From positions 186,001 to 250,000 of the IMG/VR virus record IMGVR_UViG_3300023202_000383: a DNA stretch of 64,000 nucleotides; one strand, written 5' to 3'. Shown piece after piece: positions 1 through 64,000 of this stretch (the first letter of the stretch is position 1; every line of letters begins with the position of its first letter). Both the position numbers and the translations under genes were made by a program. The notes under the pieces are model-generated. The model did not search any database, was not told the DNA's origin, and was given only the letters and a program-made list of their open reading frames with translations.

Positions 1-1
1 C

Positions 2-649
2 AAGAGATTAGACGCACCTTGGAGCGAAGGCACGAATGATGGTGGTTTGGCTAGTTCGCTATCTGTTCAACCAAATAGAACTTATCATGTTTTCTTGATT
101 GCCAAGCCTGATGGGACAGTGGATGGTGGATTTGATGAGGATGTGTCGGCCTCCGCATTATTAGCGGATGGTTCACCATCTGGGTACACAACTTATCGTA
201 GGGTTGGGTCTATAGAGACCGATGGCAATAGCAGAATCAGAGATTTTGTCTCGAATGAGACTCCTGGTGGCGGCTTAGAAATCCTATGGTCCCAAGACAG
301 GACCAAACCGTTGTCAACAGTTGGTTCGGGGGGATTTTTTGAACTCAATGTACCGTTTGGCGTAAGTTATGAGGCTATAATAAATGCCAGACTTAGCGGG
401 CAAGGCGGCAACGGAGGAGAATTGCGGATAACAACTCCATCTGGTCCTATTCATAATTCCGATGTCCCAGCTATAGAAATTGGTGGTTCTTTTATAAGAG
501 ATAGTGACCAAACAGATAATTTTATTTTGTCATCTCAATTGAGGGTAAGAACCAACGCAGCCAAACAAGTTGTAGTGTCTATCAGTGGCGATGACGATGA
601 ATCAGAAGTGACAACAATCGGATTTATAGACTCCAGAAGACAAATTTAA
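2..649 (+). CDS. Phage tail fibre protein, 5'-partial
   Basis: Frame is open from base 2 (KRLDAPWSEGTNDGG...TYHVFLIAKPDGTVDGGFD), a motif pattern typical of phage tail fibre domains; followed by other virion genes. Confidence 0.6.
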   Translation, partial: KRLDAPWSEGTNDGGLASSLSVQPNRTYHVFLIAKPDGTVDGGFDEDVSASALLADGSPSGYTTYRRVGSIETDGNSRIRDFVSNETPGGGLEILWSQDRTKPLSTVGSGGFFELNVPFGVSYEAIINARLSGQGGNGGELRITTPSGPIHNSDVPAIEIGGSFIRDSDQTDNFILSSQLRVRTNAAKQVVVSISGDDDESEVTTIGFIDSRRQI

Positions 650-654
650 AATAG

Positions 655-663
655 GTAAATATA
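655..663 (+). promoter_or_regulatory. Candidate late promoter GTAAATATA
   Basis: Same 9-mer precedes the virion genes at 680, 22893 (22871-22879) and 27257 (27212-27220); resembles T4 late TATAAATA. Confidence 0.45.
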
Positions 664-679
664 ATAGGGAAATTTAGGT

Positions 680-2359
680 ATGCCTAATTTTAATTCAGGA
701 TTAGTTCCAACAATAACGCCAGGGACCATTTTTGATAGGTTCTTGTCGGATGAGACGATCAATATACGGTGGTTGACTGCTTTAGATCCAGCTTACTTTG
801 AGGCTATCAACCGTCCGATGGCTGACATAACGCTGCGTCAGTTAATTATAGCCAAAGCTCTTGATACACAAAATGCTAAGCTTGGTGCCGCCTCTATATT
901 CCCGTTCTTGATTACTCCACAGGTCACTAACGGTTCGTCAAGTGTAGAACTCCCCGTACGGTTGTTTTGGGACATGCATGTGTCGATACCAGGCAGGTGG
1001 AGGAATTTGAGGTTAGCTAGAGTTGACAGGATATCTGGGGCAAACAATCCAGATATCACTGGAACCGCCAGATTTATTTGGGCTGCTGAAGATTCGAGCG
1101 ATGGCGATACTGAAAAAGCTTTGTTTTATGCTGACTATGAAATAGATAGCGATGTCACGTATCAAATAGCTCCAATAACATTGGTTGATTCCGGAATTGC
1201 AAATCCTCTAACTGCCGCACCAGATGGTCAAGCCAATTTTATTGGTGGACTGGTGGTATTTAGGACGGGCGATCTGGATGACTCGACATTCAGTTCATTT
1301 TTCGAGTTTGTTGGTCCAGGCACTAATTTCAAATATGAAGTTGTCGATACTGATGGATCTGAAGTTGAGACATTTAGTGAATTTGGCCTAAGCCACGGTC
1401 GTGGGTTAATGGTTGCTAGTGCCTTCAATGTAATTCCTGGCACTGGTGGTGCTGGGACAGATGGTGGCACCGAAGGTGGTAGTGGTCTTGGATTCGATAT
1501 CGAGCCAGCAGGTAGCTCGGTTACAGTCACGTTTGATGACTCGACCAATACGTTTACGATCGGAATCGATCCGACAGAGATCGCACACCAATCATTGAAC
1601 GGTGTTGGGTCATTTACCCACGCCGACATTGATGACCATATTGTAGACAAAACGAACCCACATGCTGTTACTGCTGCCCAGGTTGGTAGGGATACTGCTC
1701 AATGGAATGCTAGCAAGATCCAGGGTACTCCTGTGGACGGTGCAGCACCAGCGGCCACTAATGACATTTTAGCGTACAACCTTGGCACGAACAGATATGA
1801 GCCGAAAGCATTAAGTTCTGATATTCTTACTGTAGATCTTCCGAGCGGTGACACAGTTAGCTTGACCGATTACGTTAGCTTGATCCCATCGGTAATAATT
1901 ATAACAGAAGTTAGCGACACTGCATTGTCAGTAGTTAAGGATGACTGGCAACCAAGAAGACTTAATACAATAGCTGCCAATAGTGCTGGATCAACCGTTT
2001 CTCTTCAAAATGTTACTTTTGGCAGTGACACATATAGTGCTGCTGTCCGGATACCTAAAGGTAATTATATAATTAGAGCGATAGCATCTACGACTCATGG
2101 CGGTGATGATGGCACAGTCACATTGAGAATTAGTGCTTCGGATGGCCAAATTATAAATGGTACTCAAACGAGGCAGGACGGAGACAGCGGTGCCGGTACG
2201 GTTAATTCTATGGTAGCATATATGGAATTTGCCGGGACAGTTGATGTGCAGTTACAGCAATATAGCACGGCGTCTGTCAATAGGATAGGCACTAACAATC
2301 CCAATACCGCTGTCGGAGACGTAGTACATACAACGCTAGAATTTACGAGGATTGGATAA
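680..2359 (+). CDS. Virion structural / tail-fibre-associated protein
   Basis: 559 aa, acidic and Gly/Thr-rich; contains the THADIDDHI..KTNPHAVTAAQVG tail-fibre-type module also present in 27257..28537. Confidence 0.65.
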   Translation: MPNFNSGLVPTITPGTIFDRFLSDETINIRWLTALDPAYFEAINRPMADITLRQLIIAKALDTQNAKLGAASIFPFLITPQVTNGSSSVELPVRLFWDMHVSIPGRWRNLRLARVDRISGANNPDITGTARFIWAAEDSSDGDTEKALFYADYEIDSDVTYQIAPITLVDSGIANPLTAAPDGQANFIGGLVVFRTGDLDDSTFSSFFEFVGPGTNFKYEVVDTDGSEVETFSEFGLSHGRGLMVASAFNVIPGTGGAGTDGGTEGGSGLGFDIEPAGSSVTVTFDDSTNTFTIGIDPTEIAHQSLNGVGSFTHADIDDHIVDKTNPHAVTAAQVGRDTAQWNASKIQGTPVDGAAPAATNDILAYNLGTNRYEPKALSSDILTVDLPSGDTVSLTDYVSLIPSVIIITEVSDTALSVVKDDWQPRRLNTIAANSAGSTVSLQNVTFGSDTYSAAVRIPKGNYIIRAIASTTHGGDDGTVTLRISASDGQIINGTQTRQDGDSGAGTVNSMVAYMEFAGTVDVQLQQYSTASVNRIGTNNPNTAVGDVVHTTLEFTRIG

Positions 2360-2838
2360 TGGGTTACAAGGACACACTAAGTACGCTCCTTGAGAACAAA
2401 AGCATATTTGTTAAAATGTCCAGTATTTTGGGAGAGCTGGAGGACGCTGAATCTGGTTTGTCTCAGTTGAAGAGCTCTTTGAGAGACGCTGTGAATGAAG
2501 CCACGGAAGCATTGAAGATTAAGGTATTGAAATTGAACCCTGATCTTGATGCTGAGGTAGATAAAAAAGGAAAGTTGACGATAAAAGAGAAGGATCCTAA
2601 ACCCGGCAGGCGTCTAGAATTAGTATATGATACTGGGAAAAAGAAGTTTACGGTTGTCGGGAAAACGGAATTTCAGAAAATATTTAGAACCGGGTATCAT
2701 CACAGGAAAGCGTTGACTCCCAAAGGAAACTCTGACTATATTCAAGATGTGGCGCATGAAGTATCAAAATATTTCAAAACCACTAAGAATAAAAAGATGA
2801 AAAGATCTAGGTGGGAGAGCAAAGGGCTAAAGGCGTGA
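2359..2838 (+). CDS. Hypothetical protein
   Basis: 159 aa ORF translationally coupled (TAATG) to the upstream gene. Confidence 0.7.
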   Translation: MGYKDTLSTLLENKSIFVKMSSILGELEDAESGLSQLKSSLRDAVNEATEALKIKVLKLNPDLDAEVDKKGKLTIKEKDPKPGRRLELVYDTGKKKFTVVGKTEFQKIFRTGYHHRKALTPKGNSDYIQDVAHEVSKYFKTTKNKKMKRSRWESKGLKA

Positions 2839-3281
2839 AAATAAGGGAAGACCAAAATAAGTATCCTACTGGTAAACATAGACGCGATCAATCTATGTAC
2901 CCTAGCTCTTTCTCTAAGTCGAAATCATTCGGTGGTGTAGCAAATGGTGGTAGCAAAAAGAAGTCAAAAAAGAAAAAATCAAAATCCCTAGCAGAAAGAT
3001 TGGATGCTGCATTCAGCAACTTGTCCGAGGACACCGAGGATAATGCTATATCTGAGGCTGCAGATCTGATAATAAGTGCTGATGGAGCTAAGTTAGACGC
3101 GCAGGGCGGCATATTATATGTTGACGGAGAGCCAGTAGAAGGTTTAGATAATCATGCTGACATATTGATGAATTTAGTAGCGTGGTTTGCTAATTCTTCA
3201 AATTCTAGCGAACGTATCTCATTGGATCTCGCGATCAGTGGGCTAGCAGACATGGCCAGAAGCGGAGTTGGGTTCGAATGA
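2811..3281 (+). CDS. Hypothetical protein (basic N-half, acidic C-half)
   Basis: 156 aa ORF in a co-oriented run; true start may be GTG 2835. Confidence 0.65.
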   Translation: MGEQRAKGVKIREDQNKYPTGKHRRDQSMYPSSFSKSKSFGGVANGGSKKKSKKKKSKSLAERLDAAFSNLSEDTEDNAISEAADLIISADGAKLDAQGGILYVDGEPVEGLDNHADILMNLVAWFANSSNSSERISLDLAISGLADMARSGVGFE

Positions 3282-3286
3282 TAAAC

Positions 3287-3430
3287 ATGAATGAAAAATA
3301 CCAAAATATGAGAGGTGAGCTCGAAATTATAGTTCGAGACAAAAAGGGCAGGATTGTAGATTTAAAGCGAGAGAACGAGCCCAAAAACAAGAAATCGCCC
3401 GATGGAACAGGAAATAGAAATGCTAAGTGA
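3287..3430 (+). CDS. Small ORF resembling the N-terminus of the next gene
   Basis: 47 aa MNEKYQNMRGELEIIVRDKKGRIVD... versus LKGIVEIITKDRHGNIIN in 3402..4460; absent from the ORF track. Confidence 0.5.
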   Translation: MNEKYQNMRGELEIIVRDKKGRIVDLKRENEPKNKKSPDGTGNRNAK

Positions 3431-4460
3431 TAAATTTGAATATCTAAAGGGTATAGTCGAAATAATTACCAAGGACCGTCATGGTAATATTATTAACGTA
3501 GACACATATCCTAACATAATCAAAATATTCGCCAAAGATATGCTCGCCCACAGAATCATATATTCTAAGCTGTGGGACACTGGCACCGATGGTGGTAGCT
3601 GGGTAGACCACAATATAGACCCAGATGAAGAATTTGCTATTAAGTATATCCTTCTTGGGGCATCCTTCGACGACGATGGAAACCCGCTAGGCCAAGCTGA
3701 CACAAGATATTATCTGTCTGACCCAGTTACTGGCGGATTTATCGCCAAGGTCCCAGAGATCGGCGCAGATAACATGGGCGATCTCATAAACCCAATTCCG
3801 ATATCTGCGCCAGACAGGCCGCTCAAGAAGGTAGAAAATGTGCTGTTTGAACCTTCATATCAACCAGCCGATTCCCCGCTGCTTGATGAGAATGTTCGTG
3901 CTATAAACAATACTGTGGTGCTAGAAACAACGATACGTACCGATGAGTACAACGGATTTGGTAGCACATCGTCAGATTTCTTTACAATAACTGAGATAGC
4001 GTTGGCTGGCGGCAAAACGCTAGAAGATCCTCTAACTGGCTGTGAATGTGTGCCAAGAATTTTATTCTTAGAGGGCGCTGGTGGCGACAGAGACGTGTCA
4101 ATAGATGCAACAGCCAACAGCTCGGCTACGATAACTATTGATGCTGGTGTACCGGCATCCGATGTCAATAGGATCAACGAAGGCGACCAGATCTTGATAG
4201 TTGGTCGAGCGACAACCGAAGAAACATATGATACTATTGACCAGGTAAATCCATATTACTTGGTGGTTCAAAAATGCCCTGGTGGTAGAGAATTTGTTCT
4301 AGATAGAACCCCCACCGATTCTACTGGCACTGCTTTGAGCGGCGAGATTGGGGTATATAGAAGCACCTTGAGATTGTTCAGCCAGCGCATATTGTCAACG
4401 CCATTTAAGAAAACAGATAGCTTTGAAGTCACAATTCGATGGCGCATTATAATGTCTTAA
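3402..4460 (+). CDS. Virion structural protein (baseplate/tail-fibre attachment type)
   Basis: KGIVEII N-terminus, ITEIAL and C-terminal LFSQRI..PFKKTDSFEVTIRWRII, typical of phage tail/baseplate proteins. Confidence 0.6.
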   Translation: MEQEIEMLSDKFEYLKGIVEIITKDRHGNIINVDTYPNIIKIFAKDMLAHRIIYSKLWDTGTDGGSWVDHNIDPDEEFAIKYILLGASFDDDGNPLGQADTRYYLSDPVTGGFIAKVPEIGADNMGDLINPIPISAPDRPLKKVENVLFEPSYQPADSPLLDENVRAINNTVVLETTIRTDEYNGFGSTSSDFFTITEIALAGGKTLEDPLTGCECVPRILFLEGAGGDRDVSIDATANSSATITIDAGVPASDVNRINEGDQILIVGRATTEETYDTIDQVNPYYLVVQKCPGGREFVLDRTPTDSTGTALSGEIGVYRSTLRLFSQRILSTPFKKTDSFEVTIRWRIIMS

Positions 4461-4501
4461 TCGGCTATAAGAAAAAACATTCCACAAATCAAACATATTA
4501 T

Positions 4502-5992
4502 ATGGCTAGAATAGATTGGTCAAAGTATGATCAGGCTATAGTCGACTATATGCCTAATTATTGTGCAAAAGAGTTTAGAAATCTATATGCCCCAGATATA
4601 TCCTATAGTGCTATTTGCAATAGGGCGAAGTTTCTTGGTGTTAAACCAAAGAAATATAGAATTACTGAGAAGCACAAAAAAGCAACATCAAACGGTGCGA
4701 GAAAGAAGTTAAGTTCAGATCAATATGATTATATTTCAAAGAATCTTAATAAAATCCCAAGAACTGATATAGCAAAACACTTGGGGATATCATTGCATTT
4801 AGTTACTAGAGCGTCTAAAGATCTAGGAATCCAAATAGATACAAGGAAATGGAGAAAATTTAGTGCAGATAGGTCTAAAAAACATATTCATAAAGCCACG
4901 CAAGCTTCTGTCAATAAAATAATGAATATGTCAGAATCAGAAAAGGCCGAATATTCAAAGAAGAAATCCAATGATACAAAGAAATTATGGGAAGACCCAG
5001 AATACAGGCTAAAAGTCCGTAATGGAATAAAAGCTGCCTACAATAATACAGATTTGAGAGATAGACTAAGCACAATAGGCAAAGACAGATTTAAAAATGA
5101 TAAGAGCGTCAGAGATGCACTAATAAACAAAAGTTTTGAAACTAAGAATAGCAAATTAAACGATACAATATCTATAAAATTGGATAATTTAAATATAAAA
5201 CATGATAGAGAATTTGAAATAGGTAATTATTCGTTTGATTTTAGAGTTGGCAATATTCTATTAGAGGTTAATGGAAATTATTGGCATAATTTACCCGAAA
5301 ATATTAGAAATGATCGAGCGAAATCAACCTATATAGAAAAATATACAAATTACAAATTAAAGGTCTTGTGGGAAAATGAAGCAAAATCTGTAAGATGCAA
5401 TGATAGATTATTAGAACTGCTTGAAATAAAAAAGCCGGATCAAAAACAGATAAAATTAAATGAACTAACTATAGATTACGATGTTGATAAGCTTGAATCC
5501 AGAAAATTTCTTACTAGTTTTCATTATCTTGGCGACACAAGCAGGAAAAAATATGTCTTTGGGTTAAGACTGCATGGCGAGCTCGTTTCGGTAGTTGTAT
5601 TTGGTAATTTGATAAGGCAGAACATAGATAATAATTGTTTGGAATTGTCTAGAATGTGCAGGCATCCATACTTCTACAATAAAAATATGATGAGCTGGTT
5701 TCTGTCTAAATGCACAAAATATTTAAAATCGAATTACAATTACAGTGGCATTATAAGTTATGCTGACAAAAGGTACCATGATGGTGCTGTCTATAAAGCT
5801 AGTAATTGGGGCGACTGCGGGGACACCCAGCCAGACTATTGTTACATGACTGAGGATAATATTCCAATGCACAAGAAAACTCTATATAATAGAGCGGTGA
5901 AAAAGGGTATGAAAGAAAGAGAATATGCCGAACTTATGAACATGAAAAAGACAAAAATCGGTTCTAAACGCAAATTTAAGATTACATTTTGA
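4502..5992 (+). CDS. Hef-like free-standing endonuclease (HTH/NUMOD3-like repeats + Vsr/DUF559-like nuclease + GNAT/Mom-like C-domain)
   Basis: FDF..GNILLEVNGNYWH nuclease motif; FLTSFHYLG...ELSRMC...IISYAD..YHDGAVYKASNW C-domain; AT-rich; start placed at ATG 4502 (track 4439). Confidence 0.7.
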   Translation: MARIDWSKYDQAIVDYMPNYCAKEFRNLYAPDISYSAICNRAKFLGVKPKKYRITEKHKKATSNGARKKLSSDQYDYISKNLNKIPRTDIAKHLGISLHLVTRASKDLGIQIDTRKWRKFSADRSKKHIHKATQASVNKIMNMSESEKAEYSKKKSNDTKKLWEDPEYRLKVRNGIKAAYNNTDLRDRLSTIGKDRFKNDKSVRDALINKSFETKNSKLNDTISIKLDNLNIKHDREFEIGNYSFDFRVGNILLEVNGNYWHNLPENIRNDRAKSTYIEKYTNYKLKVLWENEAKSVRCNDRLLELLEIKKPDQKQIKLNELTIDYDVDKLESRKFLTSFHYLGDTSRKKYVFGLRLHGELVSVVVFGNLIRQNIDNNCLELSRMCRHPYFYNKNMMSWFLSKCTKYLKSNYNYSGIISYADKRYHDGAVYKASNWGDCGDTQPDYCYMTEDNIPMHKKTLYNRAVKKGMKEREYAELMNMKKTKIGSKRKFKITF

Positions 5993-6011
5993 TTTCCACG
6001 GTGGAAACCAA
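5993..6011. promoter_or_regulatory. Palindromic operator-like site TTTCCAC-G-GTGGAAA(CCAA)
   Basis: 15-bp odd palindrome; 19 nt identical to 32404-32422; ends just before the sulfotransferase ATG. Confidence 0.55.
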
Positions 6012-6012
6012 T

Positions 6013-6669
6013 ATGCAAATAAAATGCCTCAATGTCATTGGTGTCGAGCGCAGTGGCACCAATTGGCTTGAGGTATTATTACGCGATAATGTATGTACCG
6101 AAGTTTGGCCGCATAAGAAGCACGAGCCCAGGCCGCAACTGTTTACCGGTTGGAATAGAGAATACGGCAACAAAATGAAAGATGCTGGATTCTCGAATGA
6201 TAATGTTGGTTATGTTGCAATAATCAAAAACCCCTGGGCATGGGCGGTTAGTTTTACTAAAAAAGTCAATTGGAAAGTAAAACCGAGATTTAATATAACT
6301 GGCAAAGAATTGCCTAATGATCTTAAATTATGCATTGAGCATTATTGGAATGGTAACAATCTTTCATATATAAATATGGCCGAGAAATATCCAGATAGAT
6401 TTATGGTGGTCACATATGACGATATGATTTTGAATGATTGGCGCAAGACTATCAGAAAAATAGCTTCACATTTTGATATTGAATTAAATAGGCCACTTAG
6501 GAATACGCCAAAAACTATAGGCGCAAATAGAAAGGTACATAATAAGAAATTCAACTACGATTACTATAACACAAAACAATATTTACAAAAGTTGACCAAG
6601 AGCGAGATAAGATGGATAAATAATAACGCAAATGCTCGTGTAATGACTTACTGCGGCTTCGCTCTATAG
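6013..6669 (+). CDS. Sulfotransferase-family protein
   Basis: 5'-PAPS-binding-like G..RSGTNWL, KNPWAW..S and YDDM motifs; start ATG 6013 (track 5989). Confidence 0.7.
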   Translation: MQIKCLNVIGVERSGTNWLEVLLRDNVCTEVWPHKKHEPRPQLFTGWNREYGNKMKDAGFSNDNVGYVAIIKNPWAWAVSFTKKVNWKVKPRFNITGKELPNDLKLCIEHYWNGNNLSYINMAEKYPDRFMVVTYDDMILNDWRKTIRKIASHFDIELNRPLRNTPKTIGANRKVHNKKFNYDYYNTKQYLQKLTKSEIRWINNNANARVMTYCGFAL

Positions 6670-6934
6670 CTAAGCATGTTCTGCGTATGTTGAATTTCGC
6701 ATTGGCCCACGAAAGCATCATTTGAGCTAGAGCTTTCGATGTATAATAGTGACAAGCAGAGTCTCCATTTACTAAATATTCTTCGTCTTCTTCACTCCAC
6801 TCTATCTTCTCAACTATTTCTGGAGTCATTAATATATGGGAATCATGGAATCCGTTCCAGAAATATAGTTTCATTCCTAATTTAATGATTACACCGTCTG
6901 CTGTTTTCGGTCTATCGTCGACTTCTGATTTCAT
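6551..6934 (-). CDS. Hypothetical protein
   Basis: 127 aa ORF coupled to the upstream minus-strand gene; overlaps the convergent sulfotransferase end. Confidence 0.5.
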   Translation of the reverse strand: MKSEVDDRPKTADGVIIKLGMKLYFWNGFHDSHILMTPEIVEKIEWSEEDEEYLVNGDSACHYYTSKALAQMMLSWANAKFNIRRTCLAIERSRSKSLHEHLRYYLSILSRSWSTFVNIVLCYSNRS

Positions 6935-7637
6935 CTATTTCCATAAGCCTTTTAAATGACACTTGATAAATCGATGATTCTTTGTCCGCGTGGTCTAATG
7001 TTGTTTTGTACCAATGATCCGCCTGATAGTAATCGCCTAAATGTTTATATTTTACATGTGCAAGCCTATATGCAATAAATGCCATGTTCTCTTTGTCTCT
7101 ATTAGCTTCTGCGATAGCCCATGACTTAAACATATACTTTTCCCAGACATCCCAGTATTCACCAAGATCTGGATGCTTGGTAAGATACGGCAACATAGTG
7201 TCTGCTGCTATGTACTGAGCAGAAATGCTGCGATTGTTATCGCTAGACAATTCATATAAGATGTTGATACCATCTTGCCATGCGCCCTCTCCGATTTCTA
7301 ATTTGCCCCTCTTCCAGTCGGCCCATTGAGAGAACATAAGGATTGCCGTCGATTCGTATGCATATATATCGGTCTTGTCGATCTCTATGATCCTAAGTCC
7401 TATTTTTATTGGGATCTTATAGCTTCCAGGCGGATCATCCCACCCATTGTGGTGTTGAAAGTACGACATAGCATTGTATAATTTATCCTTGTCGAATTCT
7501 TTGTCCAGATTATTATAGACAGCCATATGCTTATTGTGGTCCGGATGCAGATTACTTTTGCGTTCGTGTTGAACGGTTTGGGGCGATGCACATCCGCCGA
7601 CATAAATTGCGATTATTAATGGCAGAATATATTTCAT
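6912..7637 (-). CDS. Putative lipoprotein with helical (TPR-like) C-terminus
   Basis: MKYILPLIIAIYVGG|C signal peptide and lipobox; AYRLAHV...YYQADHWYK helical repeat-like segment. Confidence 0.55.
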   Translation of the reverse strand: MKYILPLIIAIYVGGCASPQTVQHERKSNLHPDHNKHMAVYNNLDKEFDKDKLYNAMSYFQHHNGWDDPPGSYKIPIKIGLRIIEIDKTDIYAYESTAILMFSQWADWKRGKLEIGEGAWQDGINILYELSSDNNRSISAQYIAADTMLPYLTKHPDLGEYWDVWEKYMFKSWAIAEANRDKENMAFIAYRLAHVKYKHLGDYYQADHWYKTTLDHADKESSIYQVSFKRLMEIDEIRSRR

Positions 7638-7646
7638 TGGTATCCT

Positions 7647-8204
7647 CTAATGTCTTTCTCTTGCTTGTTTTGTGACAATCTTTGCCCGCATCTCTGCTCT
7701 TGTCTTTTCATAATCTATGAATACATATCCATGCTTATTGTTTTTGTCTGGACTATGCACCTCATAATTTATTATTTCCCATCCTATAGGTTTGAATTCT
7801 GGAAAGTAAGAGTCACCTTCAAACTTATCTCTTACTATTGTCAAGTACATCTTGTCGGCTATCTGCAGCCCCCTTTTAAAAATTGATGATCCGCCAATTA
7901 GAAATGTATCATTTCCATATAATTTACATATTTTCATCGCATTGCACATACCTCTAGATATTACCAATCTATTGTCTTTTATATATTCATGCACTCCAGA
8001 AAATACACTGGTTTTAGTCAACACTATGTTTTTTCTATCTACTAACGGTTTCCCGATTGATTCATATGTTTTTCTGCCCATTATGACATTGTTTCCAATA
8101 GTCAGTGATTTAAATCTTTTAAGGTCGGCAGGCAGGTACCACGGCAACTTATTACCGGCCCCAATAACCCGGTTCTCTGACATCGCGGCGATAACTGCTA
8201 TCAT
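7647..8204 (-). CDS. folA: Dihydrofolate reductase
   Basis: IAAMSENRVIG..NKLPWYLPADLKRFK..T.G..VIMGRKTYESIGKPL..RKNIVL, IGGSSI, EGDSYFP. Confidence 0.95.
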   Translation of the reverse strand: MIAVIAAMSENRVIGAGNKLPWYLPADLKRFKSLTIGNNVIMGRKTYESIGKPLVDRKNIVLTKTSVFSGVHEYIKDNRLVISRGMCNAMKICKLYGNDTFLIGGSSIFKRGLQIADKMYLTIVRDKFEGDSYFPEFKPIGWEIINYEVHSPDKNNKHGYVFIDYEKTRAEMRAKIVTKQARERH

Positions 8205-8276
8205 TATATTGTGGTGTTGTTCCGTTATGCCTGTGAAAATTCGCCCAAAGTATCTTTAAATGTATTCAAACAGAAT

Positions 8277-8963
8277 ATGAATATTGCCATTGCTATGATA
8301 GCTTGCCAGAGGCAATGTATTGGTACTCGGACTGCTATTAAAAATCTAAGATTCGGCGGGTTTTACGGGCAGGTAGATGTATTTGCTGAACCTGGTTGTG
8401 AAATTAAAAATTCAGAATTGGTAACGGTTCATAGAAATAGTGAGAACTTGGGCGGCCAGGCCAACTGGAGGCAAGCTTTATGTTGGCTTTTAGAGAATAC
8501 TAATAGCAACCACCTGATGGTAGTTGAGGATGATGTGGATTATTGCATTAGTGCCAAGAGAGCTCTCTTGAAAGCAATAAATAAGCCATATGGGTACATT
8601 AGCTTGCACACCCCAGAGAAGGACCGAGAAGCGTTAAAAACCGAATCTGGATGGGTGGATTATAATACCGGCTATGTCTGGGGGACGCAGGCAATTTGCT
8701 TCAGCAGGCACACTCTAGAGAAGTTCATTAGACACGATAAGTTATGGGAAGGTCAGGAAGAACCATATGATTTTATAATGTGTCAATTTTATAAGAACGA
8801 AATAAGTGAGCCAACATACTACCATGTCCCGTCCTTGGCCGATCACGTCGGGTGGGAGGAAACAACACTGGCAAACAAAGATATTAATCTATCGCCGAAG
8901 CATTTCAACAAGAAATGGAGACGCGGGTTGATGTTCAACAAAGAGTGGACCGATGGTTATTGA
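8277..8963 (+). CDS. Glycosyltransferase (GT-A fold, GT25-like)
   Basis: LMVVEDDV DxD-type motif, GTQAICFSR, PSLADHVG; start ATG 8277 (track 8211). Confidence 0.6.
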   Translation: MNIAIAMIACQRQCIGTRTAIKNLRFGGFYGQVDVFAEPGCEIKNSELVTVHRNSENLGGQANWRQALCWLLENTNSNHLMVVEDDVDYCISAKRALLKAINKPYGYISLHTPEKDREALKTESGWVDYNTGYVWGTQAICFSRHTLEKFIRHDKLWEGQEEPYDFIMCQFYKNEISEPTYYHVPSLADHVGWEETTLANKDINLSPKHFNKKWRRGLMFNKEWTDGY

Positions 8964-9678
8964 TATTAGTTTGTTCGATGTCGTTTTTGAACCGCTGCAC
9001 GATAAAAGAGTTGGGTATGTCATTGGAGACGGAAATGTTGGTGATGATCTAATTAATGCAGCCACATTCCAGTTGATGGATAAATATGATATTGATTATG
9101 ATATATGGTTGCCAGGAGACAATGCTAAATATGATGTGCTTACATATAGCGGCGGCGGCAATATGGGGTCATACTACCCGAAAACTTTAGCAGTAAGGAG
9201 AGAAGCATTAAAGACTGGAATTCCAGTTATTATATTGCCGCAGTCATTTATGTGGCCGGAAGATCTTGGGTATTATAAAGTATACGCTAGGGAGTTAGCT
9301 AGCTTGGAATTATGTGATGGGATTTTGGCTCCTGATTTGGCTCTTGGCTATGAAGCAGATTTTGATATTGGCGAGCCTATTTATGATGAAGGCTTGTTCC
9401 TGCGAGGTGACAGGGAGGGCTTATTTGGGGATATAGGGAGCATTGGTGATCCTATATATATGGTAAAAGACTACATTGAATATGTTGAATTGGCTAGTAG
9501 ATATAATCATGTAATAACAGACAGACTACATTTTGCAATATCGGGTCTTTTGTGCAATCGCAAAGTTACGATTCTTCCAAATTCGTATCACAAAAACATG
9601 AGCATGTATGAGACTTGGTTAAAAGACTTGGGGTGTAACTATTCAGACTCCCCAATCCTTCCCAGCGTTGGCGACTAA
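8953..9678 (+). CDS. Polysaccharide pyruvyltransferase family protein
   Basis: GNVGDDLI, SGGGNMG, ILPQSF, YARELAS, APDLAL, VITDRLHFAI, NSYHKN motifs. Confidence 0.85.
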   Translation: MVIDISLFDVVFEPLHDKRVGYVIGDGNVGDDLINAATFQLMDKYDIDYDIWLPGDNAKYDVLTYSGGGNMGSYYPKTLAVRREALKTGIPVIILPQSFMWPEDLGYYKVYARELASLELCDGILAPDLALGYEADFDIGEPIYDEGLFLRGDREGLFGDIGSIGDPIYMVKDYIEYVELASRYNHVITDRLHFAISGLLCNRKVTILPNSYHKNMSMYETWLKDLGCNYSDSPILPSVGD

Positions 9679-10335
9679 TTGGCCTGCTTCGATGTTATTC
9701 AGGCTTATATTCATGTTTCTATCCATCATTGACCTGTCTTGATTCTCGATGTTGCCATATCTGTCTTCGTCTCCGTGATCTATCCATTTTAATATATCTG
9801 TCGGTTGCCAATAAAACTTTATTCCTATTGCTCTGGCACGCATGATTAAATCGTCATCTTCGTACCCATACCCCTCAAACTCTTCATTATATCCACCCAT
9901 ATGGTAAAACCACCACCTTTTTATTGCTATCCTTCCGAATGCTCCATTCCAATGTTTGGGTTCACTTTTTGAGGCCATAAAATTATAGCCGCCATTGAAT
10001 ACCTCTCTCAGTTTTTGCATGTATTCCTTGGTTACTATGTTATCCGCGTCGAGATTTACTAATATTGCCCCATTGCCCATCTTATGTGCTATGTTTTTAG
10101 CATGTGGCGGCCTAAAATACTTTGGTTTATCGGTTCTTTTGAATTTTAACTTGCCCGTGTTGATATGGCTTTGCATATCATTGTATATCCATTCTTCTAA
10201 TCCATCGGTTGAGCCATAATCTAGAACGACGAATTCCACATCATCTTGGCTATTATTTATGCTTTCTTGGAGTGTTTGTTTTAGATGGTGCAATCGATTC
10301 ATGCAAGAAGTGCAAAAACTAATATACATATCCAT
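9643..10335 (-). CDS. Glycosyltransferase GT2 / GT7-C (galactosyltransferase-like)
   Basis: VVLDYGSTD, NLDAD, GGYNEEFEGYGYEDDDLIMRA. Confidence 0.85.
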   Translation of the reverse strand: MDMYISFCTSCMNRLHHLKQTLQESINNSQDDVEFVVLDYGSTDGLEEWIYNDMQSHINTGKLKFKRTDKPKYFRPPHAKNIAHKMGNGAILVNLDADNIVTKEYMQKLREVFNGGYNFMASKSEPKHWNGAFGRIAIKRWWFYHMGGYNEEFEGYGYEDDDLIMRARAIGIKFYWQPTDILKWIDHGDEDRYGNIENQDRSMMDRNMNISLNNIEAGQLVANAGKDWGV

Positions 10336-10366
10336 ATCCTTGGAGGTTGGACCATTTAAATACTAA

Positions 10367-10450
10367 TGCACGGAGAGGGACTTGAACCCCCAAGCCCTTT
10401 CGGGATCCGAGTTACAGTCGGAGATGCTACCAATTACGCTCTATCCGTGC
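10367..10450 (-). tRNA. tRNA-Tyr(GTA)
   Basis: Cloverleaf, anticodon loop CTGTAAC, long variable arm, TTCAAGT T-loop; no encoded CCA. Confidence 0.92.
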
Positions 10451-10469
10451 AGGCGTGAAAAGATAAATT

Positions 10470-11099
10470 ATGGAATTAAGACATCCTTTAAAGAATGATA
10501 TATGGGCTCTGGAACTATTCGACTTTATGGAGGGCGGCTTCTTTGTAGAAGCTGGTTGTACCAATGGAAAAAGCGGTTCTGCTACGTGGAATCTCGAAAA
10601 AGAATATGGATGGAATGGCCTGTGTGTGGAGCCAAACCACGTGATGTATGGGAAAATGATCAATGCTGGATGGAGATCATGTCATACAGCCAATGTTTGT
10701 TTATATGATAAGGAAGGTGAAATAACTTTTGCCGAATACCATGATGGCTCTGATGTATTCAGGAGCCATATTATAAATAACTGCAATGACAAAAATTTGC
10801 CAAAACCAGACAAGATATCAGTGAGACGATGCGTTTCGTTAACATCTCTATTGGATGAAATATCGGCACCAAAGATTATTCACTACTGCTGCTTAGATGT
10901 TGAAGGAGCCGAGTATAAGGTACTCAAAGGCATAGATTTCAATAAGTATAAGATATTGTCTATGTCTGTAGAAGTTAGTAAGAATTTCACTACTAAATGT
11001 GCTAAATTAATGCTTAAAAATGGGTATATTAGATCAACTAATAAATATACTGACAAACCATTTGAACAGTATTGGATTCACAATAGCATAACGCCCTAG
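10470..11099 (+). CDS. FkbM-family methyltransferase
   Basis: FFVEAGCTNG, GWNGLCVEPN, LDVEGAE..VLKGIDF motifs. Confidence 0.85.
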   Translation: MELRHPLKNDIWALELFDFMEGGFFVEAGCTNGKSGSATWNLEKEYGWNGLCVEPNHVMYGKMINAGWRSCHTANVCLYDKEGEITFAEYHDGSDVFRSHIINNCNDKNLPKPDKISVRRCVSLTSLLDEISAPKIIHYCCLDVEGAEYKVLKGIDFNKYKILSMSVEVSKNFTTKCAKLMLKNGYIRSTNKYTDKPFEQYWIHNSITP

Positions 11100-11164
11100 A
11101 CGGGGATCGAACCCGCAGCCTTTCGCGTGACAAGCGAATGATCTTCCACTTGATCTTCTAGGGC
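11092..11164 (-). tRNA. tRNA-Asp(GTC)
   Basis: Stem GCCCTAG/CTAGGGC, anticodon loop TTGTCAC, TTCGATC T-loop. Confidence 0.9.
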
Positions 11165-11542
11165 TTGTTCTCTATCTCTAAAATCGCATCAATCATGTCA
11201 TCAACCATCTCGAATGGGTCGAATGATGGATCGTGTGCTTCGTCCAACCTGAATTGTATTTCGTATTCAGCCTTTACGTCTACTGGCGATTTCCGTATTG
11301 CCGATAAGTCATAAAATGGGAATTCTGGTAGATCTTTTTCATATCTCTCTTATCGAATTGATCTTAGAACACCCAGCAATCCAGTCATTGCCAGATATCA
11401 AAAAGCATCCGTACAGACTAACTGACTCATGTACAACATTTAATTGCAGGTCTAAATATATCTTGTCACGCAACAGCTTGTGTATTGCGTCGACTAACGA
11501 GTTTTCTTTAGTATATGGCATAATATTCTCGCTATATTCCAA
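11158..11542 (-). pseudogene. Frameshifted member of the DPxFxP small-protein family
   Basis: ORF 11542-11339 stops in an AGAGAGATATGA context; an overlapping frame (11349-11158, 63 codons, no early start) carries HDPSFDPFEMVDDMI. Confidence 0.45.
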
Positions 11543-12054
11543 GCGTCGCTGTCACCCCTATGGTGTGTTCCTTCCATTGGGATTTTGCAGATCTCGCATG
11601 CTTCTTTAAGGCCAACTTCTCTTCTCAGTCCCGCAGCTATCGCAAACAATGTTTTTGCATTCAAATGCCGAGACCCGAAAGGATACCATATCTTGTGGGC
11701 TCTACATACCTTGTTGAATTGATTGCGGTCGTAATCGCCCCAGCTCGCCCAGAGTCGAGCGGTTGTGTCGTACTCTTCTTTGAGTATGGCACATGCTTCG
11801 GCCAGTGATATTCCGTGTTCATCTATTTGCTCTTGAGTGATGGTTGTCAATTGGGTACAGAAATCACTAATGTTAGATCTGGTTGGGGTGACCAATATGC
11901 TTCTTTTTTCTTCAGGTCGAAGCGTTTTGACATTTATCGGGCATATCCCGATCTCTATGATGTCGCTTTCTTCCCCTCTCGGAGGCGATGTGTCCCAGCA
12001 AGTGGACTCGATGTCGACCACGATTATTTTATCTTGCTTCTTATGTCTACTCAT
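11494..12054 (-). CDS. DEDDh 3'-5' exonuclease (ERI-1/KapD-like)
   Basis: VVDIESTCW, IIEIGI, WASWGDYD, GTHHRGDSDAWNIA. Confidence 0.9.
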   Translation of the reverse strand: MSRHKKQDKIIVVDIESTCWDTSPPRGEESDIIEIGICPINVKTLRPEEKRSILVTPTRSNISDFCTQLTTITQEQIDEHGISLAEACAILKEEYDTTARLWASWGDYDRNQFNKVCRAHKIWYPFGSRHLNAKTLFAIAAGLRREVGLKEACEICKIPMEGTHHRGDSDAWNIARILCHILKKTR

Positions 12055-12075
12055 AATATCTCCTTATTGATTGAA

Positions 12076-12146
12076 TCCGCCCGGATGGAGTTGAACCAAC
12101 GTCGGACCGTTATCAGCGGTCTGCTCTACCGTTGAGCTACGGGCGG
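12076..12146 (-). tRNA. tRNA-Ile(GAT)
   Basis: Cloverleaf, anticodon loop CTGATAA. Confidence 0.9.
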
Positions 12147-12221
12147 TTAAACTTGATCTATTAACTTCTGAATTCTTTTATAGGAATTGTAACAACTCTG
12201 AAGCTAGATAGAAATAATAAA

Positions 12222-12304
12222 CACGCCGGGTAGGATTCGAACCTACAGGCCCTTTGCGGGCACGGTTTTGGAGACCGCTTGGCTCACCAATGCACTGCCG
12301 ACGT
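12222..12304 (-). tRNA. Atypical class II tRNA with CCA (Trp) anticodon
   Basis: Acceptor ACGTCGG/CCGGCGT, G73, loop CTCCAAA, long V-arm GCCC-GCAAA-GGGC, T-arm GTAGG-TTCGAAT-CCTAC; non-canonical D-arm. Confidence 0.75.
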
Positions 12305-12318
12305 ATAAGAATGGGGAA

Positions 12319-12391
12319 TGGACCTGGAGGGATTCCAACCCTCGACCTCTTCCTTGCAAGGGAAGCGTTCTCGCTACTGAACTACAGGCCC
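12319..12391 (-). tRNA. tRNA-Ala(TGC)
   Basis: G3.U70 pair, loop CTTGCAA; T-loop variant TTGGAAT. Confidence 0.88.
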
Positions 12392-12424
12392 AAAATCGCA
12401 AACCGCAATTGAAATTAAATCCAA

Positions 12425-12496
12425 TGGAGCCATTGGGATTCGAACCCAAGATTCTACCATGCCATGGTAGCGTGATCCCTGTTTCACCATAGCCCC
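12425..12496 (-). tRNA. tRNA-Ala(GGC)
   Basis: G3.U70 pair, loop ATGGCAT, TTCGAAT T-loop. Confidence 0.88.
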
Positions 12497-12548
12497 ATGT
12501 GATAGGGCTTTTTATTACGCGACGCCCCGAATTCCACAAATACCGCAT

Positions 12549-13238
12549 TCAGTTTTTGTTTGCGTTGGCTTGTTCGCTAACATCCTCCCATTTTTCCCAT
12601 TCTGCTTCTAGTTTGTCTCTCGGCAAATCTGGTAGGTGGTGCATGTGTATTACTTTTGGTCTAGCAACTAATTTAAAGTTTGACGACCTAACATTCCATT
12701 CTGGCGAAAGTTTTTGTACGTTTATGTCTCTGTTGAATATTAGGTGGTTTAGAACAGATTGGTCCGATGTCCACCCTTCTTGTTCACCTATCTCATTATA
12801 TCTATCTATTGCTTCGTCTAAAACATTTATCACTCTGTCATTCATCCTATAAAATATTACACCAGTATTTAAGTGGCCTGGGTTATATCCCAAAAACAGT
12901 TTCTTGTCGTAATCAACACTCATATCTTTAGCTGCTGCGATATCAAAATTAAACCACATCACATCTTCTGGCCGACTTAGTATCTCGGTATCTGAATCGA
13001 AGAAAACTGTTTGGTCATATGGTGATGCTCGTAATGCTCGGAGTTTTGTCAAACCCCAATTATCATCCTGCTCTATTGGTCTCTGAGTTATTTTCATAGA
13101 TCCTGCCAGGGGCAGAATCGCGTCTGTGAATATGGTTATTGGTATATCACTCAGTTTCCTTAGGCTTGCTATGCTATGCAAAGCCCATCTATTGTACATT
13201 TCTCCAGTAGCAATATAAACAGCCCCATATGTCGCCAT
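12549..13238 (-). CDS. Glycosyltransferase (GT8 / nucleotide-diphospho-sugar transferase-like)
   Basis: YDQTVFFDSD, LNTGVIFY, SDQSVLN, EWNVR. Confidence 0.8.
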   Translation of the reverse strand: MATYGAVYIATGEMYNRWALHSIASLRKLSDIPITIFTDAILPLAGSMKITQRPIEQDDNWGLTKLRALRASPYDQTVFFDSDTEILSRPEDVMWFNFDIAAAKDMSVDYDKKLFLGYNPGHLNTGVIFYRMNDRVINVLDEAIDRYNEIGEQEGWTSDQSVLNHLIFNRDINVQKLSPEWNVRSSNFKLVARPKVIHMHHLPDLPRDKLEAEWEKWEDVSEQANANKN

Positions 13239-13247
13239 TATTTAAGT

Positions 13248-13424
13248 TCATTCTCCTCTGATTGCTTTATTTATTGACTTAGCCATATCTTTTACTAACT
13301 TCTCTTGTAAGTCAGTACCATGCAGCTTTTTAAGATTTTGTGTGGTTTCAAATGTCCATACTCCCATCAACTTACGTTCTTTTACAAATCGTTTGTAAAT
13401 TTGATGTAGTAGACTTCCCCACAT
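13248..13424 (-). CDS. Small protein resembling an internal segment of the T4 gp23-type major capsid protein
   Basis: 58 aa, not in the track; RKLMGVWTFETTQNLKKLHGTDLQEKLVKDMAKSI matches the recalled gp23 pattern RKLKA.W..E..QDL...HG.D.E.EL. Confidence 0.55.
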   Translation of the reverse strand: MWGSLLHQIYKRFVKERKLMGVWTFETTQNLKKLHGTDLQEKLVKDMAKSINKAIRGE

Positions 13425-13429
13425 ATCAA

Positions 13430-13834
13430 TTAAATACCGTCGCGGCTGCGGCGGGTATCCGACTCCGCGAGTGAATCGGCGATTTCGGTATTCTTGTGTG
13501 GGTATTCGCTGTCGAACTCAACAAGTAGTGCCAGTTGACTCCGCTCGTAACGCAAATGAGTATTGTCTAGATGCTCGAGCAAATTCAGCCAGAGTTCGTA
13601 TCCCGCGCCAGTGACGTTGCAGTCTTTCGCTTCGACAACGAGCTTTTTCAGCGGGGATCGGCGCTCATCCAGTTCAATTGCGTATTCGTTTAGAATCTCT
13701 TGCACCTGCGAGGTGTCATCGAGCGTCCCCGAGAGCGTGATCCTCCGAGGTCCTCGAATGAGTTTGAATTTTTCAGCCATCTGTCTTCTCCTTCTCATTC
13801 TACGATTTTGGTTGAGACTCTTGGGATGCCGCAA
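13430..13834 (-). CDS. Hypothetical protein, possibly STAS-like
   Basis: ITLSGTLD...V..IL...LVVEAKDC.V...G..W pattern; GC-richer than flanks; likely start MAEKFK. Confidence 0.45.
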   Translation of the reverse strand: MRHPKSLNQNRRMRRRRQMAEKFKLIRGPRRITLSGTLDDTSQVQEILNEYAIELDERRSPLKKLVVEAKDCNVTGAGYELWLNLLEHLDNTHLRYERSQLALLVEFDSEYPHKNTEIADSLAESDTRRSRDGI

Positions 13835-13854
13835 CCATTGTGATTGTAGCAGTT

Positions 13855-14292
13855 TCAGGTACTCTTAGGCCGAATGGATCGAAGATTCTTGTATTTCTCA
13901 AAATGAGGGCTGTCTTCTGGAATGAACAAATGATCGTGTGGCTGCATGTAGCGGATCGCGAAAGCAAGCACCGGACACGTGAGCACCGACTTCCACCGGG
14001 GATTGTAAACGGCGGGGGATCCACATCCATGGTAGAACTGGCCAAGCATGAGGCCCACATCTATAAAGATCGGCTTGATCTGGTCATATAATCTGTCAAT
14101 CGGCTCGCATGGTTTGCCTTTGGCTAGCGGGTAGCTGTCGAAAAACGTGAGAAAGGTCTTCAGGTTTGTCGGGTCGGCCGGCATGCCATCTCGGTCGACG
14201 TCATGTACGGGTTCTGTACGAAGAAAAAGCTCGATTTGTTCACACAGCTCTGTCTCAATATTGGCGCAGAAATTGTTGGGGCACGTTTCTTG
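13855..14292 (-). CDS. DUF6875-like protein (recalled family)
   Basis: GLMLGQFY..C..PAVYNP.W....CP..AFAIRYMQPHD.LF; frame open from 14292, first ATG at 14184. Confidence 0.5.
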   Translation of the reverse strand, partial: QETCPNNFCANIETELCEQIELFLRTEPVHDVDRDGMPADPTNLKTFLTFFDSYPLAKGKPCEPIDRLYDQIKPIFIDVGLMLGQFYHGCGSPAVYNPRWKSVLTCPVLAFAIRYMQPHDHLFIPEDSPHFEKYKNLRSIRPKST

Positions 14293-14557
14293 TTATATCT
14301 TCAGCTGCTTCTTGTTGATAAAAATAACTTGATACTACTAAATCCCACGGGTTTCTTACGAATGCGAATTTGAAATATTCTTCCCAACACCCAATATGTT
14401 CTTTTAATTTAGACGCTGGTACATGGTGAGCATATGGCGAGTTAGGATCATTTTTTGATCGTATATCTGAATAATCATTCAGCGCATATCTAATGCTGCT
14501 ACTGCCGGTCTTAGGTATAGCAATGAATATGAATTTGTACTTGTGTGACAGCCTCAC
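14255..14557 (-). pseudogene. Truncated sulfotransferase (Sulfotransfer_2-like N-half)
   Basis: FIFIAIPKTGSSSI and FAFVRNPWDLVVSSY are present, but the ORF ends at 100 aa where GC-richer sequence starts. Confidence 0.6.
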
Positions 14558-14760
14558 TTGGCCAATTCTTCTAGCGGGGCACCATTTTCGTCTGCTATGA
14601 TAATTCTATGACCTTGTTCTTGGTGCTTCCTGATATAGTCGAAGGCCACCACCGATCTTCGTACAACTTCTCCCGGTGCGATATTTTGGTCTAATGCACG
14701 CTGTTCGACAATTTCTTCAGCTTCACCTGTTAGGTTAACATTCATCTTCTTATCCTCCAC
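14554..14760 (-). CDS. Ribbon-helix-helix-like small DNA-binding protein
   Basis: MNVNLT.EA.EIVE..A.......EVVRRSV beta-alpha-alpha pattern. Confidence 0.55.
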   Translation of the reverse strand: MEDKKMNVNLTGEAEEIVEQRALDQNIAPGEVVRRSVVAFDYIRKHQEQGHRIIIADENGAPLEELAK

Positions 14761-14777
14761 AATATATTTGTGGAGGA

Positions 14778-15170
14778 CTATTTGGAACTACATCTCTTTG
14801 CTATTGCTTCATAATAGATTTTGGCTTTTTCATACATATCTCTTTCCAGCCAGTGCAGTCTGCAAAATACACCGAGCAGAAAGATTCTCTTAAAGTTGTT
14901 CTCCATCTCCCCGTCGTAACCATATGCGAATTTTTTCTTTTCTATATCGAACACGACTGACGAAACTGGGTCCAGCTCGGCCTCTACTCGTCCATCGGGA
15001 AGTGCTGTGAGCGTACTGTATGATACACCGCACGCCGGATCATCGACAGAAATATAAAGCTTTTTGGCTTCCGGGTTTTCTATATCATATTTTATTTTAT
15101 CATCATCAATCCAAATCAAGTTCATACCAAATGGGCCAGCGTCAGTGGATATTGTTATGCTAGTGTTCAT
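14778..15170 (-). CDS. Hypothetical, family B paralogue
   Basis: LIWIDDDKIKYDIENPEAKKLYISV. Confidence 0.7.
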   Translation of the reverse strand: MNTSITISTDAGPFGMNLIWIDDDKIKYDIENPEAKKLYISVDDPACGVSYSTLTALPDGRVEAELDPVSSVVFDIEKKKFAYGYDGEMENNFKRIFLLGVFCRLHWLERDMYEKAKIYYEAIAKRCSSK

Positions 15171-15534
15171 TATTGCTCGCTATTAATTCCAGATATTCTT
15201 TGGCACTTTTATTAAATAATTTTATGTTGTGCTTATCAAATATTATCGGAAAGTTTGTGAGGCTAGTATACACTCTGCTGTTTCTGGTCTGCGCCCATAC
15301 TCTGTTTTCAATATCTATTAAATATCCACATTCTACTAAGTAATCGAATGATTTACCAAACGATACATAAATATGGCGTGCCTTCGGATTATCAACATCG
15401 AACCTTACATTTATATTATCTAGCCATGCCAATTTTATGTCATATAAATCGCCACCAACATAGCATTTATATACGCCATTTATGGCAGTAGGTGCGCCGT
15501 CAACGTCAATCAGAAAAATATTACTCATTGCCAT
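15160..15534 (-). CDS. Hypothetical, family B paralogue
   Basis: LAWLDNINVRFDVDNPKARHIYVSF. Confidence 0.7.
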   Translation of the reverse strand: MAMSNIFLIDVDGAPTAINGVYKCYVGGDLYDIKLAWLDNINVRFDVDNPKARHIYVSFGKSFDYLVECGYLIDIENRVWAQTRNSRVYTSLTNFPIIFDKHNIKLFNKSAKEYLELIASNNEH

Positions 15535-15949
15535 AGTATTTATTCGTGTTCTTTTTGAGAAACGTTTCTGTAGTTTCTAATAGTTGCTCAAAATACTCTC
15601 TTCTGAATCCGTTTTTTGACCATTTGGTGCTTATGTCTTCCCACCCCTTAATTTGTGGTCTTACATCATGTATTGTGTGTTTATGTGTACCACCTGATTT
15701 TCTAAGCTCTCCATCATAATGGACTGCAGAGATCCGTTTGTTAATGATGTCAATTACCCAGCATATAGGCTTATGGATTTGCACACACACTAATTCAGCG
15801 TCCGGATTGTCAACGTCTTTTCTGACATATCCATTGTCATCAATCCATACTAATTCCATTTCGTTGATATATAATACCCTATTGAACAGGCTGTATTTTC
15901 TTGAACTCATTGGTATCGCCCTCGTGTCCGCAATCAGGGCAGCTACCAA
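15521..15949 (-). CDS. Hypothetical, family B paralogue
   Basis: LVWIDDNGYVRKDVDNPDAELVCVQI; likely start ATG 15910. Confidence 0.7.
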   Translation of the reverse strand: MVAALIADTRAIPMSSRKYSLFNRVLYINEMELVWIDDNGYVRKDVDNPDAELVCVQIHKPICWVIDIINKRISAVHYDGELRKSGGTHKHTIHDVRPQIKGWEDISTKWSKNGFRREYFEQLLETTETFLKKNTNKYYGNE

Positions 15950-16184
15950 TCATTTCGTTCATTGATGTGTCTGGGTGTATTTCTTTGCATGTGGCTTTTT
16001 CAGAACCACAATTTGGGCATTTGTAATATGTAGGAGTAAACTCCATATGTGTGATTGACCCGTCATCTTCGATATTCAAGCCTAGGGAATTTGCGAATTT
16101 TTTGAACCCAGGTGTAATCGATTCTGGGTCTAGCTTATTTGTTTCCTCTGACAGTACCTTATCAAGTTTATCTTTATAGTCCAT
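15879..16184 (-). CDS. Zinc-ribbon protein
   Basis: CPNCG...CPDCGH. Confidence 0.7.
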   Translation of the reverse strand: MDYKDKLDKVLSEETNKLDPESITPGFKKFANSLGLNIEDDGSITHMEFTPTYYKCPNCGSEKATCKEIHPDTSMNEMIGSCPDCGHEGDTNEFKKIQPVQ

Positions 16185-16482
16185 CGTTGTTCCCTAAACG
16201 TTTTAAAGAAAATTCAGCGTCTGCTATATATGGACCTATAGTAGCAGGATCTGACTCCCAGCCGCATATTTGCATGGCGTCTGGCCCATCGGTTATTTTG
16301 GCTGGGCCATTGTAATATTCCATGACTCTAGATGCTCTCTTATTTTCTATATCTACTACAACTATTGATGTCCAATAGTTAATTAGAACACATATAGCTT
16401 CTGAATCCGGATCATCAATGTCATGGCGGATCCGCCCATCGTCATCAACCCATACTAAACAGTTGTCCAATTTATAAAACAT
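16174..16482 (-). CDS. Hypothetical, family B paralogue
   Basis: LVWVDDDGRIRHDIDDPDSEAICVLI. Confidence 0.7.
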   Translation of the reverse strand: MFYKLDNCLVWVDDDGRIRHDIDDPDSEAICVLINYWTSIVVVDIENKRASRVMEYYNGPAKITDGPDAMQICGWESDPATIGPYIADAEFSLKRLGNNDGL

Positions 16483-16525
16483 TATTGATTGGAGGTTCGA
16501 AACTGTGCTTTGCCATATATTTGAA

Positions 16526-16796
16526 CTCCCCTGCCTGGACTTGAACCAGGAACCTAGCGGTTACAGCTACCCGGAAATTTCTATCCGGACTGGACTTTCT
16601 CTTGGCCATGTCTTTCGATTTAGGCCCATCCCGTAAAGTCTCTACACTTGCCCGGCTTTCGCCTGCTAGCTCGGTCGGGATTACCATGCCATTATGGGTT
16701 AGGCTTCCCCGAATTAGGGATGTTTTCACCATGTAGTTTCCTACATGGGCTGCAATTGTTTACAGCCGCTCGCTCTACCAATTGAGCTACAGAGGA
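16526..16796 (-). tRNA. tRNA-Asn(GTT) interrupted by a group I intron
   Basis: 5' exon TCCTCTGTAGCTCAATTGGTAGAGCGAGCGGCTGT (16796-16762) plus 3' exon TAACCGCTAGGTTCCTGGTTCAAGTCCAGGCAGGGGAG (16563-16526) rebuild the loop CTGTTAA. Confidence 0.9.
16564..16761 (-). ncRNA. Group I self-splicing intron, 198 nt, no ORF
   Basis: 5' splice after U with IGS GCAGCC pairing to GGCTGT (G.U); P2 CCATGTAG-GAAA-CTACATGG; P3 CATCCC/GGGATG; P4 AATTCGGGGAA/TCCCGA; R TGTAGAGACT; S AAGAGAAAGTCC; P9 CCGGA/TCCGG; terminal G. Confidence 0.9.
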
Positions 16797-16855
16797 ATAT
16801 ATTGATTTAGTTGGTGGCTGCCTTACCAAGTCGGCCATCCGCCAAAATTCATCGA

Positions 16856-16960
16856 TCATTCGCAATACTCATTCGTTGGGCAAAGAACCACACCATATGG
16901 TGCTTTGCAGTCAGGACACGCTACACGAGCGATTCCCTCATTCCGCACCGACCGTTTCAT
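16856..16960 (-). CDS. Small Cys-rich (Zn-ribbon-like) peptide
   Basis: 34 aa MKRSVRNEGIARVACPDCKAPYGVVLCPTNEYCE with AGGAAG RBS; not in the track. Confidence 0.5.
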   Translation of the reverse strand: MKRSVRNEGIARVACPDCKAPYGVVLCPTNEYCE

Positions 16961-16968
16961 GGCTTCCT

Positions 16969-17442
16969 TCAATACGGACTTTTGCTATCAAATCTTTTCC
17001 TAATGTTCATTATGTAATCTATGACAGCTATTATTTTGTCGATCACTTTTTGCGGATCATAATTTGGGTCGACATAGTCTCCAAATGGGAAATCGAAGAT
17101 TGCACCGGCATTAATATCTATTATCACATGAAATTTGTTGGGGTCTCCGGTTCCGTCGTTAGTAATGTTTATATTTATTGAGCCCATTTCTGACATTATT
17201 GAAAGTCGATAAGTTTCGGCTTCTTCAAGAGCGAATTGGTCAGAGTTGTCAATTAGTTCAAAAACTGGCATTTTACTTGGTGGATACCATAAGTCCACCC
17301 TCTGGTAAAATCGATTCCTGACTTCCTTTAATATCAGCTTAGCCGTCCGCAACTTTGGTTCTCGTTTTACTCGTTTTACTGGCTTGCAGCTTCTTGACCT
17401 GCAATAACAATCAACTGGGCATTTATATGGACCAGATGGCAT
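16969..17442 (-). CDS. Hypothetical, family A (DPxF/YxP) paralogue
   Basis: DYVDPNYDPQKVIDKI; N-terminal CPVDC.C..C. Confidence 0.65.
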   Translation of the reverse strand: MPSGPYKCPVDCYCRSRSCKPVKRVKREPKLRTAKLILKEVRNRFYQRVDLWYPPSKMPVFELIDNSDQFALEEAETYRLSIMSEMGSININITNDGTGDPNKFHVIIDINAGAIFDFPFGDYVDPNYDPQKVIDKIIAVIDYIMNIRKRFDSKSPY

Positions 17443-17466
17443 GTGCTATTAGTTCGGGCAGCTCTA

Positions 17467-17928
17467 TTATGATCCCATTTCAAATCCCATTAATTTGACA
17501 TTGCTGTGTGGGGTGTTTGGTTTCTCGTAAATGTTCTCCAAAAACTTATGGTGGAAGTCTTTGGTTGTGTGAATCATCTCGTTGGCTAGCAATGCAACTT
17601 CTAGCCATGTTGGGTCTTCAACTACGTCGCTCGTGTAAGGTTTGCCACCGCCAGATAACCACCCATGTTGTAATTCTTCAAACACCACTCTTCCTTCAAC
17701 GGCGATATCGTCGAGGTTGCTTAATGGGATTTTAAAAATGTTGTTTTTATATGTCTGGTAATACCCGCAATATATAACCTTGGGTTCAAAAAGAGAATTT
17801 TCCATTATGTGTCTGATGACAAAGAATCTGTTGATTTTCCAATATAGCCAATTGTCGATGCTATATAATTTGTGGATGATCCAGTCAATAATGTTCGATA
17901 TTTTGATTTCTTTGAATTCAAAATTCAT
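17467..17928 (-). CDS. Hypothetical protein
   Basis: 153 aa ORF coupled to the upstream gene. Confidence 0.65.
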   Translation of the reverse strand: MNFEFKEIKISNIIDWIIHKLYSIDNWLYWKINRFFVIRHIMENSLFEPKVIYCGYYQTYKNNIFKIPLSNLDDIAVEGRVVFEELQHGWLSGGGKPYTSDVVEDPTWLEVALLANEMIHTTKDFHHKFLENIYEKPNTPHSNVKLMGFEMGS

Positions 17929-18784
17929 TGATTATTATACCATATATATCGTCGCTGATCATCGTCGGATTTAAACACAATATGTAATTGGCAAGATTAG
18001 AGTTGCCGTGGACAAAATGATTGCACCTTGACAATAGTATAGAGTCCACCAATGCTTCTTTACCCATTTCATACGGGTCGCCAGCCGCATTTGCATGCGG
18101 TTCTCCGTCGTGCAGTCTTATCGCTGGCGTTGTTTGTATTCTTTTGCCGTACCTATCTGACATTCTATTTACCACAACCTGTGCATCTGTTCCGAGCAAT
18201 ATGTTGGCATCTGGATGCTTGTGCAGATACTTGTCTATTTTGCTCATATATAGATGATATGGCGGATTGCCCACATTAAGCAACTTGTTTAGGTATGGGA
18301 CACCACCATGTATCCTGCCTGGGCCTCTAATATGAACTCCAATTGTGTGACCACTTACTAAGTCACTATTAGAATCTGCTGCAGCAATAATTTCATCCCT
18401 AAATGGCAGATATTTGTTTATTATCTTGTTCGGTTTGTATCGATCTTTAGGTGGCAACAAGATTGTTGCCGGACCGTTGTATCTTTCTGGTTCTGGTATA
18501 GTAGGTCCGGTCCGTCGCATTATTCTATGCTGCGGATATGCTTCGAATATATCGATGTCATTTCTGGTATTGTTCGAGTCTAAAACATCGTTAAATGTGT
18601 GGTCTATACGATAAAAATATTGATCCCACGTATCGCCTGGTCCACCGGCGTTGTAATACTTGCTATTCCAATATGGCATTATGATAATATTATTATTGTC
18701 ACCATAAGAAAACGCGGTAACTGCTCTACTTATCACAACTCCTATGCCATTGTTGGCAGTAAGTGTAACGCGTAACTTATTCAT
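17918..18784 (-). CDS. NodZ / O-FucT-like fucosyltransferase
   Basis: TIGVHIRG, ILLGTD, ALVDSILLSRCNHFVHGNSNL GDP-fucose-binding motifs. Confidence 0.75.
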   Translation of the reverse strand: MNKLRVTLTANNGIGVVISRAVTAFSYGDNNNIIIMPYWNSKYYNAGGPGDTWDQYFYRIDHTFNDVLDSNNTRNDIDIFEAYPQHRIMRRTGPTIPEPERYNGPATILLPPKDRYKPNKIINKYLPFRDEIIAAADSNSDLVSGHTIGVHIRGPGRIHGGVPYLNKLLNVGNPPYHLYMSKIDKYLHKHPDANILLGTDAQVVVNRMSDRYGKRIQTTPAIRLHDGEPHANAAGDPYEMGKEALVDSILLSRCNHFVHGNSNLANYILCLNPTMISDDIYGIIINEF

Positions 18785-19101
18785 TGTGTTAAATTAGACA
18801 GGTATCGTGATATCATTTCTGTATCATATCTCGGTTTATAATATTTATCGATCTTTGATAATTTGATAACCCATTCGATCAGTTCCTGGGGGTTGAAATT
18901 GGGGTCTGTTATGTCATAATCTTTGCGCAGCGGGCACGCTGTCGCCCATCTTTGAACAATAGTTTCACTGTTAGATATCCTAGCGAGTTCATGCCCAATA
19001 CCAGTTGCCTTAATTCTAGTATGGTCATTTAATCTCCATACATGTGTGCATGGAAGTTGGTCTGATATAGCACACGCGATTTCTAAGTGGAATTGCTTCA
19101 T
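18781..19101 (-). CDS. Hypothetical, family A paralogue
   Basis: YDITDPNFNPQELIEWV. Confidence 0.7.
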   Translation of the reverse strand: MKQFHLEIACAISDQLPCTHVWRLNDHTRIKATGIGHELARISNSETIVQRWATACPLRKDYDITDPNFNPQELIEWVIKLSKIDKYYKPRYDTEMISRYLSNLTQ

Positions 19102-19225
19102 AATGGGGAGATTACGCTCGCCGCTTTTTGGCCATTGCGAAGTTGGCTATCCATGCCGCCTCCCCGATAACTACTGATACATATGTGCGAAGCACATAAT
19201 AATTTATGTGTCAAACATAACTTAA

Positions 19226-19311
19226 CAGCGGCTGTAGGATTCGAACCTACGTGGGGCTTGTAGCCCTGCAGCTTCAAAGGCTGCCGCGATCGTCCACTCC
19301 GCCAAGCCGCT
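19226..19311 (-). tRNA. Atypical class II tRNA with TTG (Gln) anticodon
   Basis: Acceptor AGCGGCT/AGCCGCT, G73, class II D-arm GCG-GAGTGGACGAT-CGC, loop CTTTGAA, V-arm GGGCT-ACA-AGCCC, T-arm GTAGG-TTCGAAT-CCTAC. Confidence 0.8.
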
Positions 19312-19321
19312 AGGTGCAAAA

Positions 19322-20012
19322 ATGAGCAAATTAGATAATATTCCAAAAGATAGGTTTATAAAAACATATGAATCGTCTGAATCAATAAGCGATATGCTGC
19401 TAAAAATGCGGATTAATTGCCGCTGGCGGAAACTATAAGACTCTTAAAAATAGACTCAAAATCTATGATCTTGACTACGACGAGCTTAAAAGCCGAGGAC
19501 GTAATTCAGCAAATTCTAAGCTGATTACAAATAAAGGCGTGCCACTAGATGAAATTATGGTGGAAAATTCAACATATAAAAGAAGTAGCTTAAAACATAG
19601 GATCATAAGATCTGGAATAATTCCATATAAATGCGCTATCTGTGACCAGAATTCAACATGGCGCGGCGAGAATCTTACATTAATTCTAGATCATATCAAT
19701 GGTGTTGGTAATGATCATAGAAAAGAGAATTTGAGATTCTTATGTCCAAATTGCAACAGCCAAACTCCAACATTTGCTGGTCGGAACATAGATTGGTCTG
19801 GTACAAAAAATAAGTGTGTCGATTGCAATAATATCATTACTAGAAAAGCGTTAAGATGTCCAAAATGTAATAGTATAAATAGGCGTAAAATCGAGTGGCC
19901 AGACAATTTATCAGATTTGGTTGCTGAGTCGTCTAAATTAGCGGTTGCAAAATCTCTTGGAGTATCTAATGTTGCCGTTGCGAAACGCCTAAAGTATATA
20001 AACCAAGTTTAG
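19322..20012 (+). pseudogene. HNH homing endonuclease with a +1 frameshift near 19409
   Basis: LILDHINGVGNDHRKENLRFLCPNCNSQT; the N-terminal GGNYKTLK segment is out of frame with ATG 19322; total span 691 nt = 3n+1. Confidence 0.75.
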
Positions 20013-20024
20013 CTGCCTATTACA

Positions 20025-20690
20025 CTACGGGCCAATAGTGTTAAAACTCTTACATCTGTTCAGTCTCTTGCACGGCGTGCACTTCATGCATCGTTTGTAT
20101 CCGGTCATTTCCACAGTGTGGATGAAGTCTGGGCTTTCACAAACCCATAGTTTATTTAATATCGGTTTATTAAGTTTCTTTTCTATCTTCTTCAAATAGC
20201 TTATAATGTGACCTTTGTGCGTGTTGATAAATGGCGTATATAGCGTTGGTGTGTGAGTATCTTCAAAGCTCATTAATTCCCAATGCGCTCTAAGCAGGTC
20301 TATTATGTCATTTATGTAATCTCTCGCTTCGTCGCCTCTATTGTATCCAACACAAATCTGATCGGCCTCGTGTTCCCCTGCAGCAAAAGCAGCTGCTTGT
20401 ATCCACAGTGGTGGTTGAGAAAAACCATCTTTGGGCCGCCCGTAAACACTGATTTCAGTATTTACGAATTTTACTCTTTTATCGCATATTTGAAGATCTA
20501 TATGGTAATTGTCGTCATAGATCGATTCTAGATATTTTACTACCTGCCTTTCGCACCAGGCTTTGCCCGCATTGGCAGGCGACAGATCTACATATAAAGC
20601 GATAATTTTATCGGTAGTTTCCTCTAGAAGCTTGAAGAAGCAAGCTGTTGAGTCTAGGCCACCCGATAAAAGCAGAATAGTAGTCTTCAT
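20025..20690 (-). CDS. queC: 7-cyano-7-deazaguanine synthase-like ATP pyrophosphatase
   Basis: LLSGGLDS PP-loop, TPFIN..K..I, WVCESP...CMKCTPC Zn motif; ATG 20690 directly after tRNA-Glu. Confidence 0.7.
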   Translation of the reverse strand: MKTTILLLSGGLDSTACFFKLLEETTDKIIALYVDLSPANAGKAWCERQVVKYLESIYDDNYHIDLQICDKRVKFVNTEISVYGRPKDGFSQPPLWIQAAAFAAGEHEADQICVGYNRGDEARDYINDIIDLLRAHWELMSFEDTHTPTLYTPFINTHKGHIISYLKKIEKKLNKPILNKLWVCESPDFIHTVEMTGYKRCMKCTPCKRLNRCKSFNTIGP

Positions 20691-20692
20691 AA

Positions 20693-20764
20693 TGCTCCCA
20701 AGGGGAATCGAACCCCTATTTCCTGCGTGAAAAGCAGGTGTCCTAGCCGTTAGACGATGGGAGC
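20693..20764 (-). tRNA. tRNA-Glu(TTC)
   Basis: Cloverleaf, loop TTTTCAC, TTCGATT T-loop. Confidence 0.9.
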
Positions 20765-20767
20765 ATA

Positions 20768-20880
20768 TCGCCCCGTGCATACTCAACGGGGCGTTAGTAA
20801 TAATCCAACCTCGCTAGCTGGCTGACCTGGGCAACAGGTACCTTTACAACCCTGCCGGGAACTCCAGCATCGCAAGGATA
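20768..20880 (-). ncRNA. Candidate structured RNA (imperfect rod plus hairpin) between tRNA-Phe and tRNA-Glu
   Basis: GCTGG/CCAGC, CAGG/CCTG and TCC/GGA nested stems plus CGCCCCGT/ACGGGGCG hairpin. Confidence 0.3.
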
Positions 20881-20906
20881 TGAACTTGTCAAAGATCACT
20901 TCTTAA

Positions 20907-20978
20907 TGGGTCAGACCGGGATTGAACCAGTGTCTCACGGGCTTCAACCGTGCGCTCTACCAACTGAGCTACTGACCC
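20907..20978 (-). tRNA. tRNA-Phe(GAA)
   Basis: Cloverleaf, loop TTGAAGC. Confidence 0.9.
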
Positions 20979-21036
20979 AAGACGCCCTGTGGCGTCTTAT
21001 GCGATCGCCTTGTTGGCGATTTTGCTAATATTCTCC

Positions 21037-21501
21037 TTAAACTCCTTCAAAAGCGTTCCGGCTGCTTAAGGTCCCAGTACGCTCCTTCATCGCTCGCGGA
21101 ACCTCTTCTCCAAGAAACTTCTCAAGCTCTTCGGGTGTATCGAACATGTGAGCGTTATTGGCTAACGTTACGCACATATTCTTTACGCTCTCGTCGTCTG
21201 CGTCTTCCCAAGAGTCGCATCCGCTGCATGATCCGTAGTAGTCAGTAAGGACTACAAGCTTGAAGAAGTCTGGTCCATACCAAACAGCATAAATATAGCC
21301 AACCATTCCCTGATAATCACCAGAGCAGTATTCGGCAATGACCATAGAATCCTTGAATAGGGATTCCATGATTTCAGTATGTCCGCCAGCATAACGCGGC
21401 TGAATCATGATCTTGTCCCAATCCAACATATCTTTCAACATCAAATCGGCCATCATGCGCCTCCCAATAAAACAACGACCTTGCCCGGATTTACCGAGCA
21501 A
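21037..21501 (-). CDS. Hypothetical phage protein
   Basis: SGDYQG...DYYGSCSGCDSWE conserved-looking motif; true start probably the later ATG. Confidence 0.7.
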   Translation of the reverse strand: MLGKSGQGRCFIGRRMMADLMLKDMLDWDKIMIQPRYAGGHTEIMESLFKDSMVIAEYCSGDYQGMVGYIYAVWYGPDFFKLVVLTDYYGSCSGCDSWEDADDESVKNMCVTLANNAHMFDTPEELEKFLGEEVPRAMKERTGTLSSRNAFEGV

Positions 21502-21640
21502 GGTCGTCAGTGGAGTAGTGGAATTGCTCGGTGAAGTTACGTCCTATTATCCTGGATATAGGCGTTATCTGCATTCGCTTCTTCAGCGAACCAGATTTGG
21601 CCAAATTGGATAAAGTTACGCATCATTTCGAGATCCTCAA

Positions 21641-21715
21641 TAGCGGGTACCAGTACCGCCCTGGTCTATCTTGGTCATGAGCCAAGCCTCTGCGCTCTAT
21701 GCCGAGTCACCCGCG
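21641..21715 (-). tRNA. Atypical tRNA-like element with CAT anticodon
   Basis: Acceptor CGCGGGT/ACCCGCT (C1xU72 mismatch), anticodon arm CTTGG-CTCATGA-CCAAG, T-stem ACCAG/CTGGT with non-canonical loop GGCGGTA. Confidence 0.5.
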
Positions 21716-21850
21716 TCATAAATTACTTTTGCCTAAAATACGTCGTCTGTTATGGCGCATCTTTGTTTTGCAAGAAATTATATAGGTCAGATGATTTTTA
21801 TCAATCGTTTTGTAATGCATCTGTGCGATATCTAATAACGGAGAAAAATC

Positions 21851-22456
21851 ATGCAACTAGGATGGAAAAAGAGATGTTATAAAGCATATGGTGGTGATTA
21901 TTATAAATTTAGGCGTACTAATAAACAAGATGCATTATATAGAATGACTCAATATTCTGAAATGGTGTTGGCTTCTACATCGGTTGGAAATATTCTCGTG
22001 CCACGATGGATAGCTGTTGCCGATTGTGACGATAATGACTCTTTTGTTGTAGCAAGGAATTGGCTGAAACAACATCTTAATGTTGGATTTGGAACCATAT
22101 GCAGCTCTCCCGGTCGATTCTGGATTATAACTGATTATGTCAGCACATTTAGTAAGACAATTAAATTTATGAGCAACATTCCAGGTAATGACAAAAAATT
22201 CGTAAGAGATGGCTGCGTGAATGCTATTGCTATGAGAATAGGTCCAAAAGTTATAGAAAATAAAATGGGGCCATCCCCCTCTCAATTTGATATAGGGACT
22301 CTGTCAAACCCCAAGGTCATTAAGTGGTTTGAAGAATTTCAAGGACTTTTGCAAGACCCCGATTACAAATTAGCTATTAAAAGGTTGGAATTGGAACTGG
22401 CTCGGCAGAGGGGAGATATTATGTCCCTAGCTGCTGATCCTGATTTTGTAGTTTAG
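21851..22456 (+). CDS. Hypothetical protein
   Basis: 201 aa, GGAG RBS; weak resemblance to primase-polymerase-type motifs (VADCDD, SSPGRFW, MRIGPK). Confidence 0.65.
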   Translation: MQLGWKKRCYKAYGGDYYKFRRTNKQDALYRMTQYSEMVLASTSVGNILVPRWIAVADCDDNDSFVVARNWLKQHLNVGFGTICSSPGRFWIITDYVSTFSKTIKFMSNIPGNDKKFVRDGCVNAIAMRIGPKVIENKMGPSPSQFDIGTLSNPKVIKWFEEFQGLLQDPDYKLAIKRLELELARQRGDIMSLAADPDFVV

Positions 22457-22791
22457 TCTTCGGACTTATCTTTATCTTTTTTGGATTTCTTCTCTTTTGC
22501 TTTCTTCTTGGGTTTCTCTCCACCCGGATCAATAAATAGTTTGGCAGCAGATGCTGGGCCTATAGATTTGGCATATGCTGACATCGTTTTGAAGTTCGGA
22601 TTCCTTCTAGATGTCTTGCCTTTAGATGCCTTTCCTAAGTGCCTAGATATAGTTGATGGATCGACCCCCAGTTCATTGGCAAGCTCTTCCTGAGACTTAT
22701 CCAATTTATCTAGAACATCTTGGGCGATGTTTGTTCTGTCTTTTAATTCCATCAGATGGAGGTTTTCTAATTTCATAATAAAATGATCCAA
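22453..22791 (-). CDS. XRE-type helix-turn-helix regulator
   Basis: SQEELANELGVDPSTISRH...NPNFKTM. Confidence 0.75.
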   Translation of the reverse strand: MDHFIMKLENLHLMELKDRTNIAQDVLDKLDKSQEELANELGVDPSTISRHLGKASKGKTSRRNPNFKTMSAYAKSIGPASAAKLFIDPGGEKPKKKAKEKKSKKDKDKSED

Positions 22792-22892
22792 TCCAAATTT
22801 ATTTTATATTTGCTGTAATTATGTTTGATGGTTACCCAAAGGACCAAAGAACTGGCAATCTGCGTCTAAAGTAAATATACAAAGAGGACATT

Positions 22893-25800
22893 GTGGCAGA
22901 ACTTAAGGACTTCCATAACCCATCTTTTGTGGCGTGGCCACTATTTACTGACAGAACTGCCTATAAACCATTTGGGCAGCCTGTAATTCTTGTAGTGCCC
23001 CACGTCAGGGATGAAGAAGGCCGCAAATTTGCTAACAGCCTTCCCAGGCGAGTAAGCGTATGTATAGAAGAAGGCCCCGATCGGTGCCCAGTCGTCCAAA
23101 ACCCAGGCGTTTTTTCTCCAGATTTAGATATATTCACCGTAGACCTCAATGAGAGGCAATTACTAGATCGCAAGATAGATCTAAATACTGTACAATATAT
23201 AAATAGTGACGGAGATCTGCTCCCATCAGGGACGCAATGCGACCAAGCAGACATAGACAATAATGAGTGTCGATTTAGGTACACCACCAGAACTGGTTTA
23301 GTTGATGATATATTATTCCTGAGCCATGCCGATTATTTTGATCTATCGGACATATTGTTGCCGACTGATTCTCTGCCTCCCGGCTTATATAATTTAGTTT
23401 ATAAGGTTGATTTTAATGTAAGAAAAGTCAATGAAGACACTGACACATTTGTTTGTGTTGATCCAGATAATTTCAGAATCATCAGATCAACTTTCTTGTT
23501 CAATCATCCAGGAGACGTCCTCCTGCAGATGGTTAATGGAACGCCAGCTCTTTACTTTACTGGTGAGTCTCGGTCTGATGATGAATTAATAGAATTCTAT
23601 CGTCCGTTTTCGGATATACTGCAAGATATACACGATGAACAGAGATTTATCGAAGGCATAAATCATGTTTTTGATGTTCAATTCAATCTGATACCACACC
23701 TTGGCGCTTTGCTTGGGTGGGATATACCATATTTCCCGCGTTCGGCAGATAGTTTAAGGCGCGCTTTCCTTAGAAACACTGTCAGGTTCCAGAAGCTAAA
23801 GGGCACCAATCGTGTTGTCAGAGAATTGTTCGACCTGTTCGGATTCACTATAGATATCACCAACTTGTTCTGGTCCGCTGATGGATCGTCTTATGTTGGT
23901 CCTGGCGATTCTACAAAACCTGAATTCATAATAGAGAAAAAGCAGGTTATAACAACAGAGCCAGTCTTGACAGAATACGATCAAGACGGATTCGGCAATC
24001 TAAATGTGCCGTTGCTGCGCAGGCCCGCTGAGGACTCCATAACTGTCAGGTCTTTTTTGGTTGAAGAAGGATCAGCAGCTGATGAAGAGCTCAAGAAAAT
24101 AACTGGTGCATTGTCCGATGACATAGATAAATTCAATGACGAACTTAGGTCAGATGGGTGCGGCAATAGCCCAGCACAATCCATTCCGACAACGTTTATA
24201 CCGGTCACAATACCAGACGACGTAAGCACGGCAGTAGACAGTTTAGATGATGTGGCCGATCTTGATGGAGTTGCTGGCGATTCTACGATTTTTATCGGAG
24301 AAGATGGTAAAGCATCATCAATTAGGACGTCTAATCTTTCAACCGCACCGGTGTCGCTGACTAATATCAGGTTCGATTCAAACACCAACACTTTGTGTCT
24401 TGGGTTCGCTAGATATCTAGACTTCTCTGCTACTGGCACTGTCCTATATATTCTGGTGACCTATGGTTTTAATGACATAAGACCGCCAGAACAAATGGAG
24501 AACCTACAGTCTAATAGGTTCGACATAGATATAGTCTTCAAGAACGGCCAGCTTCCAGATTCTGAGCTTCTTGAATTCTTGATCGACATGTTGTTTAAGG
24601 TCAAGGCATTCCACTCGCTTTTGCGGGTTATCGGAATATCGTTTGATGATGAAACGATCGAAACGTACAATGTAAATGATTTGTGCGTCGGTGGTGACTT
24701 CTTGCAGAGATGTGACACTGACGCGGGCCAGTTGCAGGTTCCGCAAGAAGCCATAATACCGGAAGAATGCATACTGTCCTCCGACGATCCGTGTTTCACT
24801 ATTCTTGAAGAGACATATGGATTCAGGGAACAAGATTTTACCTATAGAGATAGAGTTTTAAGAGGTCTTGAACAAGAATTCAATGCCTATAAAGCCCTAG
24901 ACCCTAGAAATTGCAGGTTTACGCCTACCGGACAAGACAGGACCAAGGAGGACATAACTCAAGAAGTAGAGATCGAAGACGGCAAGAACACTTACTTTAC
25001 CCCACAAAGAGAGTCTCTGTGTGATCTCGACGGTGATGACTTCTGTTATAGCGGAAGGGTTGCAGATCAGCTAATATTTCAGCCAACTATTCCATTCGTG
25101 GAAGTGTCCAGATTCAAGAAGTGCAGATTGAATCTGGGCGTTGGAGTATATTACACTTATCCAGCTCCAGATTGTGGGGTAAAGGTTCCGGGATTGCACT
25201 CTAGAGGAAGAAGTCTTCTGGGAAATACCCAGATAACCACACATGGTGCTACTAGAATATTCGGCAAATTCGATTCTACAGACCCTCCGAGATCTCTTTT
25301 GTATTCGGAACGTGGTGATCCAAGATTTGACAATTTGTTGGGTAACCTCACTAGATCATATGATGGGCTAATACCACAGGAATCCCGCAGCCTCCATTTC
25401 TCGGATGCATTATATTTAGAGAATTCGGTGTTCGCCAATCGACATCTGGCCATTCAGAGATTCCCTCTTGATGTTGAGAAAGACAATTTAGCATTCGCCC
25501 AACACAGATTGCCGACACTCGGCAATCTCGAAAGCGATTTCACTCATTCAAGCTACAAGCTGAAACCACATGACGATGAATTAGAATGTGCATGCGAAAT
25601 AAGATTTCCTAATAGCCTAGATGCAGAAATAACGATTGGGACCGATGGCGACGAATATCTATCGTATGATGACGAGTCATTCGCCATAGAGGCCAATGGT
25701 CTTCCAGCTGATATCTCGTCGTTAGGAACGCACGACACATCGACTTTCATAAATGCCGATGATGTCACACACAAAGTTTATTTGCAGCACGACAATGCTG

Positions 25801-27206
25801 GACTGTTAGACTCTGGCTTTAATCCATTTTTCGATCAGAATCTAGGCCATCCGTCCATAGAATTAGAATCAGCCATCGATTCTGTGTGCGTAATTGAGAC
25901 AACCGATCGTCCGATATTTAATTCAGCTGGCGTGTGCTCTTCTGGCGATATTAGCGATTACTCTGATGGCTATCCGGCAGTAAGTGGCTACCTGATGACT
26001 GATTTGGATGATCAGGAATATTTCCCTGGCCTTAGTGACAAAGCCGCAGCTTGTTTAGAGAAGCTACTAGAAATTCCGGAAGAAATGGGCACTGGCTCTG
26101 ATATACTGTTCTTACTGTCATCGCACATATTTGTAAATGATGGCGACGCTAGGTTTGGATTTTATAGACCATTCAGATTAGATTGTGGGTGCTTAACAAT
26201 TGCGCCCGAATGTGATGAAGGCACTGGTGACTGCTTTGGTATTACCGTTCCTGATGACTGTCTTGGCGGAGCAGACTTTGACCAGGTAGAATTTGTAAAC
26301 GATAGAATGGCCCTTGAGGAGAATTTTGGTGCTAGGGATATATGCTTAGACGATCCAAATAGTAGCCTGTTCGAATTAAGACAATTACTAGACGGTACTG
26401 TGTCTCCTCGTGGAACACGAGGCGATGAGCCATTTCCACCGAACGGATCTTTTTCATTTAAAGACACATGGGGTACAATATTCGACGTCGAGTGGTCTAC
26501 TACCGGAAACATATTTGAAATATCAATAACCACTAAGGAGCCTAGAATATGGGGCGAATCTTCACTAGATGGTGAAGTTGACAGTGGGACTGTGTTTAGA
26601 AGGGGAATAAGAACAACTGTTGTTCAGAGATACAGAATCGTGGGGGACGAGTACGTGCTAATAGCGCATTCTTCGACTGCGCCGCCGCCTGTTCGAGGCG
26701 TGCCTGTAAGCTCAGATGTCGATCAAGACGTGATACAGTCTATAGATCTATTTGCACATTCCGGCAGAAATATATCATTCATTAATCCGTTCTTATTTAA
26801 CTTAGACTTTAGGATGCAAGATTGCTTCGGTGGACTCTCTATTCCTCTACATGAAGTTGATGAAGGACCGGCTTGGTCTGATGCAGACGACGACACAGAT
26901 GGATTTATATGGGCCGAACCGTGTGGGCTTGGTGGAACTGAACCTGGCGCACCTATAGGTGATTCTGATGTTACTGGGTTTGGATCTCTCGGCCCCATGT
27001 GCTGGTTGGATATATGGACCGAAGACGAAGAATGCGAATGTGCAATTATACCATCAAGTTCTAGCAGTGCAAGCAGCTCTAGCAGCTCTACTTCTAGTGC
27101 TAGCAGTTCGTCTAGTTCTGGTAGCAGCTCATCAGAATTTGATGTATGCGTGGAAATATTTGGGTCGTCAAGCTCTAGTGGGTCGTCGTCCAGTAGCTCG
27201 GCATAG
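22893..27206 (+). CDS. Large baseplate wedge-like virion protein with C-terminal poly-Ser tracts
   Basis: P2 gpI-like segment LIPHLGALLGW...RRAFLRN.VRFQKLKGT...RELFDLFG; Cys/Asp-rich; ends SSSSSASSSSSSTSS... Confidence 0.7.
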   Translation: MAELKDFHNPSFVAWPLFTDRTAYKPFGQPVILVVPHVRDEEGRKFANSLPRRVSVCIEEGPDRCPVVQNPGVFSPDLDIFTVDLNERQLLDRKIDLNTVQYINSDGDLLPSGTQCDQADIDNNECRFRYTTRTGLVDDILFLSHADYFDLSDILLPTDSLPPGLYNLVYKVDFNVRKVNEDTDTFVCVDPDNFRIIRSTFLFNHPGDVLLQMVNGTPALYFTGESRSDDELIEFYRPFSDILQDIHDEQRFIEGINHVFDVQFNLIPHLGALLGWDIPYFPRSADSLRRAFLRNTVRFQKLKGTNRVVRELFDLFGFTIDITNLFWSADGSSYVGPGDSTKPEFIIEKKQVITTEPVLTEYDQDGFGNLNVPLLRRPAEDSITVRSFLVEEGSAADEELKKITGALSDDIDKFNDELRSDGCGNSPAQSIPTTFIPVTIPDDVSTAVDSLDDVADLDGVAGDSTIFIGEDGKASSIRTSNLSTAPVSLTNIRFDSNTNTLCLGFARYLDFSATGTVLYILVTYGFNDIRPPEQMENLQSNRFDIDIVFKNGQLPDSELLEFLIDMLFKVKAFHSLLRVIGISFDDETIETYNVNDLCVGGDFLQRCDTDAGQLQVPQEAIIPEECILSSDDPCFTILEETYGFREQDFTYRDRVLRGLEQEFNAYKALDPRNCRFTPTGQDRTKEDITQEVEIEDGKNTYFTPQRESLCDLDGDDFCYSGRVADQLIFQPTIPFVEVSRFKKCRLNLGVGVYYTYPAPDCGVKVPGLHSRGRSLLGNTQITTHGATRIFGKFDSTDPPRSLLYSERGDPRFDNLLGNLTRSYDGLIPQESRSLHFSDALYLENSVFANRHLAIQRFPLDVEKDNLAFAQHRLPTLGNLESDFTHSSYKLKPHDDELECACEIRFPNSLDAEITIGTDGDEYLSYDDESFAIEANGLPADISSLGTHDTSTFINADDVTHKVYLQHDNAGLLDSGFNPFFDQNLGHPSIELESAIDSVCVIETTDRPIFNSAGVCSSGDISDYSDGYPAVSGYLMTDLDDQEYFPGLSDKAAACLEKLLEIPEEMGTGSDILFLLSSHIFVNDGDARFGFYRPFRLDCGCLTIAPECDEGTGDCFGITVPDDCLGGADFDQVEFVNDRMALEENFGARDICLDDPNSSLFELRQLLDGTVSPRGTRGDEPFPPNGSFSFKDTWGTIFDVEWSTTGNIFEISITTKEPRIWGESSLDGEVDSGTVFRRGIRTTVVQRYRIVGDEYVLIAHSSTAPPPVRGVPVSSDVDQDVIQSIDLFAHSGRNISFINPFLFNLDFRMQDCFGGLSIPLHEVDEGPAWSDADDDTDGFIWAEPCGLGGTEPGAPIGDSDVTGFGSLGPMCWLDIWTEDEECECAIIPSSSSSASSSSSSTSSASSSSSSGSSSSEFDVCVEIFGSSSSSGSSSSSSA
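27054..27203 (+). repeat. Poly-serine low-complexity coding tract
   Basis: Two Ser runs separated by EFDVCVEIFG, encoded by mixed TCN/AGY codons. Confidence 0.9.
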
Positions 27207-27256
27207 TTACGGTAAATATACTTAAGATAAGTATTGTATACTAACAGGAGGTCTGA

Positions 27257-28537
27257 ATGACGCTTCCAGACAATAGAATTAGATACCCGGCTGGACTGGT
27301 TGATTTTGCTGGGGAAGTTGGTCTTACTGGGCAAGACCATGATAGTTATCCTCTGCAAAATACACAAGCTCGATTTGACTGGATGCGGCTAACCCTAATA
27401 GGTTTGTTGAGCAATCAGTCTTCTGTGGGTGATGAGCCAACACAATTCAGGCAAGGCACTACGTGGTTTGATCTTGATGGTGGGCCAGATGGTGCTATGA
27501 AAGTCCGGATAAGGGAAGGGTCGGACGGTACCTGGACAACTCTTGCAGATGTAATACTTCTTGAAACAGTTGACGGCACTGTATTCACTTTAAGCGAATT
27601 CTTTCAGCAAGTTGCATTAGAGAATGGTATTGGTGATGCTACCTTAGTCGAAGCCGACCCAAACTCTCCGCAGCTATCGGTGACATTTAATTCCGGTACT
27701 GGTCAATTTATTATCTCTTTCGACCAAACGGAAGTAGATCATAAATTTATTAAAAATTCCGGAACGAAAACGCATGCCCAGATAGATTCCCATATTGATA
27801 GCACTAGCAACCCGCACGGGGTCACAGCGACCCAAGTTGGCAAGGATACTGCACAATGGAATGCTAACAGGATTCTTGGTAATACGGTAGCTGGCACGCC
27901 GTTAGATGATGAGGTGTTAAGATATGATAATTCTTCTAGCCAATGGATCCCTGGTAAGATAAATAATGATAATATAGAATCTGGTAGCATAACTGGAGAC
28001 AACATAGCGTCTGGTACAATCGAGAACGAAAATCTCGCACCTGGTACAGCAAGACTAAAATTCCAGTTATTAGATGCTATAGAAGGAGCTTTCACCTCTG
28101 GCGAATGGATGGCGGGGTCGGAAGGCGATATGTCCAAGACGTTTGAAATCGTCTTATCCGACATAATTAGTGCGGGCGGAGGTAGTGGTTCTGGATTTGC
28201 GTTTTCTGATATTTCGATGTTCTGGGTAGATATCGAGTTTGACATAAGTACTGGAGGCGTATTGCCAGCCAGTTGCCAACTTCGTCAATTCAGCGATTCG
28301 GTTGTTGTTGGCAGCGGTGGTTCCGGGACTGGCGGAGGCCCTGTTCTTGAGAGCTTTGACACTATTTATGAGATAGGATCGACTGCTGGTACTGCACCAG
28401 ATTCTATTACAAAATTCAGAACAACTATATTGGTTCCAAGGATTGAGAACAGCAGATTAAGATTCCAACTGTACTCAGACGACGCGAACTTTTCGGAACT
28501 CAAGTTCGCTGTGGTCGGAATAATGTCATACTTCTAA
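27257..28537 (+). CDS. Virion structural / tail-fibre-like protein
   Basis: THAQIDSHIDSTSNPHGVTATQVGKDTAQWNA module shared with 680..2359; ITGDNIASGTI repeats; AGGAGG RBS. Confidence 0.65.
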   Translation: MTLPDNRIRYPAGLVDFAGEVGLTGQDHDSYPLQNTQARFDWMRLTLIGLLSNQSSVGDEPTQFRQGTTWFDLDGGPDGAMKVRIREGSDGTWTTLADVILLETVDGTVFTLSEFFQQVALENGIGDATLVEADPNSPQLSVTFNSGTGQFIISFDQTEVDHKFIKNSGTKTHAQIDSHIDSTSNPHGVTATQVGKDTAQWNANRILGNTVAGTPLDDEVLRYDNSSSQWIPGKINNDNIESGSITGDNIASGTIENENLAPGTARLKFQLLDAIEGAFTSGEWMAGSEGDMSKTFEIVLSDIISAGGGSGSGFAFSDISMFWVDIEFDISTGGVLPASCQLRQFSDSVVVGSGGSGTGGGPVLESFDTIYEIGSTAGTAPDSITKFRTTILVPRIENSRLRFQLYSDDANFSELKFAVVGIMSYF

Positions 28538-28923
28538 TGGTTACTGCAGAACAGTTAGCCGAAATTATAGAGGAGATAGATCCATCCGCTAGAGAATGGG
28601 TCTATAACAGATATTGTAGGCATTGCGGTAGATATTTATACTCTGATTCTGAATGCAACAAATGTGGTTCGCCAGCAGTCGATCCAGTGACTAGACCGTT
28701 GCCATTTCAAACATCTGCTACTGCCATTGAAAAATTAGTTGTATGGGCTAAGAAGATGGCTAAAAATGATGTTGATGCTGAGATTATACATAATATAAAA
28801 TCTATCGTATATAAGTGGTACGATGTCGATGATGGTTCGTTTTCTAAGGATCCGAAAAAACATCATCAAGACATAATTGAATCAGTATATGACCACTTGA
28901 ACCAGCATGATAGAACAAGTTAG
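28537..28923 (+). CDS. Zinc-ribbon protein
   Basis: CRHCG...CNKCG. Confidence 0.65.
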   Translation: MVTAEQLAEIIEEIDPSAREWVYNRYCRHCGRYLYSDSECNKCGSPAVDPVTRPLPFQTSATAIEKLVVWAKKMAKNDVDAEIIHNIKSIVYKWYDVDDGSFSKDPKKHHQDIIESVYDHLNQHDRTS

Positions 28924-30730
28924 AATCTTAAGGGCCGGACCCAACAAGCATACTAAACAGGTATCTGCGAGGCGCGAGTGGGTTCCTGATGTATCAATAA
29001 TAACGTCAGTATATAATGGCGATCAATTTATTAAGCAGTTTCTCGATGATATTATAAGACAAAGCATTTTTAATAAATGCGAACTTATAATGCTGAATTG
29101 CAACTCTCCAGGCTATGAAGACGCAATCATTAGGCATTATGCAAAAGAGCATAAGAATATTATATATAAGAAATTAGACCATGATCCAGGCATATACAAC
29201 GCTTGGATCATGGGTATAAAAATGGCTAGGGGTAGATATATCACAAATGCTAATCTCGACGACAGGAAGCACCCCCAGAATCTTGAAATCCTTAGGGATG
29301 AACTAGATAACAACCCATCATATGATATTGTATGCGGTTTGACAAAGACTACGCCAATACCAAATGAGATGTGGGAGGATGTAAAATCCAACATAGTATG
29401 GTGGAGAGATGCACCTAATAACATAACAGTTGACTCATTGTTCAGAAAAGAAGACGGAGACATCGTTGGCAACAATGTTATACATTGCATGCCGATGTGG
29501 AGGAAGAAATTACATGCCAAATTTGGATATTTCGAAGAGTCGGAATACGGCACATTCTCTGATTGGGCTTTTTGGCTAAAATGTCTTTCTGGTGGTGCGC
29601 GGGCCAGAAAACTTAATCAAGTTATTGGTGTATACTTAGAAGATCCTGCGTCACACGGACATAGGAATTATGATTATAATATAGTCAACAAGATTATAGA
29701 TGAATATTGTATAAAAGGCAGATCGATAGGGTCGAAGATGAAGTCGGTCTATCATATTGAACACCATTATGATAGAAAATTAAATCTTGGGCAAGAAACA
29801 TTAAAACACATATATGGAGAACACCGGTCTGGGTGGTCATATGCCATGAGTAGCCTCGTGTCTCTTCACACTGCAAATGGTGTCGCGCTCGACCCTTTCA
29901 TAGAGAAGAAATTTAACTGGGGAAACAGCCCTGGTGATCTTAGGAACAATCACTCGCCGCACAATTACCCTTGGGTTGGATTTATTCACAACCCACCAAA
30001 TATGCCATGGTGGTTCCAATATGACCAATCGCCGCACGCAATATTTACTATGGAAAGCTGGAAGCAGAGTATGTTGCATTGCAAAGGCTTGTTCTGCTTG
30101 TCTAAATATCACAAAGATTGGCTAGAGACTAAGCTTGATGTGCCGGTGTGCAATCTCTACCATCCAACTGAGTTCCCAGAAGAAAAATTCGATTTAAATA
30201 GATATGCCGCAAATCAAGACAAGAAAATCATTCAAATTGGCTGGTGGCTTAGAAAACTAAATTCTATATATATGCTCCCAACTAAGAAGTTAAAAAGAGC
30301 GGTGTTGATGCCTAACAAACCATATGTGGCTGAACTGTACAGGAAAGAGAGGGCGGTCAATAACCTTAATGTAGATGAGTCCACGGCAGAGAAAATTTCA
30401 TTTGTTCCCAATAAATTATATGACTCACTTTTGGCTAGCAATCTTGTATTCGTTGATCTGTATGACTCAAGTGCTAATAACGCTGTTATTGAATGCATTG
30501 CTAGGAATACTCCAATAGTGGTCAGGCGAGTACCGGCTGTAATCGAATATCTTGGCGAGGGCTATCCACTCTATTTCGATTATTTAGATGACGCAGCTGC
30601 AAAAGCTGAGAATTTCGAATTAGTATCAGAAGCCCATCAATACCTGTGCGACAATCCTATAAAGGAAAAGTTAACTAGAGAGTATTTTCTAGAATCGTTC
30701 GCTGAGTCAGAGATATATAAGTCATTATGA
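28907..30730 (+). CDS. Two-domain glycosyltransferase (GT2 plus second, GT-B-like domain)
   Basis: VSIITSVYNGDQFI, YITNANLDD, SDWAFWLK; C-half PWVGFIHNPP...SANNAVIECIARNTP. Confidence 0.8.
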   Translation: MIEQVRILRAGPNKHTKQVSARREWVPDVSIITSVYNGDQFIKQFLDDIIRQSIFNKCELIMLNCNSPGYEDAIIRHYAKEHKNIIYKKLDHDPGIYNAWIMGIKMARGRYITNANLDDRKHPQNLEILRDELDNNPSYDIVCGLTKTTPIPNEMWEDVKSNIVWWRDAPNNITVDSLFRKEDGDIVGNNVIHCMPMWRKKLHAKFGYFEESEYGTFSDWAFWLKCLSGGARARKLNQVIGVYLEDPASHGHRNYDYNIVNKIIDEYCIKGRSIGSKMKSVYHIEHHYDRKLNLGQETLKHIYGEHRSGWSYAMSSLVSLHTANGVALDPFIEKKFNWGNSPGDLRNNHSPHNYPWVGFIHNPPNMPWWFQYDQSPHAIFTMESWKQSMLHCKGLFCLSKYHKDWLETKLDVPVCNLYHPTEFPEEKFDLNRYAANQDKKIIQIGWWLRKLNSIYMLPTKKLKRAVLMPNKPYVAELYRKERAVNNLNVDESTAEKISFVPNKLYDSLLASNLVFVDLYDSSANNAVIECIARNTPIVVRRVPAVIEYLGEGYPLYFDYLDDAAAKAENFELVSEAHQYLCDNPIKEKLTREYFLESFAESEIYKSL

Positions 30731-31434
30731 AAATAACAGCCATAACTTTGTCAGTTAATTATGGTGATATTTTAAAAATGACTTTGTTGCATATGCTCGA
30801 TCAGTTTGATTCAGTATATGTAGTTACCGACGAGCAGGATCGTTATACTAGGTCTTTAGCGCGTCGTTTAAATGCAAATCTTGTCGAGACCAACATATTT
30901 TATGATGGCGGAGCTAAATTTAATAAATCTAAAGCAATAAATTTAGCATATAGACTGGCAGATGCAAATGAATGGGTCGCACTAATAGATGCAGATATCA
31001 TGCTGCCAGAAAACTTTAGAGATATTGCCAACAATCATATATGCAATATCGACCACTTATACTCAGCACCAAGGGTGGTTTATAATACATATGAAGACCT
31101 GATCAACAATAATTACTCTAAAGACAATCTCGGTAAAAAGACCGGCTGGGGATACTTACAAATATTCCACCCAAAATGCCCAAAAATAAATAAATATCAA
31201 TTATATAATGAGAGATATCACGACGCTAGTAGTGGTGATGTAGAATTTCGATATCAATGGGGCGAAGACGAAATAATAACTTTGCCGATTGTCTTGAAGC
31301 ACTTGGGGCCAGTAAAATCAAACTGGAGTGGTAGGAGGGCACCTGAATTTAGCCCGCCAAAAACATGGAAAGATTCTATTTCAAAGCTTCGGCCTGCATT
31401 GCTTCCACCCTTGCTAGATGCAGATCGTGCTTAG
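30727..31434 (+). CDS. Glycosyltransferase (GT-A fold)
   Basis: [26 protein letters not shown]. Confidence 0.7.
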
Positions 31435-32386
31435 TCATATCCTCAATCAATTCTTTGAATCCATATTTTGGCTTCCATCCTAGTTTGTCTTTAGCTTTCG
31501 ATGGATTACCTATTAATCTTTCGACCTCTGTTGGTCTTAGATATCTTTCAGCAGTGTCGACGTGGCTTGTTGGATCAATATCTAAGTAATTGAAAGCTAT
31601 ATCTACAACTTCTTTGACTGAATGGTCCTCGCCTGTAGCTATTACATAATCACCTGGTTCGTCTTGTTGAAGCATCAGCCACATTGCTTCAACATAATCC
31701 CTGCTATGGCCCCAATCCCGCCTAGCATCTAAATTTCCTAGATATAGCTTATTCTGCAGCCCATGTTTTATTCTTCCAGCTGCCCTTGTTATCTTGCGTG
31801 TAACAAATGTTTCTCCACGCCGTGCGCTTTCATGGTTGAATAAAATTCCACAATTTATGTGCATCCCGTAACCTTCTCTATAATTTGTAGCTATATTGTG
31901 AGCATATAATTTAGCAGCAGCATATGGGCTTCTGGGATTAAATGGGGTAGATTCATCAGCTGGTTCTGATAGACTACCATACATTTCGCTACTTGACGCT
32001 TGATAAAATCTTATATCTTTCTTTGTCCTTTCTTTGTACGCCCTTATAGCTTCTAGGAGCTTTAGCGTACCTATACCCACGACCTCGCCAGTATACACAG
32101 GCTGCAAGAAAGATACTTTCACGTGGCTTTGAGCGGCCAGGTTGTATACTTCATCGGGTTCGAGATGGTTTATAAGATTCGAGAGAGACCCAGCGTCGGT
32201 CACATCGCCATAATGCAAATGTAGTCGCTCATGGCCAAATATGTGGTCAATTCTATCTGTGTTGAACGTAGATGCTCTTCTAATTATGCCGTGAACTTCG
32301 TAGTCCTTTTCTAGAAGCAATTCTGCTAGGAAAGACCCATCCTGGCCCGATATCCCACTTATAAGCGCAGTTTTCTGAGGCACCAA
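31376..32386 (-). CDS. gmd: GDP-mannose 4,6-dehydratase
   Basis: [70 protein letters not shown]. Confidence 0.96.
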
Positions 32387-32401
32387 ATTCTCCTAATTCG
32401 C

Positions 32402-32420
32402 GGTTTCCACGGTGGAAACC
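32402..32420. promoter_or_regulatory. 19-bp perfect odd palindrome GGTTTCCAC-G-GTGGAAACC
   Basis: Lies just upstream of the gmd RBS; second copy at 5993. Confidence 0.55.
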
Positions 32421-32533
32421 AAAATAACAATCTTATTTCTTATTACTCTTGGAGCCTGCGATCAAGCATATTACGCCAAACAGAATAATTAGTGATGATA
32501 TCGCAACGCATGCCAAGATGAACGCTTCGTCAT

Positions 32534-33028
32534 TCACAGCTTACGCATCTTACAATGTTTGATCAAATTGATGTTGTCCGGTGTCGTCAGAAAGGTCCCG
32601 TCTTTATTGACAAAACCTATCATATCTTCTCCGAGGACACTCGGGATCTTGAAAGCTTCTTTGGGATTTGCCACGATTGTGCAATGCTCAAATGATGCAT
32701 CAGACCCGACCGTCAAGCAGCAGCATTTATGCTTGTCAGAACCCCTCGGAGGTCTAGAAGCACTGCTCAGCATAATCAGGTCGACGTTATCGATATCGGT
32801 AGAATGGACCCCGTCTCTGCATTCCCACACGAAGGTCTTTTTATAAAGTGATCTAACGCCTTTTGGCGTCTTGCCGGGTGGATATATCGATACGTTTTCG
32901 AACGGGGTACCAGCAATAACCGCTAATTTAGCTTTTGTCTTTTTCATTTCTTTATATTTTCTCTCGGACATAAACATTTTCTTTTGCGACGTGGCGTGAC
33001 ACAACCGTTCATGGAGCCGATAAGTCAC
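32534..33028 (-). CDS. Hypothetical protein
   Basis: 164 aa ORF; true start probably a later ATG. Confidence 0.55.
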   Translation of the reverse strand: MTYRLHERLCHATSQKKMFMSERKYKEMKKTKAKLAVIAGTPFENVSIYPPGKTPKGVRSLYKKTFVWECRDGVHSTDIDNVDLIMLSSASRPPRGSDKHKCCCLTVGSDASFEHCTIVANPKEAFKIPSVLGEDMIGFVNKDGTFLTTPDNINLIKHCKMRKL

Positions 33029-33331
33029 ATGCTCGCTAGAGTTTTGGTTCTTGAGTTAGAGCTTATGGCATCAGTATATTCTGTCAATGAGAAAGATGGA
33101 GTCGGAATATATACTTCGCATACGACGAGTGTACCAGCTAAAATATGCCGTGTGAGCGACAGCAAATGCGTTGTTTGGTCTTATCATCATAATATATCAA
33201 CACCAATAGAGCAGATGGTGTTTGAATATTCTATAGAGGACCCGTCGTTTGATCCTCAGAAATTGGCTAATGACGTCTGCAAGTTCGCTTTTGAAGCTGC
33301 GTGCATCGGGAAAGGTGTCCGAGAACAGTGA
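32984..33331 (+). CDS. Hypothetical, family A paralogue
   Basis: YSIEDPSFDPQKLANDV; true start probably an ATG after the upstream motif. Confidence 0.65.
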   Translation: MRRGVTQPFMEPISHMLARVLVLELELMASVYSVNEKDGVGIYTSHTTSVPAKICRVSDSKCVVWSYHHNISTPIEQMVFEYSIEDPSFDPQKLANDVCKFAFEAACIGKGVREQ

Positions 33332-33412
33332 GGTTATGATTGCTTTAGTACGTAAAACTTCACGCAGTATAAGGAATCTAACCTATGTTTGAGAGAAATA
33401 ATGGTTTTTCTC

Positions 33413-33430
33413 GCCGCTCGCGGGAGACAC
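33413..33430 (+). promoter_or_regulatory. Recurring GC-rich upstream motif (T-tract-GCCGC-N6-9-GAGACAC/GCGCCAC)
   Basis: Similar copies at 32986, 35590, 39451, 44715, 54492, 59181 and 62435, all near the 5' end of + strand genes. Confidence 0.55.
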
Positions 33431-33472
33431 ACTCCGGTGAACAAACGTCTTTCCCACTAACCGGAGACAATC

Positions 33473-34366
33473 ATGACGAATACGCAGAAGAGAAATCAGC
33501 TCGTTGGGCTGATGACCGAAGGTGCCAATAAGTTCAGTACCTTGGGTTTCATCGCGTGGTGGAACGTACGAGGTGTCGAGGTCACTCGTGACGAGTTGAT
33601 CGAGATGCTCAAGAAGGCCGACCTCGATCCGAAGTATGCTCGTAAGCATAACTATCGCAGCTCCTTTATCCGGGCACTCAAGGCCTTGGAAGAGCAGCGG
33701 ATTATCAGACTGGTTGAGGAGAACCCGACCAGAATGATCTATCAGTTCACCAGCGAAGTCAAGATCGAGGACCCCGATTCGCCGCACTTCCTGTACACTC
33801 CCGAAACCAATGTGGTCGTCGACAAGACCGAGTACTTCGAGTCTCAGGACTTCGAGAAGGCTCTGATTAAGTGCGACGAACAATTTAAGCAGCATCTGGT
33901 CGATCTGTTCAACAAGGAGCGAGAGACGTACCGATCCGCTGATGTGACTCGGTACGTCAAGAGCATCTTCTCTGACAGTGCCGATATTATTCCGCTTCGG
34001 CAGCAGGGTAGCGTCTACTTCGTGCCGTACGTCTTTAAGGATGTGGTCGACAAGGTCCATAGCCTGCTGACTCAACTCGGCAGTTCCCTGGAGTTCGCAC
34101 CGCTTCCCGATGTTGGTTCGAGCCGTTCGATGGTCGGCAATGTCGTGGTCGATATGATCTCTGCCGATCTGGACAAGATCAAGGAAGAGGTCCATGAGAC
34201 TCAGACCCAATCGATCAAACGTGCCGATCGGTGGACCGAGTACCGTAACAACCAGCTGAACGAAATCGAGGCGAGACTCGATTTCTACGCCGATGCGGTC
34301 GACGATGATGTCCTGGAGAACCTCAAGCAGCGCGTTTCGGAAGTTCGCGTTGAATTGAACAGGTAA
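33473..34366 (+). CDS. DUF6744-like protein (recalled family), GC-rich codon usage
   Basis: GFIAWWNV....V..DEL..ML..A.LD...Y.SSFIRAL...GSVYFVP; GGAG RBS. Confidence 0.6.
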   Translation: MTNTQKRNQLVGLMTEGANKFSTLGFIAWWNVRGVEVTRDELIEMLKKADLDPKYARKHNYRSSFIRALKALEEQRIIRLVEENPTRMIYQFTSEVKIEDPDSPHFLYTPETNVVVDKTEYFESQDFEKALIKCDEQFKQHLVDLFNKERETYRSADVTRYVKSIFSDSADIIPLRQQGSVYFVPYVFKDVVDKVHSLLTQLGSSLEFAPLPDVGSSRSMVGNVVVDMISADLDKIKEEVHETQTQSIKRADRWTEYRNNQLNEIEARLDFYADAVDDDVLENLKQRVSEVRVELNR

Positions 34367-34588
34367 CCATGACTGACGAGTAGCTTGAAGGTGCATGCAC
34401 CACCTTCAAAGGGATTGGCGGGTACCTACCGGAGCACCCGCCCTAACGACTTTCCGAACGGTGTGTAAGCACTTAGGCGGAATTAGCGAGCCGACGCAAG
34501 TGTTTGAGGTTAGGAGCCTCACGTCTAAATGACGCGGTGAAATTCCGGAGCTAGTGCATGGGCGGTGGTGGGCGAGACGGACGGGGCG
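34367..34588 (+). ncRNA. Candidate structured non-coding RNA
   Basis: ORF-poor, GC-rich spacer with stems TTGAAGGTG/CACCTTCAA, GGCGGGT/ACCCGCC and AAGCACTT/AAGTGTTT, ending at a terminator. Confidence 0.4.
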
Positions 34589-34622
34589 GACCGGGGCGAG
34601 GAAACTCGCTCCGGTCTTTTTT
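34589..34622 (+). terminator. Rho-independent terminator
   Basis: GACCGGGGCGAG-GAAA-CTCGCTCCGGTC followed by TTTTTT. Confidence 0.85.
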
Positions 34623-34632
34623 GGAGAGAACT

Positions 34633-35580
34633 ATGAGTAAAGTCACACTGGACGACATAATACCTGAAATTGAATCTGTCTTCGGCAAGGTAGGAGTCAG
34701 ACTCAAGAAAGATGGATTTATCCCTACCAAGTATGAGGAGGGTAAAGAGAAGGTATATGACGTGAAACGAGGAAGGAAAACCAGAAAAGCCAAAACTAAG
34801 AAATTTAGAGCCACATTAAAGCGCGATGGCATGCGCTTAGAAATTTCGTGGTGCATAAATTCTAATCATATAGTCAATGATATTAATGGTTACAACGGTA
34901 CAGCTCAATTCTTTGTCAGGCAGAAGACCGGCGGCTACAAGAGCATGGCCGTTCTAATTGGCAAAAACGGCAAATGCTCATATGGGTGGAAAACCGGTCA
35001 TCCTATAAAGTCTGCATTTATAGAAGCATTGGACACTGAAGTTCATGATATAGATCCATCATGTCGCCGCAGGCGACCAAAGGACGCTGAGCAGAGAAAA
35101 TTCAGGTCGACAAACATCAAGAAGCATCCGGTTTTAGTTAGGATCTTCAAAGGCAAATACAAAACATATTATATTGATAATAATGGCAAAGTAGCCGTCA
35201 GCGAGTTGCCTGTTAAAATAGATAATAATATTGAGTATACGCATTCCTACGCTGATATCAACGCCTCTGTTGTTGGGCTTATCGCCATAAAGGGCAATAA
35301 GGTAACTCAAGATGTGTCTAATCCAAGCAATGACGGTGTGCACTTTATTGTCGAACATCGCTTAGGAACCGAGCGCAATCGTGTAGTGTATGTAAACGAT
35401 AATGCTGACTATTATTATGAAGGCCATTACCATCACTACTATGACAATAAAGCAGAAAAATATGCACATAAATATACATTGCCAAAGAGTAGCAAAAAGG
35501 CACCACTAGATCAAAATGACCAAGGCATTATAAGGTTGGTTGTGCAAGTATTCATTGACGAATTTGCAGAGGACGCATAG
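34633..35580 (+). CDS. Hypothetical protein, family B-like C-domain
   Basis: Start ATG 34633 with GGAG RBS (track start lies inside the terminator); YYIDNNGK...QDVSNPSNDGVHFIV. Confidence 0.7.
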   Translation: MSKVTLDDIIPEIESVFGKVGVRLKKDGFIPTKYEEGKEKVYDVKRGRKTRKAKTKKFRATLKRDGMRLEISWCINSNHIVNDINGYNGTAQFFVRQKTGGYKSMAVLIGKNGKCSYGWKTGHPIKSAFIEALDTEVHDIDPSCRRRRPKDAEQRKFRSTNIKKHPVLVRIFKGKYKTYYIDNNGKVAVSELPVKIDNNIEYTHSYADINASVVGLIAIKGNKVTQDVSNPSNDGVHFIVEHRLGTERNRVVYVNDNADYYYEGHYHHYYDNKAEKYAHKYTLPKSSKKAPLDQNDQGIIRLVVQVFIDEFAEDA

Positions 35581-35663
35581 TGGTTTTTCGCCGCGCGGCT
35601 GTGCGCCACGATCGATAGCAGCCAGCGGGTGGCTGTCAAACATAAAAGTGGAGATAGAACAAT

Positions 35664-36014
35664 ATGGGACAGCACTTCTACGTACCGAGCAACATCGTCG
35701 AGAAGGAACTTGAGGTCAGCAAAGAGCTTGACCCCATCAAGAAACCCGATCTGACTCCGAAGCAGGTGATCGAAGAGCAGATTCTGGGGATTACCGGCAG
35801 ACCCAACAATTTCGACAAAGTCGTATTCAAGGAGTTGTGGTCCGACGAAGCCGGTACGCGGTTCCGCGTCAATGTCTTCACTAAGACGTACGAGAAAGAC
35901 AGCGCCATGCCCGACATTTCGATGGTTGACAGCTATTTCGTCCTGTTCAACAGCGAAATGGGATCGGTTGACCAGATCAGCCCATCTCCGAGACTGAAAT
36001 TCCGCAATAATTGA
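35664..36014 (+). CDS. Hypothetical protein, GC-rich codon usage
   Basis: 116 aa, GGAG RBS, preceded by the upstream motif. Confidence 0.75.
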   Translation: MGQHFYVPSNIVEKELEVSKELDPIKKPDLTPKQVIEEQILGITGRPNNFDKVVFKELWSDEAGTRFRVNVFTKTYEKDSAMPDISMVDSYFVLFNSEMGSVDQISPSPRLKFRNN

Positions 36015-36331
36015 TGAAGAACGTCATGCAAGCCATGGCGGAAGAGCTAGTCCGTAGACTATGCTATTGCGAGCTGGTGCGCAAAAAGTGGCCCTCAAAC
36101 GGATTCCCACACTATAGATGGAATAGTGGTATTGGTGGAGAGCATGGTCTCATTGAGGTAATATATTCTGATTGTATATTGGCTGAATTTTGGCCAGACT
36201 GCTCCACAGTATGGTATCCGAAGTCCAAAGGATGGCATTATATTCTTGAGGACCCAAATTTCGAGCCAGAATTTCTGGTGTACGAAATGTATGCGTACTT
36301 GGTTGCACACTACCTACTAGGGTCTCGATGA
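36011..36331 (+). CDS. Hypothetical, family A paralogue
   Basis: YILEDPNFEPEFLVYEM. Confidence 0.65.
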   Translation: MMKNVMQAMAEELVRRLCYCELVRKKWPSNGFPHYRWNSGIGGEHGLIEVIYSDCILAEFWPDCSTVWYPKSKGWHYILEDPNFEPEFLVYEMYAYLVAHYLLGSR

Positions 36332-38415
36332 AGTTACCAGAAAACATAGAAGCTAGAGACTACCAGCTCCAGATCATATCCGAAACCATTGAAGCAATCG
36401 AGCGTGGGCATAAGTCTATTTTGATAGTCTCGCCAACTGGATCGGGCAAGACTATTACGGGGCACTTACTTCTGCATGAGCTTTACAATAGATATGGTTA
36501 CAATGCTGGGTGGACCTCAATGCGTAGGTTCCTTTGGCGTCAAGCACGTAGATCGAATGAAAAATTGACGAAGTTTCCGCATGTCCGATATTTTAGTCTA
36601 TTTGATAAAGACTTTCCAACCGACGTCGATGTGCGAGTGGAAGATGAGTGCCTTCCGGCACCCACTATAATAGAAACGGAAGATGGGCTAAAAACGATTA
36701 GAGAAATCGTTGATTCAAAATATTCTGGAAGAGTGCTTTCATTCAACGGAACAAACAATGAATGGTGTGAGGTTACTAATTGGTATAAAAGAGACAACGA
36801 TAAAACTTGGATTAATCCAACAAGAAACAACCCAAATAAATACACTGACACATTCAAGCAATTGTGGTGTACACCAGATCATACATTATTCTATATTGAT
36901 GATCCATTAAATCCTATCATAAAACAAATTGCAGCCAAAGACATTGCCGGAAAGTATCTTGTTGCAAAACCAACAAATTATAAACGAAACAACATAAATC
37001 CTTACTATAATAGTGATCAGTTATCGGTCATAATTGGATCTGTCTTGGGTGATGGCTCGGTTGGCAAGTCTGGCAGAGTAAGACTGCAGCATTGCAGTAT
37101 GCAATCTGAATATTTAGACTGGAAAGCCAAAATACTTGGTGGCAATAAATCAAGACATGATAAATGGTCTGGATATAGATGGAAGCACGACGGATTTAGA
37201 GACAATTTTGCCGTAACTAGCCAGACATCTAGAATAAGAGATATATGCTACATAAATAATCAAAAGAAAATCACAAACGACATAGTTGAAATGGCGGATA
37301 TAAAGACTGTTGCTATATGGTATATGGATGATGGGAGTATTAGTAGAAAACGTGCAGTGTTCCATACTGAAGGATTCGACAAAGAATCGGTAATAAACTG
37401 CCAGAAAATATTGGCAAAGTTCGACATAAATAGCAAAATAGCTAAGTCGAAAACAAAATACCATATTATACAATTAAATGTAGAAAATACTAAGAAAATG
37501 ATGGGATTAATATCAAAATACAGATGCTCATCTATGAATTATAAATTTACAGAACATCATGACTTATATAAATGGGACAGCAAAAAATTAGACTTCGGAA
37601 CAATCAAAATAAATCATATTAATAATAAACAAGGTAGGGCGATAAAAGGTAGGAAATTGAAGTATGACATAGAAGTCAAAAAGAATCATAACTTTTATGC
37701 CAATGGATATTTAGTACACAATTGCCACCATAGCGCATGCAATACGTCTATTTGGCAGCGCGAGACCATCGACCCGGCAATTGACATTGGTTTGACGGCT
37801 ACTAACTATCGTACTGACAAGCTGAAGTTGGCTTATAGTAAGGTTGTCAACGGCCCAGATATAGATTTTCTTGTGAATAACGGCTTCTTGAGTCCTTATC
37901 ACTTCTATGCGCTCAGGCAGAGATGGAATGCAGACAACATAGCACGCTTGTATTTGTCGGACGCTGCCAGGTGGGGCAAAAGTGTGATCTTCTTATCCAA
38001 GGTGGACAACTGCTATAAAGCAATGAATATTTTGTCCGATGCTGGAATAAAATGTGATGTTGTGCATGCTAATAGCGACCAAGAGAACCAGATCGAAGCG
38101 TTTATCAACAATGACTTGCAAGTTTTGCTGAACGTCTTTGTTCTTACAGAAGGTTTCGACGTACCAGACTTGAAGACCGTATTTGTTAGATCTGCATCAG
38201 AGGGGCCGACAATACAGATGTGTGGACGAGTGCTTCGTACTCATGGCAGCAAAAAATATGCGCAAATAGTCCAGCCGTATTCTGCCAAGCATCCTTTCAC
38301 CAATATAGCTGAGGCATCAAAGAAATTGGTGCAGAAGAGAGGCAATTGGGATGAAGTTTCTACGAATTCCTTAGTAGAGATAGCGTCTAAAGCTATATTT
38401 AGGAGAAGATGGTGA
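36328..38415 (+). CDS. SF2 helicase (Res/UvsW-like) containing an intein
   Basis: ARDYQ, SPTGSGKT, DE|CHH after splicing, GLTAT, VLTEGFDVP, QMCGRVLR; 337 aa after splicing. Confidence 0.88.
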   Translation: MKLPENIEARDYQLQIISETIEAIERGHKSILIVSPTGSGKTITGHLLLHELYNRYGYNAGWTSMRRFLWRQARRSNEKLTKFPHVRYFSLFDKDFPTDVDVRVEDECLPAPTIIETEDGLKTIREIVDSKYSGRVLSFNGTNNEWCEVTNWYKRDNDKTWINPTRNNPNKYTDTFKQLWCTPDHTLFYIDDPLNPIIKQIAAKDIAGKYLVAKPTNYKRNNINPYYNSDQLSVIIGSVLGDGSVGKSGRVRLQHCSMQSEYLDWKAKILGGNKSRHDKWSGYRWKHDGFRDNFAVTSQTSRIRDICYINNQKKITNDIVEMADIKTVAIWYMDDGSISRKRAVFHTEGFDKESVINCQKILAKFDINSKIAKSKTKYHIIQLNVENTKKMMGLISKYRCSSMNYKFTEHHDLYKWDSKKLDFGTIKINHINNKQGRAIKGRKLKYDIEVKKNHNFYANGYLVHNCHHSACNTSIWQRETIDPAIDIGLTATNYRTDKLKLAYSKVVNGPDIDFLVNNGFLSPYHFYALRQRWNADNIARLYLSDAARWGKSVIFLSKVDNCYKAMNILSDAGIKCDVVHANSDQENQIEAFINNDLQVLLNVFVLTEGFDVPDLKTVFVRSASEGPTIQMCGRVLRTHGSKKYAQIVQPYSAKHPFTNIAEASKKLVQKRGNWDEVSTNSLVEIASKAIFRRRW
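36649..37722 (+). mobile_element. Intein with LAGLIDADG homing endonuclease (358 aa)
   Basis: Starts CLPAPT, ends NFYANGYLVHN followed by Cys; IIGSVLGDGSV and AIWYMDDGSI motifs. Confidence 0.92.
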
Positions 38416-38720
38416 TAAAGTTTAAGAACCCTAGGATCGTAAGACTTGACAATGATGGTTGGCCTACTGAAGAGCATTTAAGTGTGCCAAGCGAAGTTTA
38501 TATTTTGATGAATGGTGAAGTCATCTGGCTTGGTTGTCAGATATGCCTCCTAATTGACATAGAAAAGGCAGTATGTAAGAGATATTTAAATATGCTCAAG
38601 TGTCTAGTAAACGTAGAAGAGCATATGGGAGAGTGGGATTCGGTCAGTAGAATGCCATTAACTCAGCAAGCTTTTGAAGATGCAAAGAAGTGGCTAACTA
38701 CGCACGATTTTGCCAAGTAG
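38409..38720 (+). CDS. Hypothetical, family B-like
   Basis: IVRLDNDGWPTEEHLSVPSEVYILM. Confidence 0.6.
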   Translation: MVIKFKNPRIVRLDNDGWPTEEHLSVPSEVYILMNGEVIWLGCQICLLIDIEKAVCKRYLNMLKCLVNVEEHMGEWDSVSRMPLTQQAFEDAKKWLTTHDFAK

Positions 38721-39408
38721 GGATATCTGTGACTTCTTTGCTCATGCCGTACTCGCGGTTCTGCTTGGCCCATATTTTGACTAATTTTGAAGCCTCATAT
38801 ATTCTTATCAGTTCGTCTCTAGTTAGGCCCATTTCGAGAATTTCTCCAATCTCAGACCCCATTATGGCTGCTACTACTTTAAATGAAGCACTGGTCCTTA
38901 ATGCGCATCTATTTATTGAATTATATACCCAGCCCTTTTGATTCAACTTTTTAACCTCAGAAGCCGCGCGTACAGCCAGCCAGTCGTTGTTTTGTTTGCA
39001 GTTTCTAGCTCTTCTTTTGGCTCTTTTTACTTTTTCTGTCCGCTTTTTCGCTTCATCATGTGATATGTTATACGCGCTGTACTTAAGCACAACAGGGTAC
39101 TTCCCGAGGCTCATAGATGATTTCTTTATCGTCCCATCGGGTGCTTCGCAACTAAACACGGCTGGCCTGTAGAATAATGAGTTACCCCAGTATATTGTCA
39201 GAGGCGATTTTACCAATGTGTGTTTCAGAGTGCACCTTTTTGCAGTTACGGAATCGACAGCCCATGGTATTTCACCCGACACTACGCTCGATGATAAAAG
39301 TCCTGGATTGGCGTCTTGCCCATCGAATTCGACTAAAATCTTCTGCTCAGGATGAAGCATTTTTGCTTCATCTATATCTAAATCCGGCCCGATAGCTGAA
39401 TATATCAT
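38698..39408 (-). CDS. Hypothetical protein
   Basis: 236 aa, GGAG RBS. Confidence 0.65.
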   Translation of the reverse strand: MIYSAIGPDLDIDEAKMLHPEQKILVEFDGQDANPGLLSSSVVSGEIPWAVDSVTAKRCTLKHTLVKSPLTIYWGNSLFYRPAVFSCEAPDGTIKKSSMSLGKYPVVLKYSAYNISHDEAKKRTEKVKRAKRRARNCKQNNDWLAVRAASEVKKLNQKGWVYNSINRCALRTSASFKVVAAIMGSEIGEILEMGLTRDELIRIYEASKLVKIWAKQNREYGMSKEVTDIPTWQNRA

Positions 39409-39487
39409 CCTGTGCTCCTCTTTCTATTGTATATTTTGTCATGACTTTCAGCGCGCGGCGGCTGCGCCACGACAAGCGGAGGAAAGT

Positions 39488-40489
39488 ATGCACAATCTAC
39501 CAACAATAGAACATGAAGTTGCTCAGTTGTCCAAGATCCATGTTGATGACAACGACAGACTCACGCTGCCTGATGGCAGAGTGGTAGAATCAAGCGATAA
39601 ATTCTGGTCTTCATGGTCTTCGATGTTTAAAATCGACACCAACATATTCAAGACCTTTTCGCACAAAGAGGTGTTTGGGAGGGTCGATGGTCGCGTAAGA
39701 GTAATTATGGTTGATAATTTGGCAGTTGGATGTGCTGACCCATCTAAAACCATAGTTGAACCTGGCCACATAGATAGCCTCATGGATCTGGGCCCCATAT
39801 ATTCTATATATGGCGGTGGCATATATAATATGGTATTCCCGGTAAGATTCGACACAAAATTATACGTTGGCTCTGACGCCCTTAAGCCGCGATTTAGTGT
39901 TGACATCTATATCGATAGCGGGAGACTGCCTACAATACATCTCGCTGCCGCAAAGTTCGACGACACTATAATTGTTGCTAGAAACAGAGATTTTAAGGCT
40001 AACATCAATCTCGGTAAGAGCCAAGATAAGGCACTTGATATTCTTAAACGCAATATAGTTTCTTTCAACGATGAAAGCGGCTACAAGGAATTGGCCGAGA
40101 AATTGACCACAGGGTTTGCTTCATGGGCATCTTATTATGAATCGTCGTCTCTGTATAAGATTCTTGGGTCTGCACTAGCGGATCTAAGCCACAGCGATAG
40201 ATCAAAATATTTGAATATGCTCACGGAACTGTGCGGAGACCCACTTGAATGGTACGGTATTTCTACTGGCTCTGATATTTCTGACAAGAAGTCGAAGAAG
40301 ATACCAGTAAAATCCAATGTTTATGACCTGATAAATTTCGCTGGATATGTCTCTACGAAGATCATCGCTAGTAGGTCGGGCAAAATGGAGATTGAAAATT
40401 GGATAGGTAAAGTCTTGATGGACGAGTTCGACCTCGAAAATAGCGTGAAGGCTTTTCCTAGATATGAAGACTTTTTCGATGAAAAATAA
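39488..40489 (+). CDS. Hypothetical protein
   Basis: 333 aa, GGAGG RBS, preceded by the motif at 39451. Confidence 0.75.
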   Translation: MHNLPTIEHEVAQLSKIHVDDNDRLTLPDGRVVESSDKFWSSWSSMFKIDTNIFKTFSHKEVFGRVDGRVRVIMVDNLAVGCADPSKTIVEPGHIDSLMDLGPIYSIYGGGIYNMVFPVRFDTKLYVGSDALKPRFSVDIYIDSGRLPTIHLAAAKFDDTIIVARNRDFKANINLGKSQDKALDILKRNIVSFNDESGYKELAEKLTTGFASWASYYESSSLYKILGSALADLSHSDRSKYLNMLTELCGDPLEWYGISTGSDISDKKSKKIPVKSNVYDLINFAGYVSTKIIASRSGKMEIENWIGKVLMDEFDLENSVKAFPRYEDFFDEK

Positions 40490-40871
40490 CCCACACTGCA
40501 ATTTTGTTAAGCCAAATACAAAAGATGAAATCGAGCAATTAATCTCGTATGAAATTACATATTGTGAAATAGATCGTTTGGTTTCTATACGCAGGTGTGG
40601 TCAAGCAATCGAGATATCTGACAATATATGCGACCCAAACTCATATATATGGGTATTGATATATGTAGAATTTGACAAGATCGAGACTGCTAGTGGCCAT
40701 ATAATTTATGACGGCTATAAAGCATATACATTAATGACTAATCAGCTGCAACACGAACTGCCTTTGTCAGGCAAGAATAAGGAAACACTAGACGACATCA
40801 TGAAGCATGTCCATGAGGCACCAGCGGTTCCATTCGGTGTTTATGATCTTTACAGTTTTATGGCTTTTTGA
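40464..40871 (+). CDS. Hypothetical, family B-like
   Basis: DNICDPNSYIWVLIYV; likely start ATG 40479. Confidence 0.6.
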   Translation: MKTFSMKNNPHCNFVKPNTKDEIEQLISYEITYCEIDRLVSIRRCGQAIEISDNICDPNSYIWVLIYVEFDKIETASGHIIYDGYKAYTLMTNQLQHELPLSGKNKETLDDIMKHVHEAPAVPFGVYDLYSFMAF

Positions 40872-40877
40872 GATAAT

Positions 40878-41357
40878 ATGACAATACAATATGAACCATA
40901 TGTGTTTAAGGGTGATTGGAAGCTTTGGCGTATATGCACCATGGACGTCTGCCATGTAGATAGCAATGGCTGCGTAAGTTTAGATGACATATCAGATCCA
41001 TCTAAAGACGAGTTGTGGTTTCTGATAGGCATTTTAGCCAAGCATCCTAGGCATAGGAGCAACAAGTCCTCAGTTATGACTATTGTAACTGACGGCGAAG
41101 TGTGGTATGATTGTACTATTACAAAATCTTCATTTATTGGGAAAATGACCAAAGTCGATGACAAAGGTGGGGATTTTATAATTAGTTTAGATCAATCACT
41201 ACAGCACGCTGACCTTCATGCTGATCCTATGGATCATGACAGTCCAGAAGCTTACATTATAGCTAGTAGTGTCCCTAGATTTGGATGCGGCTACGCGGAC
41301 TTGTCGCCGGAATCCAAAGAGGTAATCCAGAATGCCATCAAAGAACGATTCGGTTAA
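40878..41357 (+). CDS. Hypothetical, family B-like
   Basis: HVDSNGCVSLDDISDPSKDELWFLI. Confidence 0.65.
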   Translation: MTIQYEPYVFKGDWKLWRICTMDVCHVDSNGCVSLDDISDPSKDELWFLIGILAKHPRHRSNKSSVMTIVTDGEVWYDCTITKSSFIGKMTKVDDKGGDFIISLDQSLQHADLHADPMDHDSPEAYIIASSVPRFGCGYADLSPESKEVIQNAIKERFG

Positions 41358-41892
41358 CGTGTCGTACATACCATTATTGGATGTGGACCACTCGACACCA
41401 ATTGACTATGCGCCGCATATTCTTCGCACAATCCAAGAAGGCGTTGGTCTAATAAGATACATATTTACATATGGTGGCGGGAAGATAGTGTTGTGTTTAA
41501 ATAGGGCAAGAGACATCTATGACCATATGGATAAATGGTGTGACGGCGATATAGAAAATACGATGGTGATAAATGCCGAAAATGGCGACAATCGCTTTTC
41601 TCTATGTATATTCCCCGTACAAGTTAATATTGGCGAAGATATAGTTGTCCCACTCCGGTATCAATCTACTAAAGGGCATGAAGCGCCAGAGTTGGGTCAA
41701 AAAGTCAAAGTTGGCATCGCTGATTCTAGTGGGTTGCCGCAGAAATATTTAATGCCTAGTGATATATACTGGCTTGGGAATCTCCGTACTTCTAGCGTGA
41801 AGTTCGACGGCGAATCGGTCCAATCTAAGATCTTATCATTGCTTCGCGACGTTGGCGGCGACACCAGCGAGAGAGGAACGAACGATGGCTAA
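41332..41892 (+). CDS. Hypothetical protein
   Basis: 186 aa coupled ORF. Confidence 0.6.
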   Translation: MPSKNDSVNVSYIPLLDVDHSTPIDYAPHILRTIQEGVGLIRYIFTYGGGKIVLCLNRARDIYDHMDKWCDGDIENTMVINAENGDNRFSLCIFPVQVNIGEDIVVPLRYQSTKGHEAPELGQKVKVGIADSSGLPQKYLMPSDIYWLGNLRTSSVKFDGESVQSKILSLLRDVGGDTSERGTNDG

Positions 41893-42460
41893 ACGCACAT
41901 GGAAATGGCAACTCGCAGCTATCCAGAAGCTGATTCCAGACGCTCAGGTCGTGAGAGACGACGAGGGCTATCGGGTAGATGCTGCTGCTAAGATAGGCGG
42001 CTATACCGCCGCAGAGCGATTCGATGACCCATTTACTGAGATTGATAGCACCGCAGATAGCCCAGGTGAAGCAGTTATCAAATGGTATGACGCTGTAAGC
42101 TGCTCCGATCCAACACTGTATGTGGCTTACAAAGGCAAGAAGTTCATGCCAGATCCAATTCGAGGCGAATGGCGTGAATTAAGCGACGAAGACGCAGAAT
42201 GCCTTCTCGATACCAGAAAGTCATTCAGGGCGATCCAGCAATCCGAAGCTGTCAAGCCGCAGCACAGAGCGGTCAATATAGATAGTTTCGAAGATTACGA
42301 AGACCCGTCTGAATTGGAGAAGAAGGAAGACAAACCCGAACCTCAAAAAGATAGTGTCCTGGTAGACCATATAAAATTCGGTGCCAAAGCACTCGGACTG
42401 GCATTCTTGATAGGATTTGGCAGAGCCTGGTGGTCGAGCGATACCAGAGAACGCAGATAA
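41885..42460 (+). CDS. Hypothetical protein with C-terminal membrane segment
   Basis: FGAKALGLAFLIGFG hydrophobic tail; ATG 41885 with GAGG RBS. Confidence 0.65.
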   Translation: MAKRTWKWQLAAIQKLIPDAQVVRDDEGYRVDAAAKIGGYTAAERFDDPFTEIDSTADSPGEAVIKWYDAVSCSDPTLYVAYKGKKFMPDPIRGEWRELSDEDAECLLDTRKSFRAIQQSEAVKPQHRAVNIDSFEDYEDPSELEKKEDKPEPQKDSVLVDHIKFGAKALGLAFLIGFGRAWWSSDTRERR

Positions 42461-42633
42461 TTCTTGGCTCCATCAAACTACGTTACTGTGTCCCGTGCAC
42501 TAGCGTATGCTAGAGGAGAACACTTAGATTGGCGAGAGACAACTTAAAATTGAAAACATCTATCAGTCTCCGCAAAGCCAACCTACGTGTAAGTGACCAC
42601 TAATTTATAGTTCTACCAGTCACACTCCTAAGC

Positions 42634-43062
42634 ATGCGTGAAAACCCACAAAGTATCGATGTAGGTGTCAACAAAGGCTCGCCTTTTTGCATGGCCTTTT
42701 TGTTTGCCAAAGATGGCCTCAAGGTATATAGCGGGTCTATCGACAGAATCGAAAGCGCAACATCTACGATGCCAGTTTGCCATGGTATCGTGCACATATA
42801 TTGTAAGATTTCTAACATGCGGAAATATTGGTCTCTGTTTGGCAACAGGCGTGGCCTTGAATTGCTGAAACTCTCGTGGAGGAAGAACGATCGGAGATTC
42901 AGCGGCAGATATGTCAAAAAGAATCACAAATACATTCTATATAGTGGGGAAGTCGACGATTATTACGGCTTCGAACCTAGACCTCTAAAAGAATTTAAGC
43001 TTATTGCGTCGTGGAGGAGGTTACCTAGCGAATTTCTGAATGAACTGGAGCCATATCAATGA
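42634..43062 (+). CDS. Hypothetical protein
   Basis: 142 aa ORF coupled to the next gene. Confidence 0.5.
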   Translation: MRENPQSIDVGVNKGSPFCMAFLFAKDGLKVYSGSIDRIESATSTMPVCHGIVHIYCKISNMRKYWSLFGNRRGLELLKLSWRKNDRRFSGRYVKKNHKYILYSGEVDDYYGFEPRPLKEFKLIASWRRLPSEFLNELEPYQ

Positions 43063-43421
43063 GAAAGAAAATCAGATGGTTCGAGTTCTTCGATAGTTCA
43101 AAGTATGTTGTGTCGAGAGTATTGGCTGTAGAAGCAGTAATGCTGGATAAGAAGCACCGCATTGTCAAAGCTGTTGATCGGCCTGGTGATGCATATTTCT
43201 CTATCACGCTAATCATCATCCCTCGCGACGATCCACAGTCTACAAGGCATACCTCGATTATCTATGATTCACATAACAACAGATGGGTATGGGCCAATCA
43301 CAAGAAGGTGGTCAGTTGGCCATCTAGATACAATCTCACGAAAGAGGACAAGTCGGTTATCGATAAGGCTGTCCATGAGTACGTAGCAACTGTCATAGAC
43401 CCGGAGGTTTCTAATGCATAA
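43059..43421 (+). CDS. Hypothetical, family B-like
   Basis: KAVDRPGDAYFSITLI. Confidence 0.6.
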   Translation: MRKKIRWFEFFDSSKYVVSRVLAVEAVMLDKKHRIVKAVDRPGDAYFSITLIIIPRDDPQSTRHTSIIYDSHNNRWVWANHKKVVSWPSRYNLTKEDKSVIDKAVHEYVATVIDPEVSNA

Positions 43422-44025
43422 AGAAAAGCGATACTTCGTGCACACTGGTGGTAACGGAGAAAAGTCACACAACAAGTTTTGGGTTGTGTGGCAAGAGGCA
43501 GAGAATTCCGTTTCTACTATGAATGGAAGGCTCGGCACAAAAGGCCAAACCCGAACGAAGGAGAGTGATAAAGGTCTCTCGTGGAGTTCGTACGAAGCGT
43601 CTAGATATTATCAGACCAAAATTGACGAAAAGATGTACCGTAAGGGTTACCGCGAAGTAGATCAAGAGAAGTTCGAACTAATGAGCAAGTATGCCGAAGC
43701 TGTCGGATCCGCCAATAAGTTGATGGCTACCGAGTGGGTTGGATTCGACAACAGTGAACTGTCAGTTCGCCCAATACCAAAGAATGATATCATGGACCCT
43801 GATGCAGATATCGCGTTGCTGGCAACCGTTGAGACACGCAAGGTGATTGATGATTACAATGTGTTCGACATTGCCTATACAAATCACGGTGTCTATGCAA
43901 GACCTAAGAGGTATGTGGTCACCGGAATTGAGTCGGGTAGGTTCTCTGCAGTTGCAGAAGATAGCGACCTCGGTAAGATCGCCTATAAAGCGGTCGGTAT
44001 CGTTGAATTGAAGGTGGGAACATGA
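43414..44025 (+). CDS. WGR-domain protein
   Basis: SHNKFWVVW......V....GRLGTKGQ...K....A..YY..KI.EK..KGYREV. Confidence 0.65.
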   Translation: MHKEKRYFVHTGGNGEKSHNKFWVVWQEAENSVSTMNGRLGTKGQTRTKESDKGLSWSSYEASRYYQTKIDEKMYRKGYREVDQEKFELMSKYAEAVGSANKLMATEWVGFDNSELSVRPIPKNDIMDPDADIALLATVETRKVIDDYNVFDIAYTNHGVYARPKRYVVTGIESGRFSAVAEDSDLGKIAYKAVGIVELKVGT

Positions 44026-44210
44026 AAATTATAATGGCTGGGACTGAATTGGACTTTGGTGCAAGCCCAACAAAGGGCGCAAAGGTCATAATCAACGACA
44101 TCGATATGAAAGATCTTATCATTGAAGTTGAAGCTGATAATGCCGAAGTTGTTATAGTTGATGGAATAATCACTATTAGAAAGAAACAAAGCGAGAATAT
44201 TAAGCTATAG
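44022..44210 (+). CDS. Small hypothetical protein
   Basis: 62 aa coupled ORF. Confidence 0.55.
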   Translation: MKIIMAGTELDFGASPTKGAKVIINDIDMKDLIIEVEADNAEVVIVDGIITIRKKQSENIKL

Positions 44211-44687
44211 ATTCTTAATTCTGTCGGCTGTATATTCCAATAGTGATAAGATGCCTGGTGATTTATAAGATTCTATACTTACACCAGCCATTTTAAGCAT
44301 ATTGAGCGTCGCTTGGAAGTCATTGTCATGCACACACACGCACTCTTGGGCGCTATATACTATTCTAGATATTCCCTTTTGAGCAAGCATTTTGGCGCAC
44401 GTTGAGCATGGCGGTCCGGTAACATAAGCAGTACCGCCAGTCAATAGGCCGTTGCTGAACATAATGGCATTCTGCTCAGCATGCACTAACCACATATACT
44501 TCTCTGGTCTAGTGCCAGGGATTTTAGAATCATCTATTCCTTGAATTGATCCGTTGTACCCGACGCCCAATATTCTGTGCTGGTCGTCAGTTATGACACA
44601 GCCATTCTTGTGTTCATGAGGATCAGAAGATCTGGCAGATACAAGAAACGCCATTGCTATAAAGTAATCATCCCATTCTGGCTTCAT
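44205..44687 (-). CDS. dCMP (deoxycytidylate) deaminase
   Basis: WDDYFIAMA.LVSARS.D, HAEQNAI, PCSTCAK; start ATG 44687. Confidence 0.93.
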   Translation of the reverse strand: MKPEWDDYFIAMAFLVSARSSDPHEHKNGCVITDDQHRILGVGYNGSIQGIDDSKIPGTRPEKYMWLVHAEQNAIMFSNGLLTGGTAYVTGPPCSTCAKMLAQKGISRIVYSAQECVCVHDNDFQATLNMLKMAGVSIESYKSPGILSLLEYTADRIKNL

Positions 44688-44760
44688 ATTGTACAAATAC
44701 CTCACGTTTTGATTGCCAGCAGCGGCGCGGCGAGACACGCGGTAGCGGAGGAACGCACGT

Positions 44761-45408
44761 ATGAACGTCGATAAGTTTATGTATTTTTGGCCACCGAGAG
44801 CCAAGACTTCAGTAAAATTCGGATCTGACCATCAGAAAAAGCTCGCTGATTCGAATTTGTGGGTCGCACAATTCAAGCTCAATGGGCAACGCAACCTGAC
44901 ATATATTGACCCAGATGGAAATTTTCAATTCTGGAATAGGCACAAAGAGGAACATAGAAGTTACAGTCCGCCCGATTTCCTCAGGGACGAACTTAGAGAC
45001 GTTCTTGGAGTCGAACGAGGCAAATGGTCGGTGTTTGATGGTGAACTTCTCCACTTGAAGGATAAAACCATCAAGAACACTATCTATCTGTTTGACGTTC
45101 TAGTCTTTAATGGCAAATTCTTGTTGAATTCCACTTATTTCGATAGACATCAATTGCTTCGGGAAACAACAGGCACCACCGATGCTAGCAGAGACGACAT
45201 TGCAATCAAGCCAACTAAGCACGTTTGGGTTGCAGACACATTGCGGCCTAACGAGTGGGACGATGCATGGAAGCATACCGACATTAGCTATATTGAAGGA
45301 TTTGTATTCAAGAAGGTCGATGCTAGATTGAAACCGTGCATCGTGGAGAAGAATAACACTGAGTGGCAAATTCGCTGCCGCAAACCAACCAAGAACTATC
45401 AGTTTTAA
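44761..45408 (+). CDS. ATP-dependent ligase adenylation domain (stand-alone)
   Basis: Motif I KLNG.R, III FDGEL, IIIa FDVL, IV EGFVFK; no OB domain. Confidence 0.75.
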   Translation: MNVDKFMYFWPPRAKTSVKFGSDHQKKLADSNLWVAQFKLNGQRNLTYIDPDGNFQFWNRHKEEHRSYSPPDFLRDELRDVLGVERGKWSVFDGELLHLKDKTIKNTIYLFDVLVFNGKFLLNSTYFDRHQLLRETTGTTDASRDDIAIKPTKHVWVADTLRPNEWDDAWKHTDISYIEGFVFKKVDARLKPCIVEKNNTEWQIRCRKPTKNYQF

Positions 45409-45417
45409 AGGCATCAA

Positions 45418-45801
45418 ATGTACACAATAGGTAATATTATATACGGCATTCCGCTTACGGAAGAACTTGAAAGAGCATTAGACAAATGCGGCATCGAAGA
45501 AGTCGAGTGTGTCGATTTCAATACGTATTATAGTGGTCACAGCGATTATACACCGGGCTACTTAGGCGTTGAATTGAAGAGATTTGATGAATGCAGCGGG
45601 AACATTCTCCTTAGCGAATTAGATGTTGATCTGTCAGGATCGCAACGGAAAGAAGTGGAGAAATTGGTAAATGCGCTTCCGGAGAGGATCGAAGAATATG
45701 TTGATGACGACCCTGAAGTTGGCGATGATGTGATGCAGCAAGTAAAACACATATTAAATGGGTTGAAGATCGACAAATACATCATTTGGAGCACCAGTTA
45801 A
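45418..45801 (+). CDS. Hypothetical acidic protein
   Basis: 127 aa. Confidence 0.7.
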   Translation: MYTIGNIIYGIPLTEELERALDKCGIEEVECVDFNTYYSGHSDYTPGYLGVELKRFDECSGNILLSELDVDLSGSQRKEVEKLVNALPERIEEYVDDDPEVGDDVMQQVKHILNGLKIDKYIIWSTS

Positions 45802-45811
45802 GGAACAGCAA

Positions 45812-46144
45812 ATGCACAGAGCATGGGATGTCTATCGCACCGCACTAAACGAGCATACGGGACGTCTTTACCGTAAACATCTCGATACCGTTTTCTACAA
45901 CGATGGCTGCGATGAGCAGTACGTCCATTCCTCGCTTATCAACCACGACGGTTTCCCTTCAGATATCGAAATTGAGGGAGATGGGCTTGCTATTTGTTCC
46001 GCTTGTGAGGAGACTATTCCCGTAAGTGCTGTGAATTGCCCCCATTGCAAAGCCTATCTCGAAGATGAGTACAAATATCCCCACGTTTTTCCAATCAGTC
46101 GTGAAGTTTTGGAATATGCAGGAGAACTAGATGAAGACAGTTAA
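45812..46144 (+). CDS. Hypothetical protein with Zn ribbon
   Basis: CSAC......CPHC. Confidence 0.7.
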   Translation: MHRAWDVYRTALNEHTGRLYRKHLDTVFYNDGCDEQYVHSSLINHDGFPSDIEIEGDGLAICSACEETIPVSAVNCPHCKAYLEDEYKYPHVFPISREVLEYAGELDEDS

Positions 46145-46586
46145 TGGGAAGCTAGAGGACAATGGAGACGGAACGTGGGCATTTACTTACATGAGCGAAT
46201 CAGTCACTCTGACTGATGAAGAGGTGAAGGAGTTCACGTCTCCGCCCCAAGAGTTGTCAGAGGAAGAATTACGCGAGATTGCAGAGGGAATCTACCACGG
46301 TAGGATTTTTTGTGACCGCCAGGTACATACTCCGCAAGAAATTCCAATGGTCTTCATGCCATTAGCACTTATGGATGACAAAGGCCGGGCTTCCATGATC
46401 TTGCAAGACGCCAATTTTGTCTATGAGTATGTCGAGAAGGCCGGTCCTAGATCGATTAATGGCATGCCGTGCTTTTTCTCGATGCGATTTCTCACAACTG
46501 ATCAAGCAAAAAAGGTTCTTGATTGTCATCACGAAATGGTAGAAGCACGTAAGGACGCCAATGAGACAGACGACGCTAGTAAATGA
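46131..46586 (+). CDS. Hypothetical phage protein
   Basis: 151 aa, GGAG RBS. Confidence 0.7.
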   Translation: MKTVNGKLEDNGDGTWAFTYMSESVTLTDEEVKEFTSPPQELSEEELREIAEGIYHGRIFCDRQVHTPQEIPMVFMPLALMDDKGRASMILQDANFVYEYVEKAGPRSINGMPCFFSMRFLTTDQAKKVLDCHHEMVEARKDANETDDASK

Positions 46587-47568
46587 CAAAATATGCGACC
46601 AAGTAAGAGCCGCATTGTCCAATAGCATTCATGATGTCCATGCTACTGCTAATTACTATCCATCCAACATGGTTTATGAGATCGTAGTACGGCATATGAC
46701 GAATGTCATATTTAAAGAAACGATTCCAGCATGCGATGGCTCGGTTTTATATGATTATATTGGTAAAATCAAGGATATCATCGATGATTATCTCGTAAGC
46801 TATAACAAATTGATGATTAAATGCGATCATTCAATAGAAGAAGTTAAGGTGCCACAGTCGTCATTCAAAATAGTTGATCATGGATTTGGTGCATGTTCAT
46901 ATCAGAGCGTTGGTTATACTAGATATTGTTGGGTTTGGTTCGATATTGTTGGTACACACCGACAATGGCTCAGATTCTATTGGAACAGGGACGATATCAA
47001 GCTGGACAAAATAAAGGATACACTGGAAAGAGATCGTAAGAATCGAGTTTATGAAGATAGCATAGGCGATAACAATCCTCCAAATTGTTTCTTGGTCGAT
47101 GATTCATTAGAAACGATGGTTATGTCATTTATTGATGGCAACGAGAAGCTTCTCAATATGGCCAAGAATCTGCCATTAAATAGATTAGGAACGAGAGAAG
47201 ACACCGAATGGAGTATCGTAATAAAACTCCGGCAGGGCGATGATTTAGTTCCATGCACAAATGGGACATCTGGCAATCCAGACGCTGATCTATGGATTGT
47301 TATCATAGATAACAACAATCAATATACGAACAAAATCGTGAAGGGTTTTGGAATGTCTCTGAGAGACAGCGGCGCAAAGGCTTTTAATCTTGAGAAGGCA
47401 GACAGACAATCGCCATTTATCGATGTAGACGAAGTGTCCATAATAAAGAGCAATAGATTTCACGCACAGTATCAGTACAAGATAACCGATCCGGTAAGAG
47501 AAGACGATGAATACTTGCCAATGATATTAAAGGAGAATATGCCAAGTGACGTATCAGGAAGCCGTTAA
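46561..47568 (+). CDS. Hypothetical, family B-like C-domain
   Basis: GTSGNPDADLWIVIID. Confidence 0.65.
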   Translation: MRQTTLVNDKICDQVRAALSNSIHDVHATANYYPSNMVYEIVVRHMTNVIFKETIPACDGSVLYDYIGKIKDIIDDYLVSYNKLMIKCDHSIEEVKVPQSSFKIVDHGFGACSYQSVGYTRYCWVWFDIVGTHRQWLRFYWNRDDIKLDKIKDTLERDRKNRVYEDSIGDNNPPNCFLVDDSLETMVMSFIDGNEKLLNMAKNLPLNRLGTREDTEWSIVIKLRQGDDLVPCTNGTSGNPDADLWIVIIDNNNQYTNKIVKGFGMSLRDSGAKAFNLEKADRQSPFIDVDEVSIIKSNRFHAQYQYKITDPVREDDEYLPMILKENMPSDVSGSR

Positions 47569-48337
47569 CTTGGAGAGCGGGGATACTAGTGCCTTGCTGT
47601 TCAAGCTCGTAGAGTACTTTGAATCACATGGGTACTCCGTAAATACCAAGAAATTCTGGGTCGACGAATATGCTGGCCACGATGGGCGACATAAGAGAAT
47701 ATATATGGAGAAAGGAGAGAAACCTCCCACTAAGCCATCCGGTCTAGCAAAAGCATCATATATATCTGTGGTGGCCAAGAAAGAGACTACATCAGTTAGA
47801 TTCAACGATTTTGATAAATCTATTGATCTATATTACTCGACAAAACCACAATCAGAAGGCGGATCATATAGAAAGGTAGCTGGGGCATCGATAGATACCA
47901 ATAAATTCTTCTACGAGAGAAATCTCAGATCGCTCCTTGATAAGATTGACACTATCAACAGAACCGGGTCTTTAAAATCGGCCATATTCTCAACCGTCGA
48001 TTTTGATGGCGATAGATTCATACATGGCATTGGTGTTACGACCATAAACAACACAATTTCTTCGGCCAGCGTTAAAGGGATCATCACAATAGATGACAAT
48101 GGTAATATTAGAGAAGTCAAAGATGATCCAGATGCAGATGCATGGTTCCTGATAGAAGTTCAGTACAGATATGTGAATAGGCAGCCTGCAGATATCATAA
48201 CCGATGGTTCTAGTTGGGCACCAATACAAAAGAATCAGATAGTGTCTTTAGATCAGAGCATACCAAGGCTTACGCTCATAGATAGGGATTTAATTGAGGA
48301 AGCACTGGCCAGATATGTCAGCAAGCAGAATGGCTAG
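47546..48337 (+). CDS. Hypothetical, family B C-domain
   Basis: ITIDDNGNIREVKDDPDADAWFLIEV. Confidence 0.7.
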   Translation: MTYQEAVNLESGDTSALLFKLVEYFESHGYSVNTKKFWVDEYAGHDGRHKRIYMEKGEKPPTKPSGLAKASYISVVAKKETTSVRFNDFDKSIDLYYSTKPQSEGGSYRKVAGASIDTNKFFYERNLRSLLDKIDTINRTGSLKSAIFSTVDFDGDRFIHGIGVTTINNTISSASVKGIITIDDNGNIREVKDDPDADAWFLIEVQYRYVNRQPADIITDGSSWAPIQKNQIVSLDQSIPRLTLIDRDLIEEALARYVSKQNG

Positions 48338-49995
48338 ATCACTATTTGCCACTTCTTTTTGCCAATATCGTGCACTTTTTTGTAACCGTTAGATATAAGT
48401 TCAGATTCGCTCTGGTCTCTTCTTCTATGGTATCTGATGCCATTTCGCATCCAACAATACGTTGGTGGCACATCTTTGATTTTTTGCATTCTCATATGTT
48501 CGTAAACCTTTCCATCGAACAGCCTATTATCGCTAAATGTTATAAGAGAGCCATTTATCAATTTATTTGATTTTATCCATTTCATTAGGTATGACCAGAT
48601 CCCATGAATTTTTATGGCCGGGTTTCTAGCCATCCTAGATATCTCCCAATCGTCTTTACAATTTATCCCACTAGGCTTTCTTATGGACAAGCATGCTGAC
48701 AGATTTCCATAAGCAAATACCCCAATATTATAAGATGCCGGGACACCACCCATGTAATGATACATATCATAAAATAACTTAGCTTCCTGGTTATCTATTA
48801 ATTTTATTTCGCATTTTTGTGGCCTTACTGATCTTGTTGGTTTTGCGCCAATTCCTTTTATAATATCTCGTTTTCTAGATATTTCATCGCCAAACAACTT
48901 CAATTTGCCGACGTTATATAAATCTGATTGTGCGTCTCTTATTTTATCAACTGCGTCTAAAAATATATTATCGTCCCATTTCCATTTAGCCAGATTTATG
49001 CATCTAGCAGTTATTCTAATATTGTCCGATTTATATCCTCTGCGTGAATTAATTCTGTCTATAGATGGAGCAAGCGGGCCTGATATTCTGTTATCTAGCG
49101 GCACACCAGACAATCCGCATCTGAGGATTCCATCCGAACTATGATCCAATATCGTTTGTCTGATATCAGATTCTATTAAGTTGAATTTATATTTTCTAAG
49201 TGATCCGGGGTTTGTGTAGATTCCGTTTATTGCAGATTTTGTTCTTTGTTTTATAGTTTCGTGTTCTGCCCATCCCCAATCTTGGTTATTTTCTGTGTTC
49301 AAGCCGTATATCGCAGCGCAGGCATCAATATCGTCCCATTTATTTCTACATAGACTATAAGTTAGTGCGACTATTCTAATATTATTTGGTTCATATCCCC
49401 TGGCATTGTCTATTCTATCAATAGACGGAGACAGGGGATCACTCATGGTGTCTAAAAGTTCGACTCCCGTTACAGAACATTTCATGTTGCATTCTTCTAG
49501 AATCCTTCTAACATCTTTTATCCCGATAGAAAATGATTTATGTCCAATTGCAGTTCTGATCTTACCATCTTTGACTTTTTTCCTTTTAGATTCAATAAGT
49601 TTGTGTTCAATTTTCAGACTTGATGGTCTAGTATAATCTGACTTGGAATATTTTTTGTAAGTTAGTTTTTTGCACTCTTTGCATTTACTGTCATAGTGCC
49701 ATGCAGATGTTGGTTCCTTGCAACAAGGAAAGAATGCATCAAAAGGTAATTCTTTTAAACAATTAGAGCATACTTTATGGTCTGGCTGGAGATTATTCTT
49801 TTCTTTTCGCCGCGACACATTCTTTTGTGCAGCAGCTTTTCTAGCATGATATCGCTCTCTTGCTGATTTATTTAGGCAATCTATGCATCTAGCAGTCAAC
49901 CCATGTTTTTGCCCCGGCCTTCGTTTCTTTTTTCTAAATTTATCGACAGGAAGGCTATTCAAACATTTAGTACATTTTTTGGTATCTTCTGGCAT
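48334..49995 (-). CDS. Endonuclease fusion: Zn ribbons + two His-Me-finger (HNH-like) repeats + Hef/GNAT-like C-domain
   Basis: CSVTG...SPSIDRID..RGY..NNIRI and CGLSG...APSIDRIN..RGY..DNIRI; YHYMGG...WEISRM...ITFSDNRLFDGKVY; start ATG 49995. Confidence 0.7.
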   Translation of the reverse strand: MPEDTKKCTKCLNSLPVDKFRKKKRRPGQKHGLTARCIDCLNKSARERYHARKAAAQKNVSRRKEKNNLQPDHKVCSNCLKELPFDAFFPCCKEPTSAWHYDSKCKECKKLTYKKYSKSDYTRPSSLKIEHKLIESKRKKVKDGKIRTAIGHKSFSIGIKDVRRILEECNMKCSVTGVELLDTMSDPLSPSIDRIDNARGYEPNNIRIVALTYSLCRNKWDDIDACAAIYGLNTENNQDWGWAEHETIKQRTKSAINGIYTNPGSLRKYKFNLIESDIRQTILDHSSDGILRCGLSGVPLDNRISGPLAPSIDRINSRRGYKSDNIRITARCINLAKWKWDDNIFLDAVDKIRDAQSDLYNVGKLKLFGDEISRKRDIIKGIGAKPTRSVRPQKCEIKLIDNQEAKLFYDMYHYMGGVPASYNIGVFAYGNLSACLSIRKPSGINCKDDWEISRMARNPAIKIHGIWSYLMKWIKSNKLINGSLITFSDNRLFDGKVYEHMRMQKIKDVPPTYCWMRNGIRYHRRRDQSESELISNGYKKVHDIGKKKWQIVI

Positions 49996-50138
49996 TTTAA
50001 ATCCTCTATGTGTATTATACATTATATTTGAACGAGGGGACATCGAGGCAGAAGCATCACAATTTTTGCTGAAACGTCGCAGCGCGACAAGACGCTGCAA
50101 GAAGTCTCTCACCGCGTCTCAAAGATAAGGAGAAGCAA

Positions 50139-51371
50139 ATGCGGGTGAAGCAACTTAAAGAAGCGACCATGTTGTGTCGCGAAGCTGGCGTCACAGCTTT
50201 CGTATGGGGCCACCGTGGCGTTGGTAAGTCCTCGATCATTCGGCAGGTCTGCGATGAACACCAGATGGGATGCATCGACCTTCGATGCAGCCAGCTGGAA
50301 GCGTCCGACCTCCGTGGTCTCCCCGACCGGATCGACGGTCGTACGGTGTTCTGTCCTCCGGAAGACATGCCGCGTGGCGGTCTGTCGTTCGAGGAATACG
50401 CCAAGCGACTGGAAGACGATCCGGATAACGCCTACAAGCTGGCAGTCGAACTGCAGCCGCAGATCAACAACGGCATCCTGTTCCTGGACGAGTTGAATCG
50501 TGCACAAGATGACGTGATTCAGGCTGTGTTCCAGCTGGTTCTGGACCGCCGCCTGGGTCAGTACGCCCTGCCTCCGGGCTGGTCGGTGGTCGTCGCGGGC
50601 AACTACATGGAAGGTTACATGACCAACGGGTTCACCGATGCAGCCTTCATCGATCGATTCTGCCACATGCAGCTGTCGGTCGGTGAGTCGACCCTCGAAG
50701 AGTGGGTCAACTACATGTCCAAGGTCCACGAGCAGGGTGCGACGCAGGTGATCGAATTCGCCTCGCAGAATGTCAAGCATCTCGACGGCGAAGTCAAGGG
50801 TGAGATGGGCTTCTCGGTCCAACCCTCCCGACGTTCGTGGGAAGCGGTTGTCCGTGTCGAAGCCGCCTTCAAGGAATCCAAGCACTCCTACTCCGAAGAT
50901 ACCCGCCACGCTGTTTTGGCTGGTTTGCTCGGATGGGAACTGGCGACGTCCTATTCGCGATACAACTGCCCGGTCCGTCCAGACATGGTCATCAAGCAGG
51001 GTGTCAAGTCCCTCGAAGGCAAGCTGGCCAAGCTCAACCGCAACCAGCTGACCGGTCTGATGTGGGGCTTGGCTTCCAAGCTCAAGAACAAGGTGGACGA
51101 AGAGAAGGAAGGCAAGATCGCACTGGACTTCGTCCGGTGGATGTGCAAGCACGCGAACGACAAGGATATCGCAGTGGCGTTCTGTAACGTCATGGTCGGC
51201 GGTGACGAGTTCGTCCGCGAGCGGCACGCGATGATCTCCAACCCGAACATCGCCAACCTGTTCAAGAAGTACCGCAACAAGGATGCCAAGAAGACGTTCA
51301 TCGACCGTCTGACGGACGATCCGGAACTGCAGGAGCTGGTGTCCCGAACCGCCTGGGGCAAGGAGAAGTAA
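50139..51371 (+). CDS. MoxR-like AAA+ ATPase
   Basis: GHRGVGKS, SQLEASDLRGLP, ILFLDELNRA, VVVAGN, AFIDRF, SRRSWE; GC-rich codons; AGGAG RBS. Confidence 0.9.
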   Translation: MRVKQLKEATMLCREAGVTAFVWGHRGVGKSSIIRQVCDEHQMGCIDLRCSQLEASDLRGLPDRIDGRTVFCPPEDMPRGGLSFEEYAKRLEDDPDNAYKLAVELQPQINNGILFLDELNRAQDDVIQAVFQLVLDRRLGQYALPPGWSVVVAGNYMEGYMTNGFTDAAFIDRFCHMQLSVGESTLEEWVNYMSKVHEQGATQVIEFASQNVKHLDGEVKGEMGFSVQPSRRSWEAVVRVEAAFKESKHSYSEDTRHAVLAGLLGWELATSYSRYNCPVRPDMVIKQGVKSLEGKLAKLNRNQLTGLMWGLASKLKNKVDEEKEGKIALDFVRWMCKHANDKDIAVAFCNVMVGGDEFVRERHAMISNPNIANLFKKYRNKDAKKTFIDRLTDDPELQELVSRTAWGKEK

Positions 51372-51377
51372 CCCGCA

Positions 51378-51425
51378 GCATACGGGGGCTACCGGTGATC
51401 AATTGCCGGTAGCCCTTCCGTATGC
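51378..51425 (+). terminator. Long 3' hairpin after the AAA gene
   Basis: GCATACGG/CCGTATGC plus GGGCTACCGG/CCGGTAGCCC stems; no clear U-tract. Confidence 0.55.
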
Positions 51426-51467
51426 ATATGTTGTGTGAGGTATGTTCTCTATCCCTAGGAGGTCTGC

Positions 51468-51755
51468 ATGGACCGTCATGTTATAATCGACGAGGACCAA
51501 GATGTCCCTCAAACTACCGTAATAGAAGTAACAGACAGCGATTTCGAATCGATCGTTGATGCTATCAGTGGATGCATGGTTGGTGATGATGTGTTCACTA
51601 TCGATGATGCGATCAAAGCCAGAACGACCAGGATGCTTCTGAATCTGCAGTATTCAGAGCATACTGCTTTCATCTTCGACAAGTGGATGATAGAGACGTC
51701 GCTACTCACTGTCCTACAACAAGGATATAAGTATTCAGAACACCGAGATGCCTAG
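51468..51755 (+). CDS. Hypothetical protein
   Basis: AGGAGG RBS; the same frame stays open 67 codons past its TAG. Confidence 0.65.
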   Translation: MDRHVIIDEDQDVPQTTVIEVTDSDFESIVDAISGCMVGDDVFTIDDAIKARTTRMLLNLQYSEHTAFIFDKWMIETSLLTVLQQGYKYSEHRDA

Positions 51756-51921
51756 TGCGCCCAAACCGACATAAACGGCCCGATAGTCGAAGTCAAGCGT
51801 ATCGTAGATGTCGAAATCGTTAGATTTGTCAAGGATGATAATGGCCCGTCGCTCAACAATGACAAGCATTGGCTGGTCAAGAATCCCGAAATCATCATAC
51901 AAATGGTAGAGGACTTCATCA

Positions 51922-52209
51922 ATGAGCAACAGCCCGATCATCGCGGAAGCTATTCTTAACGATATTATTGTAAAATGTATGTCGATCAAGGACTTGTCTA
52001 TAGACAAGAACAACGAATATGTAAGATTATCTTCTAGTCAAGGAAGCGACGCTAAAATCAACGATAACAGAATAGATATTTGCATCAAGAAGAGATTAAG
52101 ATTCGATTCTGCTGATCCATCATTTAATCCCAATAAAATATCAGATTTGATATCATCTATTGTTAGGTTAGCCGAACCATCACTGGAGACAGGAAGTGCC
52201 CAAACCTGA
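51922..52209 (+). CDS. Hypothetical, family A paralogue
   Basis: FDSADPSFNPNKISDLI. Confidence 0.7.
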   Translation: MSNSPIIAEAILNDIIVKCMSIKDLSIDKNNEYVRLSSSQGSDAKINDNRIDICIKKRLRFDSADPSFNPNKISDLISSIVRLAEPSLETGSAQT

Positions 52210-52705
52210 TGTCAAAATAGCAATCTCCGCTATGAGCGGAATGATCGCTAAGATACGCGACAATGACAACAGGTTCAAATCGCAAGAACAGTTCGTGTTG
52301 GAATTCGGTAGGCATTGGGAGCCGATGCCACTTCCTGATGAATTTGAAGCCATGGAGCCAAAACAATGTTTTGGTAATGCATTCAATTTGGTTTTGGCGA
52401 ACCGAGACCTGACATATGTTGAGGGATATGGGATCTCTAACTCAGTTCCGATCCCTATTCAGCATGCCTGGGCTGTTGATAAATCCGGGAATGTTGTTGA
52501 TCCTACTTGGGCAAATCCAGAAGAAAGATCATACTTCGGCATCCCGTTTAAATTCGATTTCGTCAGAGACACAGTGATAGAAAAAGAAACGTACGGCGTT
52601 ATCGATGATTGGGCGCGTGGATGGCCTCTATTGACTGAATTGTGGAAAGAACCTGAGAAATGGTTGGAATTACAGGAGATTGAAAATGTATCAGAAAGCA
52701 CTTGA
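52196..52705 (+). CDS. Phage protein with papain/transglutaminase-like C-H-D motifs
   Basis: KQCFGNA, YVEGY, QHAWAVD, VVDPTW. Confidence 0.55.
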   Translation: MPKPDVKIAISAMSGMIAKIRDNDNRFKSQEQFVLEFGRHWEPMPLPDEFEAMEPKQCFGNAFNLVLANRDLTYVEGYGISNSVPIPIQHAWAVDKSGNVVDPTWANPEERSYFGIPFKFDFVRDTVIEKETYGVIDDWARGWPLLTELWKEPEKWLELQEIENVSEST

Positions 52706-52826
52706 CGTTGCAATAGCACACGCAGGACAAATGGACTCCGAATCGGTCGCTGTTCGACTAGTTTAACCTGTTCTAAATTCCCTTGTAACAGATATAAAAA
52801 GCCAAGCGATACTTGGAGAGGGGACA

Positions 52827-53090
52827 ATGGTAGTTTTTATTATCAACAATTCAAGAGAAGTCGAGACGAATTGGTGGGTAATAGATATGTCGCTGTGGCG
52901 ACCTGCTTCACTGGAAGAACAAGAAGTCTATAATGCTATTACCAACGCCATTAATGCCCCCGTAGGAAACAGGTGGTACTCGGAAATGGGATATAGAACT
53001 TCGGGCGTTCTGGGTCAATATGCGAAAAATGCATTACTTGTGCCGCCATGTAAAATAGACATTGTTGTGGAATGCTTTTCGGAAGTCTAG
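52827..53090 (+). CDS. Hypothetical protein
   Basis: 87 aa with RBS. Confidence 0.5.
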   Translation: MVVFIINNSREVETNWWVIDMSLWRPASLEEQEVYNAITNAINAPVGNRWYSEMGYRTSGVLGQYAKNALLVPPCKIDIVVECFSEV

Positions 53091-53105
53091 TCAGGAGGTT
53101 GTGTA

Positions 53106-53582
53106 ATGGGATGCGACATACATATCTGGGCAGAAACTAAGATCGATGGCAAGTGGCTGCTTTCTACAAAAGCCGCTGGCTTCAATAATCGGAGGCATGA
53201 ATTTAATCATTGTGCTCAAGACGAGGAAGAGAAGTGGAGAAACATGATTGTGGATGCTTCCCCATATGCTGGTCGTAATTATTATTTGTTTGCTATGTTG
53301 GCTAATGTTCGTAATTATCATAACGAAGTTGTGCCAATTTCGGAACCGCGAGGCGTTCCAGATGATGCATCAGATATATATTTAAAGATTGTTAAATTTT
53401 GGGATGGCGATGGGCATAGTCACAGCTATTTAACCTTAAAAGAATTACATGATGCGGTAAATGAAAGAGAAGCCGAATTTGCATCACAAACATATTTCAT
53501 CAAGACGTACGAATACTTGCTAAAACTTGCATCAGATCCTAATGTAGAAGACGTTAGGCTAGTATTTTTCTTTGATAATTAA
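53106..53582 (+). CDS. Conserved hypothetical phage protein (MGCDIH family)
   Basis: MGCDIH, RNY.LFA.LANVRN, PRGVPDD, DGHSHSYLTL.EL, RLVFFFDN. Confidence 0.8.
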   Translation: MGCDIHIWAETKIDGKWLLSTKAAGFNNRRHEFNHCAQDEEEKWRNMIVDASPYAGRNYYLFAMLANVRNYHNEVVPISEPRGVPDDASDIYLKIVKFWDGDGHSHSYLTLKELHDAVNEREAEFASQTYFIKTYEYLLKLASDPNVEDVRLVFFFDN

Positions 53583-53649
53583 TGCCTAGTATGCTAGCAC
53601 AATTCGTGTTTGATCATCTTATATCGGCGGAAACGCTCGACGGAGTTTA

Positions 53650-53943
53650 TTGGAGCAATTCCAGAATAATGCAATAAATGTTTGGGGAAACGCCTTAGTA
53701 GAAATTAAATTTATGGATGGTTTAGTCAGACTGTCCGACGATGAATACGGAATATGGTACGATATTAAGTTTGATCTATGCAATCCGAGATTTGATATGA
53801 AACAATTAGTCGATTTAATAATCGATTGGGTTGAGCGAATCGACTATCAAGTATATGCATATATGCAAGAAAGAAGAAGAATTATGATTAACACGCTCCA
53901 TAAATATGCAATCGATGAAGTCAAAAGACTGGAAGAAGTTTGA
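53650..53943 (+). CDS. Hypothetical, family A paralogue
   Basis: FDLCNPRFDMKQLVDLI. Confidence 0.65.
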   Translation: MEQFQNNAINVWGNALVEIKFMDGLVRLSDDEYGIWYDIKFDLCNPRFDMKQLVDLIIDWVERIDYQVYAYMQERRRIMINTLHKYAIDEVKRLEEV

Positions 53944-54008
53944 TCCGATCAACAAAGATGAAGTAATTGAAGGCATGCAAGAATTGGTAAAAAGGTCAGT
54001 GGAAGCTA

Positions 54009-54482
54009 ATGTTTAAAACAATAAACATCAAAGACAAGACACACGCCATCCTATTTTGGAATGCAAAATGGTCAATATATAGAAGGAATCCAACTGATCA
54101 CTATACATCACATCCCATCACATATACGTCGATGGTATGGTTACCGCCAAACTCGATAACGTTGCCTAGATCGTTCGATCAGCTATCTGTTCCAGGCACG
54201 GAACCAATGATGGTAATCAATATTAAGACTACGCCAGCGTCTACTAGACGCATGAATCGCACACCGAACCCGTTGGAGAGTTACATTTTGTCGAGACTTG
54301 ATGGGAAAGCGTACTTAATAGAGATGGGCGAATATTGGAGTATGGTTAATGATAGAAAAGACGTAGTTCTACATGTAAGTGATTATACTAAATATTATTC
54401 ACCAGAAATACTTGGTCAAGAAGAATTTGATGATATAGTGAAAAAATTCAAGACCAAATTCAGAAAGAAACTTGGTCTATGA
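54009..54482 (+). CDS. Hypothetical, family B-like
   Basis: DQLSVPGTEPMMVINI. Confidence 0.6.
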   Translation: MFKTINIKDKTHAILFWNAKWSIYRRNPTDHYTSHPITYTSMVWLPPNSITLPRSFDQLSVPGTEPMMVINIKTTPASTRRMNRTPNPLESYILSRLDGKAYLIEMGEYWSMVNDRKDVVLHVSDYTKYYSPEILGQEEFDDIVKKFKTKFRKKLGL

Positions 54483-54518
54483 GTTTTTGTTGCCGCCGAG
54501 CAGAGACACCTTCGACAG

Positions 54519-54974
54519 ATGGTGCAGAACGACAAAATACAGCTACCTAAGAAACGTCCATTCGTGACGCCCGCGCCGCCAAGAATATTTGACGGCCCAG
54601 ATGGTATGTTCTATTCATTCAAATATGGGGTTGTAACCAATCTAATTGGTATCTATCAATTCAGTGGTTATAGGTTTCTAACCAAAGATTATGCCAATCC
54701 AGGTTACAAACCGCTACTGTTGTTCATAGCACGATACAGAACCACATGGATCCATGGTATGCGGCCTCCAGTTAGGTCACCCAAGCTGTTTGCTGTTGAT
54801 GATGATGGAGACGGTTACTGGTCTATTGGATCTAAATCTAAGACATGGAACATACGCACTCTGCTAGAACAAGATTACTGGATTCAGAAGACTAGCAGAA
54901 CCACATTGTGCACCGATGTTTTAGATGCCGTTTCCCCAATGATCAAGCGATTCGGCAGTAAGATCAATGAATAG
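54519..54974 (+). CDS. Hypothetical, family B-like
   Basis: KDYANPGYKPLLLFI; preceded by the motif at 54492. Confidence 0.6.
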   Translation: MVQNDKIQLPKKRPFVTPAPPRIFDGPDGMFYSFKYGVVTNLIGIYQFSGYRFLTKDYANPGYKPLLLFIARYRTTWIHGMRPPVRSPKLFAVDDDGDGYWSIGSKSKTWNIRTLLEQDYWIQKTSRTTLCTDVLDAVSPMIKRFGSKINE

Positions 54975-55014
54975 CATCAGAATTGGGATTTAACTCTAAA
55001 ACAAAACGAGGAGA

Positions 55015-55461
55015 ATGACACTCAAGCCAAAGAAAAGAAGATTGCCAGAGAGCAAAACAAAGTTGCCTGTAAGCAAATTAATATGGCTAAGGCTTGTGTC
55101 ATTGAACTATATCGGCCACGTTAAAACAAAATATCGAAAGCGACGAAATATATTCCTCGACAAGATAGAGAGTATACCAGTCAACGTAGGATATTACCAC
55201 TACGAGGTATCTGATGTCGCTAGACCCGGTTCGGACGCATATATATTGGTTGGGGTAGAAATGAAATGTAGAAATATCAAGGGTAACCCAGTAGTTGAGG
55301 CATTCGTTATTAGTAACGACTTGAAATATGTGTGGCGAATGAAGAATAAGAACCCGCTTGGGTCTGAAGTCGAAATAACGTACGAGCCATACGAAGTGCC
55401 AACTGTGCGACAAGTTAAAACATGGCTTAGGAAGCATTTTGACGCCTATGGTCCACAATAA
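55015..55461 (+). CDS. Hypothetical, family B-like
   Basis: SDVARPGSDAYILVGV; GAGGAG RBS. Confidence 0.65.
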   Translation: MTLKPKKRRLPESKTKLPVSKLIWLRLVSLNYIGHVKTKYRKRRNIFLDKIESIPVNVGYYHYEVSDVARPGSDAYILVGVEMKCRNIKGNPVVEAFVISNDLKYVWRMKNKNPLGSEVEITYEPYEVPTVRQVKTWLRKHFDAYGPQ

Positions 55462-55876
55462 CATAAAAGCTAAACCTAGAAGAGAGAAAAAACTCTCTGA
55501 ATCGCCGCATATTGGTACGGTTGATCTTAAGAATTCTAGATTTATATCTTTAGCATATATTGAATCTAAAGGAAGCGTACATTATTTTAGAATTCTTCCG
55601 CCAGATGACCCAAATAAGAAGATATATCTGTGCGCACATTTAATATGTTATACTCATCGCAGTCATCGTTGTATGCCCAGATTTTTAAACCTTCTGATAG
55701 ATTTCGATAAAAAACACGTGTGGCATATCCACAAGCCCCACCAAGATCGCAATAAGGGGGAAGGCGTTGTTATGGTAACGATGGTTCAAAATGATCGAGA
55801 CATTCCACAGCAAGGTGCTATAGATAATTGGGTTGAAGAGACTATAAAGAGAACGAATGTCTACGTGGATAAATAA
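55439..55876 (+). CDS. Hypothetical, family B-like
   Basis: PPDDPNKKIYLCAHL. Confidence 0.6.
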   Translation: MTPMVHNNIKAKPRREKKLSESPHIGTVDLKNSRFISLAYIESKGSVHYFRILPPDDPNKKIYLCAHLICYTHRSHRCMPRFLNLLIDFDKKHVWHIHKPHQDRNKGEGVVMVTMVQNDRDIPQQGAIDNWVEETIKRTNVYVDK

Positions 55877-56237
55877 ACCGTATCTCCAACATACATTTCC
55901 AGTTAGTGACACAGAACTTGCTGGAAAGATGCATAAGCGGGATAATATTGACGATTTTGATATACGATTAGTCCGTGTTGTATCGTTTAGAAAATACCAA
56001 AAAAGTGCATGGATAGTTAATCTATCAAATGAAATTATCAGCCCCAACATTAACGAAGAAGAATTGTGTTGGTGTTTGATTGGTTCGTGTGTAATTCTTA
56101 CAGATGGTATCAAATATTCTCGTATATTATTGTACAATCCTAGTAGACTATATTATATGACTTCTAGCATACGTAGATCTTTCTTTAATTTCTTTAAATG
56201 GGAAGTGCACGAAAAGATTAATGAATTAATGGAATGA
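55857..56237 (+). CDS. Hypothetical protein
   Basis: 126 aa coupled ORF. Confidence 0.55.
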   Translation: MSTWINKPYLQHTFPVSDTELAGKMHKRDNIDDFDIRLVRVVSFRKYQKSAWIVNLSNEIISPNINEEELCWCLIGSCVILTDGIKYSRILLYNPSRLYYMTSSIRRSFFNFFKWEVHEKINELME

Positions 56238-56254
56238 ATTAATGGACGCTACTA

Positions 56255-56572
56255 ATGAATATTAAAATCGTATTAGCAAAAATGTTGGCTGAAAAATTGA
56301 CCACGTATTTCGATTGCAATATTATAATAGATGATCAAAACCGGGCGGTAGTATCATTATGGGCACAAATAGATAATAGTGGAGATCAATTATTGCTTGC
56401 TCATGTTGGAGAAGAATATATAGACTTCCCAAGATTATTCTACAAATATGATATAAACAACCCAGAATTCGATCCTGAAAGATTTTCTGAGGTTATTGCT
56501 TCTGATATCATAAAATTAGATCTTAAATTGAGCTTCCCTATGTTGTTTTCCAGAAGAAGGACCAATCAATGA
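56255..56572 (+). CDS. Hypothetical, family A paralogue
   Basis: YDINNPEFDPERFSEVI. Confidence 0.7.
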   Translation: MNIKIVLAKMLAEKLTTYFDCNIIIDDQNRAVVSLWAQIDNSGDQLLLAHVGEEYIDFPRLFYKYDINNPEFDPERFSEVIASDIIKLDLKLSFPMLFSRRRTNQ

Positions 56573-57222
56573 GCGACGAACAGAACAAAAATGCCGAGAC
56601 GCCAGATGTGGAGGCCAAGAAATGGGTCGAGTGGGCAAATTATTATTTTCGCTGCCAAAGCGTCCCGTTGCTCACATCCGAGCAACGTAACGTGGTTATG
56701 ACCGCCCTCGTCAACGCGATTAAGACGGAGCGGGAGAGGGCGATCGAGGGGTTGTCAGCAGACGAGATCAACAACCTGCCAGATTCCGTGCGTCGGTACA
56801 TCGCGGCGATAGAAACAAAGTGCGACCCTGCTGGCGACATACGTTTGATTGCGGACCTCAAGGAACAACGAGATGCCCTAATCAAGCGGCTCGAACAGGC
56901 CGAGCGGGAGCGGGACGAGGCATTGCGTTGGAAAGAATCGGCGATGTCTGTAACTCCACCTATACAGGACATTGGCCGCGAACTTGACCTTAATCTTGGC
57001 GAGTCGATTCACGACAAGATTTTGCCCGGCATCAAAGAACAGAAAGTCACCATTGCCCGCCTCACCGACCTGCTGCGGGAAGCGAGACCGTACATCGGGC
57101 ACGCCCCGTATTGCGACTATCTACACAGCGGAAGGACGAAGCCGTGCGATTGCAAGCAACTAGACGTGTGCTTACGCATCAACTCCGCCTTGGCCGAAAG
57201 CGAGGACACCGATGCCGACTGA
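56569..57222 (+). CDS. Coiled-coil hypothetical protein, GC-rich
   Basis: LKEQRDALIKRLEQAERERDEAL; C-terminal H..YC....C.C. Confidence 0.7.
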   Translation: MSDEQNKNAETPDVEAKKWVEWANYYFRCQSVPLLTSEQRNVVMTALVNAIKTERERAIEGLSADEINNLPDSVRRYIAAIETKCDPAGDIRLIADLKEQRDALIKRLEQAERERDEALRWKESAMSVTPPIQDIGRELDLNLGESIHDKILPGIKEQKVTIARLTDLLREARPYIGHAPYCDYLHSGRTKPCDCKQLDVCLRINSALAESEDTDAD

Positions 57223-57478
57223 CCACAGACAGACGGAGGACGATCATGTGCGCCTGCTGGTAGAGCGGCTGTGTCCGCCAGACCTTGCGTTCAGTGTGAC
57301 ACGGTATGACGTTGGCCGGTGGCACATCGTAATCGCGAGTGCGCCCGAGCCGCCTCATTACGTCATCGAGCGAGTAGTAAATGTTCGCGGGGCTGTTTTT
57401 CCAGAAGGAATCATCACGCGTAACGTTGACGAAATGGTGACGCACATCCTCGAAAGGATTGCCCAACATGCCGAATGA
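57212..57478 (+). CDS. Hypothetical protein, GC-rich
   Basis: 88 aa, GAGG RBS. Confidence 0.6.
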   Translation: MPTDHRQTEDDHVRLLVERLCPPDLAFSVTRYDVGRWHIVIASAPEPPHYVIERVVNVRGAVFPEGIITRNVDEMVTHILERIAQHAE

Positions 57479-57520
57479 CCCCAGACACCTTGCAACAACC
57501 AGAGATTGAGCCACAGCAGC

Positions 57521-59023
57521 TTACCGCTCGTAGACAAATCTTAACTTCTTGCTACCCCATACCTTCACATAGCCATTTGTTTCAGCGTATTCACGCTCTT
57601 TCATTTTCATCTTCACAGCACGCTGATAGAGCGTTTTCTTATGCATTGTCCACCCATTCTCATCAGTATACCAATAACTTGGTGGTACATCTCCGTCGGG
57701 CTTGAAATTCAACGACTTATACACAGCACCATCATGATTAAAAGTGGTATCACAATACGATATTATTAACTTGTACTTATCTGGCAGTTTTTTTAGACAC
57801 CTGCTAACAAACCACGACGCGAAATTCTTCTTCTGATAGCGAGGGTGAATACATAACCTAGATAATTCGCGGCATTCTTTCTTCTTATATCTGCCAGTCC
57901 TAATATTGTGACGTACCAACGGTGAAAAAACGCAAACAGCAATCAACTCTTCTTCAAGATAGGCACCATAACAAATTCCGCCTCGACCAGCATCGGATAG
58001 GTAATGATATTTCGAAAGAAGAAGCCTGTATTCGCTAGCTGGACAGTCATTAATTTCTACATTATTGAAATCGTATTCGACAGTATTCAGTTTAGTAATT
58101 CCGAGCCAATATTTGAGCAATTCGACCACTTTATTATAATTGTGAAATTCATGCTCCCAAATGCATTTCAATTCGTACTGATTTGGGAAGTTATTTGCGA
58201 CGTATGATGCCTTCCGTTTATCATTAGCATGCCCTCGATCTGTAGAATGCCAGTATTCGCCTTGGCATTCTATAAGGAGATCTGGTGCGTTCTGCCTAGG
58301 GATGACGCAATCAAAGCTATATGGCCCGATTTTGGTCTGTAAATCGTCTTGTTTGCTATTGTGCTCTCTGTAATAAGAAATATTTAAGTCGTCTAGGATA
58401 GAATAGAGTGTTTCTTGTATAGATGAGACCTTTGGCATATTATCTCTAGCTAGAGACAAGGACTCGCAGATTTTGGCTCTATATTCGGGATTCTCCCATG
58501 ACTTTTTAGTTGCTTCTGATATCTTACGCCTATATTCTTGATTCCCCCACGCCTCTTTGGATACCTGCCCCAAAATTTCTGTCATTTTGTCTCTGTATTT
58601 CCCATCCAACCACCTCTTTTTGCCGAGTTCTGACATCTTTTGTTTAAATTCTGGGGTAACTTTCTTGCGGTTAATCTCTGTCATTCTTTCAGCGAAATCG
58701 TCACTCTGCCTAAAAGCACTCATCCTGTCTCGTAATTCAGGATCATTCCAAATTTCTTTGCTATTGGTTACAATTTTGTTTCTATACCTATCATCCTTCC
58801 ATGCTTCTTTTGCTCCTTTCCTAGATGCTTTTCTTTTCTCTGGATCGTTTGCTACACACTTGGCGCATTCCCATGGTATTTGATTTCTTATAACCTCGGA
58901 TTTCTTGCGAATGGATTTTGTGCCCTCGCTGCCGCAATTATCACATTCAACGACTACCTTTGGCCTATGTCCAGATAGATCTATTCTATTAAATTTTTCT
59001 AGCGTCTTATTCCAATTTATCAT
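57521..59023 (-). CDS. Hef-like endonuclease (NUMOD3-like repeats + Vsr/DUF559-like + GNAT/Mom-like)
   Basis: YSFDC...LLIECQGEYWH; YHYL..AGRGG...ELSRLCIHPRYQKKNFASWFV...IISYCD..FNHDGAVYK. Confidence 0.75.
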   Translation of the reverse strand: MINWNKTLEKFNRIDLSGHRPKVVVECDNCGSEGTKSIRKKSEVIRNQIPWECAKCVANDPEKRKASRKGAKEAWKDDRYRNKIVTNSKEIWNDPELRDRMSAFRQSDDFAERMTEINRKKVTPEFKQKMSELGKKRWLDGKYRDKMTEILGQVSKEAWGNQEYRRKISEATKKSWENPEYRAKICESLSLARDNMPKVSSIQETLYSILDDLNISYYREHNSKQDDLQTKIGPYSFDCVIPRQNAPDLLIECQGEYWHSTDRGHANDKRKASYVANNFPNQYELKCIWEHEFHNYNKVVELLKYWLGITKLNTVEYDFNNVEINDCPASEYRLLLSKYHYLSDAGRGGICYGAYLEEELIAVCVFSPLVRHNIRTGRYKKKECRELSRLCIHPRYQKKNFASWFVSRCLKKLPDKYKLIISYCDTTFNHDGAVYKSLNFKPDGDVPPSYWYTDENGWTMHKKTLYQRAVKMKMKEREYAETNGYVKVWGSKKLRFVYER

Positions 59024-59239
59024 AATTTATTTTTGAGCCGTGATATGGCAATATGGTTATTGTCTTTTAAATACAATATCAGTTGTTGCGCGACAACAAA
59101 CGCTTCACAGCAAGCTAGAAATGCGTCAACACATCAAAAATAACTCATTGGATTCGCGAAGCCGTTTTGTGCCAATTGTTGCCGCCATGCTGCAGCGACA
59201 CAGCAGCGTGTGAGGGAACGTCTTTCTGGAGAACATGCT

Positions 59240-60868
59240 ATGATGACACCTGAGGAAAAGTTGGTAGCTGCACGATGTCGTTTGATGACACGTGAGCCAT
59301 GGTACGGGCATATGGCCATGATGATCACGTGGAAGAAGTCCGACATGAATTGGGTCGATGATGAAGCGGCCCGATCGATCGGCATTAAGATCGCCAGCAC
59401 CGGCGAGATTACTGCTTACTGGTATCAGGATTGGGTTGAGCGGATGTCGCTCAAGCAGATCTACGGTACTATCGAACACATGATCAATCACCTGGTTCGC
59501 CTGCACCCGGTTCGGGCTGGTGAGCATGAGAAGGCTCCGTGGAACATCGCGACCGACATGGCCGTAAATGGTTCTGCCAACAGCCCCCACATCGGATATA
59601 AGGACGAGAACGGCAAGACCGTCCTCCCTTGCTCATATGATGTGTCCAAGGGAAGCGACACCTGGACAATCCCCAACTACGACGACGCTTTGGTGTTCGC
59701 AGACAAGAAGGGGATCGGCGTCGACAATGTTAAGCCGCACGGCGACAGTCTCGTGTTCGTGCCCAATGACTGGCCTAGTGACGAATCAGCCGAATTCTAC
59801 TACGAGAAGTTGATCGAGCAATTCGGTGACGATGGCCAGCAGGGCCAGCAGGGCCAGCAGTGCGATGGTGAAGGCCAGGACCAATGCCAAACGTGCGGTG
59901 GCAGCGGGCAAGCTCCCGACGACGAAGATGGCGACGAAGACCAGCAGGGCCAAGGCCAAGGTCAGGGTCAGGATGATGACCAGCAGGGCCAGGGCCAAGG
60001 CCAAGGTCAGGGTCAGGATGATGACCAGCAGGGCCAGGGTGGTGGCGGTGGCCAACCCCAGGGCGAATGCAGCGACAGCAGCGGTGAAAGTGATGGTCAG
60101 GGAAGCGGCAGCCCGTGCCCCGATTGTCAGGGAACCGGCAAGGAAGGCGGTCAAAGCGGCGGCAACGGCCAGGCCAAGCACAACTACGGCCCATTCCAGA
60201 ATAACGCTGTCGACGACCACAGCACGTGGACACAGTCCGATATCAGCCACGACGAGGCACGGCAGCTGGTCCATGATATGGTCAAGGAAGCGACCGACAA
60301 GAGCCAGGGTCACACACCCGGTCACTTGGCACAGGCGATCGACGAACTCAAGAAACCGATCGTCCGGTGGCGTGAAATCCTGCGTCAGATCATCGGCACG
60401 CACGTTGGCAACCGTCGCAAGACGTATGCCCGACGCAACCGCCGATATGATATCTGGGGTATCAAGGGCATCAGCCATCACGCAGCCGCAACCGTGTCGG
60501 TGATCATCGACACGTCCGGATCAATCGGAACCAAGGAACTGGAACAGTTCTTCGGTGAAATCGAGGCGATCAGTTACCGTGCCAAGGTCAACGTTCTGCA
60601 GTGGGACCACGCATTCCAGGGCTTCGACCAGTACCGCCGAGGTGACTGGAAGAAGATCACTGCTAATGGACGTGGGGGCACGGATATGGCAGCCCCGGTC
60701 AAGTGGTTAGAAGAGAATGGCCAGGTCGCTGATCTGCAGATTATGCTGACCGATGGCTATTGCAATTGGCCCGCGCCACGTGAGTATCCGATGGTGTTCT
60801 GCATCACGACCGACAATACTTCGGAACCTGAGTGGGGTGTGTCGATCCGCATGAAGATCACTGAGTGA
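59240..60868 (+). CDS. Zincin-like (DUF2201-type) + vWA domain protein, MoxR partner
   Basis: EHMINH..RLH, WNIATDMAVN, SAEFYY, DDHSTW, IDTSGSI MIDAS, GRGGTD, IMLTDGY; ATG 59240. Confidence 0.88.
   Translation: MMTPEEKLVAARCRLMTREPWYGHMAMMITWKKSDMNWVDDEAARSIGIKIASTGEITAYWYQDWVERMSLKQIYGTIEHMINHLVRLHPVRAGEHEKAPWNIATDMAVNGSANSPHIGYKDENGKTVLPCSYDVSKGSDTWTIPNYDDALVFADKKGIGVDNVKPHGDSLVFVPNDWPSDESAEFYYEKLIEQFGDDGQQGQQGQQCDGEGQDQCQTCGGSGQAPDDEDGDEDQQGQGQGQGQDDDQQGQGQGQGQGQDDDQQGQGGGGGQPQGECSDSSGESDGQGSGSPCPDCQGTGKEGGQSGGNGQAKHNYGPFQNNAVDDHSTWTQSDISHDEARQLVHDMVKEATDKSQGHTPGHLAQAIDELKKPIVRWREILRQIIGTHVGNRRKTYARRNRRYDIWGIKGISHHAAATVSVIIDTSGSIGTKELEQFFGEIEAISYRAKVNVLQWDHAFQGFDQYRRGDWKKITANGRGGTDMAAPVKWLEENGQVADLQIMLTDGYCNWPAPREYPMVFCITTDNTSEPEWGVSIRMKITE
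59939..60040 (+). repeat. Tandem GQ/DDDQQGQGQ coding repeats
   Basis: gaccagcagggcc...ggtcagggtcaggatgat units occur 2-3 times. Confidence 0.85.
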
Positions 60869-60910
60869 TATCCATGTGATGACCGCAGCCATGTCGGTCA
60901 AATATATTTC

Positions 60911-62428
60911 ATGATCGATTGGGAAGCAAGCAAAGCTGAGTTCGGAACCACCATGGGTCTAAAAGGCAATAGACCCATGGTGGTTGTTTTATGTGACAAG
61001 TGCAAGTCTAAAGGATCTATTCGGATTCGCAACAAATCTCTGATCAAAAAGACTGGCGACCGCACATGGCTGTGTAGATCATGCGTGAATAACCAACCTA
61101 ACAAGATAGCAAAACTTAAGAATGCTTCTAAAAAATTATGGGAAAATGATAAGTATAGATCAAAAAATTTAAGCTCAGTCAGAAGTGCAGAAAATCGCAA
61201 AAAGCTTAGCGACAATTGGTATAAAAATATGAAATCAATTGTCGCCAGTGACGAATATAAATCAAAGCAAAGAAAATCATCAATCAAATCATGGCGTGAT
61301 AGTAAGTATGCAAGCAAGATTATCAAGTCATCAACAGAGATGTGGAATAATGCTTCTTTACGTGACAAGATGTTGTCATCTAGAAGAACTGATAAATATA
61401 GAGAGAATCAGCGTATAAAGGCAATAGAACGGTGGCAAGACCCTAATTATATAAAGAAGCAGGACTCTGCAAAAGCTAGAGCGGTTAGATCACCAGAGAA
61501 CTTGGCGAAATTGCGAGCCAACCAGAAAAAAGTGTCATCAATACAAAATATGTTGTATTCAATCCTCGATGATTTAGAAGTTAAATATTATAGAGAATAC
61601 AATGATAAAATAGATGATCACGAGGTCAAGATTGGTCCATATAACTTCGACTGTTTGGTGCCACGTGACAACAAGCCAGACTTGCTAATAGAATGTCAGG
61701 GCGAATACTGGCATTCTATTAGAGAAGGCAGCGATAAAGCTAAAGCATCATATATATCAAACAACCACAGCGATAAGTATGAGCTTAAATATATATGGGA
61801 GCATGAATTTCATAATAAGAATAGAGTTGTTGAGCTTGTTAAATATTGGTTAGGCATTGCCGCGATTGACTCAATAGAATTCGATTTTGATTCAGTTGAG
61901 ATAAGAAAATGTCCACCAAAAGATTATAAACTTTTGCTTGGCAAATATCATTATCTTCCAACAGCAGGTCGCGGTGGCATCGCTTTTGGTGCATATTTGG
62001 AGTCCGGGTTAATAGCTGTATGTATTTTTTCTCCGATGCCTCGGCAAAACATGCCATATAATAATAAATCGCATAGAGAATTGTCTAGGTTATGTATTCA
62101 CCCTCGCTACCAGAAGAAGAATTTTGCGTCGTGGTTTGTGTCGCGGTGTATCAAATTGCTACCGACAAAATACAAAACAATAATATCATATTGTGATACT
62201 ACATTCAACCATGATGGGGCGGTCTATAAAGCATGCAATTTCAAATTGGATGGTGAAGTTAAGCCAGATTATTGGTATGCTAGCAAAAGCGGCTGGATTA
62301 TGCATAAAAGAACAATGTATGGGCATGCAACAAAGATGAAGAAAAATGAATCCGATTATGCCAAAGAGATGGGCTACAAGAAAATATGGGGCAGCAAGAA
62401 ATTAAGATTTGTTTTTGACAGATCATGA
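60911..62428 (+). CDS. Hef-like endonuclease, close paralogue of 57521..59023
   Basis: Same domain order; YNFDC...LLIECQGEYWH; ELSRLCIHPRYQKKNFASWFV identical. Confidence 0.75.
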   Translation: MIDWEASKAEFGTTMGLKGNRPMVVVLCDKCKSKGSIRIRNKSLIKKTGDRTWLCRSCVNNQPNKIAKLKNASKKLWENDKYRSKNLSSVRSAENRKKLSDNWYKNMKSIVASDEYKSKQRKSSIKSWRDSKYASKIIKSSTEMWNNASLRDKMLSSRRTDKYRENQRIKAIERWQDPNYIKKQDSAKARAVRSPENLAKLRANQKKVSSIQNMLYSILDDLEVKYYREYNDKIDDHEVKIGPYNFDCLVPRDNKPDLLIECQGEYWHSIREGSDKAKASYISNNHSDKYELKYIWEHEFHNKNRVVELVKYWLGIAAIDSIEFDFDSVEIRKCPPKDYKLLLGKYHYLPTAGRGGIAFGAYLESGLIAVCIFSPMPRQNMPYNNKSHRELSRLCIHPRYQKKNFASWFVSRCIKLLPTKYKTIISYCDTTFNHDGAVYKACNFKLDGEVKPDYWYASKSGWIMHKRTMYGHATKMKKNESDYAKEMGYKKIWGSKKLRFVFDRS

Positions 62429-62508
62429 TTTCTTGCTGCAACACGCTGTGTCACAGCAAAGTAAGGCCAGAGGAAAAGAGTGATGATTGATTACCCCGAA
62501 GGAGAGAA

Positions 62509-62895
62509 ATGAAACTTAATAAACTAATTACCGAAAGTCGCCTACCAAAAGTAGGCATTTTCTGGATAATTGGCGGTGATGTGATCAGCTTCCTAGAAGA
62601 AGCCAGAGATGTGTCTAGCATTAGTGGATTTAAGGATGCTACACATGATCACCACACAATGTGGGATAAAGTTGTGACCTCTTATCCTAAATTCAGAAAT
62701 ATGGAATATTATGAAGTCCCCAGAGGCAGAGTCCTGTTTGCTGGTCCTCGCGAACGATATGAAATTATAACGAGCAAGAAGATAGCCGAAAACGGCAAGT
62801 ATATTAGAAAAATCATGCGAGAATTCTCTCTGCCGATTTCTAAAACAGCGATTGTGATGGATGAGCACTACGAAATAGAACCTGATTTAGACTAG
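62509..62895 (+). CDS. Hypothetical protein
   Basis: AGGAG RBS; VGIFW...PRGRV...DEHY. Confidence 0.7.
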   Translation: MKLNKLITESRLPKVGIFWIIGGDVISFLEEARDVSSISGFKDATHDHHTMWDKVVTSYPKFRNMEYYEVPRGRVLFAGPRERYEIITSKKIAENGKYIRKIMREFSLPISKTAIVMDEHYEIEPDLD

Positions 62896-62924
62896 CCTTC
62901 AGAGAGCAAGCTGACGCCCGGAGA

Positions 62925-63323
62925 ATGAAGACTCCAGAGAACCATGGGGCCGGATCGGCAATGGTCCGGCCCTGTGTGTTTAACGAAATGACATACTGCA
63001 ATAGAGAATGCTTCCAGTTCCTCATAACCCATCGTGTCTATGAATCGCTTGTATGCAGATATAATTGGTTTATAAAACATTCCACAGTGAATTTTGATGG
63101 TGAGAAATGTGATAGATTCGATGTTTATATGGGCCTAGATGTCGGTGTAGTCAGAATAACGAGAAATAAAGTATCGATAAATGGCATAACAGACCAATAT
63201 GATATAAGCGATCCAAAATTTAACCCAGATAATTTTGCCGCAGCTATCATACATAACGTCGTAGAGCAACGATGCCGCCGGTTGAGACTATCAGATGGCT
63301 TGGCACACAACCTTTACGCGTGA
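62925..63323 (+). CDS. Hypothetical, family A paralogue
   Basis: YDISDPKFNPDNFAAAI. Confidence 0.7.
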   Translation: MKTPENHGAGSAMVRPCVFNEMTYCNRECFQFLITHRVYESLVCRYNWFIKHSTVNFDGEKCDRFDVYMGLDVGVVRITRNKVSINGITDQYDISDPKFNPDNFAAAIIHNVVEQRCRRLRLSDGLAHNLYA

Positions 63324-63577
63324 TTAATAGGCTCCGCGATTGGGAATTGTTGTCGAATTTCAATAGAACCATAGTTATAAATTATGTGATTGATAATGAT
63401 GAACTAATGGATTTGGATGATATGTCCAGATATATGAAAGTGTCAAAGAGAACAATTCACAAATGGATAAAATCTGGTATAATTCCTAACCCAGACATGT
63501 CAGTGAGCAGGACCAAGCGTTGGTTCAAATCAACCATCATAAAAATGATGAAAGGTAACAAATGCAAAGCACAGTAA
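63272..63577 (+). CDS. Excisionase/AlpA-like HTH DNA-binding protein
   Basis: LMDLDDMSRYMKVSKRTIHKWIKSGIIP...RW; true start probably further downstream. Confidence 0.7.
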   Translation: MPPVETIRWLGTQPLRVINRLRDWELLSNFNRTIVINYVIDNDELMDLDDMSRYMKVSKRTIHKWIKSGIIPNPDMSVSRTKRWFKSTIIKMMKGNKCKAQ

Positions 63578-64000
63578 ATCCTACCGTACAAAAGTTGGGC
63601 ATCAAATCACCATATCGTTTACTCGAAAAGATGTATGAGGATTGTGCGCAAAATCAATTTATACGTGAATTTACAGAAAATGCAATAGAAGCGATCGATG
63701 GCATGCAAAGCGAAATATATTGGGGCTATATTAAAATCGGCAGTGTGAATAAGTTATTTGTGGCAGATAACGGGCCAGGTATGACTGGAGATGAGCTATT
63801 TCAATATATTGGTAATCTGGCGGCCTCTAAGGTTATTCGATCTCAGCATGGTGTGGGTGCCAAAATATCGGCAATAGTAGAAAATAGACTTGGATTGATA
63901 TACGTGTCGTGAAGCAATCCAGAAAACCCATCTGCAATAAAATTTTATGTCAATTCGAGCGGCGAAATACTTACACGTAAAGTAGATGTACCAGATTGGG
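63562..64000 (+). CDS. GHKL (HATPase_c) ATPase N-terminus, interrupted by in-frame TGA at 63910; 3'-partial
   Basis: FIREFTENAIEA, VADNGPGM, HGVGAKI; frame continues 29 codons past the TGA to the window end. Confidence 0.7.

What the first reader, a model, noticed from the sequence alone, without database searches (positions are those of the whole stretch)
16526..16796. 198-nt group I intron inside the anticodon (position 35/36) of a phage tRNA-Asn(GUU)
Seen: two tRNA exons rebuild a canonical Asn tRNA when 16564-16761 is removed. The insert has a U.G 5' splice pair with an internal guide, P2/P3/P4/P7/P9 pairings, R and S core motifs and a terminal G, and has no ORF. Known: classical bacterial tRNA group I introns sit at 33/34, 34/35 or 36/37. 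As I recall, 35/36 Asn/Asp introns have been reported only recently in Patescibacteria; verify this. Inference: a very compact ribozyme in a phage tRNA that standard tRNA finders would miss or mislabel. It could control when a functional Asn tRNA appears, or shield the anticodon from host anticodon nucleases until spliced.
Basis: partly seen in the sequence, partly recalled or inferred. Interest (0 to 1): 0.85.

Follow-up and report, generated by a model that had tools for sequence, protein, structure and literature searches.

The report
Group I intron in phage tRNA-Asn
A 198-base self-splicing (group I) intron really does sit inside the anticodon of an asparagine tRNA gene of a large uncultured phage; the ribozyme itself is ordinary, but it belongs to a widespread family of such introns in bacteria and big phages for which I found no published description.

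Summary
The 5' exon is 16796-16762, the intron 16761-16564 and the 3' exon 16563-16526. Removing the intron gives a canonical 73-nt tRNA-Asn(GUU).

The insert is a complete, ORF-less group I intron of the compact Azoarcus-like (IC3-like) type:
- Rfam RF00028 gives E 2.7e-10, though 45.3 bits is below the curated cut-off of 50.
- A covariance model built only from relatives scores 84.8 bits; the next best hit in the window scores 12.5.
- P1-P9, the U.G splice pair and the terminal G are present, and covariation across relatives supports P1-P7.

It is not a rarity. The same site (after U35 of CUGU) is occupied in at least 13 IMG/VR contigs, in more than 120 metagenome contigs (67 distinct introns, 178-615 nt) and in a Clostridiales MAG. 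One relative carries a PD-(D/E)XK homing endonuclease. Many large-phage tRNA arrays hold IC3-like introns in CAU, Leu, Arg or Tyr tRNAs.

The best reading is a selfish, self-splicing mobile intron with little cost to its host. Nothing supports the proposed timing or anticodon-shielding roles.

I found no paper describing Asn 35/36 introns or group I introns in phage tRNA genes. A 2014 review states that none were then known in phage tRNA genes.

The parts
16762..16796 (-). 5' exon of tRNA-Asn(GUU), tRNA positions 1-35; ends C32 U33 G34 U35
   Evidence: ARAGORN with and without the intron
16564..16761 (-). 198-nt ORF-less group I intron (IC3-like); first base A (16761), last base the terminal G (16564)
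16526..16563 (-). 3' exon, tRNA positions 36-73 (U36 A37 A38 ... G73); no encoded CCA
16748..16755 (-). Internal guide sequence UUGCAGCC. GCAGCC pairs with exon GGCUGU (16767-16762), with G16753 opposite U35 as the U.G splice pair. UU pairs with the first two intron bases. Together these form P1 (8 bp, loop ACAA).
   Evidence: (P1 pairs CUGU/GCAG and U.G in 30/30 relatives)
16730..16747 (-). P2 hairpin, 7 bp with a GAAA loop (16737-16740)
   Evidence: (all six aligned pairs covary)
16717..16722 (-). P3 5' strand CAUCCC; pairs with GGGAUG at 16627-16632
   Evidence: (helix 1)
16675..16712 (-). P4 (16707-16712 with 16675-16680), J4/5 AA, and P5 (16683-16704) with a CCUAA...CAUGG receptor-like internal loop
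   Evidence: (helices 2 and 3: 99% of cells paired)
16647..16674 (-). P6 region with a GAAA-capped hairpin
   Evidence: (helices 4 and 5); exact pairing at its base is uncertain in this copy
16627..16646 (-). J6/7, P7 5' strand GACUU (16636-16640), J7/3 UAC, and P3 3' strand (16627-16632); includes the invariant AGAGACU
   Evidence: invariant columns
16604..16626 (-). P8 hairpin with a CCUAAA...CAUGG 11-nt-receptor-like motif and a GAAA loop
16593..16603 (-). J8/7 and P7 3' strand AAGUC (16593-16597); P7 holds the guanosine-binding site in solved group I introns (my knowledge)
   Evidence: P7 pairs kept in 30/30 relatives, fifth pair AU/UA compensatory
16571..16588 (-). P9 hairpin with a GAAA loop (16578-16581)

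Best explanation
This is a self-splicing, ORF-less group I intron of the compact IC3-like type. It interrupts the anticodon, between U35 and U36, of a tRNA-Asn(GUU) gene in the tRNA cluster of a roughly 256-kb uncultured phage.

Shown from sequence and comparison: the pre-tRNA can form P1 between exon bases G30-U35 and the guide GCAGCC, with U35.G at the splice site. The intron has P2-P9 with every base that is invariant in its relatives, and it ends in G.

Inferred from the established group I pathway: a free guanosine bound in P7 attacks after U35. The terminal G then takes its place, and U35 attacks after that G. This joins the exons into the loop CUGUUAA and releases the intron. P10 is weak in this copy, so the anticodon stem probably helps to position the 3' splice site (inference).

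Biologically it is most likely a selfish mobile element with little cost to its carrier. It is one member of a family that targets the CUGU anticodon-loop site of tRNA-Asn (and at least once tRNA-Tyr) in bacteria and large phages. Spread is probably by homing, and this copy has lost, or never had, the endonuclease gene. The phage either captured an already interrupted tRNA gene or was invaded during co-infection; the two cannot be told apart here.
For: Identity:
- Rfam RF00028 full-length match, E 2.7e-10.
- Independent family model: 84.8 bits against 12.5 for the next hit.
- ARAGORN -i and the joined exons both give tRNA-Asn(GUU).
- The minimum free energy fold recovers the helices, z = -4.3.

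Structure across relatives:
- RNAalifold on 30 pre-tRNAs predicts 46 pairs, 29 with compensatory changes. They include the anticodon stem spanning the intron, P1, P2, P4, P5, P6 and P7.
- P3 is paired at 5-6 of 6 positions with ten different sequences in the window-like subclass.
- On 79 distinct cores, 89% of cells are paired against 66% when shuffled. The covariation score is 0.561 against 0.167, and at most 0.14 when partners are slid. 18 of 19 pairs have compensatory changes.
- A GAAA loop on P2 goes with a CCUAA..AUGG receptor in P8: 17/30 against 3/36, Fisher p 2.9e-5, not corrected for relatedness. The window has both.

Family and mobility:
- Same-site introns occur in at least 13 IMG/VR contigs, in more than 120 metagenome contigs (79 complete, 67 distinct) and in a Clostridiales MAG.
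- Several members sit on bacterial contigs next to MreB, PriA, GatA/B, PEP carboxylase or CinA.
- The 615-nt relative L246 encodes a PF11645 PD-(D/E)XK endonuclease (2e-31) that matches PDB 2OST.
- On the core tree the window groups with Asn introns from phage contigs and the Clostridiales MAG (SH-aLRT 100 for a set of 12).
- The homing cycle with endonuclease loss is established (PMC3984707).
Against: - No experiment: splicing has not been shown, and no transcript data were available.
- The Rfam score of 45.3 is below the curated cut-off of 50.
- P10 is at best 1-2 bp in this copy, and the base of P6 is irregular.
- No close relative of this phage was found, so there is no intron-less allele to show a recent insertion. 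The nearest intron is only about 69-70% identical.
- The viral nature of the contig rests on IMG/VR's call plus a few phage-type domains. Most ORFs have no PHROG match.
- 'Selfish and nearly neutral' is an inference from the family pattern, not a measurement.
Confidence: 0.8

Rival explanations
1. The intron is kept because it helps the phage. It might delay or gate the supply of mature tRNA-Asn. It might keep a pool of precursor whose anticodon is hidden in P1 from host anticodon nucleases. Or it might make the tRNA gene immune to homing endonucleases of competing phages.
For: G34-U35 are buried in P1 in the precursor. The family occupies the CUGU loop shared by Asn and Tyr tRNAs. As I recall, colicin E5-type nucleases cut Tyr/His/Asn/Asp tRNAs at 34/35; this comes from memory and was not tested. 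Intron-bearing tRNAs recur in large-phage tRNA arrays, sometimes two per array. An occupied site is not cut by the cognate homing endonuclease (established; PMC3984707).
Against: Only the spliced tRNA works in translation, and it is as exposed as any other tRNA. The same introns sit in ordinary bacterial chromosomes, so no phage-specific role is needed. tRNA-Tyr(GUA) in this window has the same CUGU site without an intron. No regulator, nuclease or repair gene was found next to the gene.
Confidence: 0.08
2. The intron is a dead relic. The ribozyme no longer splices, so this tRNA-Asn gene is a pseudogene.
For: The Rfam score is below the gathering cut-off. P10 is weak and the base of P6 irregular. 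The copy sits on a long branch (0.67) in the core tree. No endonuclease gene is present.
Against: Every column that is invariant in 30 and in 17 relatives is kept in the window copy. All core helices can pair. Both tetraloop-receptor pairs are present. The exons still make a perfect cloverleaf with G73.
Confidence: 0.07
3. The contig is not a phage but a misclassified piece of a bacterial genome or another mobile element, so this is simply a bacterial tRNA intron.
For: Most ORFs have no phage-family match. No capsid, portal or terminase was identified in the window. There is no DNA similarity to 50,697 deposited phages. Many relatives of the intron are on bacterial contigs.
Against: IMG/VR lists the contig as a viral genome of 256.5 kb. 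The window has ten tRNA genes within 11 kb amid small unknown ORFs, several HNH/Mom-like homing endonucleases, an intein-bearing helicase and a tail-protein domain, and no housekeeping genes were seen. Other carriers are dense phage-type tRNA arrays and published huge phages.
Confidence: 0.08
4. The junction is elsewhere, for example so that the loop reads CUGUAAA and the gene is a tRNA-Tyr(GUA), or the intron lies at 33/34 or 36/37.
For: GCUGUAA is repeated at both borders, so sequence alone allows several cut points. The unspliced 5' border reads CUGUAAA.
Against: Only U35|A and G|U36 give a U-ending exon, a G-ending intron and a 7-nt loop. The Tyr reading needs an intron ending in A and lacks the long variable arm. 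The tRNA body has G73 and ARAGORN calls Asn. The same junction holds in 79 relatives whose 3' borders are not repeats.
Confidence: 0.02

Closest known systems
[quoted passage not shown]
   Same: It is a compact ORF-less ribozyme in a tRNA anticodon loop, of about the same size (198 vs 205 nt; PMC13168695). It has no P5abc-type extension. GAAA loops on P2 and P9 face 11-nt-receptor-like motifs in P8 and P5; the Azoarcus contacts are from my knowledge. It has a U.G splice pair and a terminal G. A model built from the Asn family scores CAU-tRNA 36/37 introns of phage contigs at about 100 bits.
   Different: The host tRNA is Asn and the site is 35/36, inside the anticodon, rather than 36/37. The guide is GCAGCC rather than one matching CAU. 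It sits on a phage contig, and its 3' end differs. No direct alignment with the Azoarcus sequence was possible here.
[quoted passage not shown]
   Same: It splits the anticodon itself after a U and has the same IC3-like core. Phage examples found here, L035 and the huge phages LR756501 and LR756511, match the same model or core.
   Different: Different tRNA, position and guide sequence.
Cyanobacterial tRNA-fMet intron encoding the PD-(D/E)XK homing endonuclease I-Ssp6803I (PDB 2OST, as I recall)
   Same: A relative of the window's intron (L246/L262, 615 nt, same Asn site) carries a PF11645 endonuclease in P6 that matches 2OST at E 6.9e-7.
   Different: The window copy has no ORF. The host tRNA and site differ.
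Classical phage group I introns in protein genes (T4 td/nrdB/sunY, Twort, SPO1 and others)
   Same: They are phage-borne self-splicing introns. Cultured phages that share this core have it in capsid or helicase genes (HTVC120P, Kolpuevirus).
   Different: They lie in protein-coding genes. [quoted passage not shown]

Membership tests
Group I intron | Conserved core helices P3-P8 (two coaxial domains plus P7) supported by covariation | tested here: met
   P3, P4, P5, P6 and P7 are paired in the window and covary across relatives. P8 is a hairpin in the minimum free energy fold.
Group I intron | 5' splice site after a U that forms a U.G wobble with an internal guide sequence in P1 | tested here: met
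   U35.G16753 lies within an 8-bp P1. The U.G pair is kept in 30/30 aligned relatives, but the search pattern fixed CUGU and GCAGC. Three relatives found without that pattern also have it.
Group I intron | Intron ends in G (terminal guanosine) | tested here: met
   G at 16564. All 79 relatives end in G, though this was required by my junction finder; ARAGORN's independent junctions agree for 8 of them.
Group I intron | Match to the curated Rfam model RF00028 at its gathering score | tested here: inconclusive
   45.3 bits against a cut-off of 50, with E 2.7e-10 and the full model covered on a 701-nt slice. Not reported on 16-kb or 64-kb scans. The cut-off is a curation threshold, not a property of the RNA.
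Group I intron | Guanosine-dependent self-splicing | not testable with these tools
   Needs in vitro transcription with GTP and Mg2+, or RNA data.
Subgroup IC3 (tRNA-type group I introns) | Minimal periphery: P2 present, no P5abc, short P9; located in a tRNA anticodon loop | tested here: met
   Anatomy. The family model scores Leu(UAA) 34/35 and CAU 36/37 tRNA introns at about 100 bits.
Subgroup IC3 (tRNA-type group I introns) | Assignment by a subgroup-specific model or by alignment with Azoarcus/Anabaena reference sequences | not testable with these tools
   No subgroup models or reference sequences were on hand, so I call it IC3-like.
tRNA-Asn | Cloverleaf with anticodon GUU after splicing, and G73 discriminator | tested here: met
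   ARAGORN on the joined exons; G73 read from the sequence. That the Asn identity set is the anticodon plus G73 comes from my knowledge.
Homing (endonuclease-bearing) group I intron | Endonuclease ORF inside the intron | tested here: not met
   No ORF lies within the 198 nt. The neighbouring ORFs have no endonuclease match. The relative L246 does carry one.

The most novel reading that the evidence does not exclude
Large phages keep introns in their own tRNA genes because they pay. The interrupted gene is immune to homing endonucleases of rival phages, and/or the precursor, whose G34-U35 are locked in P1, is a nuclease-proof reserve that splices into fresh tRNA-Asn after a host anticodon nuclease has struck. 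On this reading the CUGU-site family (Asn, Tyr) mirrors the target set of such nucleases.
Probability: 0.07. Interest if true: 0.8.

Novelty: new variant of a known kind. Interest (0 to 1): 0.55.

Why it matters
- Group I introns in tRNA anticodon loops are textbook, but the known hosts are Leu(UAA), fMet/Ile(CAU) and Arg. A 2014 review noted as a puzzle that phage introns were never found in phage tRNA genes (PMC3984707). This case, and the dozens of relatives it led to, shows that large environmental phages do carry them, including published huge phages whose records are unannotated.
- tRNA-Asn, and at least once tRNA-Tyr, has its own widespread intron family at a site (35/36) for which I found no published report.
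- In practice, tRNA complements of big phages and of some bacteria are undercounted, because tRNAscan-SE does not handle these introns.
- The family offers many natural compact ribozymes (178-250 nt) with a defined guide and site.
- Introns shared between bacterial and phage tRNA genes could help trace gene flow and hosts.

Tried and rejected
- DNA similarity to deposited phages: the 271-nt gene in distant mode and 20 kb around it in near mode gave nothing.
- Rfam on the whole window at gathering and at E-value thresholds, and on a 16-kb slice, does not report the intron. Only a 701-nt slice does.
- A search for relatives of the phage through a neighbouring 288-aa protein returned only the contig itself, so no intron-less allele was found.
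- PHROG scans of 20 nearby or large ORFs gave no matches. No endonuclease was found next to the tRNA.
- The promoter and terminator scan around the gene gave no more than the shuffled expectation.
- The first viral pattern for the exon-intron border was swamped by tRNA-Tyr genes of giant viruses, whose loop is also CUGUAA. It was refined.
- ARAGORN's labels Gln, Pro, Tyr and Thr for several intron-bearing phage tRNAs were rejected after applying the U...G junction rule. They are CAU or Asn tRNAs.
- Atlas look-ups for host taxonomy were informative for one contig only (Minisyncoccota lead; uninformative).
- Ten literature searches found no paper on Asn 35/36 introns or on group I introns in phage tRNA genes. 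Paquin 1997 is not held, so the classical positions 33/34, 34/35 and 36/37 rest on my knowledge plus the examples seen here.
- I considered and rejected a split tRNA, a tRNA-Tyr reading and a target-site duplication as the meaning of the repeated GCUGUAA.

Full report
**The observation**

The gene lies on the minus strand. The 5' exon is 16796-16762 (35 nt) and ends CUGU. The next 198 nt (16761-16564) start AAAC and end GCUG. The 3' exon is 16563-16526 (38 nt) and starts UAACCGC.

Joining the exons gives a 73-nt RNA that ARAGORN calls tRNA-Asn(GUU). ARAGORN with introns allowed finds the same gene with a 198-nt intron at the same junction. Linear position 35 equals standard position 35, because the D loop has eight bases. 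The tRNA has a 7-bp acceptor stem, loop CUGUUAA, a 5-nt variable loop and G73.

GCUGUAA occurs at both borders, which makes the cut point ambiguous on sequence alone. Only U35|A1 and G198|U36 combine a U-ending exon, a G-ending intron and a 7-nt loop.

**Is it a group I intron, and is it more than chance?**

- Rfam's Intron_gpI model aligns end to end with 16571-16771(-) at 45.3 bits, E 2.7e-10. This is below the curated cut-off of 50.
- I built a covariance model of the core (P3 to the 3' strand of P7) from 17 relatives without the window. It scores 84.8 bits at 16592-16728(-). The next best hit in the 64 kb, with filters off, is 12.5 bits.
- A plain energy fold of the pre-tRNA recovers P1, P2, P3, P4, P5, P8, P9 and three tRNA arms, with z = -4.3 against shuffles. 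P7 crosses P3 and cannot appear in such a fold.

**Anatomy (intron base i = window 16762 - i)**

| Element | Bases and pairing |
|---|---|
| P1 | Exon G30-U35 with guide G9-C14 (U35.G9), plus A1A2 with U7U8; loop ACAA |
| P2 | 15-32, 7 bp, GAAA loop |
| P3 | 40-45 with 130-135 |
| J3/4 | UAA |
| P4 | 50-55 with 82-87 |
| J4/5 | AA |
| P5 | 58-79, with a CCUAA...CAUGG internal loop |
| P6 | 88-115 |
| J6/7 and P7 5' strand | Invariant AGAGACU; P7 is 122-126 with 165-169 |
| P8 | 136-158, with CCUAAA...CAUGG and a GAAA loop |
| P9 | 174-191, GAAA loop |
| Terminal G | 198 |

This is the minimal tRNA-type architecture, like Azoarcus, and not unusually small: the Azoarcus intron is 205 nt (PMC13168695). 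P10 is weak here, at most two pairs between UAA and the bases 5' of the guide. The anticodon stem (A27-G31 with C39-U43) probably helps to place the 3' splice site, as I recall was reported for the Anabaena pre-tRNA. That last step is inference.

**Relatives**

The window is part of IMGVR_UViG_3300023202_000383, 256,507 bp. Nothing similar exists among 50,697 deposited phages, and a neighbour protein finds only the contig itself.

Pattern scans showed that the feature is not unique.

- An IC3 core pattern hits 44 IMG/VR contigs. About half have a recognisable intron-bearing tRNA. Re-read by the U...G rule, these are:
  - mostly CAU tRNAs at 36/37;
  - one Leu(UAA) at 34/35;
  - one Arg(UCU) at 36/37;
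  - one Asn at 36/37 (L005);
  - Asn at 35/36 in L015, L030 and L041 as well as the window's own contig.
- Border patterns add Asn 35/36 introns in L049, L052, L073, L077, L093, L108, L114, L138 and L163.
- Counting the viral copies, the scans gave 79 complete pre-tRNA-Asn genes with 67 distinct introns of 178-615 nt.
- The genome scan found the same border in a Clostridiales MAG, L045, cut at the locus end.
- L073 has the same intron type after U35 of a tRNA-Tyr(GUA). Tyr shares the CUGU loop start.

The nearest intron to the window's is only about 69-70% identical (L093).

**Covariation**

- On 30 aligned pre-tRNAs, RNAalifold predicts 46 pairs, 29 with compensatory changes. They cover the acceptor stem, the anticodon stem spanning the intron, and the T arm. 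They also cover P1 (CUGU/GCAG, fixed by my pattern), P2 (all six pairs covary under GNRA loops), P4, P5, P6 and P7.
- P3 was checked by script. In the window-like subclass it is paired at 5-6 of 6 positions with ten different sequences.
- A second, mostly bacterial subclass has an extra insert between P7 and the P3 3' strand.
- On 79 distinct cores aligned to the model, 89% of cells pair against 66% when shuffled. The covariation score is 0.561 against 0.167, and at most 0.14 with slid partners. 18 of 19 pairs show compensatory changes. That alignment is fitted to the model, which favours the structure somewhat.
- A GAAA loop on P2 goes with a receptor motif in P8: 17 of 30 against 3 of 36, Fisher p 2.9e-5, not corrected for relatedness. 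The window has both.
- The window copy keeps every column that is invariant in the family.

**Who carries the family**

Bacteria:
- L245 sits beside MreB and PriA. Its nearest Atlas cluster is commonest in Minisyncoccota, the Patescibacteria phylum; this is a lead only.
- L213 sits beside GatA and GatB.
- L207 sits beside PEP carboxylase.
- L185 sits beside CinA.
- L261 lies on a 576-kb contig.
- L045 is a Clostridiales MAG.

Phage-type contexts:
- L077, L052, L015, L041, L006 and L246 are dense arrays of 12-21 tRNA genes. Some have two interrupted tRNAs.
- The published huge phages LR756501 (735 kb) and LR756511 (595 kb) have tRNA-Leu(UAA) introns of 205 and 700 nt, the latter with an HNH-like ORF. 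The records are unannotated, and the paper describing the 735-kb huge-phage genome does not contain the word intron (PMC7162821).
- Cultured phages that share the core have it in protein genes: the capsid gene of HTVC120P and the helicase gene of a Kolpuevirus.

On a low-resolution core tree the window falls in a well-supported set of 12 (SH-aLRT 100). The set also holds L093, L196, both L073 copies, L077, L223, L213, L185/L249, the Clostridiales copy and a partial Leu hit.

**Mobility**

The 615-nt relative (L246/L262) carries a 165-aa ORF in P6. The ORF is a PF11645 PD-(D/E)XK endonuclease (2e-31). It matches PDB 2OST (E 6.9e-7), which I recall as I-Ssp6803I of the cyanobacterial tRNA-fMet intron.

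One site occupied in many unrelated tRNA-Asn genes, mostly by ORF-less copies and occasionally by an endonuclease-bearing one, is the usual picture of a homing intron with endonuclease loss (PMC3984707). The window copy has no ORF, and its neighbours have no endonuclease match. Elsewhere the window has several free-standing HNH/Mom-like endonucleases and an intein.

**Function**

The simplest reading is a selfish element whose self-splicing makes it nearly harmless. The tRNA is made only after splicing. I found nothing to support regulated timing or shielding from anticodon nucleases:
- the mature tRNA is as exposed as any other;
- the same introns sit in ordinary bacterial chromosomes;
- the phage's own tRNA-Tyr has the CUGU site without an intron.

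Immunity of the occupied gene to the cognate endonuclease follows from how homing works and may matter in mixed infections. This is inference.

**Literature**

- A 2014 review says that all phage group I introns then known lie in protein genes despite many phage tRNA genes (PMC3984707).
- tRNAscan-SE 2.0 reports group I introns in fMet and Ile2 tRNAs of bacteria and says the tool is not designed for them (PMC8450103).
- A methods paper on candidate phyla radiation (CPR) genomes notes tRNAs with group I introns, citing a private communication (PMC8172020).
- Ten full-text searches found no report of Asn 35/36 introns or of group I introns in phage tRNA genes.

The library lacks most subscription journals, so earlier reports cannot be excluded.

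**Verdict**

The feature is real and precisely described. It is mechanistically ordinary, but it is a new host gene, a new site and a new kind of carrier for a known class, and the entry point to a large overlooked family.

Noticed in passing
window 19225-19312 (-) and 12221-12305 (-): Two tRNAs called Gln(UUG), 88 nt, and Trp(CCA), 85 nt, have long variable arms (class II shape), G73 and identical T arms. Rfam once prefers tRNA-Sec for the second, at 30.7 bits. Ser-like bodies with Gln and Trp anticodons would be odd.
   Followed up: partly
window 16564-16570 and 16760-16766 (-): GCUGUAA is repeated at the 5' and 3' borders of the intron. The last bases of the intron plus U36 could therefore pair with the guide sequence just as the 5' splice site does. 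Other family members lack this repeat. Its meaning is unknown.
   Followed up: partly
window 16472-16732 (-): An 86-codon ATG frame starts inside the intron and runs through the 3' exon. It is probably spurious, but a gene caller could annotate it in place of the tRNA.
   Followed up: no
window 36328-38415 (+): A helicase ORF is interrupted by an intein with a LAGLIDADG endonuclease domain.
   Followed up: no
window 4439-5992 (+), 57521-59023 (-), 60911-62428 (+); also 48334-50112 (-): Three paralogous ORFs combine HNH/homing-endonuclease regions with a Mom-like domain. A further ORF has endonuclease VII/HNH matches. The genome is rich in selfish nucleases.
   Followed up: no
L073 3099-3214 (-) and flanks: The same intron type sits after U35 of a class II tRNA-Tyr(GUA) on an IMG/VR contig that also has an interrupted tRNA-Asn-like gene.
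   Followed up: partly
L005 4508-4777 (-): A tRNA-Asn(GUU) on another viral contig carries an Azoarcus-like intron one base further on, at 36/37. ARAGORN mislabels it Pro.
   Followed up: partly
L306 (LR756501 188834-191976) and L308 (LR756511 407760-411410): Published huge phages of 735 and 595 kb have tRNA-Leu(UAA) genes with group I introns of 205 and 700 nt, the longer with an HNH-like ORF. The records carry no annotation.
   Followed up: partly
L246 10630-11317 (+): A 615-nt Asn 35/36 intron has a PD-(D/E)XK (PF11645) endonuclease ORF in P6. It lies in an array of 19 tRNA genes that includes one called SeC(UCA).
   Followed up: partly
L213 7261-7529 (+) and 10138-13037: On a bacterial contig the interrupted tRNA-Asn lies about 2.6 kb upstream of gatA and gatB, the amidotransferase that makes Asn-tRNA(Asn) in many bacteria.
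   Followed up: no
L304 (HTVC120P 19433-20607) and L305 (Kolpuevirus OQ198718 75415-77708): In cultured phages, related intron cores split a capsid gene and a replicative helicase gene, the latter with a GIY endonuclease. The records annotate the exons as separate CDSs.
   Followed up: no
A2 and A4 alignments (for example L229, L215, L217, L220): A large, mostly bacterial subclass of the Asn introns has an extra structured insert between P7 and the P3 3' strand, reminiscent of P7.1/P7.2.
   Followed up: no

What the first reader, a model, noticed from the sequence alone, without database searches (positions are those of the whole stretch)
19226..19311. Second class II tRNA, with a Gln TTG anticodon, sharing an identical T-arm with the CCA tRNA
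Seen: textbook class II body (D-arm GCG-GAGTGGACGAT-CGC, 5-bp V-stem GGGCT/AGCCC, G73) with loop CTTTGAA, i.e. anticodon TTG. Its 17-nt T-arm GTAGGTTCGAATCCTAC is identical to that of the 12222 tRNA, 7 kb away. Known: Gln tRNAs are class I. Inference: the phage keeps a lineage of anticodon-swapped class II tRNAs. Two independent cases argue for a system (altered decoding or evasion of tRNA-cleaving defences) rather than decay. The V-arm geometry (1 unpaired 5', 3 unpaired 3') looks like this window's tRNA-Tyr.
Basis: partly seen in the sequence, partly recalled or inferred. Interest (0 to 1): 0.8.

Follow-up and report, generated by a model that had tools for sequence, protein, structure and literature searches.

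The report
Phage glutamine tRNA with extra arm
A giant phage carries a well-formed glutamine-anticodon tRNA with the long extra arm normally found only in Leu, Ser and Tyr tRNAs; it is one of many such long-armed phage tRNAs, and the phage's genes show no sign of an altered genetic code.

Summary
Window 19226-19311 (minus strand) is an 86-nt tRNA with a 7/5 acceptor/T structure, anticodon UUG, G73 and a 17-nt variable region with a 5-bp stem (ARAGORN; Rfam 57.9 bits). Its 17-nt T arm equals that of the CCA tRNA at 12222-12304.

That T arm is the commonest one in phage tRNAs, and the two tRNAs are otherwise at background similarity, so no shared lineage is shown.

Long-armed tRNA-Gln(UUG) and tRNA-Trp(CCA) genes are abundant in viral contigs: at least 41 and about 70 distinct sequences from truncated scans. 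They are rare in cellular genomes. As groups they keep the acceptor-end signatures of ordinary Gln and Trp tRNAs. Some sit beside a class I twin with the same acceptor stem.

The window's Gln tRNA is a mosaic. Its D arm and core look Ser-like. Its acceptor top (A1-U72, C3-G70) and V-arm geometry do not.

CAA and TGG codons lie at conserved Gln and Trp positions, and the standard code fits.

Most likely this is a working Gln tRNA on a class II scaffold. Charging is untested. A role for the arm in evading tRNA-targeting nucleases is plausible but unshown. I found no published description.

The parts
19226..19311 (-). tRNA with anticodon UUG (Gln), class II shape, 86 nt, no encoded CCA
   Evidence: ARAGORN; Rfam RF00005 57.9 bits; own parse with 7/7 acceptor pairs
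19305..19311 (-). Acceptor stem 5' strand AGCGGCT (A1, G2, C3)
   Evidence: A1-U72 with C3-G70 occurs in 0 of 93 phage tRNA-Ser; C3-G70 is the modal 3-70 pair of class I phage tRNA-Gln
19286..19302 (-). D arm (G10, C11-G24, G13.U22), Ser-like / class II-like
   Evidence: (0.85 identity to a Ser D arm)
19273..19279 (-). Anticodon loop CUUUGAA; anticodon U34 U35 G36 at 19277-19275
19251..19267 (-). Variable region, 17 nt: 1 unpaired base, 5-bp stem GGGCU/AGCCC with loop ACA, 3 unpaired bases
   Evidence: Exactly 3 unpaired 3' bases occurs in 0 of 77 confident Ser hairpins; 17 of 24 class II Gln have 2 or 3
19234..19250 (-). T arm GTAGGTTCGAATCCTAC, identical to that of the CCA tRNA
   Evidence: commonest T arm in the phage tRNA pool
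19226..19233 (-). Acceptor stem 3' strand AGCCGCT and discriminator G73 (19226); followed by TT
12222..12304 (-). tRNA-Trp(CCA), class II shape, 83 nt; A1-U72, G73, C8, short D stem; lies 14 nt downstream of tRNA-Ala(UGC)
   Evidence: ARAGORN; Rfam 37.3 bits in sensitive mode; body classifies as Trp; flanks
10367..10450 (-). tRNA-Tyr(GUA), naturally class II; V arm 0.73 identical to that of the CCA tRNA
   Evidence: ARAGORN; Rfam 26.9 bits, below the gathering score
20693..20978 (-). Neighbouring ordinary tRNA-Glu(UUC) and tRNA-Phe(GAA), same strand, same TT 3' flank

Best explanation
The element is a functional tRNA gene of a roughly 332 kb uncultured phage. It decodes CAA (and perhaps CAG) as glutamine, but it is built on a class II scaffold with a hairpin-bearing variable region.

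Shown here:
- It is a well-formed 7/5 tRNA.
- It shares this phage's own 3'-flank signature with the seven ordinary tRNAs.
- It belongs to a large, mostly phage-borne population of long-armed tRNAs whose anticodons are not Leu, Ser or Tyr.
- As groups, these keep the acceptor-end identity marks of their anticodon's amino acid.
- The phage's genes use CAA where homologues have Gln.

Inferred:
- Charging is by GlnRS, or by non-discriminating GluRS followed by GatCAB. The anticodon U35 G36, A37, G73, G10, G2-C71, C3-G70 and a weak 1-72 pair would direct this.
- SerRS is kept off by the loss of G1-C72 and A3-U70 and by a non-Ser orientation of the arm. G73 keeps off LeuRS and TyrRS.
- A long arm should be tolerated because these class I enzymes bind with the variable region facing the solvent (my recollection of published work, not checked here).

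Most speculative: the extra arm makes the phage tRNA structurally unlike the host's tRNA-Gln. It could then escape tRNA-targeting nucleases, or be told apart from host tRNA, while still supplying Gln decoding.
For: Real tRNA:
- ARAGORN and Rfam at 57.9 bits; perfect acceptor and T stems.
- Identical in five independent assemblies.
- All nine window tRNAs have TT straight after N73, against 14 of 1392 pooled phage tRNAs.

Population:
- 49 ARAGORN tRNA-Gln(UUG) genes with a 13-21 nt variable region (41 distinct) among the first 120 viral pattern hits, against 5 of 120 in cellular genomes, two of those identical to viral contigs.
- 106 of 120 hits for the CCA pattern are class II Trp.
- 17 of 20 sampled genes pass Rfam's gathering score.

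Identity kept at group level:
- Gln II has U1-A72 in 28 of 44, like Gln I (52 of 66).
- Trp II has G73 in 72 of 78.
- Pro II has C1-G72 and A73 in 12 of 12. His II has C73 in 11 of 11.
- Bodies classify mostly as their own isotype.
- Tandem class I / class II Gln(UUG) pairs share acceptor stems or D arms, as expected for a hairpin inserted into a class I tRNA-Gln.

This tRNA:
- A1-U72 with C3-G70 occurs in 0 of 93 Ser tRNAs.
- Its V geometry occurs in 0 of 77 confident Ser hairpins but is typical of class II Gln.
- Its Gln-profile score of 22.1 lies inside the genuine Gln range of 14-37.

Published rules (PMC9976931):
- An amber tRNA-Ser was switched from Ser to Gln charging by substituting two acceptor-helix base pairs, which established the importance of 1-72 and 3-70 for Gln identity.
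- G1-C72 is conserved in bacterial tRNA-Ser.

Decoding: at 17 CAA sites, Q is the leading residue, 3 sites are Q-dominant (one column 97% Q) and none is S-, Y- or L-dominant. The standard code fits.

Precedent for evasion through the variable loop: PMC13096335.
Against: - No aminoacylation or expression data. No RNA run was listed.
- The body, scored without anticodon and V region, scores best as Ser (33.3, within the genuine Ser range), and the D arm is Ser-like.
- It has A1-U72, not the U1-A72 that GatCAB and GluRS2 are reported to read. Only 5 of 66 class I phage Gln tRNAs start with A.
- It is a singleton. No close relative was found in the viral, metagenome or phage collections. Conservation and compensatory change of this particular gene could therefore not be tested.
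- The codon test shows what the genome expects, not what the tRNA delivers.
- The host is unknown, so it is unknown which Gln pathway applies.
- The evasion role is pure inference.
Confidence: 0.55

Rival explanations
1. It is an anticodon-shifted tRNA-Ser (allo-tRNA-like in function). SerRS, which ignores the anticodon, charges it through the long arm and G73, so it inserts Ser at CAA codons. That would give deliberate or tolerated mistranslation, or a toxic tRNA aimed at the host.
For: - Best profile score is Ser, 33.3 against a genuine Ser median of 34.9. The D arm is 0.85 identical to a Ser D arm, with G9, C11-G24 and G13.
- It has a 5-bp V stem, G2-C71 and G73.
- Ser identity rests mainly on the variable arm (PMC9976931).
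- Ser-charged allo-tRNAs with non-Ser anticodons exist in bacteria and their phages (PMC5389517).
- Caulobacter phage CcrBL9 has a Ser-like class II 'tRNA-Lys'.
Against: - It lacks G1-C72 (85 of 88 Ser tRNAs have G1) and A3-U70. The window's 1-72 / 3-70 combination occurs in 0 of 93 Ser tRNAs.
- Three unpaired bases 3' of the V stem occur in 0 of 77 confident Ser hairpins.
- The review links pairs 1-72 and 3-70 to a Ser-to-Gln switch in a class II body.
- The phage itself uses CAA (294 codons in the window) at conserved Gln sites.
- The wider class II Gln family is clearly Gln-type.
Confidence: 0.15
2. It is not mainly a translation adaptor. It could be a decoy that soaks up a tRNA-targeting nuclease, or an aminoacyl donor or cofactor for a phage enzyme such as the Mom-family modules encoded in the window.
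For: - 17 of 40 loci keep a class I and a class II Gln(UUG) side by side, hinting at separate roles.
- The window has three Mom-family ORFs, and Mom uses Gly-tRNA-Gly as co-substrate (PMC13219725).
- A decoy or supplement role has been proposed for phage tRNA-Tyr (PMC13096335).
Against: - No linkage between the tRNA and the Mom-family genes was shown.
- Mom's known donor is Gly-tRNA, and the window has no tRNA-Gly.
- The anticodon loop is fully canonical (U33, A37), and no other Gln tRNA was found in the 73 kb examined.
- CAA is the phage's preferred Gln codon, which fits ordinary supply.
Confidence: 0.1
3. It is a decaying or chimeric tRNA gene, a recombination product of class II and Gln tRNAs, with no function.
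For: - Mosaic character: Ser-like core with a non-Ser acceptor.
- Singleton with no close relatives.
- The companion CCA tRNA has C8 and a weak D stem.
- The phage is full of homing endonucleases, which promote recombination.
Against: - All stems pair perfectly, and U8, U33, A37 and the T loop are canonical. The Rfam score of 57.9 bits is like that of the ordinary tRNAs beside it.
- It keeps the genome-specific TT 3' flank.
- It is invariant across five assemblies.
- It is the only Gln tRNA found in the phage's tRNA cluster.
Confidence: 0.08
4. The altered body lets the UUG (and CCA) anticodons also read stop codons (UAA/UAG, UGA) by near-cognate pairing. The two tRNAs would then be relatives of the Gln and Trp suppressors of recoded phages.
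For: - Gln and Trp are the amino acids used in known phage stop-codon recoding (PMC10879173 abstract for UAG to Gln; the Trp case is from my own knowledge).
- Body mutations can change decoding, as in the Hirsh suppressor of tRNA-Trp (my own knowledge, not checked here).
Against: - All three stops are used as terminators (TGA 33, TAA 26, TAG 25), with 90% coding under the standard code.
- No in-frame stops were needed for the long ORFs.
Confidence: 0.03

Closest known systems
Canonical bacterial class II tRNAs (Leu, Ser, Tyr)
   Same: A 7/5 acceptor/T structure, a long variable region forming a hairpin, an enlarged D loop and a Ser-like D arm.
   Different: The anticodon is UUG. The acceptor top (A1-U72, C3-G70) fits none of the three in the phage pool. 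G73 excludes Leu and Tyr. The V-arm layout is unlike Ser.
Ordinary bacterial and phage tRNA-Gln (class I)
   Same: Anticodon loop CUUUGAA, G10, G2-C71, C3-G70 (the modal pair in phage Gln), a weak 1-72 pair, and G73 (17 of 66 phage Gln).
   Different: A 17-nt variable region instead of 4-5 nt. A1-U72 instead of U1-A72. The D arm is of class II type (C11-G24, G13) instead of U11-A24, U13.
Allo-tRNAs (Mukai et al. 2017, PMC5389517)
   Same: Long variable arm combined with anticodons outside Leu/Ser/Tyr; found in bacteria and phages; raises the question of Ser charging.
   Different: Allo-tRNAs have an 8/4 or 9/3 acceptor/T composition and carry Ser (or Ala) identity. This tRNA is 7/5 and lacks the Ser acceptor marks.
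Amber tRNA-Ser converted to Gln identity by acceptor-helix changes (cited in PMC9976931)
   Same: A class II body chargeable by GlnRS once acceptor-helix pairs are changed, which established the importance of 1-72 and 3-70. The window tRNA differs from the tRNA-Ser consensus at exactly those two pairs.
   Different: That was an engineered E. coli suppressor with a CUA anticodon. This is a natural phage gene with a sense anticodon, and the pairs are A-U and C-G. As I recall, the engineered pairs were U-A and G-C; I did not check this.
Phage tRNAs that evade tRNA-targeting defences (T5 tRNA-Tyr against retron-Eco7 PtuAB; anticodon-loop variants in mycobacteriophages)
   Same: A phage-encoded tRNA that differs structurally from the host's isoacceptor. 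In T5 tRNA-Tyr the difference is in the variable loop (PMC13096335; PMC10264068 abstract).
   Different: Those cases change the sequence of an existing loop. Here a whole extra arm is present in an isotype that normally has none, and no defence system or resistance has been linked to it.
Nematode nev-tRNAs (from my own knowledge, not checked here)
   Same: Class II bodies carrying anticodons of class I amino acids.
   Different: Eukaryotic, reported to be charged with Leu, and rarely used in translation. Here the acceptor identity follows the anticodon.

Membership tests
tRNA (Rfam RF00005) | Cloverleaf scoring above the curated gathering score of 29 bits | tested here: met
   57.9 bits, full-length model match; also ARAGORN
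Class II (long variable arm) tRNA | Variable region of 10 or more nt forming a stem-loop | tested here: met
   17 nt, 5-bp stem, 3-nt loop
Bacterial tRNA-Ser | G1-C72 and G2-C71 conserved (PMC9976931) | tested here: not met
   A1-U72. G2-C71 is present. G1 occurs in 85 of 88 phage Ser tRNAs
Bacterial tRNA-Ser | [quoted passage not shown] | tested here: not met
   The 5-bp stem is within the Ser range, but 3 unpaired bases on the 3' side occur in 0 of 77 confident phage Ser hairpins, of which 71 have 0 or 1. This is a sequence proxy for orientation only
Bacterial tRNA-Ser | Charged by SerRS | not testable with these tools
   Needs an aminoacylation assay
Bacterial tRNA-Gln | Anticodon with U35 and G36, plus A37 | tested here: met
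   Loop CUUUGAA
Bacterial tRNA-Gln | U1-A72 first pair, read by GatCAB and GluRS2 and important for GlnRS (PMC9976931) | tested here: inconclusive
   A1-U72 is a weak pair but reversed. A1 occurs in 5 of 66 class I and 5 of 43 class II phage Gln tRNAs
Bacterial tRNA-Gln | Short (4-5 nt) variable loop | tested here: not met
   17 nt. But at least 41 distinct phage tRNA-Gln(UUG) sequences share this departure
Bacterial tRNA-Gln | Charged with Gln, directly or through Glu | not testable with these tools
   Indirect only: CAA sits at conserved Gln sites
Allo-tRNA (Mukai 2017) | 8/4 or 9/3 acceptor/T-stem composition | tested here: not met
   7-bp acceptor stem stacked on a 5-bp T stem
tRNA-Sec | Anticodon UCA, 8/5 structure and a 6-bp D stem in bacteria (from my own knowledge) | tested here: not met
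   Anticodon UUG, 7/5 structure, 3-4 bp D stem with a 9-nt loop
Phage long-armed tRNA-Gln(UUG) group (defined here) | UUG anticodon loop, 13-21 nt hairpin-forming variable region, canonical T loop, on a viral contig | tested here: met
   Matches the search pattern and the parse. V layout (1,3) is the second commonest in the group
Phage long-armed tRNA-Gln(UUG) group (defined here) | Body of Gln type (U1-A72, Gln-like D arm) | tested here: not met
   A1-U72 and a Ser-like D arm; it classifies as Ser where 24 group members classify as Gln. It is an atypical member

The most novel reading that the evidence does not exclude
Phages recurrently graft a variable-arm hairpin onto otherwise ordinary tRNAs (Gln, Trp, Pro, Lys, His, Asn, Cys, Thr, Glu, Met) while keeping their aminoacylation identity. 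They sometimes keep the class I and class II versions side by side. The extra arm would be a shape disguise. It would let the phage copy escape tRNA-targeting host nucleases, or be spared by the phage's own attack on host tRNA. That would make it a general and so far undescribed counter-defence layer in phage tRNA sets, and the window's Gln and Trp tRNAs would be two instances of it.
Probability: 0.3. Interest if true: 0.85.

Novelty: new variant of a known kind. Interest (0 to 1): 0.6.

Why it matters
Textbooks restrict the long variable arm in bacteria to Leu, Ser, Tyr and Sec tRNAs and treat it as an identity mark. Two things follow from this work.

First, the apparent anomaly in this window is not evidence for recoding. 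That prevents a wrong annotation of an altered genetic code.

Second, phage genomes hold many tRNAs of other specificities that carry such an arm and still keep their own acceptor identity. Ten full-text searches found no description of this. If the pattern holds up, it gives a natural test set for two questions: how class I synthetases, SerRS, EF-Tu, the ribosome and tRNA-targeting defence nucleases deal with an added arm, and why phages encode tRNAs at all. It would also offer ready-made orthogonal-looking scaffolds for tRNA engineering.

Tried and rejected
- **Close relatives of this tRNA.** I searched with megablast and blastn against 50,697 phage records, an exact anticodon-arm 17-mer, a subtype pattern in viral and metagenome contigs and the neighbouring protein. 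All returned only the window's own contig (L004, L353 and L406 are the same contig), so conservation and covariation of this particular gene could not be tested.
- **Natural variation.** Three DNA runs and a second JGI sample are 100% identical over the tRNAs.
- **Expression.** No RNA run was listed.
- **Host inference.** There is no close cultured relative. A glycosyltransferase has cyanobacterial best-named homologues, which I judged too weak to use.
- **A 1-nt register shift from a tRNA-Ser(UGA) loop.** The two metagenomic Ser tRNAs that share the D-loop motif have unrelated anticodon stems, so no inference is possible.
- **tRNA-Sec or allo-tRNA reading.** Rejected because the structure is 7/5 and the D arm is ordinary.
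- **Intron in the variable region.** Rejected as far too short for a group I intron, and the region forms a hairpin like those of class II tRNAs (my own reasoning).
- **Stop-codon recoding.** Rejected.
- **A 'class II tRNA' mention in the Mom paper.** It referred to synthetase classes, not to tRNA shape.
- **A missed tRNA at about 16550-16790.** Neither ARAGORN nor Rfam supports one.
- **Absolute frequencies of class II versus class I forms.** These could not be obtained because collection scans stop at 120 rows.

Full report
**1. What is there**

The finding's coordinates are exact, and the gene lies on the minus strand. ARAGORN calls tRNA-Gln(ttg). Rfam's tRNA model matches 19311-19226 end to end at 57.9 bits, similar to the ordinary tRNAs nearby.

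Read 5' to 3', it has these parts:
- a 7-bp acceptor stem, AGCGGCT/AGCCGCT
- U8 G9
- a D arm with G10, C11-G24 and G13.U22
- a 5-bp anticodon stem
- the loop CUUUGAA (anticodon UUG)
- a 17-nt variable region: one unpaired base, a 5-bp stem GGGCU/AGCCC with a 3-nt loop, then three unpaired bases
- a canonical T arm
- G73, with no encoded CCA

The 17-nt T arm is identical to that of the CCA tRNA at 12222-12304(-). ARAGORN calls that tRNA, and Rfam scores it at 37.3 bits, above the gathering score, once its filters are relaxed.

The window is part of a viral contig: 256.5 kb in IMG/VR and 332 kb in the JGI assembly. It carries many homing endonucleases, an intein-split helicase and mostly unknown genes. 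No close relative exists among 50,697 deposited phages. Identical sequence is present in two JGI samples and three sequencing runs.

**2. It is not a one-off**

Of those hits, 49 were ARAGORN tRNA-Gln(UUG) genes, 41 of them distinct, with variable regions of 13-21 nt.

The same pattern in one genome per prokaryotic species gave only 5 such genes in 120 hits. Two of those are identical to viral contigs.

The analogous CCA pattern gave 106 class II tRNA-Trp genes in 120 viral hits, about 70 of them distinct.

Seventeen of twenty sampled genes pass Rfam's tRNA threshold at 41-57 bits. Their variable regions form hairpins far more often than shuffled controls. For Gln, 59% have a stem of 4 bp or more, against 22% shuffled. 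For Trp it is 45% against 13%.

In the same loci, 9-11% of the other tRNAs that are not Leu, Ser or Tyr are also long-armed (Asn, Cys, Glu, His, Ile, Lys, Met, Pro, Thr and others). The figure is 1 of 31 in near-random viral loci. In cellular loci there are none outside two loci that themselves carry a class II tRNA-Gln.

Cultured phages carry examples annotated without comment, such as an 87-nt tRNA-Lys(CUU) in Caulobacter phage CcrBL9.

**3. Whose identity do they carry?**

I parsed 1457 distinct tRNAs from these loci. The long-armed variants keep the first base pair and discriminator of their anticodon's isotype.

| Group | First pair / discriminator |
|---|---|
| Gln, class II | U1-A72 in 28 of 44 (class I: 52 of 66) |
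| Trp, class II | G73 in 72 of 78; A1-U72 or G1.U72 in 61 of 78 |
| Pro, class II | C1-G72 and A73 in 12 of 12 |
| His, class II | C73 in 11 of 11 |
| Cys, class II | U73 in 6 of 7 |
| Ser (genuine) | G1-C72 in 83 of 93 |
| Leu (genuine class II) | A73 in 88 of 88 |
| Tyr (genuine) | A73 in 36 of 37 |

A profile classifier that ignores the anticodon and the variable region has 76% leave-one-out accuracy. It assigns most class II Gln, Trp, His, Cys, Pro and Glu bodies to their own isotype.

Seventeen of 40 loci with a class II Gln(UUG) also hold a class I Gln(UUG). These are often adjacent and have the same acceptor stem (L085, L095). In L276 the D arms are also identical, and the variable regions differ only by a 15-nt insert. 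For much of the Gln family, then, the class II form is a normal tRNA-Gln with a hairpin added.

The picture is not uniform. Class II Trp bodies are often nearest to Ser or Tyr bodies (45 of 78), and the CcrBL9 'tRNA-Lys' looks Ser-like. Anticodon shifts on class II scaffolds probably also occur.

**4. The window's two tRNAs**

The CCA tRNA classifies as Trp (38.5 against 27.6 for the runner-up). It carries A1-U72, G73 and CCA, which the identity review gives as the bacterial Trp set. It sits in a tRNA cluster 14 nt after tRNA-Ala(UGC). It has oddities: C8 and a very short D stem.

The UUG tRNA is a mosaic:
- **Ser-like core.** Without anticodon and arm, it scores best on the Ser profile. Its 33.3 compares with a genuine Ser median of 34.9. 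This is driven by G9, C11-G24, G13 and the anticodon stem. Its D arm is 0.85 identical to a Ser D arm.
- **Non-Ser acceptor top.** A1-U72 with C3-G70 occurs in 0 of 93 Ser tRNAs. C3-G70 is the commonest 3-70 pair of class I phage tRNA-Gln.
- **Non-Ser arm layout.** Three unpaired bases 3' of the V stem occur in 0 of 77 confident Ser hairpins. Among class II Gln, 17 of 24 have two or three.
- **Within the Gln range.** Its Gln-profile score of 22.1 is inside the genuine Gln range of 14-37.

The review records three relevant points (PMC9976931). An amber tRNA-Ser was switched from Ser to Gln charging by substituting two acceptor base pairs, which established the importance of 1-72 and 3-70 for Gln identity. 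G1-C72 is conserved in bacterial tRNA-Ser. G73 blocks LeuRS and TyrRS. The window tRNA departs from the Ser consensus at exactly those two pairs.

The two window tRNAs are not close kin. Outside the T arm they are 0.44 identical, against a background median of 0.41. The shared T arm is simply the commonest in the pool.

**5. Decoding**

The standard code gives 84 genes and 90% coding, with all three stop codons used as terminators. CAA is the slightly preferred Gln codon, 294 against 246 CAG.

I aligned two window proteins with 119 homologues each.

| Codon | Sites | Leading residue in homologue columns | Sites with one residue at 60% or more |
|---|---|---|---|
| CAA | 17 | Q (0.28) | 3, all Q (one column is 97% Q); none S, Y or L |
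| TGG | 31 | W (0.70) | 26: W 23, F 2, Y 1 |

The genome is written for CAA = Gln and TGG = Trp.

All nine window tRNAs, including both class II ones, are followed by TT right after the discriminator. Only 14 of 1392 pooled phage tRNAs have this. That argues the two are maintained and processed like the other seven.

**6. Mechanism**

*Shown:* a well-formed tRNA gene kept in step with the phage's tRNA set; membership of a large phage-borne class of long-armed tRNAs that are not Leu, Ser or Tyr; normal codon meaning in the phage's genes.

*Inferred:* charging with Gln through the anticodon, G73, G10 and the acceptor pairs, with SerRS, LeuRS and TyrRS excluded as described above.

*Speculative:* the arm serves to make the phage tRNA unlike the host's. 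Precedents exist. T5 tRNA-Tyr resists retron-Eco7 PtuAB through a distinctive variable loop (PMC13096335). Phage tRNAs escape anticodon nucleases through loop changes (PMC10264068, as cited).

No RNA data were available. No relative of this particular gene was found. Charging and function therefore remain untested. I put the Ser-charging rival at about 0.15.

**7. Comparison and novelty**

The tRNA is not an allo-tRNA, because it is 7/5 and not 8/4 or 9/3 (PMC5389517). It is not tRNA-Sec. It fails defining features of tRNA-Ser. It meets the anticodon features of tRNA-Gln but not the short variable loop or U1-A72.

Ten full-text searches found no description of 7/5 long-armed Gln or Trp tRNAs in phages. 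The library lacks most subscription journals, so an existing description cannot be ruled out.

I rate it a new variant of a known kind. The single gene is of moderate interest. The wider pattern it led to deserves a proper census and bench tests.

Noticed in passing
window 10367-10450, 11092-11164, 12076-12146, 12222-12304, 12319-12391, 12425-12496, 19226-19311, 20693-20764, 20907-20978 (all minus strand): All nine tRNAs lack an encoded CCA and are followed by TT immediately after the discriminator. Only 14 of 1392 pooled phage tRNAs show this, so it looks like a genome-specific 3'-processing signature.
   Followed up: partly
window 4439-5992 (+), 57521-59023 (-), 60911-62428 (+): Three paralogous ORFs of about 500 aa. 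Each has a C-terminal Mom-family module (PF25680) and N-terminal similarity to HNH/homing endonucleases. Mom was recently shown to use Gly-tRNA-Gly to modify adenine in DNA (PMC13219725).
   Followed up: partly
window 36328-38415 (+): SF2 helicase interrupted by an intein with a LAGLIDADG endonuclease (ResIII, Intein_splicing, LAGLIDADG_2 and Helicase_C hits).
   Followed up: no
window 10367-10450 (-): The tRNA-Tyr(GUA) scores only 26.9 bits in Rfam, below the gathering score. Its body does not classify as Tyr in the isotype profiles. Its V arm is 0.73 identical to that of the CCA tRNA.
   Followed up: partly
window 12222-12304 (-): The class II tRNA-Trp has C8 instead of the near-universal U8, and only about 2 canonical D-stem pairs. 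RNAfold prefers an alternative 4-bp D hairpin.
   Followed up: partly
window about 16550-16790: Contigs of other community members pile up here with tRNA-like loose ends, and one contig joins 16550 to 20954 (inside tRNA-Phe). Neither ARAGORN nor Rfam calls a tRNA here.
   Followed up: partly
window 20692-20765 compared with 19226-19311: Many foreign contigs at 80% likeness or more align to the phage tRNA-Glu, while none aligns to the class II tRNA-Gln. The former resembles cellular tRNAs of its community; the latter has no look-alike there.
   Followed up: no
L276 7027-7392; L085 338-586; L095 11063-11313; L082 2117-2407; L051 3360-3515: Class I and class II tRNA-Gln(UUG) genes occur in tandem, with identical acceptor stems or D arms. 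In L276 the long form equals the short form plus a 15-nt insert in the variable loop.
   Followed up: partly
L410 5996-6082 (Caulobacter phage CcrBL9, MH588546.1 81826-81912): The annotated 87-nt tRNA-Lys(CUU) has a class II body, G1-C72, U73 and a Ser-type D arm. It is a candidate anticodon-shifted Ser-type tRNA in a cultured jumbo phage.
   Followed up: partly
L119 3172-3629 and 6149-6232: The only other class II Gln(UUG) with A1-U72 and G73 has an acceptor strand (AGCGTCT) one base different from the window's. It lies on a viral contig that also carries a GOLLD RNA (201.8 bits) among tRNAs.
   Followed up: no
window 17816: A 21-nt insertion variant is present in contigs of runs X2 and X3, and there are small indels at 21066 and 21095 in all three runs relative to the window.
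   Followed up: no
L411 1-9321 (contig upstream of the window): The flank encodes adenosine deaminase, an Rrf2-like regulator and several large unknown proteins, with no further tRNAs. Inside the window there are DHFR, RNase T, sulfotransferase-like, pyruvyl-transferase and several GT2 genes.
   Followed up: no

What the first reader, a model, noticed from the sequence alone, without database searches (positions are those of the whole stretch)
32986..62454. Recurring GC-rich bipartite motif upstream of + strand accessory genes: candidate novel early promoter
Seen: T-tract, then GC(C/T/G)GC or GCGAC, then 5-10 nt, then GAGACAC/GCGACAC/GCGCCAC/GTGACAC/GTCAC. Copies start at 32986, 33413, 35590, 39451, 44715, 54492, 59181 and 62435, with weaker ones at 50068 and 59088. 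All are on the + strand, near gene starts, in otherwise AT-rich spacers. It does not match the sigma70 or sigma54 consensus. Inference: a promoter for a phage RNAP or alternative sigma factor, or an activator site marking early transcription units.
Basis: partly seen in the sequence, partly recalled or inferred. Interest (0 to 1): 0.65.

Follow-up and report, generated by a model that had tools for sequence, protein, structure and literature searches.

The report
Conserved bipartite jumbo-phage promoter motif
Eleven copies of a two-part DNA signal with a fixed 17-base GC-rich gap sit in front of rightward genes of an uncultured giant phage and recur about 50 times in a related complete phage genome, so it is very probably a phage-specific promoter class, but what reads it is unknown.

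Summary
The anatomy needs correcting. The conserved parts are a T-rich or TTG hexamer preceded by purines, then exactly 17 bp of roughly 75% G+C spacer with no fixed sequence, then G-C-G-R-CAC-n-A. A pyrimidine-G step follows 9 nt after CAC and looks like a transcription start.

Scoring matrices trained only on other phage contigs rank the window's sites as the best hits in the whole 256-kb genome: 8 hits, all on the + strand, against about 0.3-0.5 expected. A matrix trained only on the window finds about 50 sites in a complete 341-kb relative. Two-block hits peak sharply at a 17-bp spacer (68, against 5-15 at other spacings). Sites lie before protein genes and tRNA genes, and at all five places where a + strand unit starts after a - strand gene. 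They show no excess hairpin potential.

My best reading is a promoter class with sigma70-family geometry, read by host RNA polymerase, marking the non-structural (early or middle) arm of the genome. No phage RNA polymerase was detected. This phage encodes a sigma factor, but the complete relative with the clearest motif has none, so the reader protein is unidentified. No RNA data could be obtained.

The parts
32977..33011 (+). Hexamer TTTTCT at 32977-32982, 17-nt spacer, CACAAC at 33000-33005. The predicted start at 33011 coincides with the A of an ATG that has no Shine-Dalgarno sequence, so the mRNA may be leaderless.
   Evidence: (14.8 bits with the G001-trained matrix)
33405..33439 (+). Hexamer TTTTTC, then CACACT at 33428-33433; predicted start G at 33439. 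It lies upstream of the DUF6744-domain gene at 33473-34366.
   Evidence: 16.9 bits
35584..35618 (+). Hexamer TTTTTC, then CACGAT at 35607-35612; predicted start G at 35618. It lies upstream of ORF 35664-36014 and the intein-bearing helicase operon.
   Evidence: 20.9 bits; 21.9 bits
39445..39479 (+). Hexamer CTTTCA, then CACGAC at 39468-39473; predicted start at 39479, at the 5' edge of a GGAGG. It sits at a divergent junction after the - strand ORF 38698-39408.
   Evidence: (20.2 bits)
41839..41873 (+). Hexamer TTGCTT, then CACCAG at 41862-41867; predicted start G at 41873, 12 nt before ATG 41885. It lies inside the 3' end of ORF 41332-41892.
   Evidence: 19.6 bits, third best hit in the genome; 16.7 bits
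44713..44747 (+). Hexamer TTGCCA, then CACGCG at 44736-44741; predicted start G at 44747, the first G of a GGAGG. It lies upstream of the ligase-like gene at 44761-45408, at a divergent junction.
   Evidence: (22.5 bits, best hit in the genome)
50063..50097 (+). Hexamer TTTTTG, then GACAAG at 50086-50091 (G in place of the first C); predicted start G at 50097. It lies upstream of the AAA ATPase gene at 50139-51371, at a divergent junction.
   Evidence: (16.0 bits)
54484..54518 (+). Hexamer TTTTTG, then CACCTT at 54507-54512; predicted start G at 54518, one base before ATG 54519, which has no Shine-Dalgarno sequence. It keeps the geometry but scores poorly with the G001-trained matrix.
59083..59117 (+). 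Hexamer TTGTTG, then CACAGC at 59106-59111; predicted start A at 59117. It is the upstream member of a tandem pair.
   Evidence: 8.4 bits; 5.3 bits
59176..59210 (+). Hexamer TTGTTG, then CACAGC at 59199-59204; predicted start G at 59210. It lies upstream of the DUF2201 VWA/metallopeptidase gene (called start 59240), at a divergent junction after the - strand ORF 57521-59023.
   Evidence: 16.0 bits; 26.0 bits, best hit
62429..62463 (+). Hexamer TTTCTT, then CACAGC at 62452-62457; predicted start A at 62463. It lies upstream of ORF 62509-62895.
   Evidence: (10.4 bits)

Best explanation
The sites are core promoters of one phage-specific class.

Layout. An A/T-rich upstream stretch is followed by a -35-like hexamer (TTG in relatives; T-rich or TTG in this phage). 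Then comes a rigid 17-bp spacer that is G+C-rich with no fixed sequence. An extended -10-like block follows (C-G-R-C-A-C-a-A-c, with an invariant A), then about 5 nt, then a pyrimidine-G where transcription probably starts.

What reads it. This layout is that of sigma70-family holoenzymes. I therefore infer that host RNA polymerase reads the sites, carrying a sigma-type specificity subunit whose -35 reading is ordinary and whose -10 reading is altered.

What it does. The class drives the rightward non-structural arm of the genome: small ORFs, a helicase, a ligase-like gene, an ATPase, VWA and Mom-like genes. In relatives it also drives tRNA genes. I take it to be an early or middle temporal class.

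What is open. The specificity factor is not identified. The phage's own sigma is a candidate, but a complete relative that has the motif and no sigma argues against it.

Shown: the motif, its geometry, its enrichment, its conservation and its placement. Inferred: promoter function, the start-site position, use of host polymerase, and the temporal class.
For: - Rigid spacing. Two-block hits in G001 number 68 at a 17-bp spacer, against 5-15 at spacers 13-21 (reversed-genome null 4-7). In G000 the count is 10 at 17, against 0-7 elsewhere.
- Cross-validation. Matrices trained on other genomes recover the window's sites as the top hits, and the reverse also holds. Nulls are 0.3-0.5 against 8 observed.
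- About 50 sites above 18 bits in the complete relative G001, against 0 in the null.
- Clade distribution. The motif is present in G000, G001, L009 and L010, and at null level in G002, G003, G004 and L011.
- Placement. Sites occupy all five + strand unit starts that follow - strand genes in the window. In relatives they lie before tRNA genes and 15-54 nt before start codons.
- Start-site signature, pooled over 72 sites. The A of CAC is 72/72. The eighth base after CAC is a pyrimidine in 53/72 and the ninth a purine in 66/72 (G in 55). ATGs without a Shine-Dalgarno sequence pile up 8-9 nt after CAC. GGAG starts at that same position in several sites. One tRNA begins 9 nt after the CAT that occupies the CAC position at its site.
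- Canonical sigma70-type promoter matches in the region are no more frequent than in shuffles (43 vs 38.3; 46 vs 38.7).
- No phage RNA polymerase domains were found.
- The motif is absent from the structural modules. The motif arm of G000 is syntenic with the motif arm of G001.
Against: - Start sites and promoter activity are therefore inferred only.
- The -10-like block lacks the T at the last hexamer position that canonical sigma70-type recognition needs.
- A GC-rich spacer is atypical for bacterial promoters.
- In this phage the -35-like hexamer is often only T-rich (TTTTTC, TTTCTT) rather than TTG.
- At G001 43580 a plausible Shine-Dalgarno sequence lies upstream of the predicted start.
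- The host is unknown, so its sigma repertoire cannot be inspected.
- Two large ORFs of G000 (925 and 1,288 aa) remain unannotated, and the T7-type RNAP search had a silent control. A very divergent phage polymerase is therefore not excluded.
Confidence: 0.62

Rival explanations
1. The motif is the promoter class of the phage-encoded sigma factor. This is G000:163793-164569, 258 aa, with regions 2 and 4. It would replace the host sigma on host core polymerase.
For: - The phage encodes a sigma70-family protein with regions 2 and 4.
- The bipartite 17-bp geometry with a TTG -35 fits a sigma with an ordinary region 4 and a divergent region 2. The region 2 hit is weak, at 22.7 bits.
- The motif-bearing contig L009 also encodes a sigma.
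Against: - The complete relative G001 (direct terminal repeats, 100% complete) has about 50 sites but no sigma. This holds by Pfam six-frame search, by phmmer with six phage sigmas and five homologues from the protein search, and by a custom profile. The syntenic slot next to Cpn60 holds a different gene.
- G002, G003 and G005 encode sigmas. G002 and G003 lack the motif genome-wide; G005 lacks it in the one 20-kb locus scanned.
- Phage sigmas of known systems usually drive middle or late genes, including structural ones, whereas this motif avoids the structural modules.
Confidence: 0.17
2. The motif is an operator or activator-binding site (or two half-sites) for a phage DNA-binding protein that sits next to promoters, rather than the core promoter itself. 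The real -10 and start would lie elsewhere.
For: - A rigid two-block spacing of about two helical turns is also typical of dimeric regulators.
- The left block and the reverse complement of the right block share a weak T-n-G resemblance (my reading).
- The GC-rich spacer is unusual for a core promoter.
Against: - The motif is strictly directional with the downstream gene.
- No other conserved promoter-like element accompanies it. Information content outside the two blocks and the pyrimidine-G step is low.
- Canonical sigma70 matches are not enriched nearby.
- The fixed distance to leaderless-looking ATGs, GGAG starts and a tRNA 5' end fits a start site set by the motif itself.
Confidence: 0.1
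3. The motif acts at the RNA or single-strand level. It could be a 5'-UTR structure, a processing site or translational operator, or an N4-type hairpin promoter extruded from supercoiled DNA.
For: Several sites contain short inverted repeats, for example at window 59181, 62435 and 50068. The element is G+C-rich.
Against: - There is no excess folding over shuffles across 72 sites: mean z is -0.2 and only 4% fall below -2.
- The inverted repeats have no common register.
- Sites precede tRNA genes, which rules out a translational operator.
- No Rfam family matched.
- No giant virion-polymerase-sized ORF exists.
- The conserved T-rich/TTG block and the exact 17-bp spacing are DNA-duplex features.
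Confidence: 0.04
4. The recurrence is a compositional or duplication artefact: chance GC-rich islands, or copies of one duplicated segment.
For: Some G001 sites are exact duplicates (101424/102765 and 106423/107071). G+C-rich islands can inflate matrix scores.
Against: - Spacer sequences differ between sites, while only the two blocks and the spacing are kept.
- A block shuffle that preserves local composition gives 0.5 hits against 8 observed.
- Other GC-rich runs in the genome are mostly coding and lack the flanks.
- The motif is conserved in genomes with about 50% protein identity and different G+C content.
Confidence: 0.02

Closest known systems
Bacterial sigma70-family promoters with an extended -10 (TTGACA, 17 bp, TGnTATAAT); established knowledge
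   Same: Both have two blocks with an optimum spacer of 17 bp. Both have TTG at the start of the upstream hexamer and a G two bases before the downstream hexamer. Both have an invariant A at hexamer position 2, A at position 5, and a purine start a few bases downstream preceded by a pyrimidine. Both have an A/T-rich stretch upstream.
   Different: Every T of TGnTATAAT is a C here: C 74%, G 67%, R, C 96%, A 100%, C 90%, a, A 82%, c. The critical last T is therefore missing. The spacer is about 75% G+C in a 41% G+C genome. The hexamer-to-start distance is about 5 nt. Canonical matches are not enriched in the region.
Heat-shock sigma32 (RpoH) promoters, TTGAAA, 13-14 nt, CCCCATnT; recalled from the literature, not tested here
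   Same: Both have a TTG-type -35. Both have a C/G-rich run immediately before a C-A core in the -10. In both, about 17 nt separate the -35 hexamer from that C-A core.
   Different: The core here is CAC-n-A, not CAT-n-T. The whole spacer is GC-rich, not just the 3-4 bases before the core. No link to heat shock was shown, and the host and its RpoH are unknown.
Phage T4 middle promoters (MotA box at -30 plus a sigma70 -10, with AsiA/MotA sigma appropriation); established knowledge
   Same: Both are phage-specific promoter classes for non-structural genes and tRNA genes, read by host polymerase redirected by phage factors. Both combine an upstream phage-specific box with a downstream element.
   Different: No AsiA or MotA C-terminal domain was found in G000 or G001. 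The downstream element is not TAnnnT. The upstream block sits at -35 with a 17-bp spacer, rather than being a -30 box.
Promoters of phage-encoded sigma factors (SPO1 gp28 and gp33/34; sigma homologues of RNAP-lacking jumbo phages, PMC13282480)
   Same: This phage encodes a sigma with regions 2 and 4. The motif has the bipartite layout such sigmas read.
   Different: Motif and sigma do not co-occur across relatives. G001 has the motif and no sigma; G002, G003 and G005 have a sigma and no motif where scanned.
Promoters of phage RNA polymerases (T7/SP6 23-bp promoters, N4 hairpin promoters, phiKZ/AR9 multisubunit RNAP promoters; PMC8244752 and PMC5312081 listed)
   Same: All are recurrent phage-specific motifs upstream of early genes. 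The GTGACAC seen at one site happens to resemble part of the SP6 promoter (recalled from memory).
   Different: No polymerase gene was detected. There is no continuous conserved 20-23-mer, no hairpin, and no AT-rich or TATG-type consensus.

Membership tests
sigma70-family bipartite promoter (architecture) | Two conserved blocks separated by a spacer of 17 +/- 1 bp | tested here: met
   Spacing scan: G001 gives 68 hits at 17 against 5-15 at spacers 13-21. G000 gives 10 at 17 against 0-7. All 11 window sites share the same register.
sigma70-family bipartite promoter (architecture) | Upstream hexamer beginning with TTG (-35 element) | tested here: inconclusive
   TTG is strongly conserved in G001, L009 and L010. 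In the window it is TTG at 4 of 11 sites and TTT/CTT at the others.
sigma70-family bipartite promoter (architecture) | Purine start site 5-9 nt after the downstream hexamer, preceded by a pyrimidine | tested here: met
   At sequence level only. The ninth base after CAC is a purine in 66/72 sites (G in 55) and the eighth a pyrimidine in 53/72. No RNA data were available.
housekeeping sigma70/sigmaA promoter (consensus membership) | -10 hexamer TAnnnT, with A at position 2 and T at position 6 | tested here: not met
   A at position 2 is 72/72. Position 1 is C in 69/72, position 3 is C in 65/72, and position 6 is not T (T in 14/72). The consensus scan found no enrichment.
sigma54 promoter | GG at -24 and GC at -12: TGGCAC, 5 nt, TTGC on the same strand, in that order | tested here: not met
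   Here the TTG(C) block lies 17 nt upstream of the CAC block, which is the reverse order and the wrong spacing.
T7/SP6-type single-subunit RNAP promoter | A phage-encoded T7-like RNAP and a continuous conserved promoter of about 20-23 bp ending at the start site | tested here: not met
   The spacer is not conserved in sequence. PF00940 gave no hit but its control was silent, so that search is uninformative. None of the annotated ORFs of 600 aa or more is a polymerase. Two remain unannotated.
N4-type hairpin promoter | A 5-7 bp stem with a 3-nt loop at fixed register, and a giant virion RNAP | tested here: not met
   Mean folding z is -0.2 over 72 sites. The largest ORF is about 1,290-1,440 aa.
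phiKZ/AR9-type multisubunit phage RNAP promoter | Phage beta/beta'-like subunits | tested here: not met
   There are no PF00562 or PF00623 hits in G000 (nor PF00623 in complete G001), with positive controls in 14/14 genomes. Very divergent subunits could escape these models.
T4 middle promoter (sigma appropriation) | AsiA and MotA homologues; a MotA box at -30 plus a TAnnnT -10 | tested here: not met
   PF09010 and PF09158 are absent from G000 and G001. The -10 is not TAnnnT.
promoter class of the phage's own sigma | Co-occurrence of the motif and the sigma gene across related genomes | tested here: not met
   Motif with sigma: G000, L009. Motif without sigma: G001 (complete). Sigma without motif: G002 and G003 (whole genomes), and G005 (one 20-kb locus only).
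any promoter | Primary transcript 5' ends at the predicted positions | not testable with these tools

The most novel reading that the evidence does not exclude
The -10-like block is the bacterial extended -10 consensus with every thymine written as cytosine: CGRCACAAC against TGnTATAAT. It sits behind a GC-rich spacer, in phages that carry several Mom-like and other nucleotide or DNA-modification genes.

The boldest reading that the evidence does not exclude has two forms. One is that these promoters are kept silent for the ordinary host holoenzyme and become readable only through a phage-directed change, meaning cytosine modification or deamination within the element. The other is that a non-homologous specificity factor re-tunes sigma region 2/3 from T to C. 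Either would be a new way for a virus to time its genes. It would also explain how the complete relative manages without any sigma or polymerase gene.
Probability: 0.07. Interest if true: 0.9.

Novelty: new variant of a known kind. Interest (0 to 1): 0.6.

Why it matters
Most giant phages known only from metagenomes have no mapped regulatory signals. This work defines a high-information promoter-like motif with predicted start sites in one clade. It has about 11 sites in this phage and about 50 in a complete relative.

The motif partitions these genomes into a motif-bearing non-structural arm and a motif-free structural part. It has the layout of a sigma70-type promoter, but with a C-for-T -10 block and a GC-rich spacer.

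The complete relative lacks any recognisable sigma, anti-sigma, activator or polymerase. The motif therefore points to an unidentified way of directing host RNA polymerase. It also gives a concrete DNA probe for finding the factor, through pull-down, in vitro transcription, or co-occurrence mining.

More practically, it allows transcription-unit annotation, including probable leaderless mRNAs, in related metagenomic phages.

Tried and rejected
- A home-made EM motif search on the 120 nt upstream of each gene drifted to coding periodicity and was dropped.
- Upstream k-mer enrichment mostly recovered Shine-Dalgarno sequences and AT-rich words, not this regional motif.
- Anchoring on the T/GC boundary suggested a variable 10-17 nt gap. 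That was an artefact of the wrong anchor; re-anchoring on CAC gave the exact 17-nt spacer.
- A megablast of the region against cultured phages found nothing. The nearest cultured relatives are distant: DUF2201 at 28% identity and tail sheath at 35-40%.
- Single-protein locus searches in IMG/VR found no relatives. A literal motif pattern scan of IMG/VR gave 4 single hits, probably chance.
- Rfam found only tRNAs.
- The idea that CAC itself is the start site came from a distant contig, L011, where a tRNA begins right after GACAC. I dropped it because that site has a 29-nt spacer and L011 scores at null level.
- I read the upstream YAR-TTG as a possible -10, and also as a Bacteroidetes-type TAnnTTTG. 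I rejected both: there is no partner block upstream, information is concentrated in TTG and CAC, and Shine-Dalgarno use is strong.
- The hairpin/N4 idea was rejected.
- Searches for AsiA, MotA, and beta and beta' domains were negative.
- A search for clade-specific candidate factors took G000 ORFs that have a G001 homologue but none in G002-G004. It gave 98 ORFs, many spurious. Ten plausible ones showed no sigma-like protein. One 337-aa protein (G000:66249-67259) has a TnsA-like domain and weak helix-turn-helix hits, which is not convincing.
- Host identification via genome contigs failed.
- Language-model look-alikes for the two unannotated large ORFs gave only weak tail-protein leads or nothing.

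Full report
**Context**

The window is G000:186001-250000 of a 256,507-bp IMG/VR virus record (41% G+C, CheckV 70%). The same sequence sits on a 332-kb JGI contig. It is a jumbo myovirus. It has a tail sheath, baseplate wedge, intein-bearing large terminase, portal, UvsX-like recombinase, ribonucleotide reductase, Cpn60 and many tRNAs. It has no close cultured relative. Genes use strong Shine-Dalgarno sequences.

**Checking the observation**

All ten sites are present as written. A strict regular expression gave five hits in 256 kb, all on the + strand and all between window 32982 and 59177, with none on the other strand.

Aligning on CAC showed a common register for every site. A purine is followed by a hexamer (TTTTTC, TTTTTG, TTGTTG, TTGCCA and similar), then exactly 17 nt, then CAC, usually inside G-C/A-G-A/C-CAC.

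An eleventh site turned up at 41839, and another beyond the window at G000:253638.

**Relatives**

The DUF2201 protein downstream of site 59176 has homologues of 45-51% identity on large metagenomic contigs. Intergenic regions of three of these carry the same two blocks with the same 17-nt spacing: L010, L009, and L017 (part of G001).

I fetched the complete relative G001 (341,434 bp, direct terminal repeats). A matrix trained only on the window's sites found many strong hits there. After refinement there were about 50 sites above 18 bits, against none in the reversed-sequence null. The consensus is aaAtannTAR-TTGYYY-N12-cGCGa-CACaAc.

Conversely, a matrix trained only on 14 sites from relatives ranked the window's sites as the best hits in the whole of G000, and so did the refined G001 matrix. 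Eight hits exceeded 14 bits, all on the + strand. The Markov-1 null mean was 0.3 and the null preserving local composition gave 0.5.

The motif is clade-specific. It is present in G000, G001, L009 and L010, and at null level in G002, G003, G004 and L011.

**Geometry**

I scored the two blocks separately and varied the gap. G001 gave 68 hits at 17 bp, against 5-15 at 13-21 bp (null 4-7). G000 gave 10 at 17, against 0-7.

Across 72 pooled sites:
- The A of CAC is invariant. The bases before it are C (74%), G (67%) and R. The hexamer reads C-A-C-a-A-c.
- The eighth base after CAC is a pyrimidine in 53/72 sites. The ninth is G in 55/72 or A in 11/72.
- ATG codons without a Shine-Dalgarno sequence lie 8-9 nt after CAC at seven sites, including window 33011 and 54519.
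- GGAG begins at that same position at several sites, including window 39479 (one base in), 41873 and 44747.
- In L010 a tRNA-Arg gene begins 9 nt after the CAT that sits at the CAC position of its site.

Together these place the likely start about 9 nt after CAC, which is hexamer start + 34.

G+C is 0.31-0.45 upstream, 0.69-0.77 in the spacer and 0.5-0.6 after it. There is no excess hairpin potential: mean z is -0.2.

**Placement**

In the window, the motif sits at each of the five places where a + strand unit begins after a - strand gene. These are 32977, 39445, 44713, 50063, and the pair 59083/59176. It also lies between co-directional genes at 33405, 35584, 41839, 54484 and 62429. These junctions rest on my own simple gene calls.

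In G001, most sites lie 15-54 nt before a start codon with a Shine-Dalgarno sequence, and some lie before tRNA genes.

The motif arm of G000 (218-256 kb, continuing to the end of the record) is syntenic with part of G001's motif arm (3.5-63 kb). The structural and replication block (G000 4-116 kb, G001 118-243 kb) has none. Downstream genes are non-structural. They include a DUF6744 protein, an intein-bearing helicase, a ligase-like protein, an AAA ATPase, a DUF2201 VWA/metallopeptidase, a Mom-like protein and many small ORFs.

Canonical sigma70-type matches in the region are at shuffle level.

**What reads it**

No beta or beta' domain was found in G000 or, for beta', in complete G001, with 14/14 positive controls. 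The T7-type search was uninformative because its control was silent. No ORF exceeds about 1,440 aa. AsiA and the MotA C-terminal domain are absent.

G000 encodes one sigma70-family protein with regions 2 and 4. Complete G001 has none by three methods, and the syntenic position holds another gene. The sigma-bearing genomes G002 and G003 lack the motif genome-wide. G005, which also has a sigma, showed none in the one 20-kb locus I scanned.

So the sigma-like geometry is clear, but the specificity factor is not identified. It could be a host sigma, an unrecognised phage factor, or in G000 the phage sigma. A comparative screen for clade-specific proteins gave no convincing candidate. The host could not be inferred. 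A recent review notes that RNAP-lacking jumbo phages often carry sigma homologues presumed to drive phage-specific promoters (PMC13282480). The present clade shows that such a motif can exist without one.

**Comparison with known systems**

The layout is that of sigma70-family promoters with an extended -10: TTG, 17 bp, G two bases before the hexamer, A at position 2, and a purine start. The differences are that every T of TGnTATAAT is a C here, the last T is missing, and the spacer is G+C-rich.

From memory, the nearest named consensus is the RpoH heat-shock type (TTGAAA, 13-14 nt, CCCCATnT). It shares the TTG, the C/G run and the C-A core. I did not test this.

The motif is not a sigma54, T7/SP6, N4, phiKZ/AR9 or T4-middle promoter by their defining features (see the membership table).

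**Verdict**

- The promoter interpretation is well supported by sequence evidence, but remains unproven without RNA data.
- The phage-RNAP option is unsupported.
- The phage-sigma option is weakened.

I rate this a new variant of a known kind: a sigma-type promoter with an unusual -10 block and spacer, conserved in a clade of uncultured jumbo phages, with an unknown reader.

**Limits**

- Gene calls are my own heuristic.
- Start sites are predictions.
- Two large ORFs remain unannotated.
- G000 is incomplete, so further sites probably lie on the unseen 76 kb of the source contig.

Noticed in passing
window 34367-34630 (+): A 264-nt G+C-rich intergenic stretch follows ORF 33473-34366 and ends in a 13-bp-stem terminator with a T-run (34588-34627). 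RNA fold z is -2.65. There is no Rfam match even at E <= 1. It could be a structured 3' UTR, an unknown small RNA, or a leader of the next gene (ATG about 34633).
   Followed up: partly
window 33011 and 54519: Two ATG start codons without a Shine-Dalgarno sequence lie at, or one base after, the predicted start sites of motif sites 1 and 8. Five similar cases occur in relatives (four in G001, one in L010). These are probably leaderless mRNAs.
   Followed up: partly
window 36328-38415 (+): A ResIII/Helicase_C helicase is interrupted by an intein with a LAGLIDADG endonuclease. Inteins also sit in the ribonucleotide reductase and probably in the terminase, UvsX-like and dUTPase/DCD genes elsewhere in the genome.
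   Followed up: no
window 4439-5992 and 60911-62428 (+): Two proteins of about 500 aa have C-terminal Mom-family domains. The relative L010 has Mom-like genes on both sides of its DUF2201 gene. This suggests DNA adenine hypermodification in the clade.
   Followed up: no
window 10366-20979 (-): Nine tRNA genes lie on the - strand (Tyr, Asp, Ile, Trp, two Ala, Gln, Glu, Phe). No full motif lies upstream of them, but a CAATTGCGG resembling the upstream block lies 14 nt before tRNA-Ala at 12392.
   Followed up: partly
G000:163793-164569 (outside the window, locus L003:1252-2028): A phage sigma70-family gene (258 aa, regions 2 and 4, phrog_351) lies two genes upstream of Cpn60. It has no motif upstream. 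Its nearest homologues are only 28% identical.
   Followed up: yes
G000 genome-wide, upstream regions: The words AAATATA, TCAAATA, CAAATAT and TATAGTA are enriched upstream of genes. They may mark a second, AT-rich promoter class (late?).
   Followed up: no
G000:29700-32100 (outside the window): A coding block has many runs of at least 90% G+C in a 41% G+C genome. It could be a recent acquisition or a repetitive structural protein.
   Followed up: no
L010:19122-19192: The related contig carries a tRNA with anticodon TTA, which would read the UAA stop codon. It is preceded by a motif site at 19064.
   Followed up: no
G001:101300-107100: A dense array of motif sites lies on both strands before 60-140-aa ORFs, including two exactly duplicated promoter-plus-leader pairs. 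It looks like an expanding paralogous gene cassette family.
   Followed up: no
window 44205-44687 (-): The - strand ORF that diverges from motif site 6 begins with residues that look to me like the N-terminus of a dCMP/cytidine deaminase. This is by eye only and was not checked with a family search.
   Followed up: no
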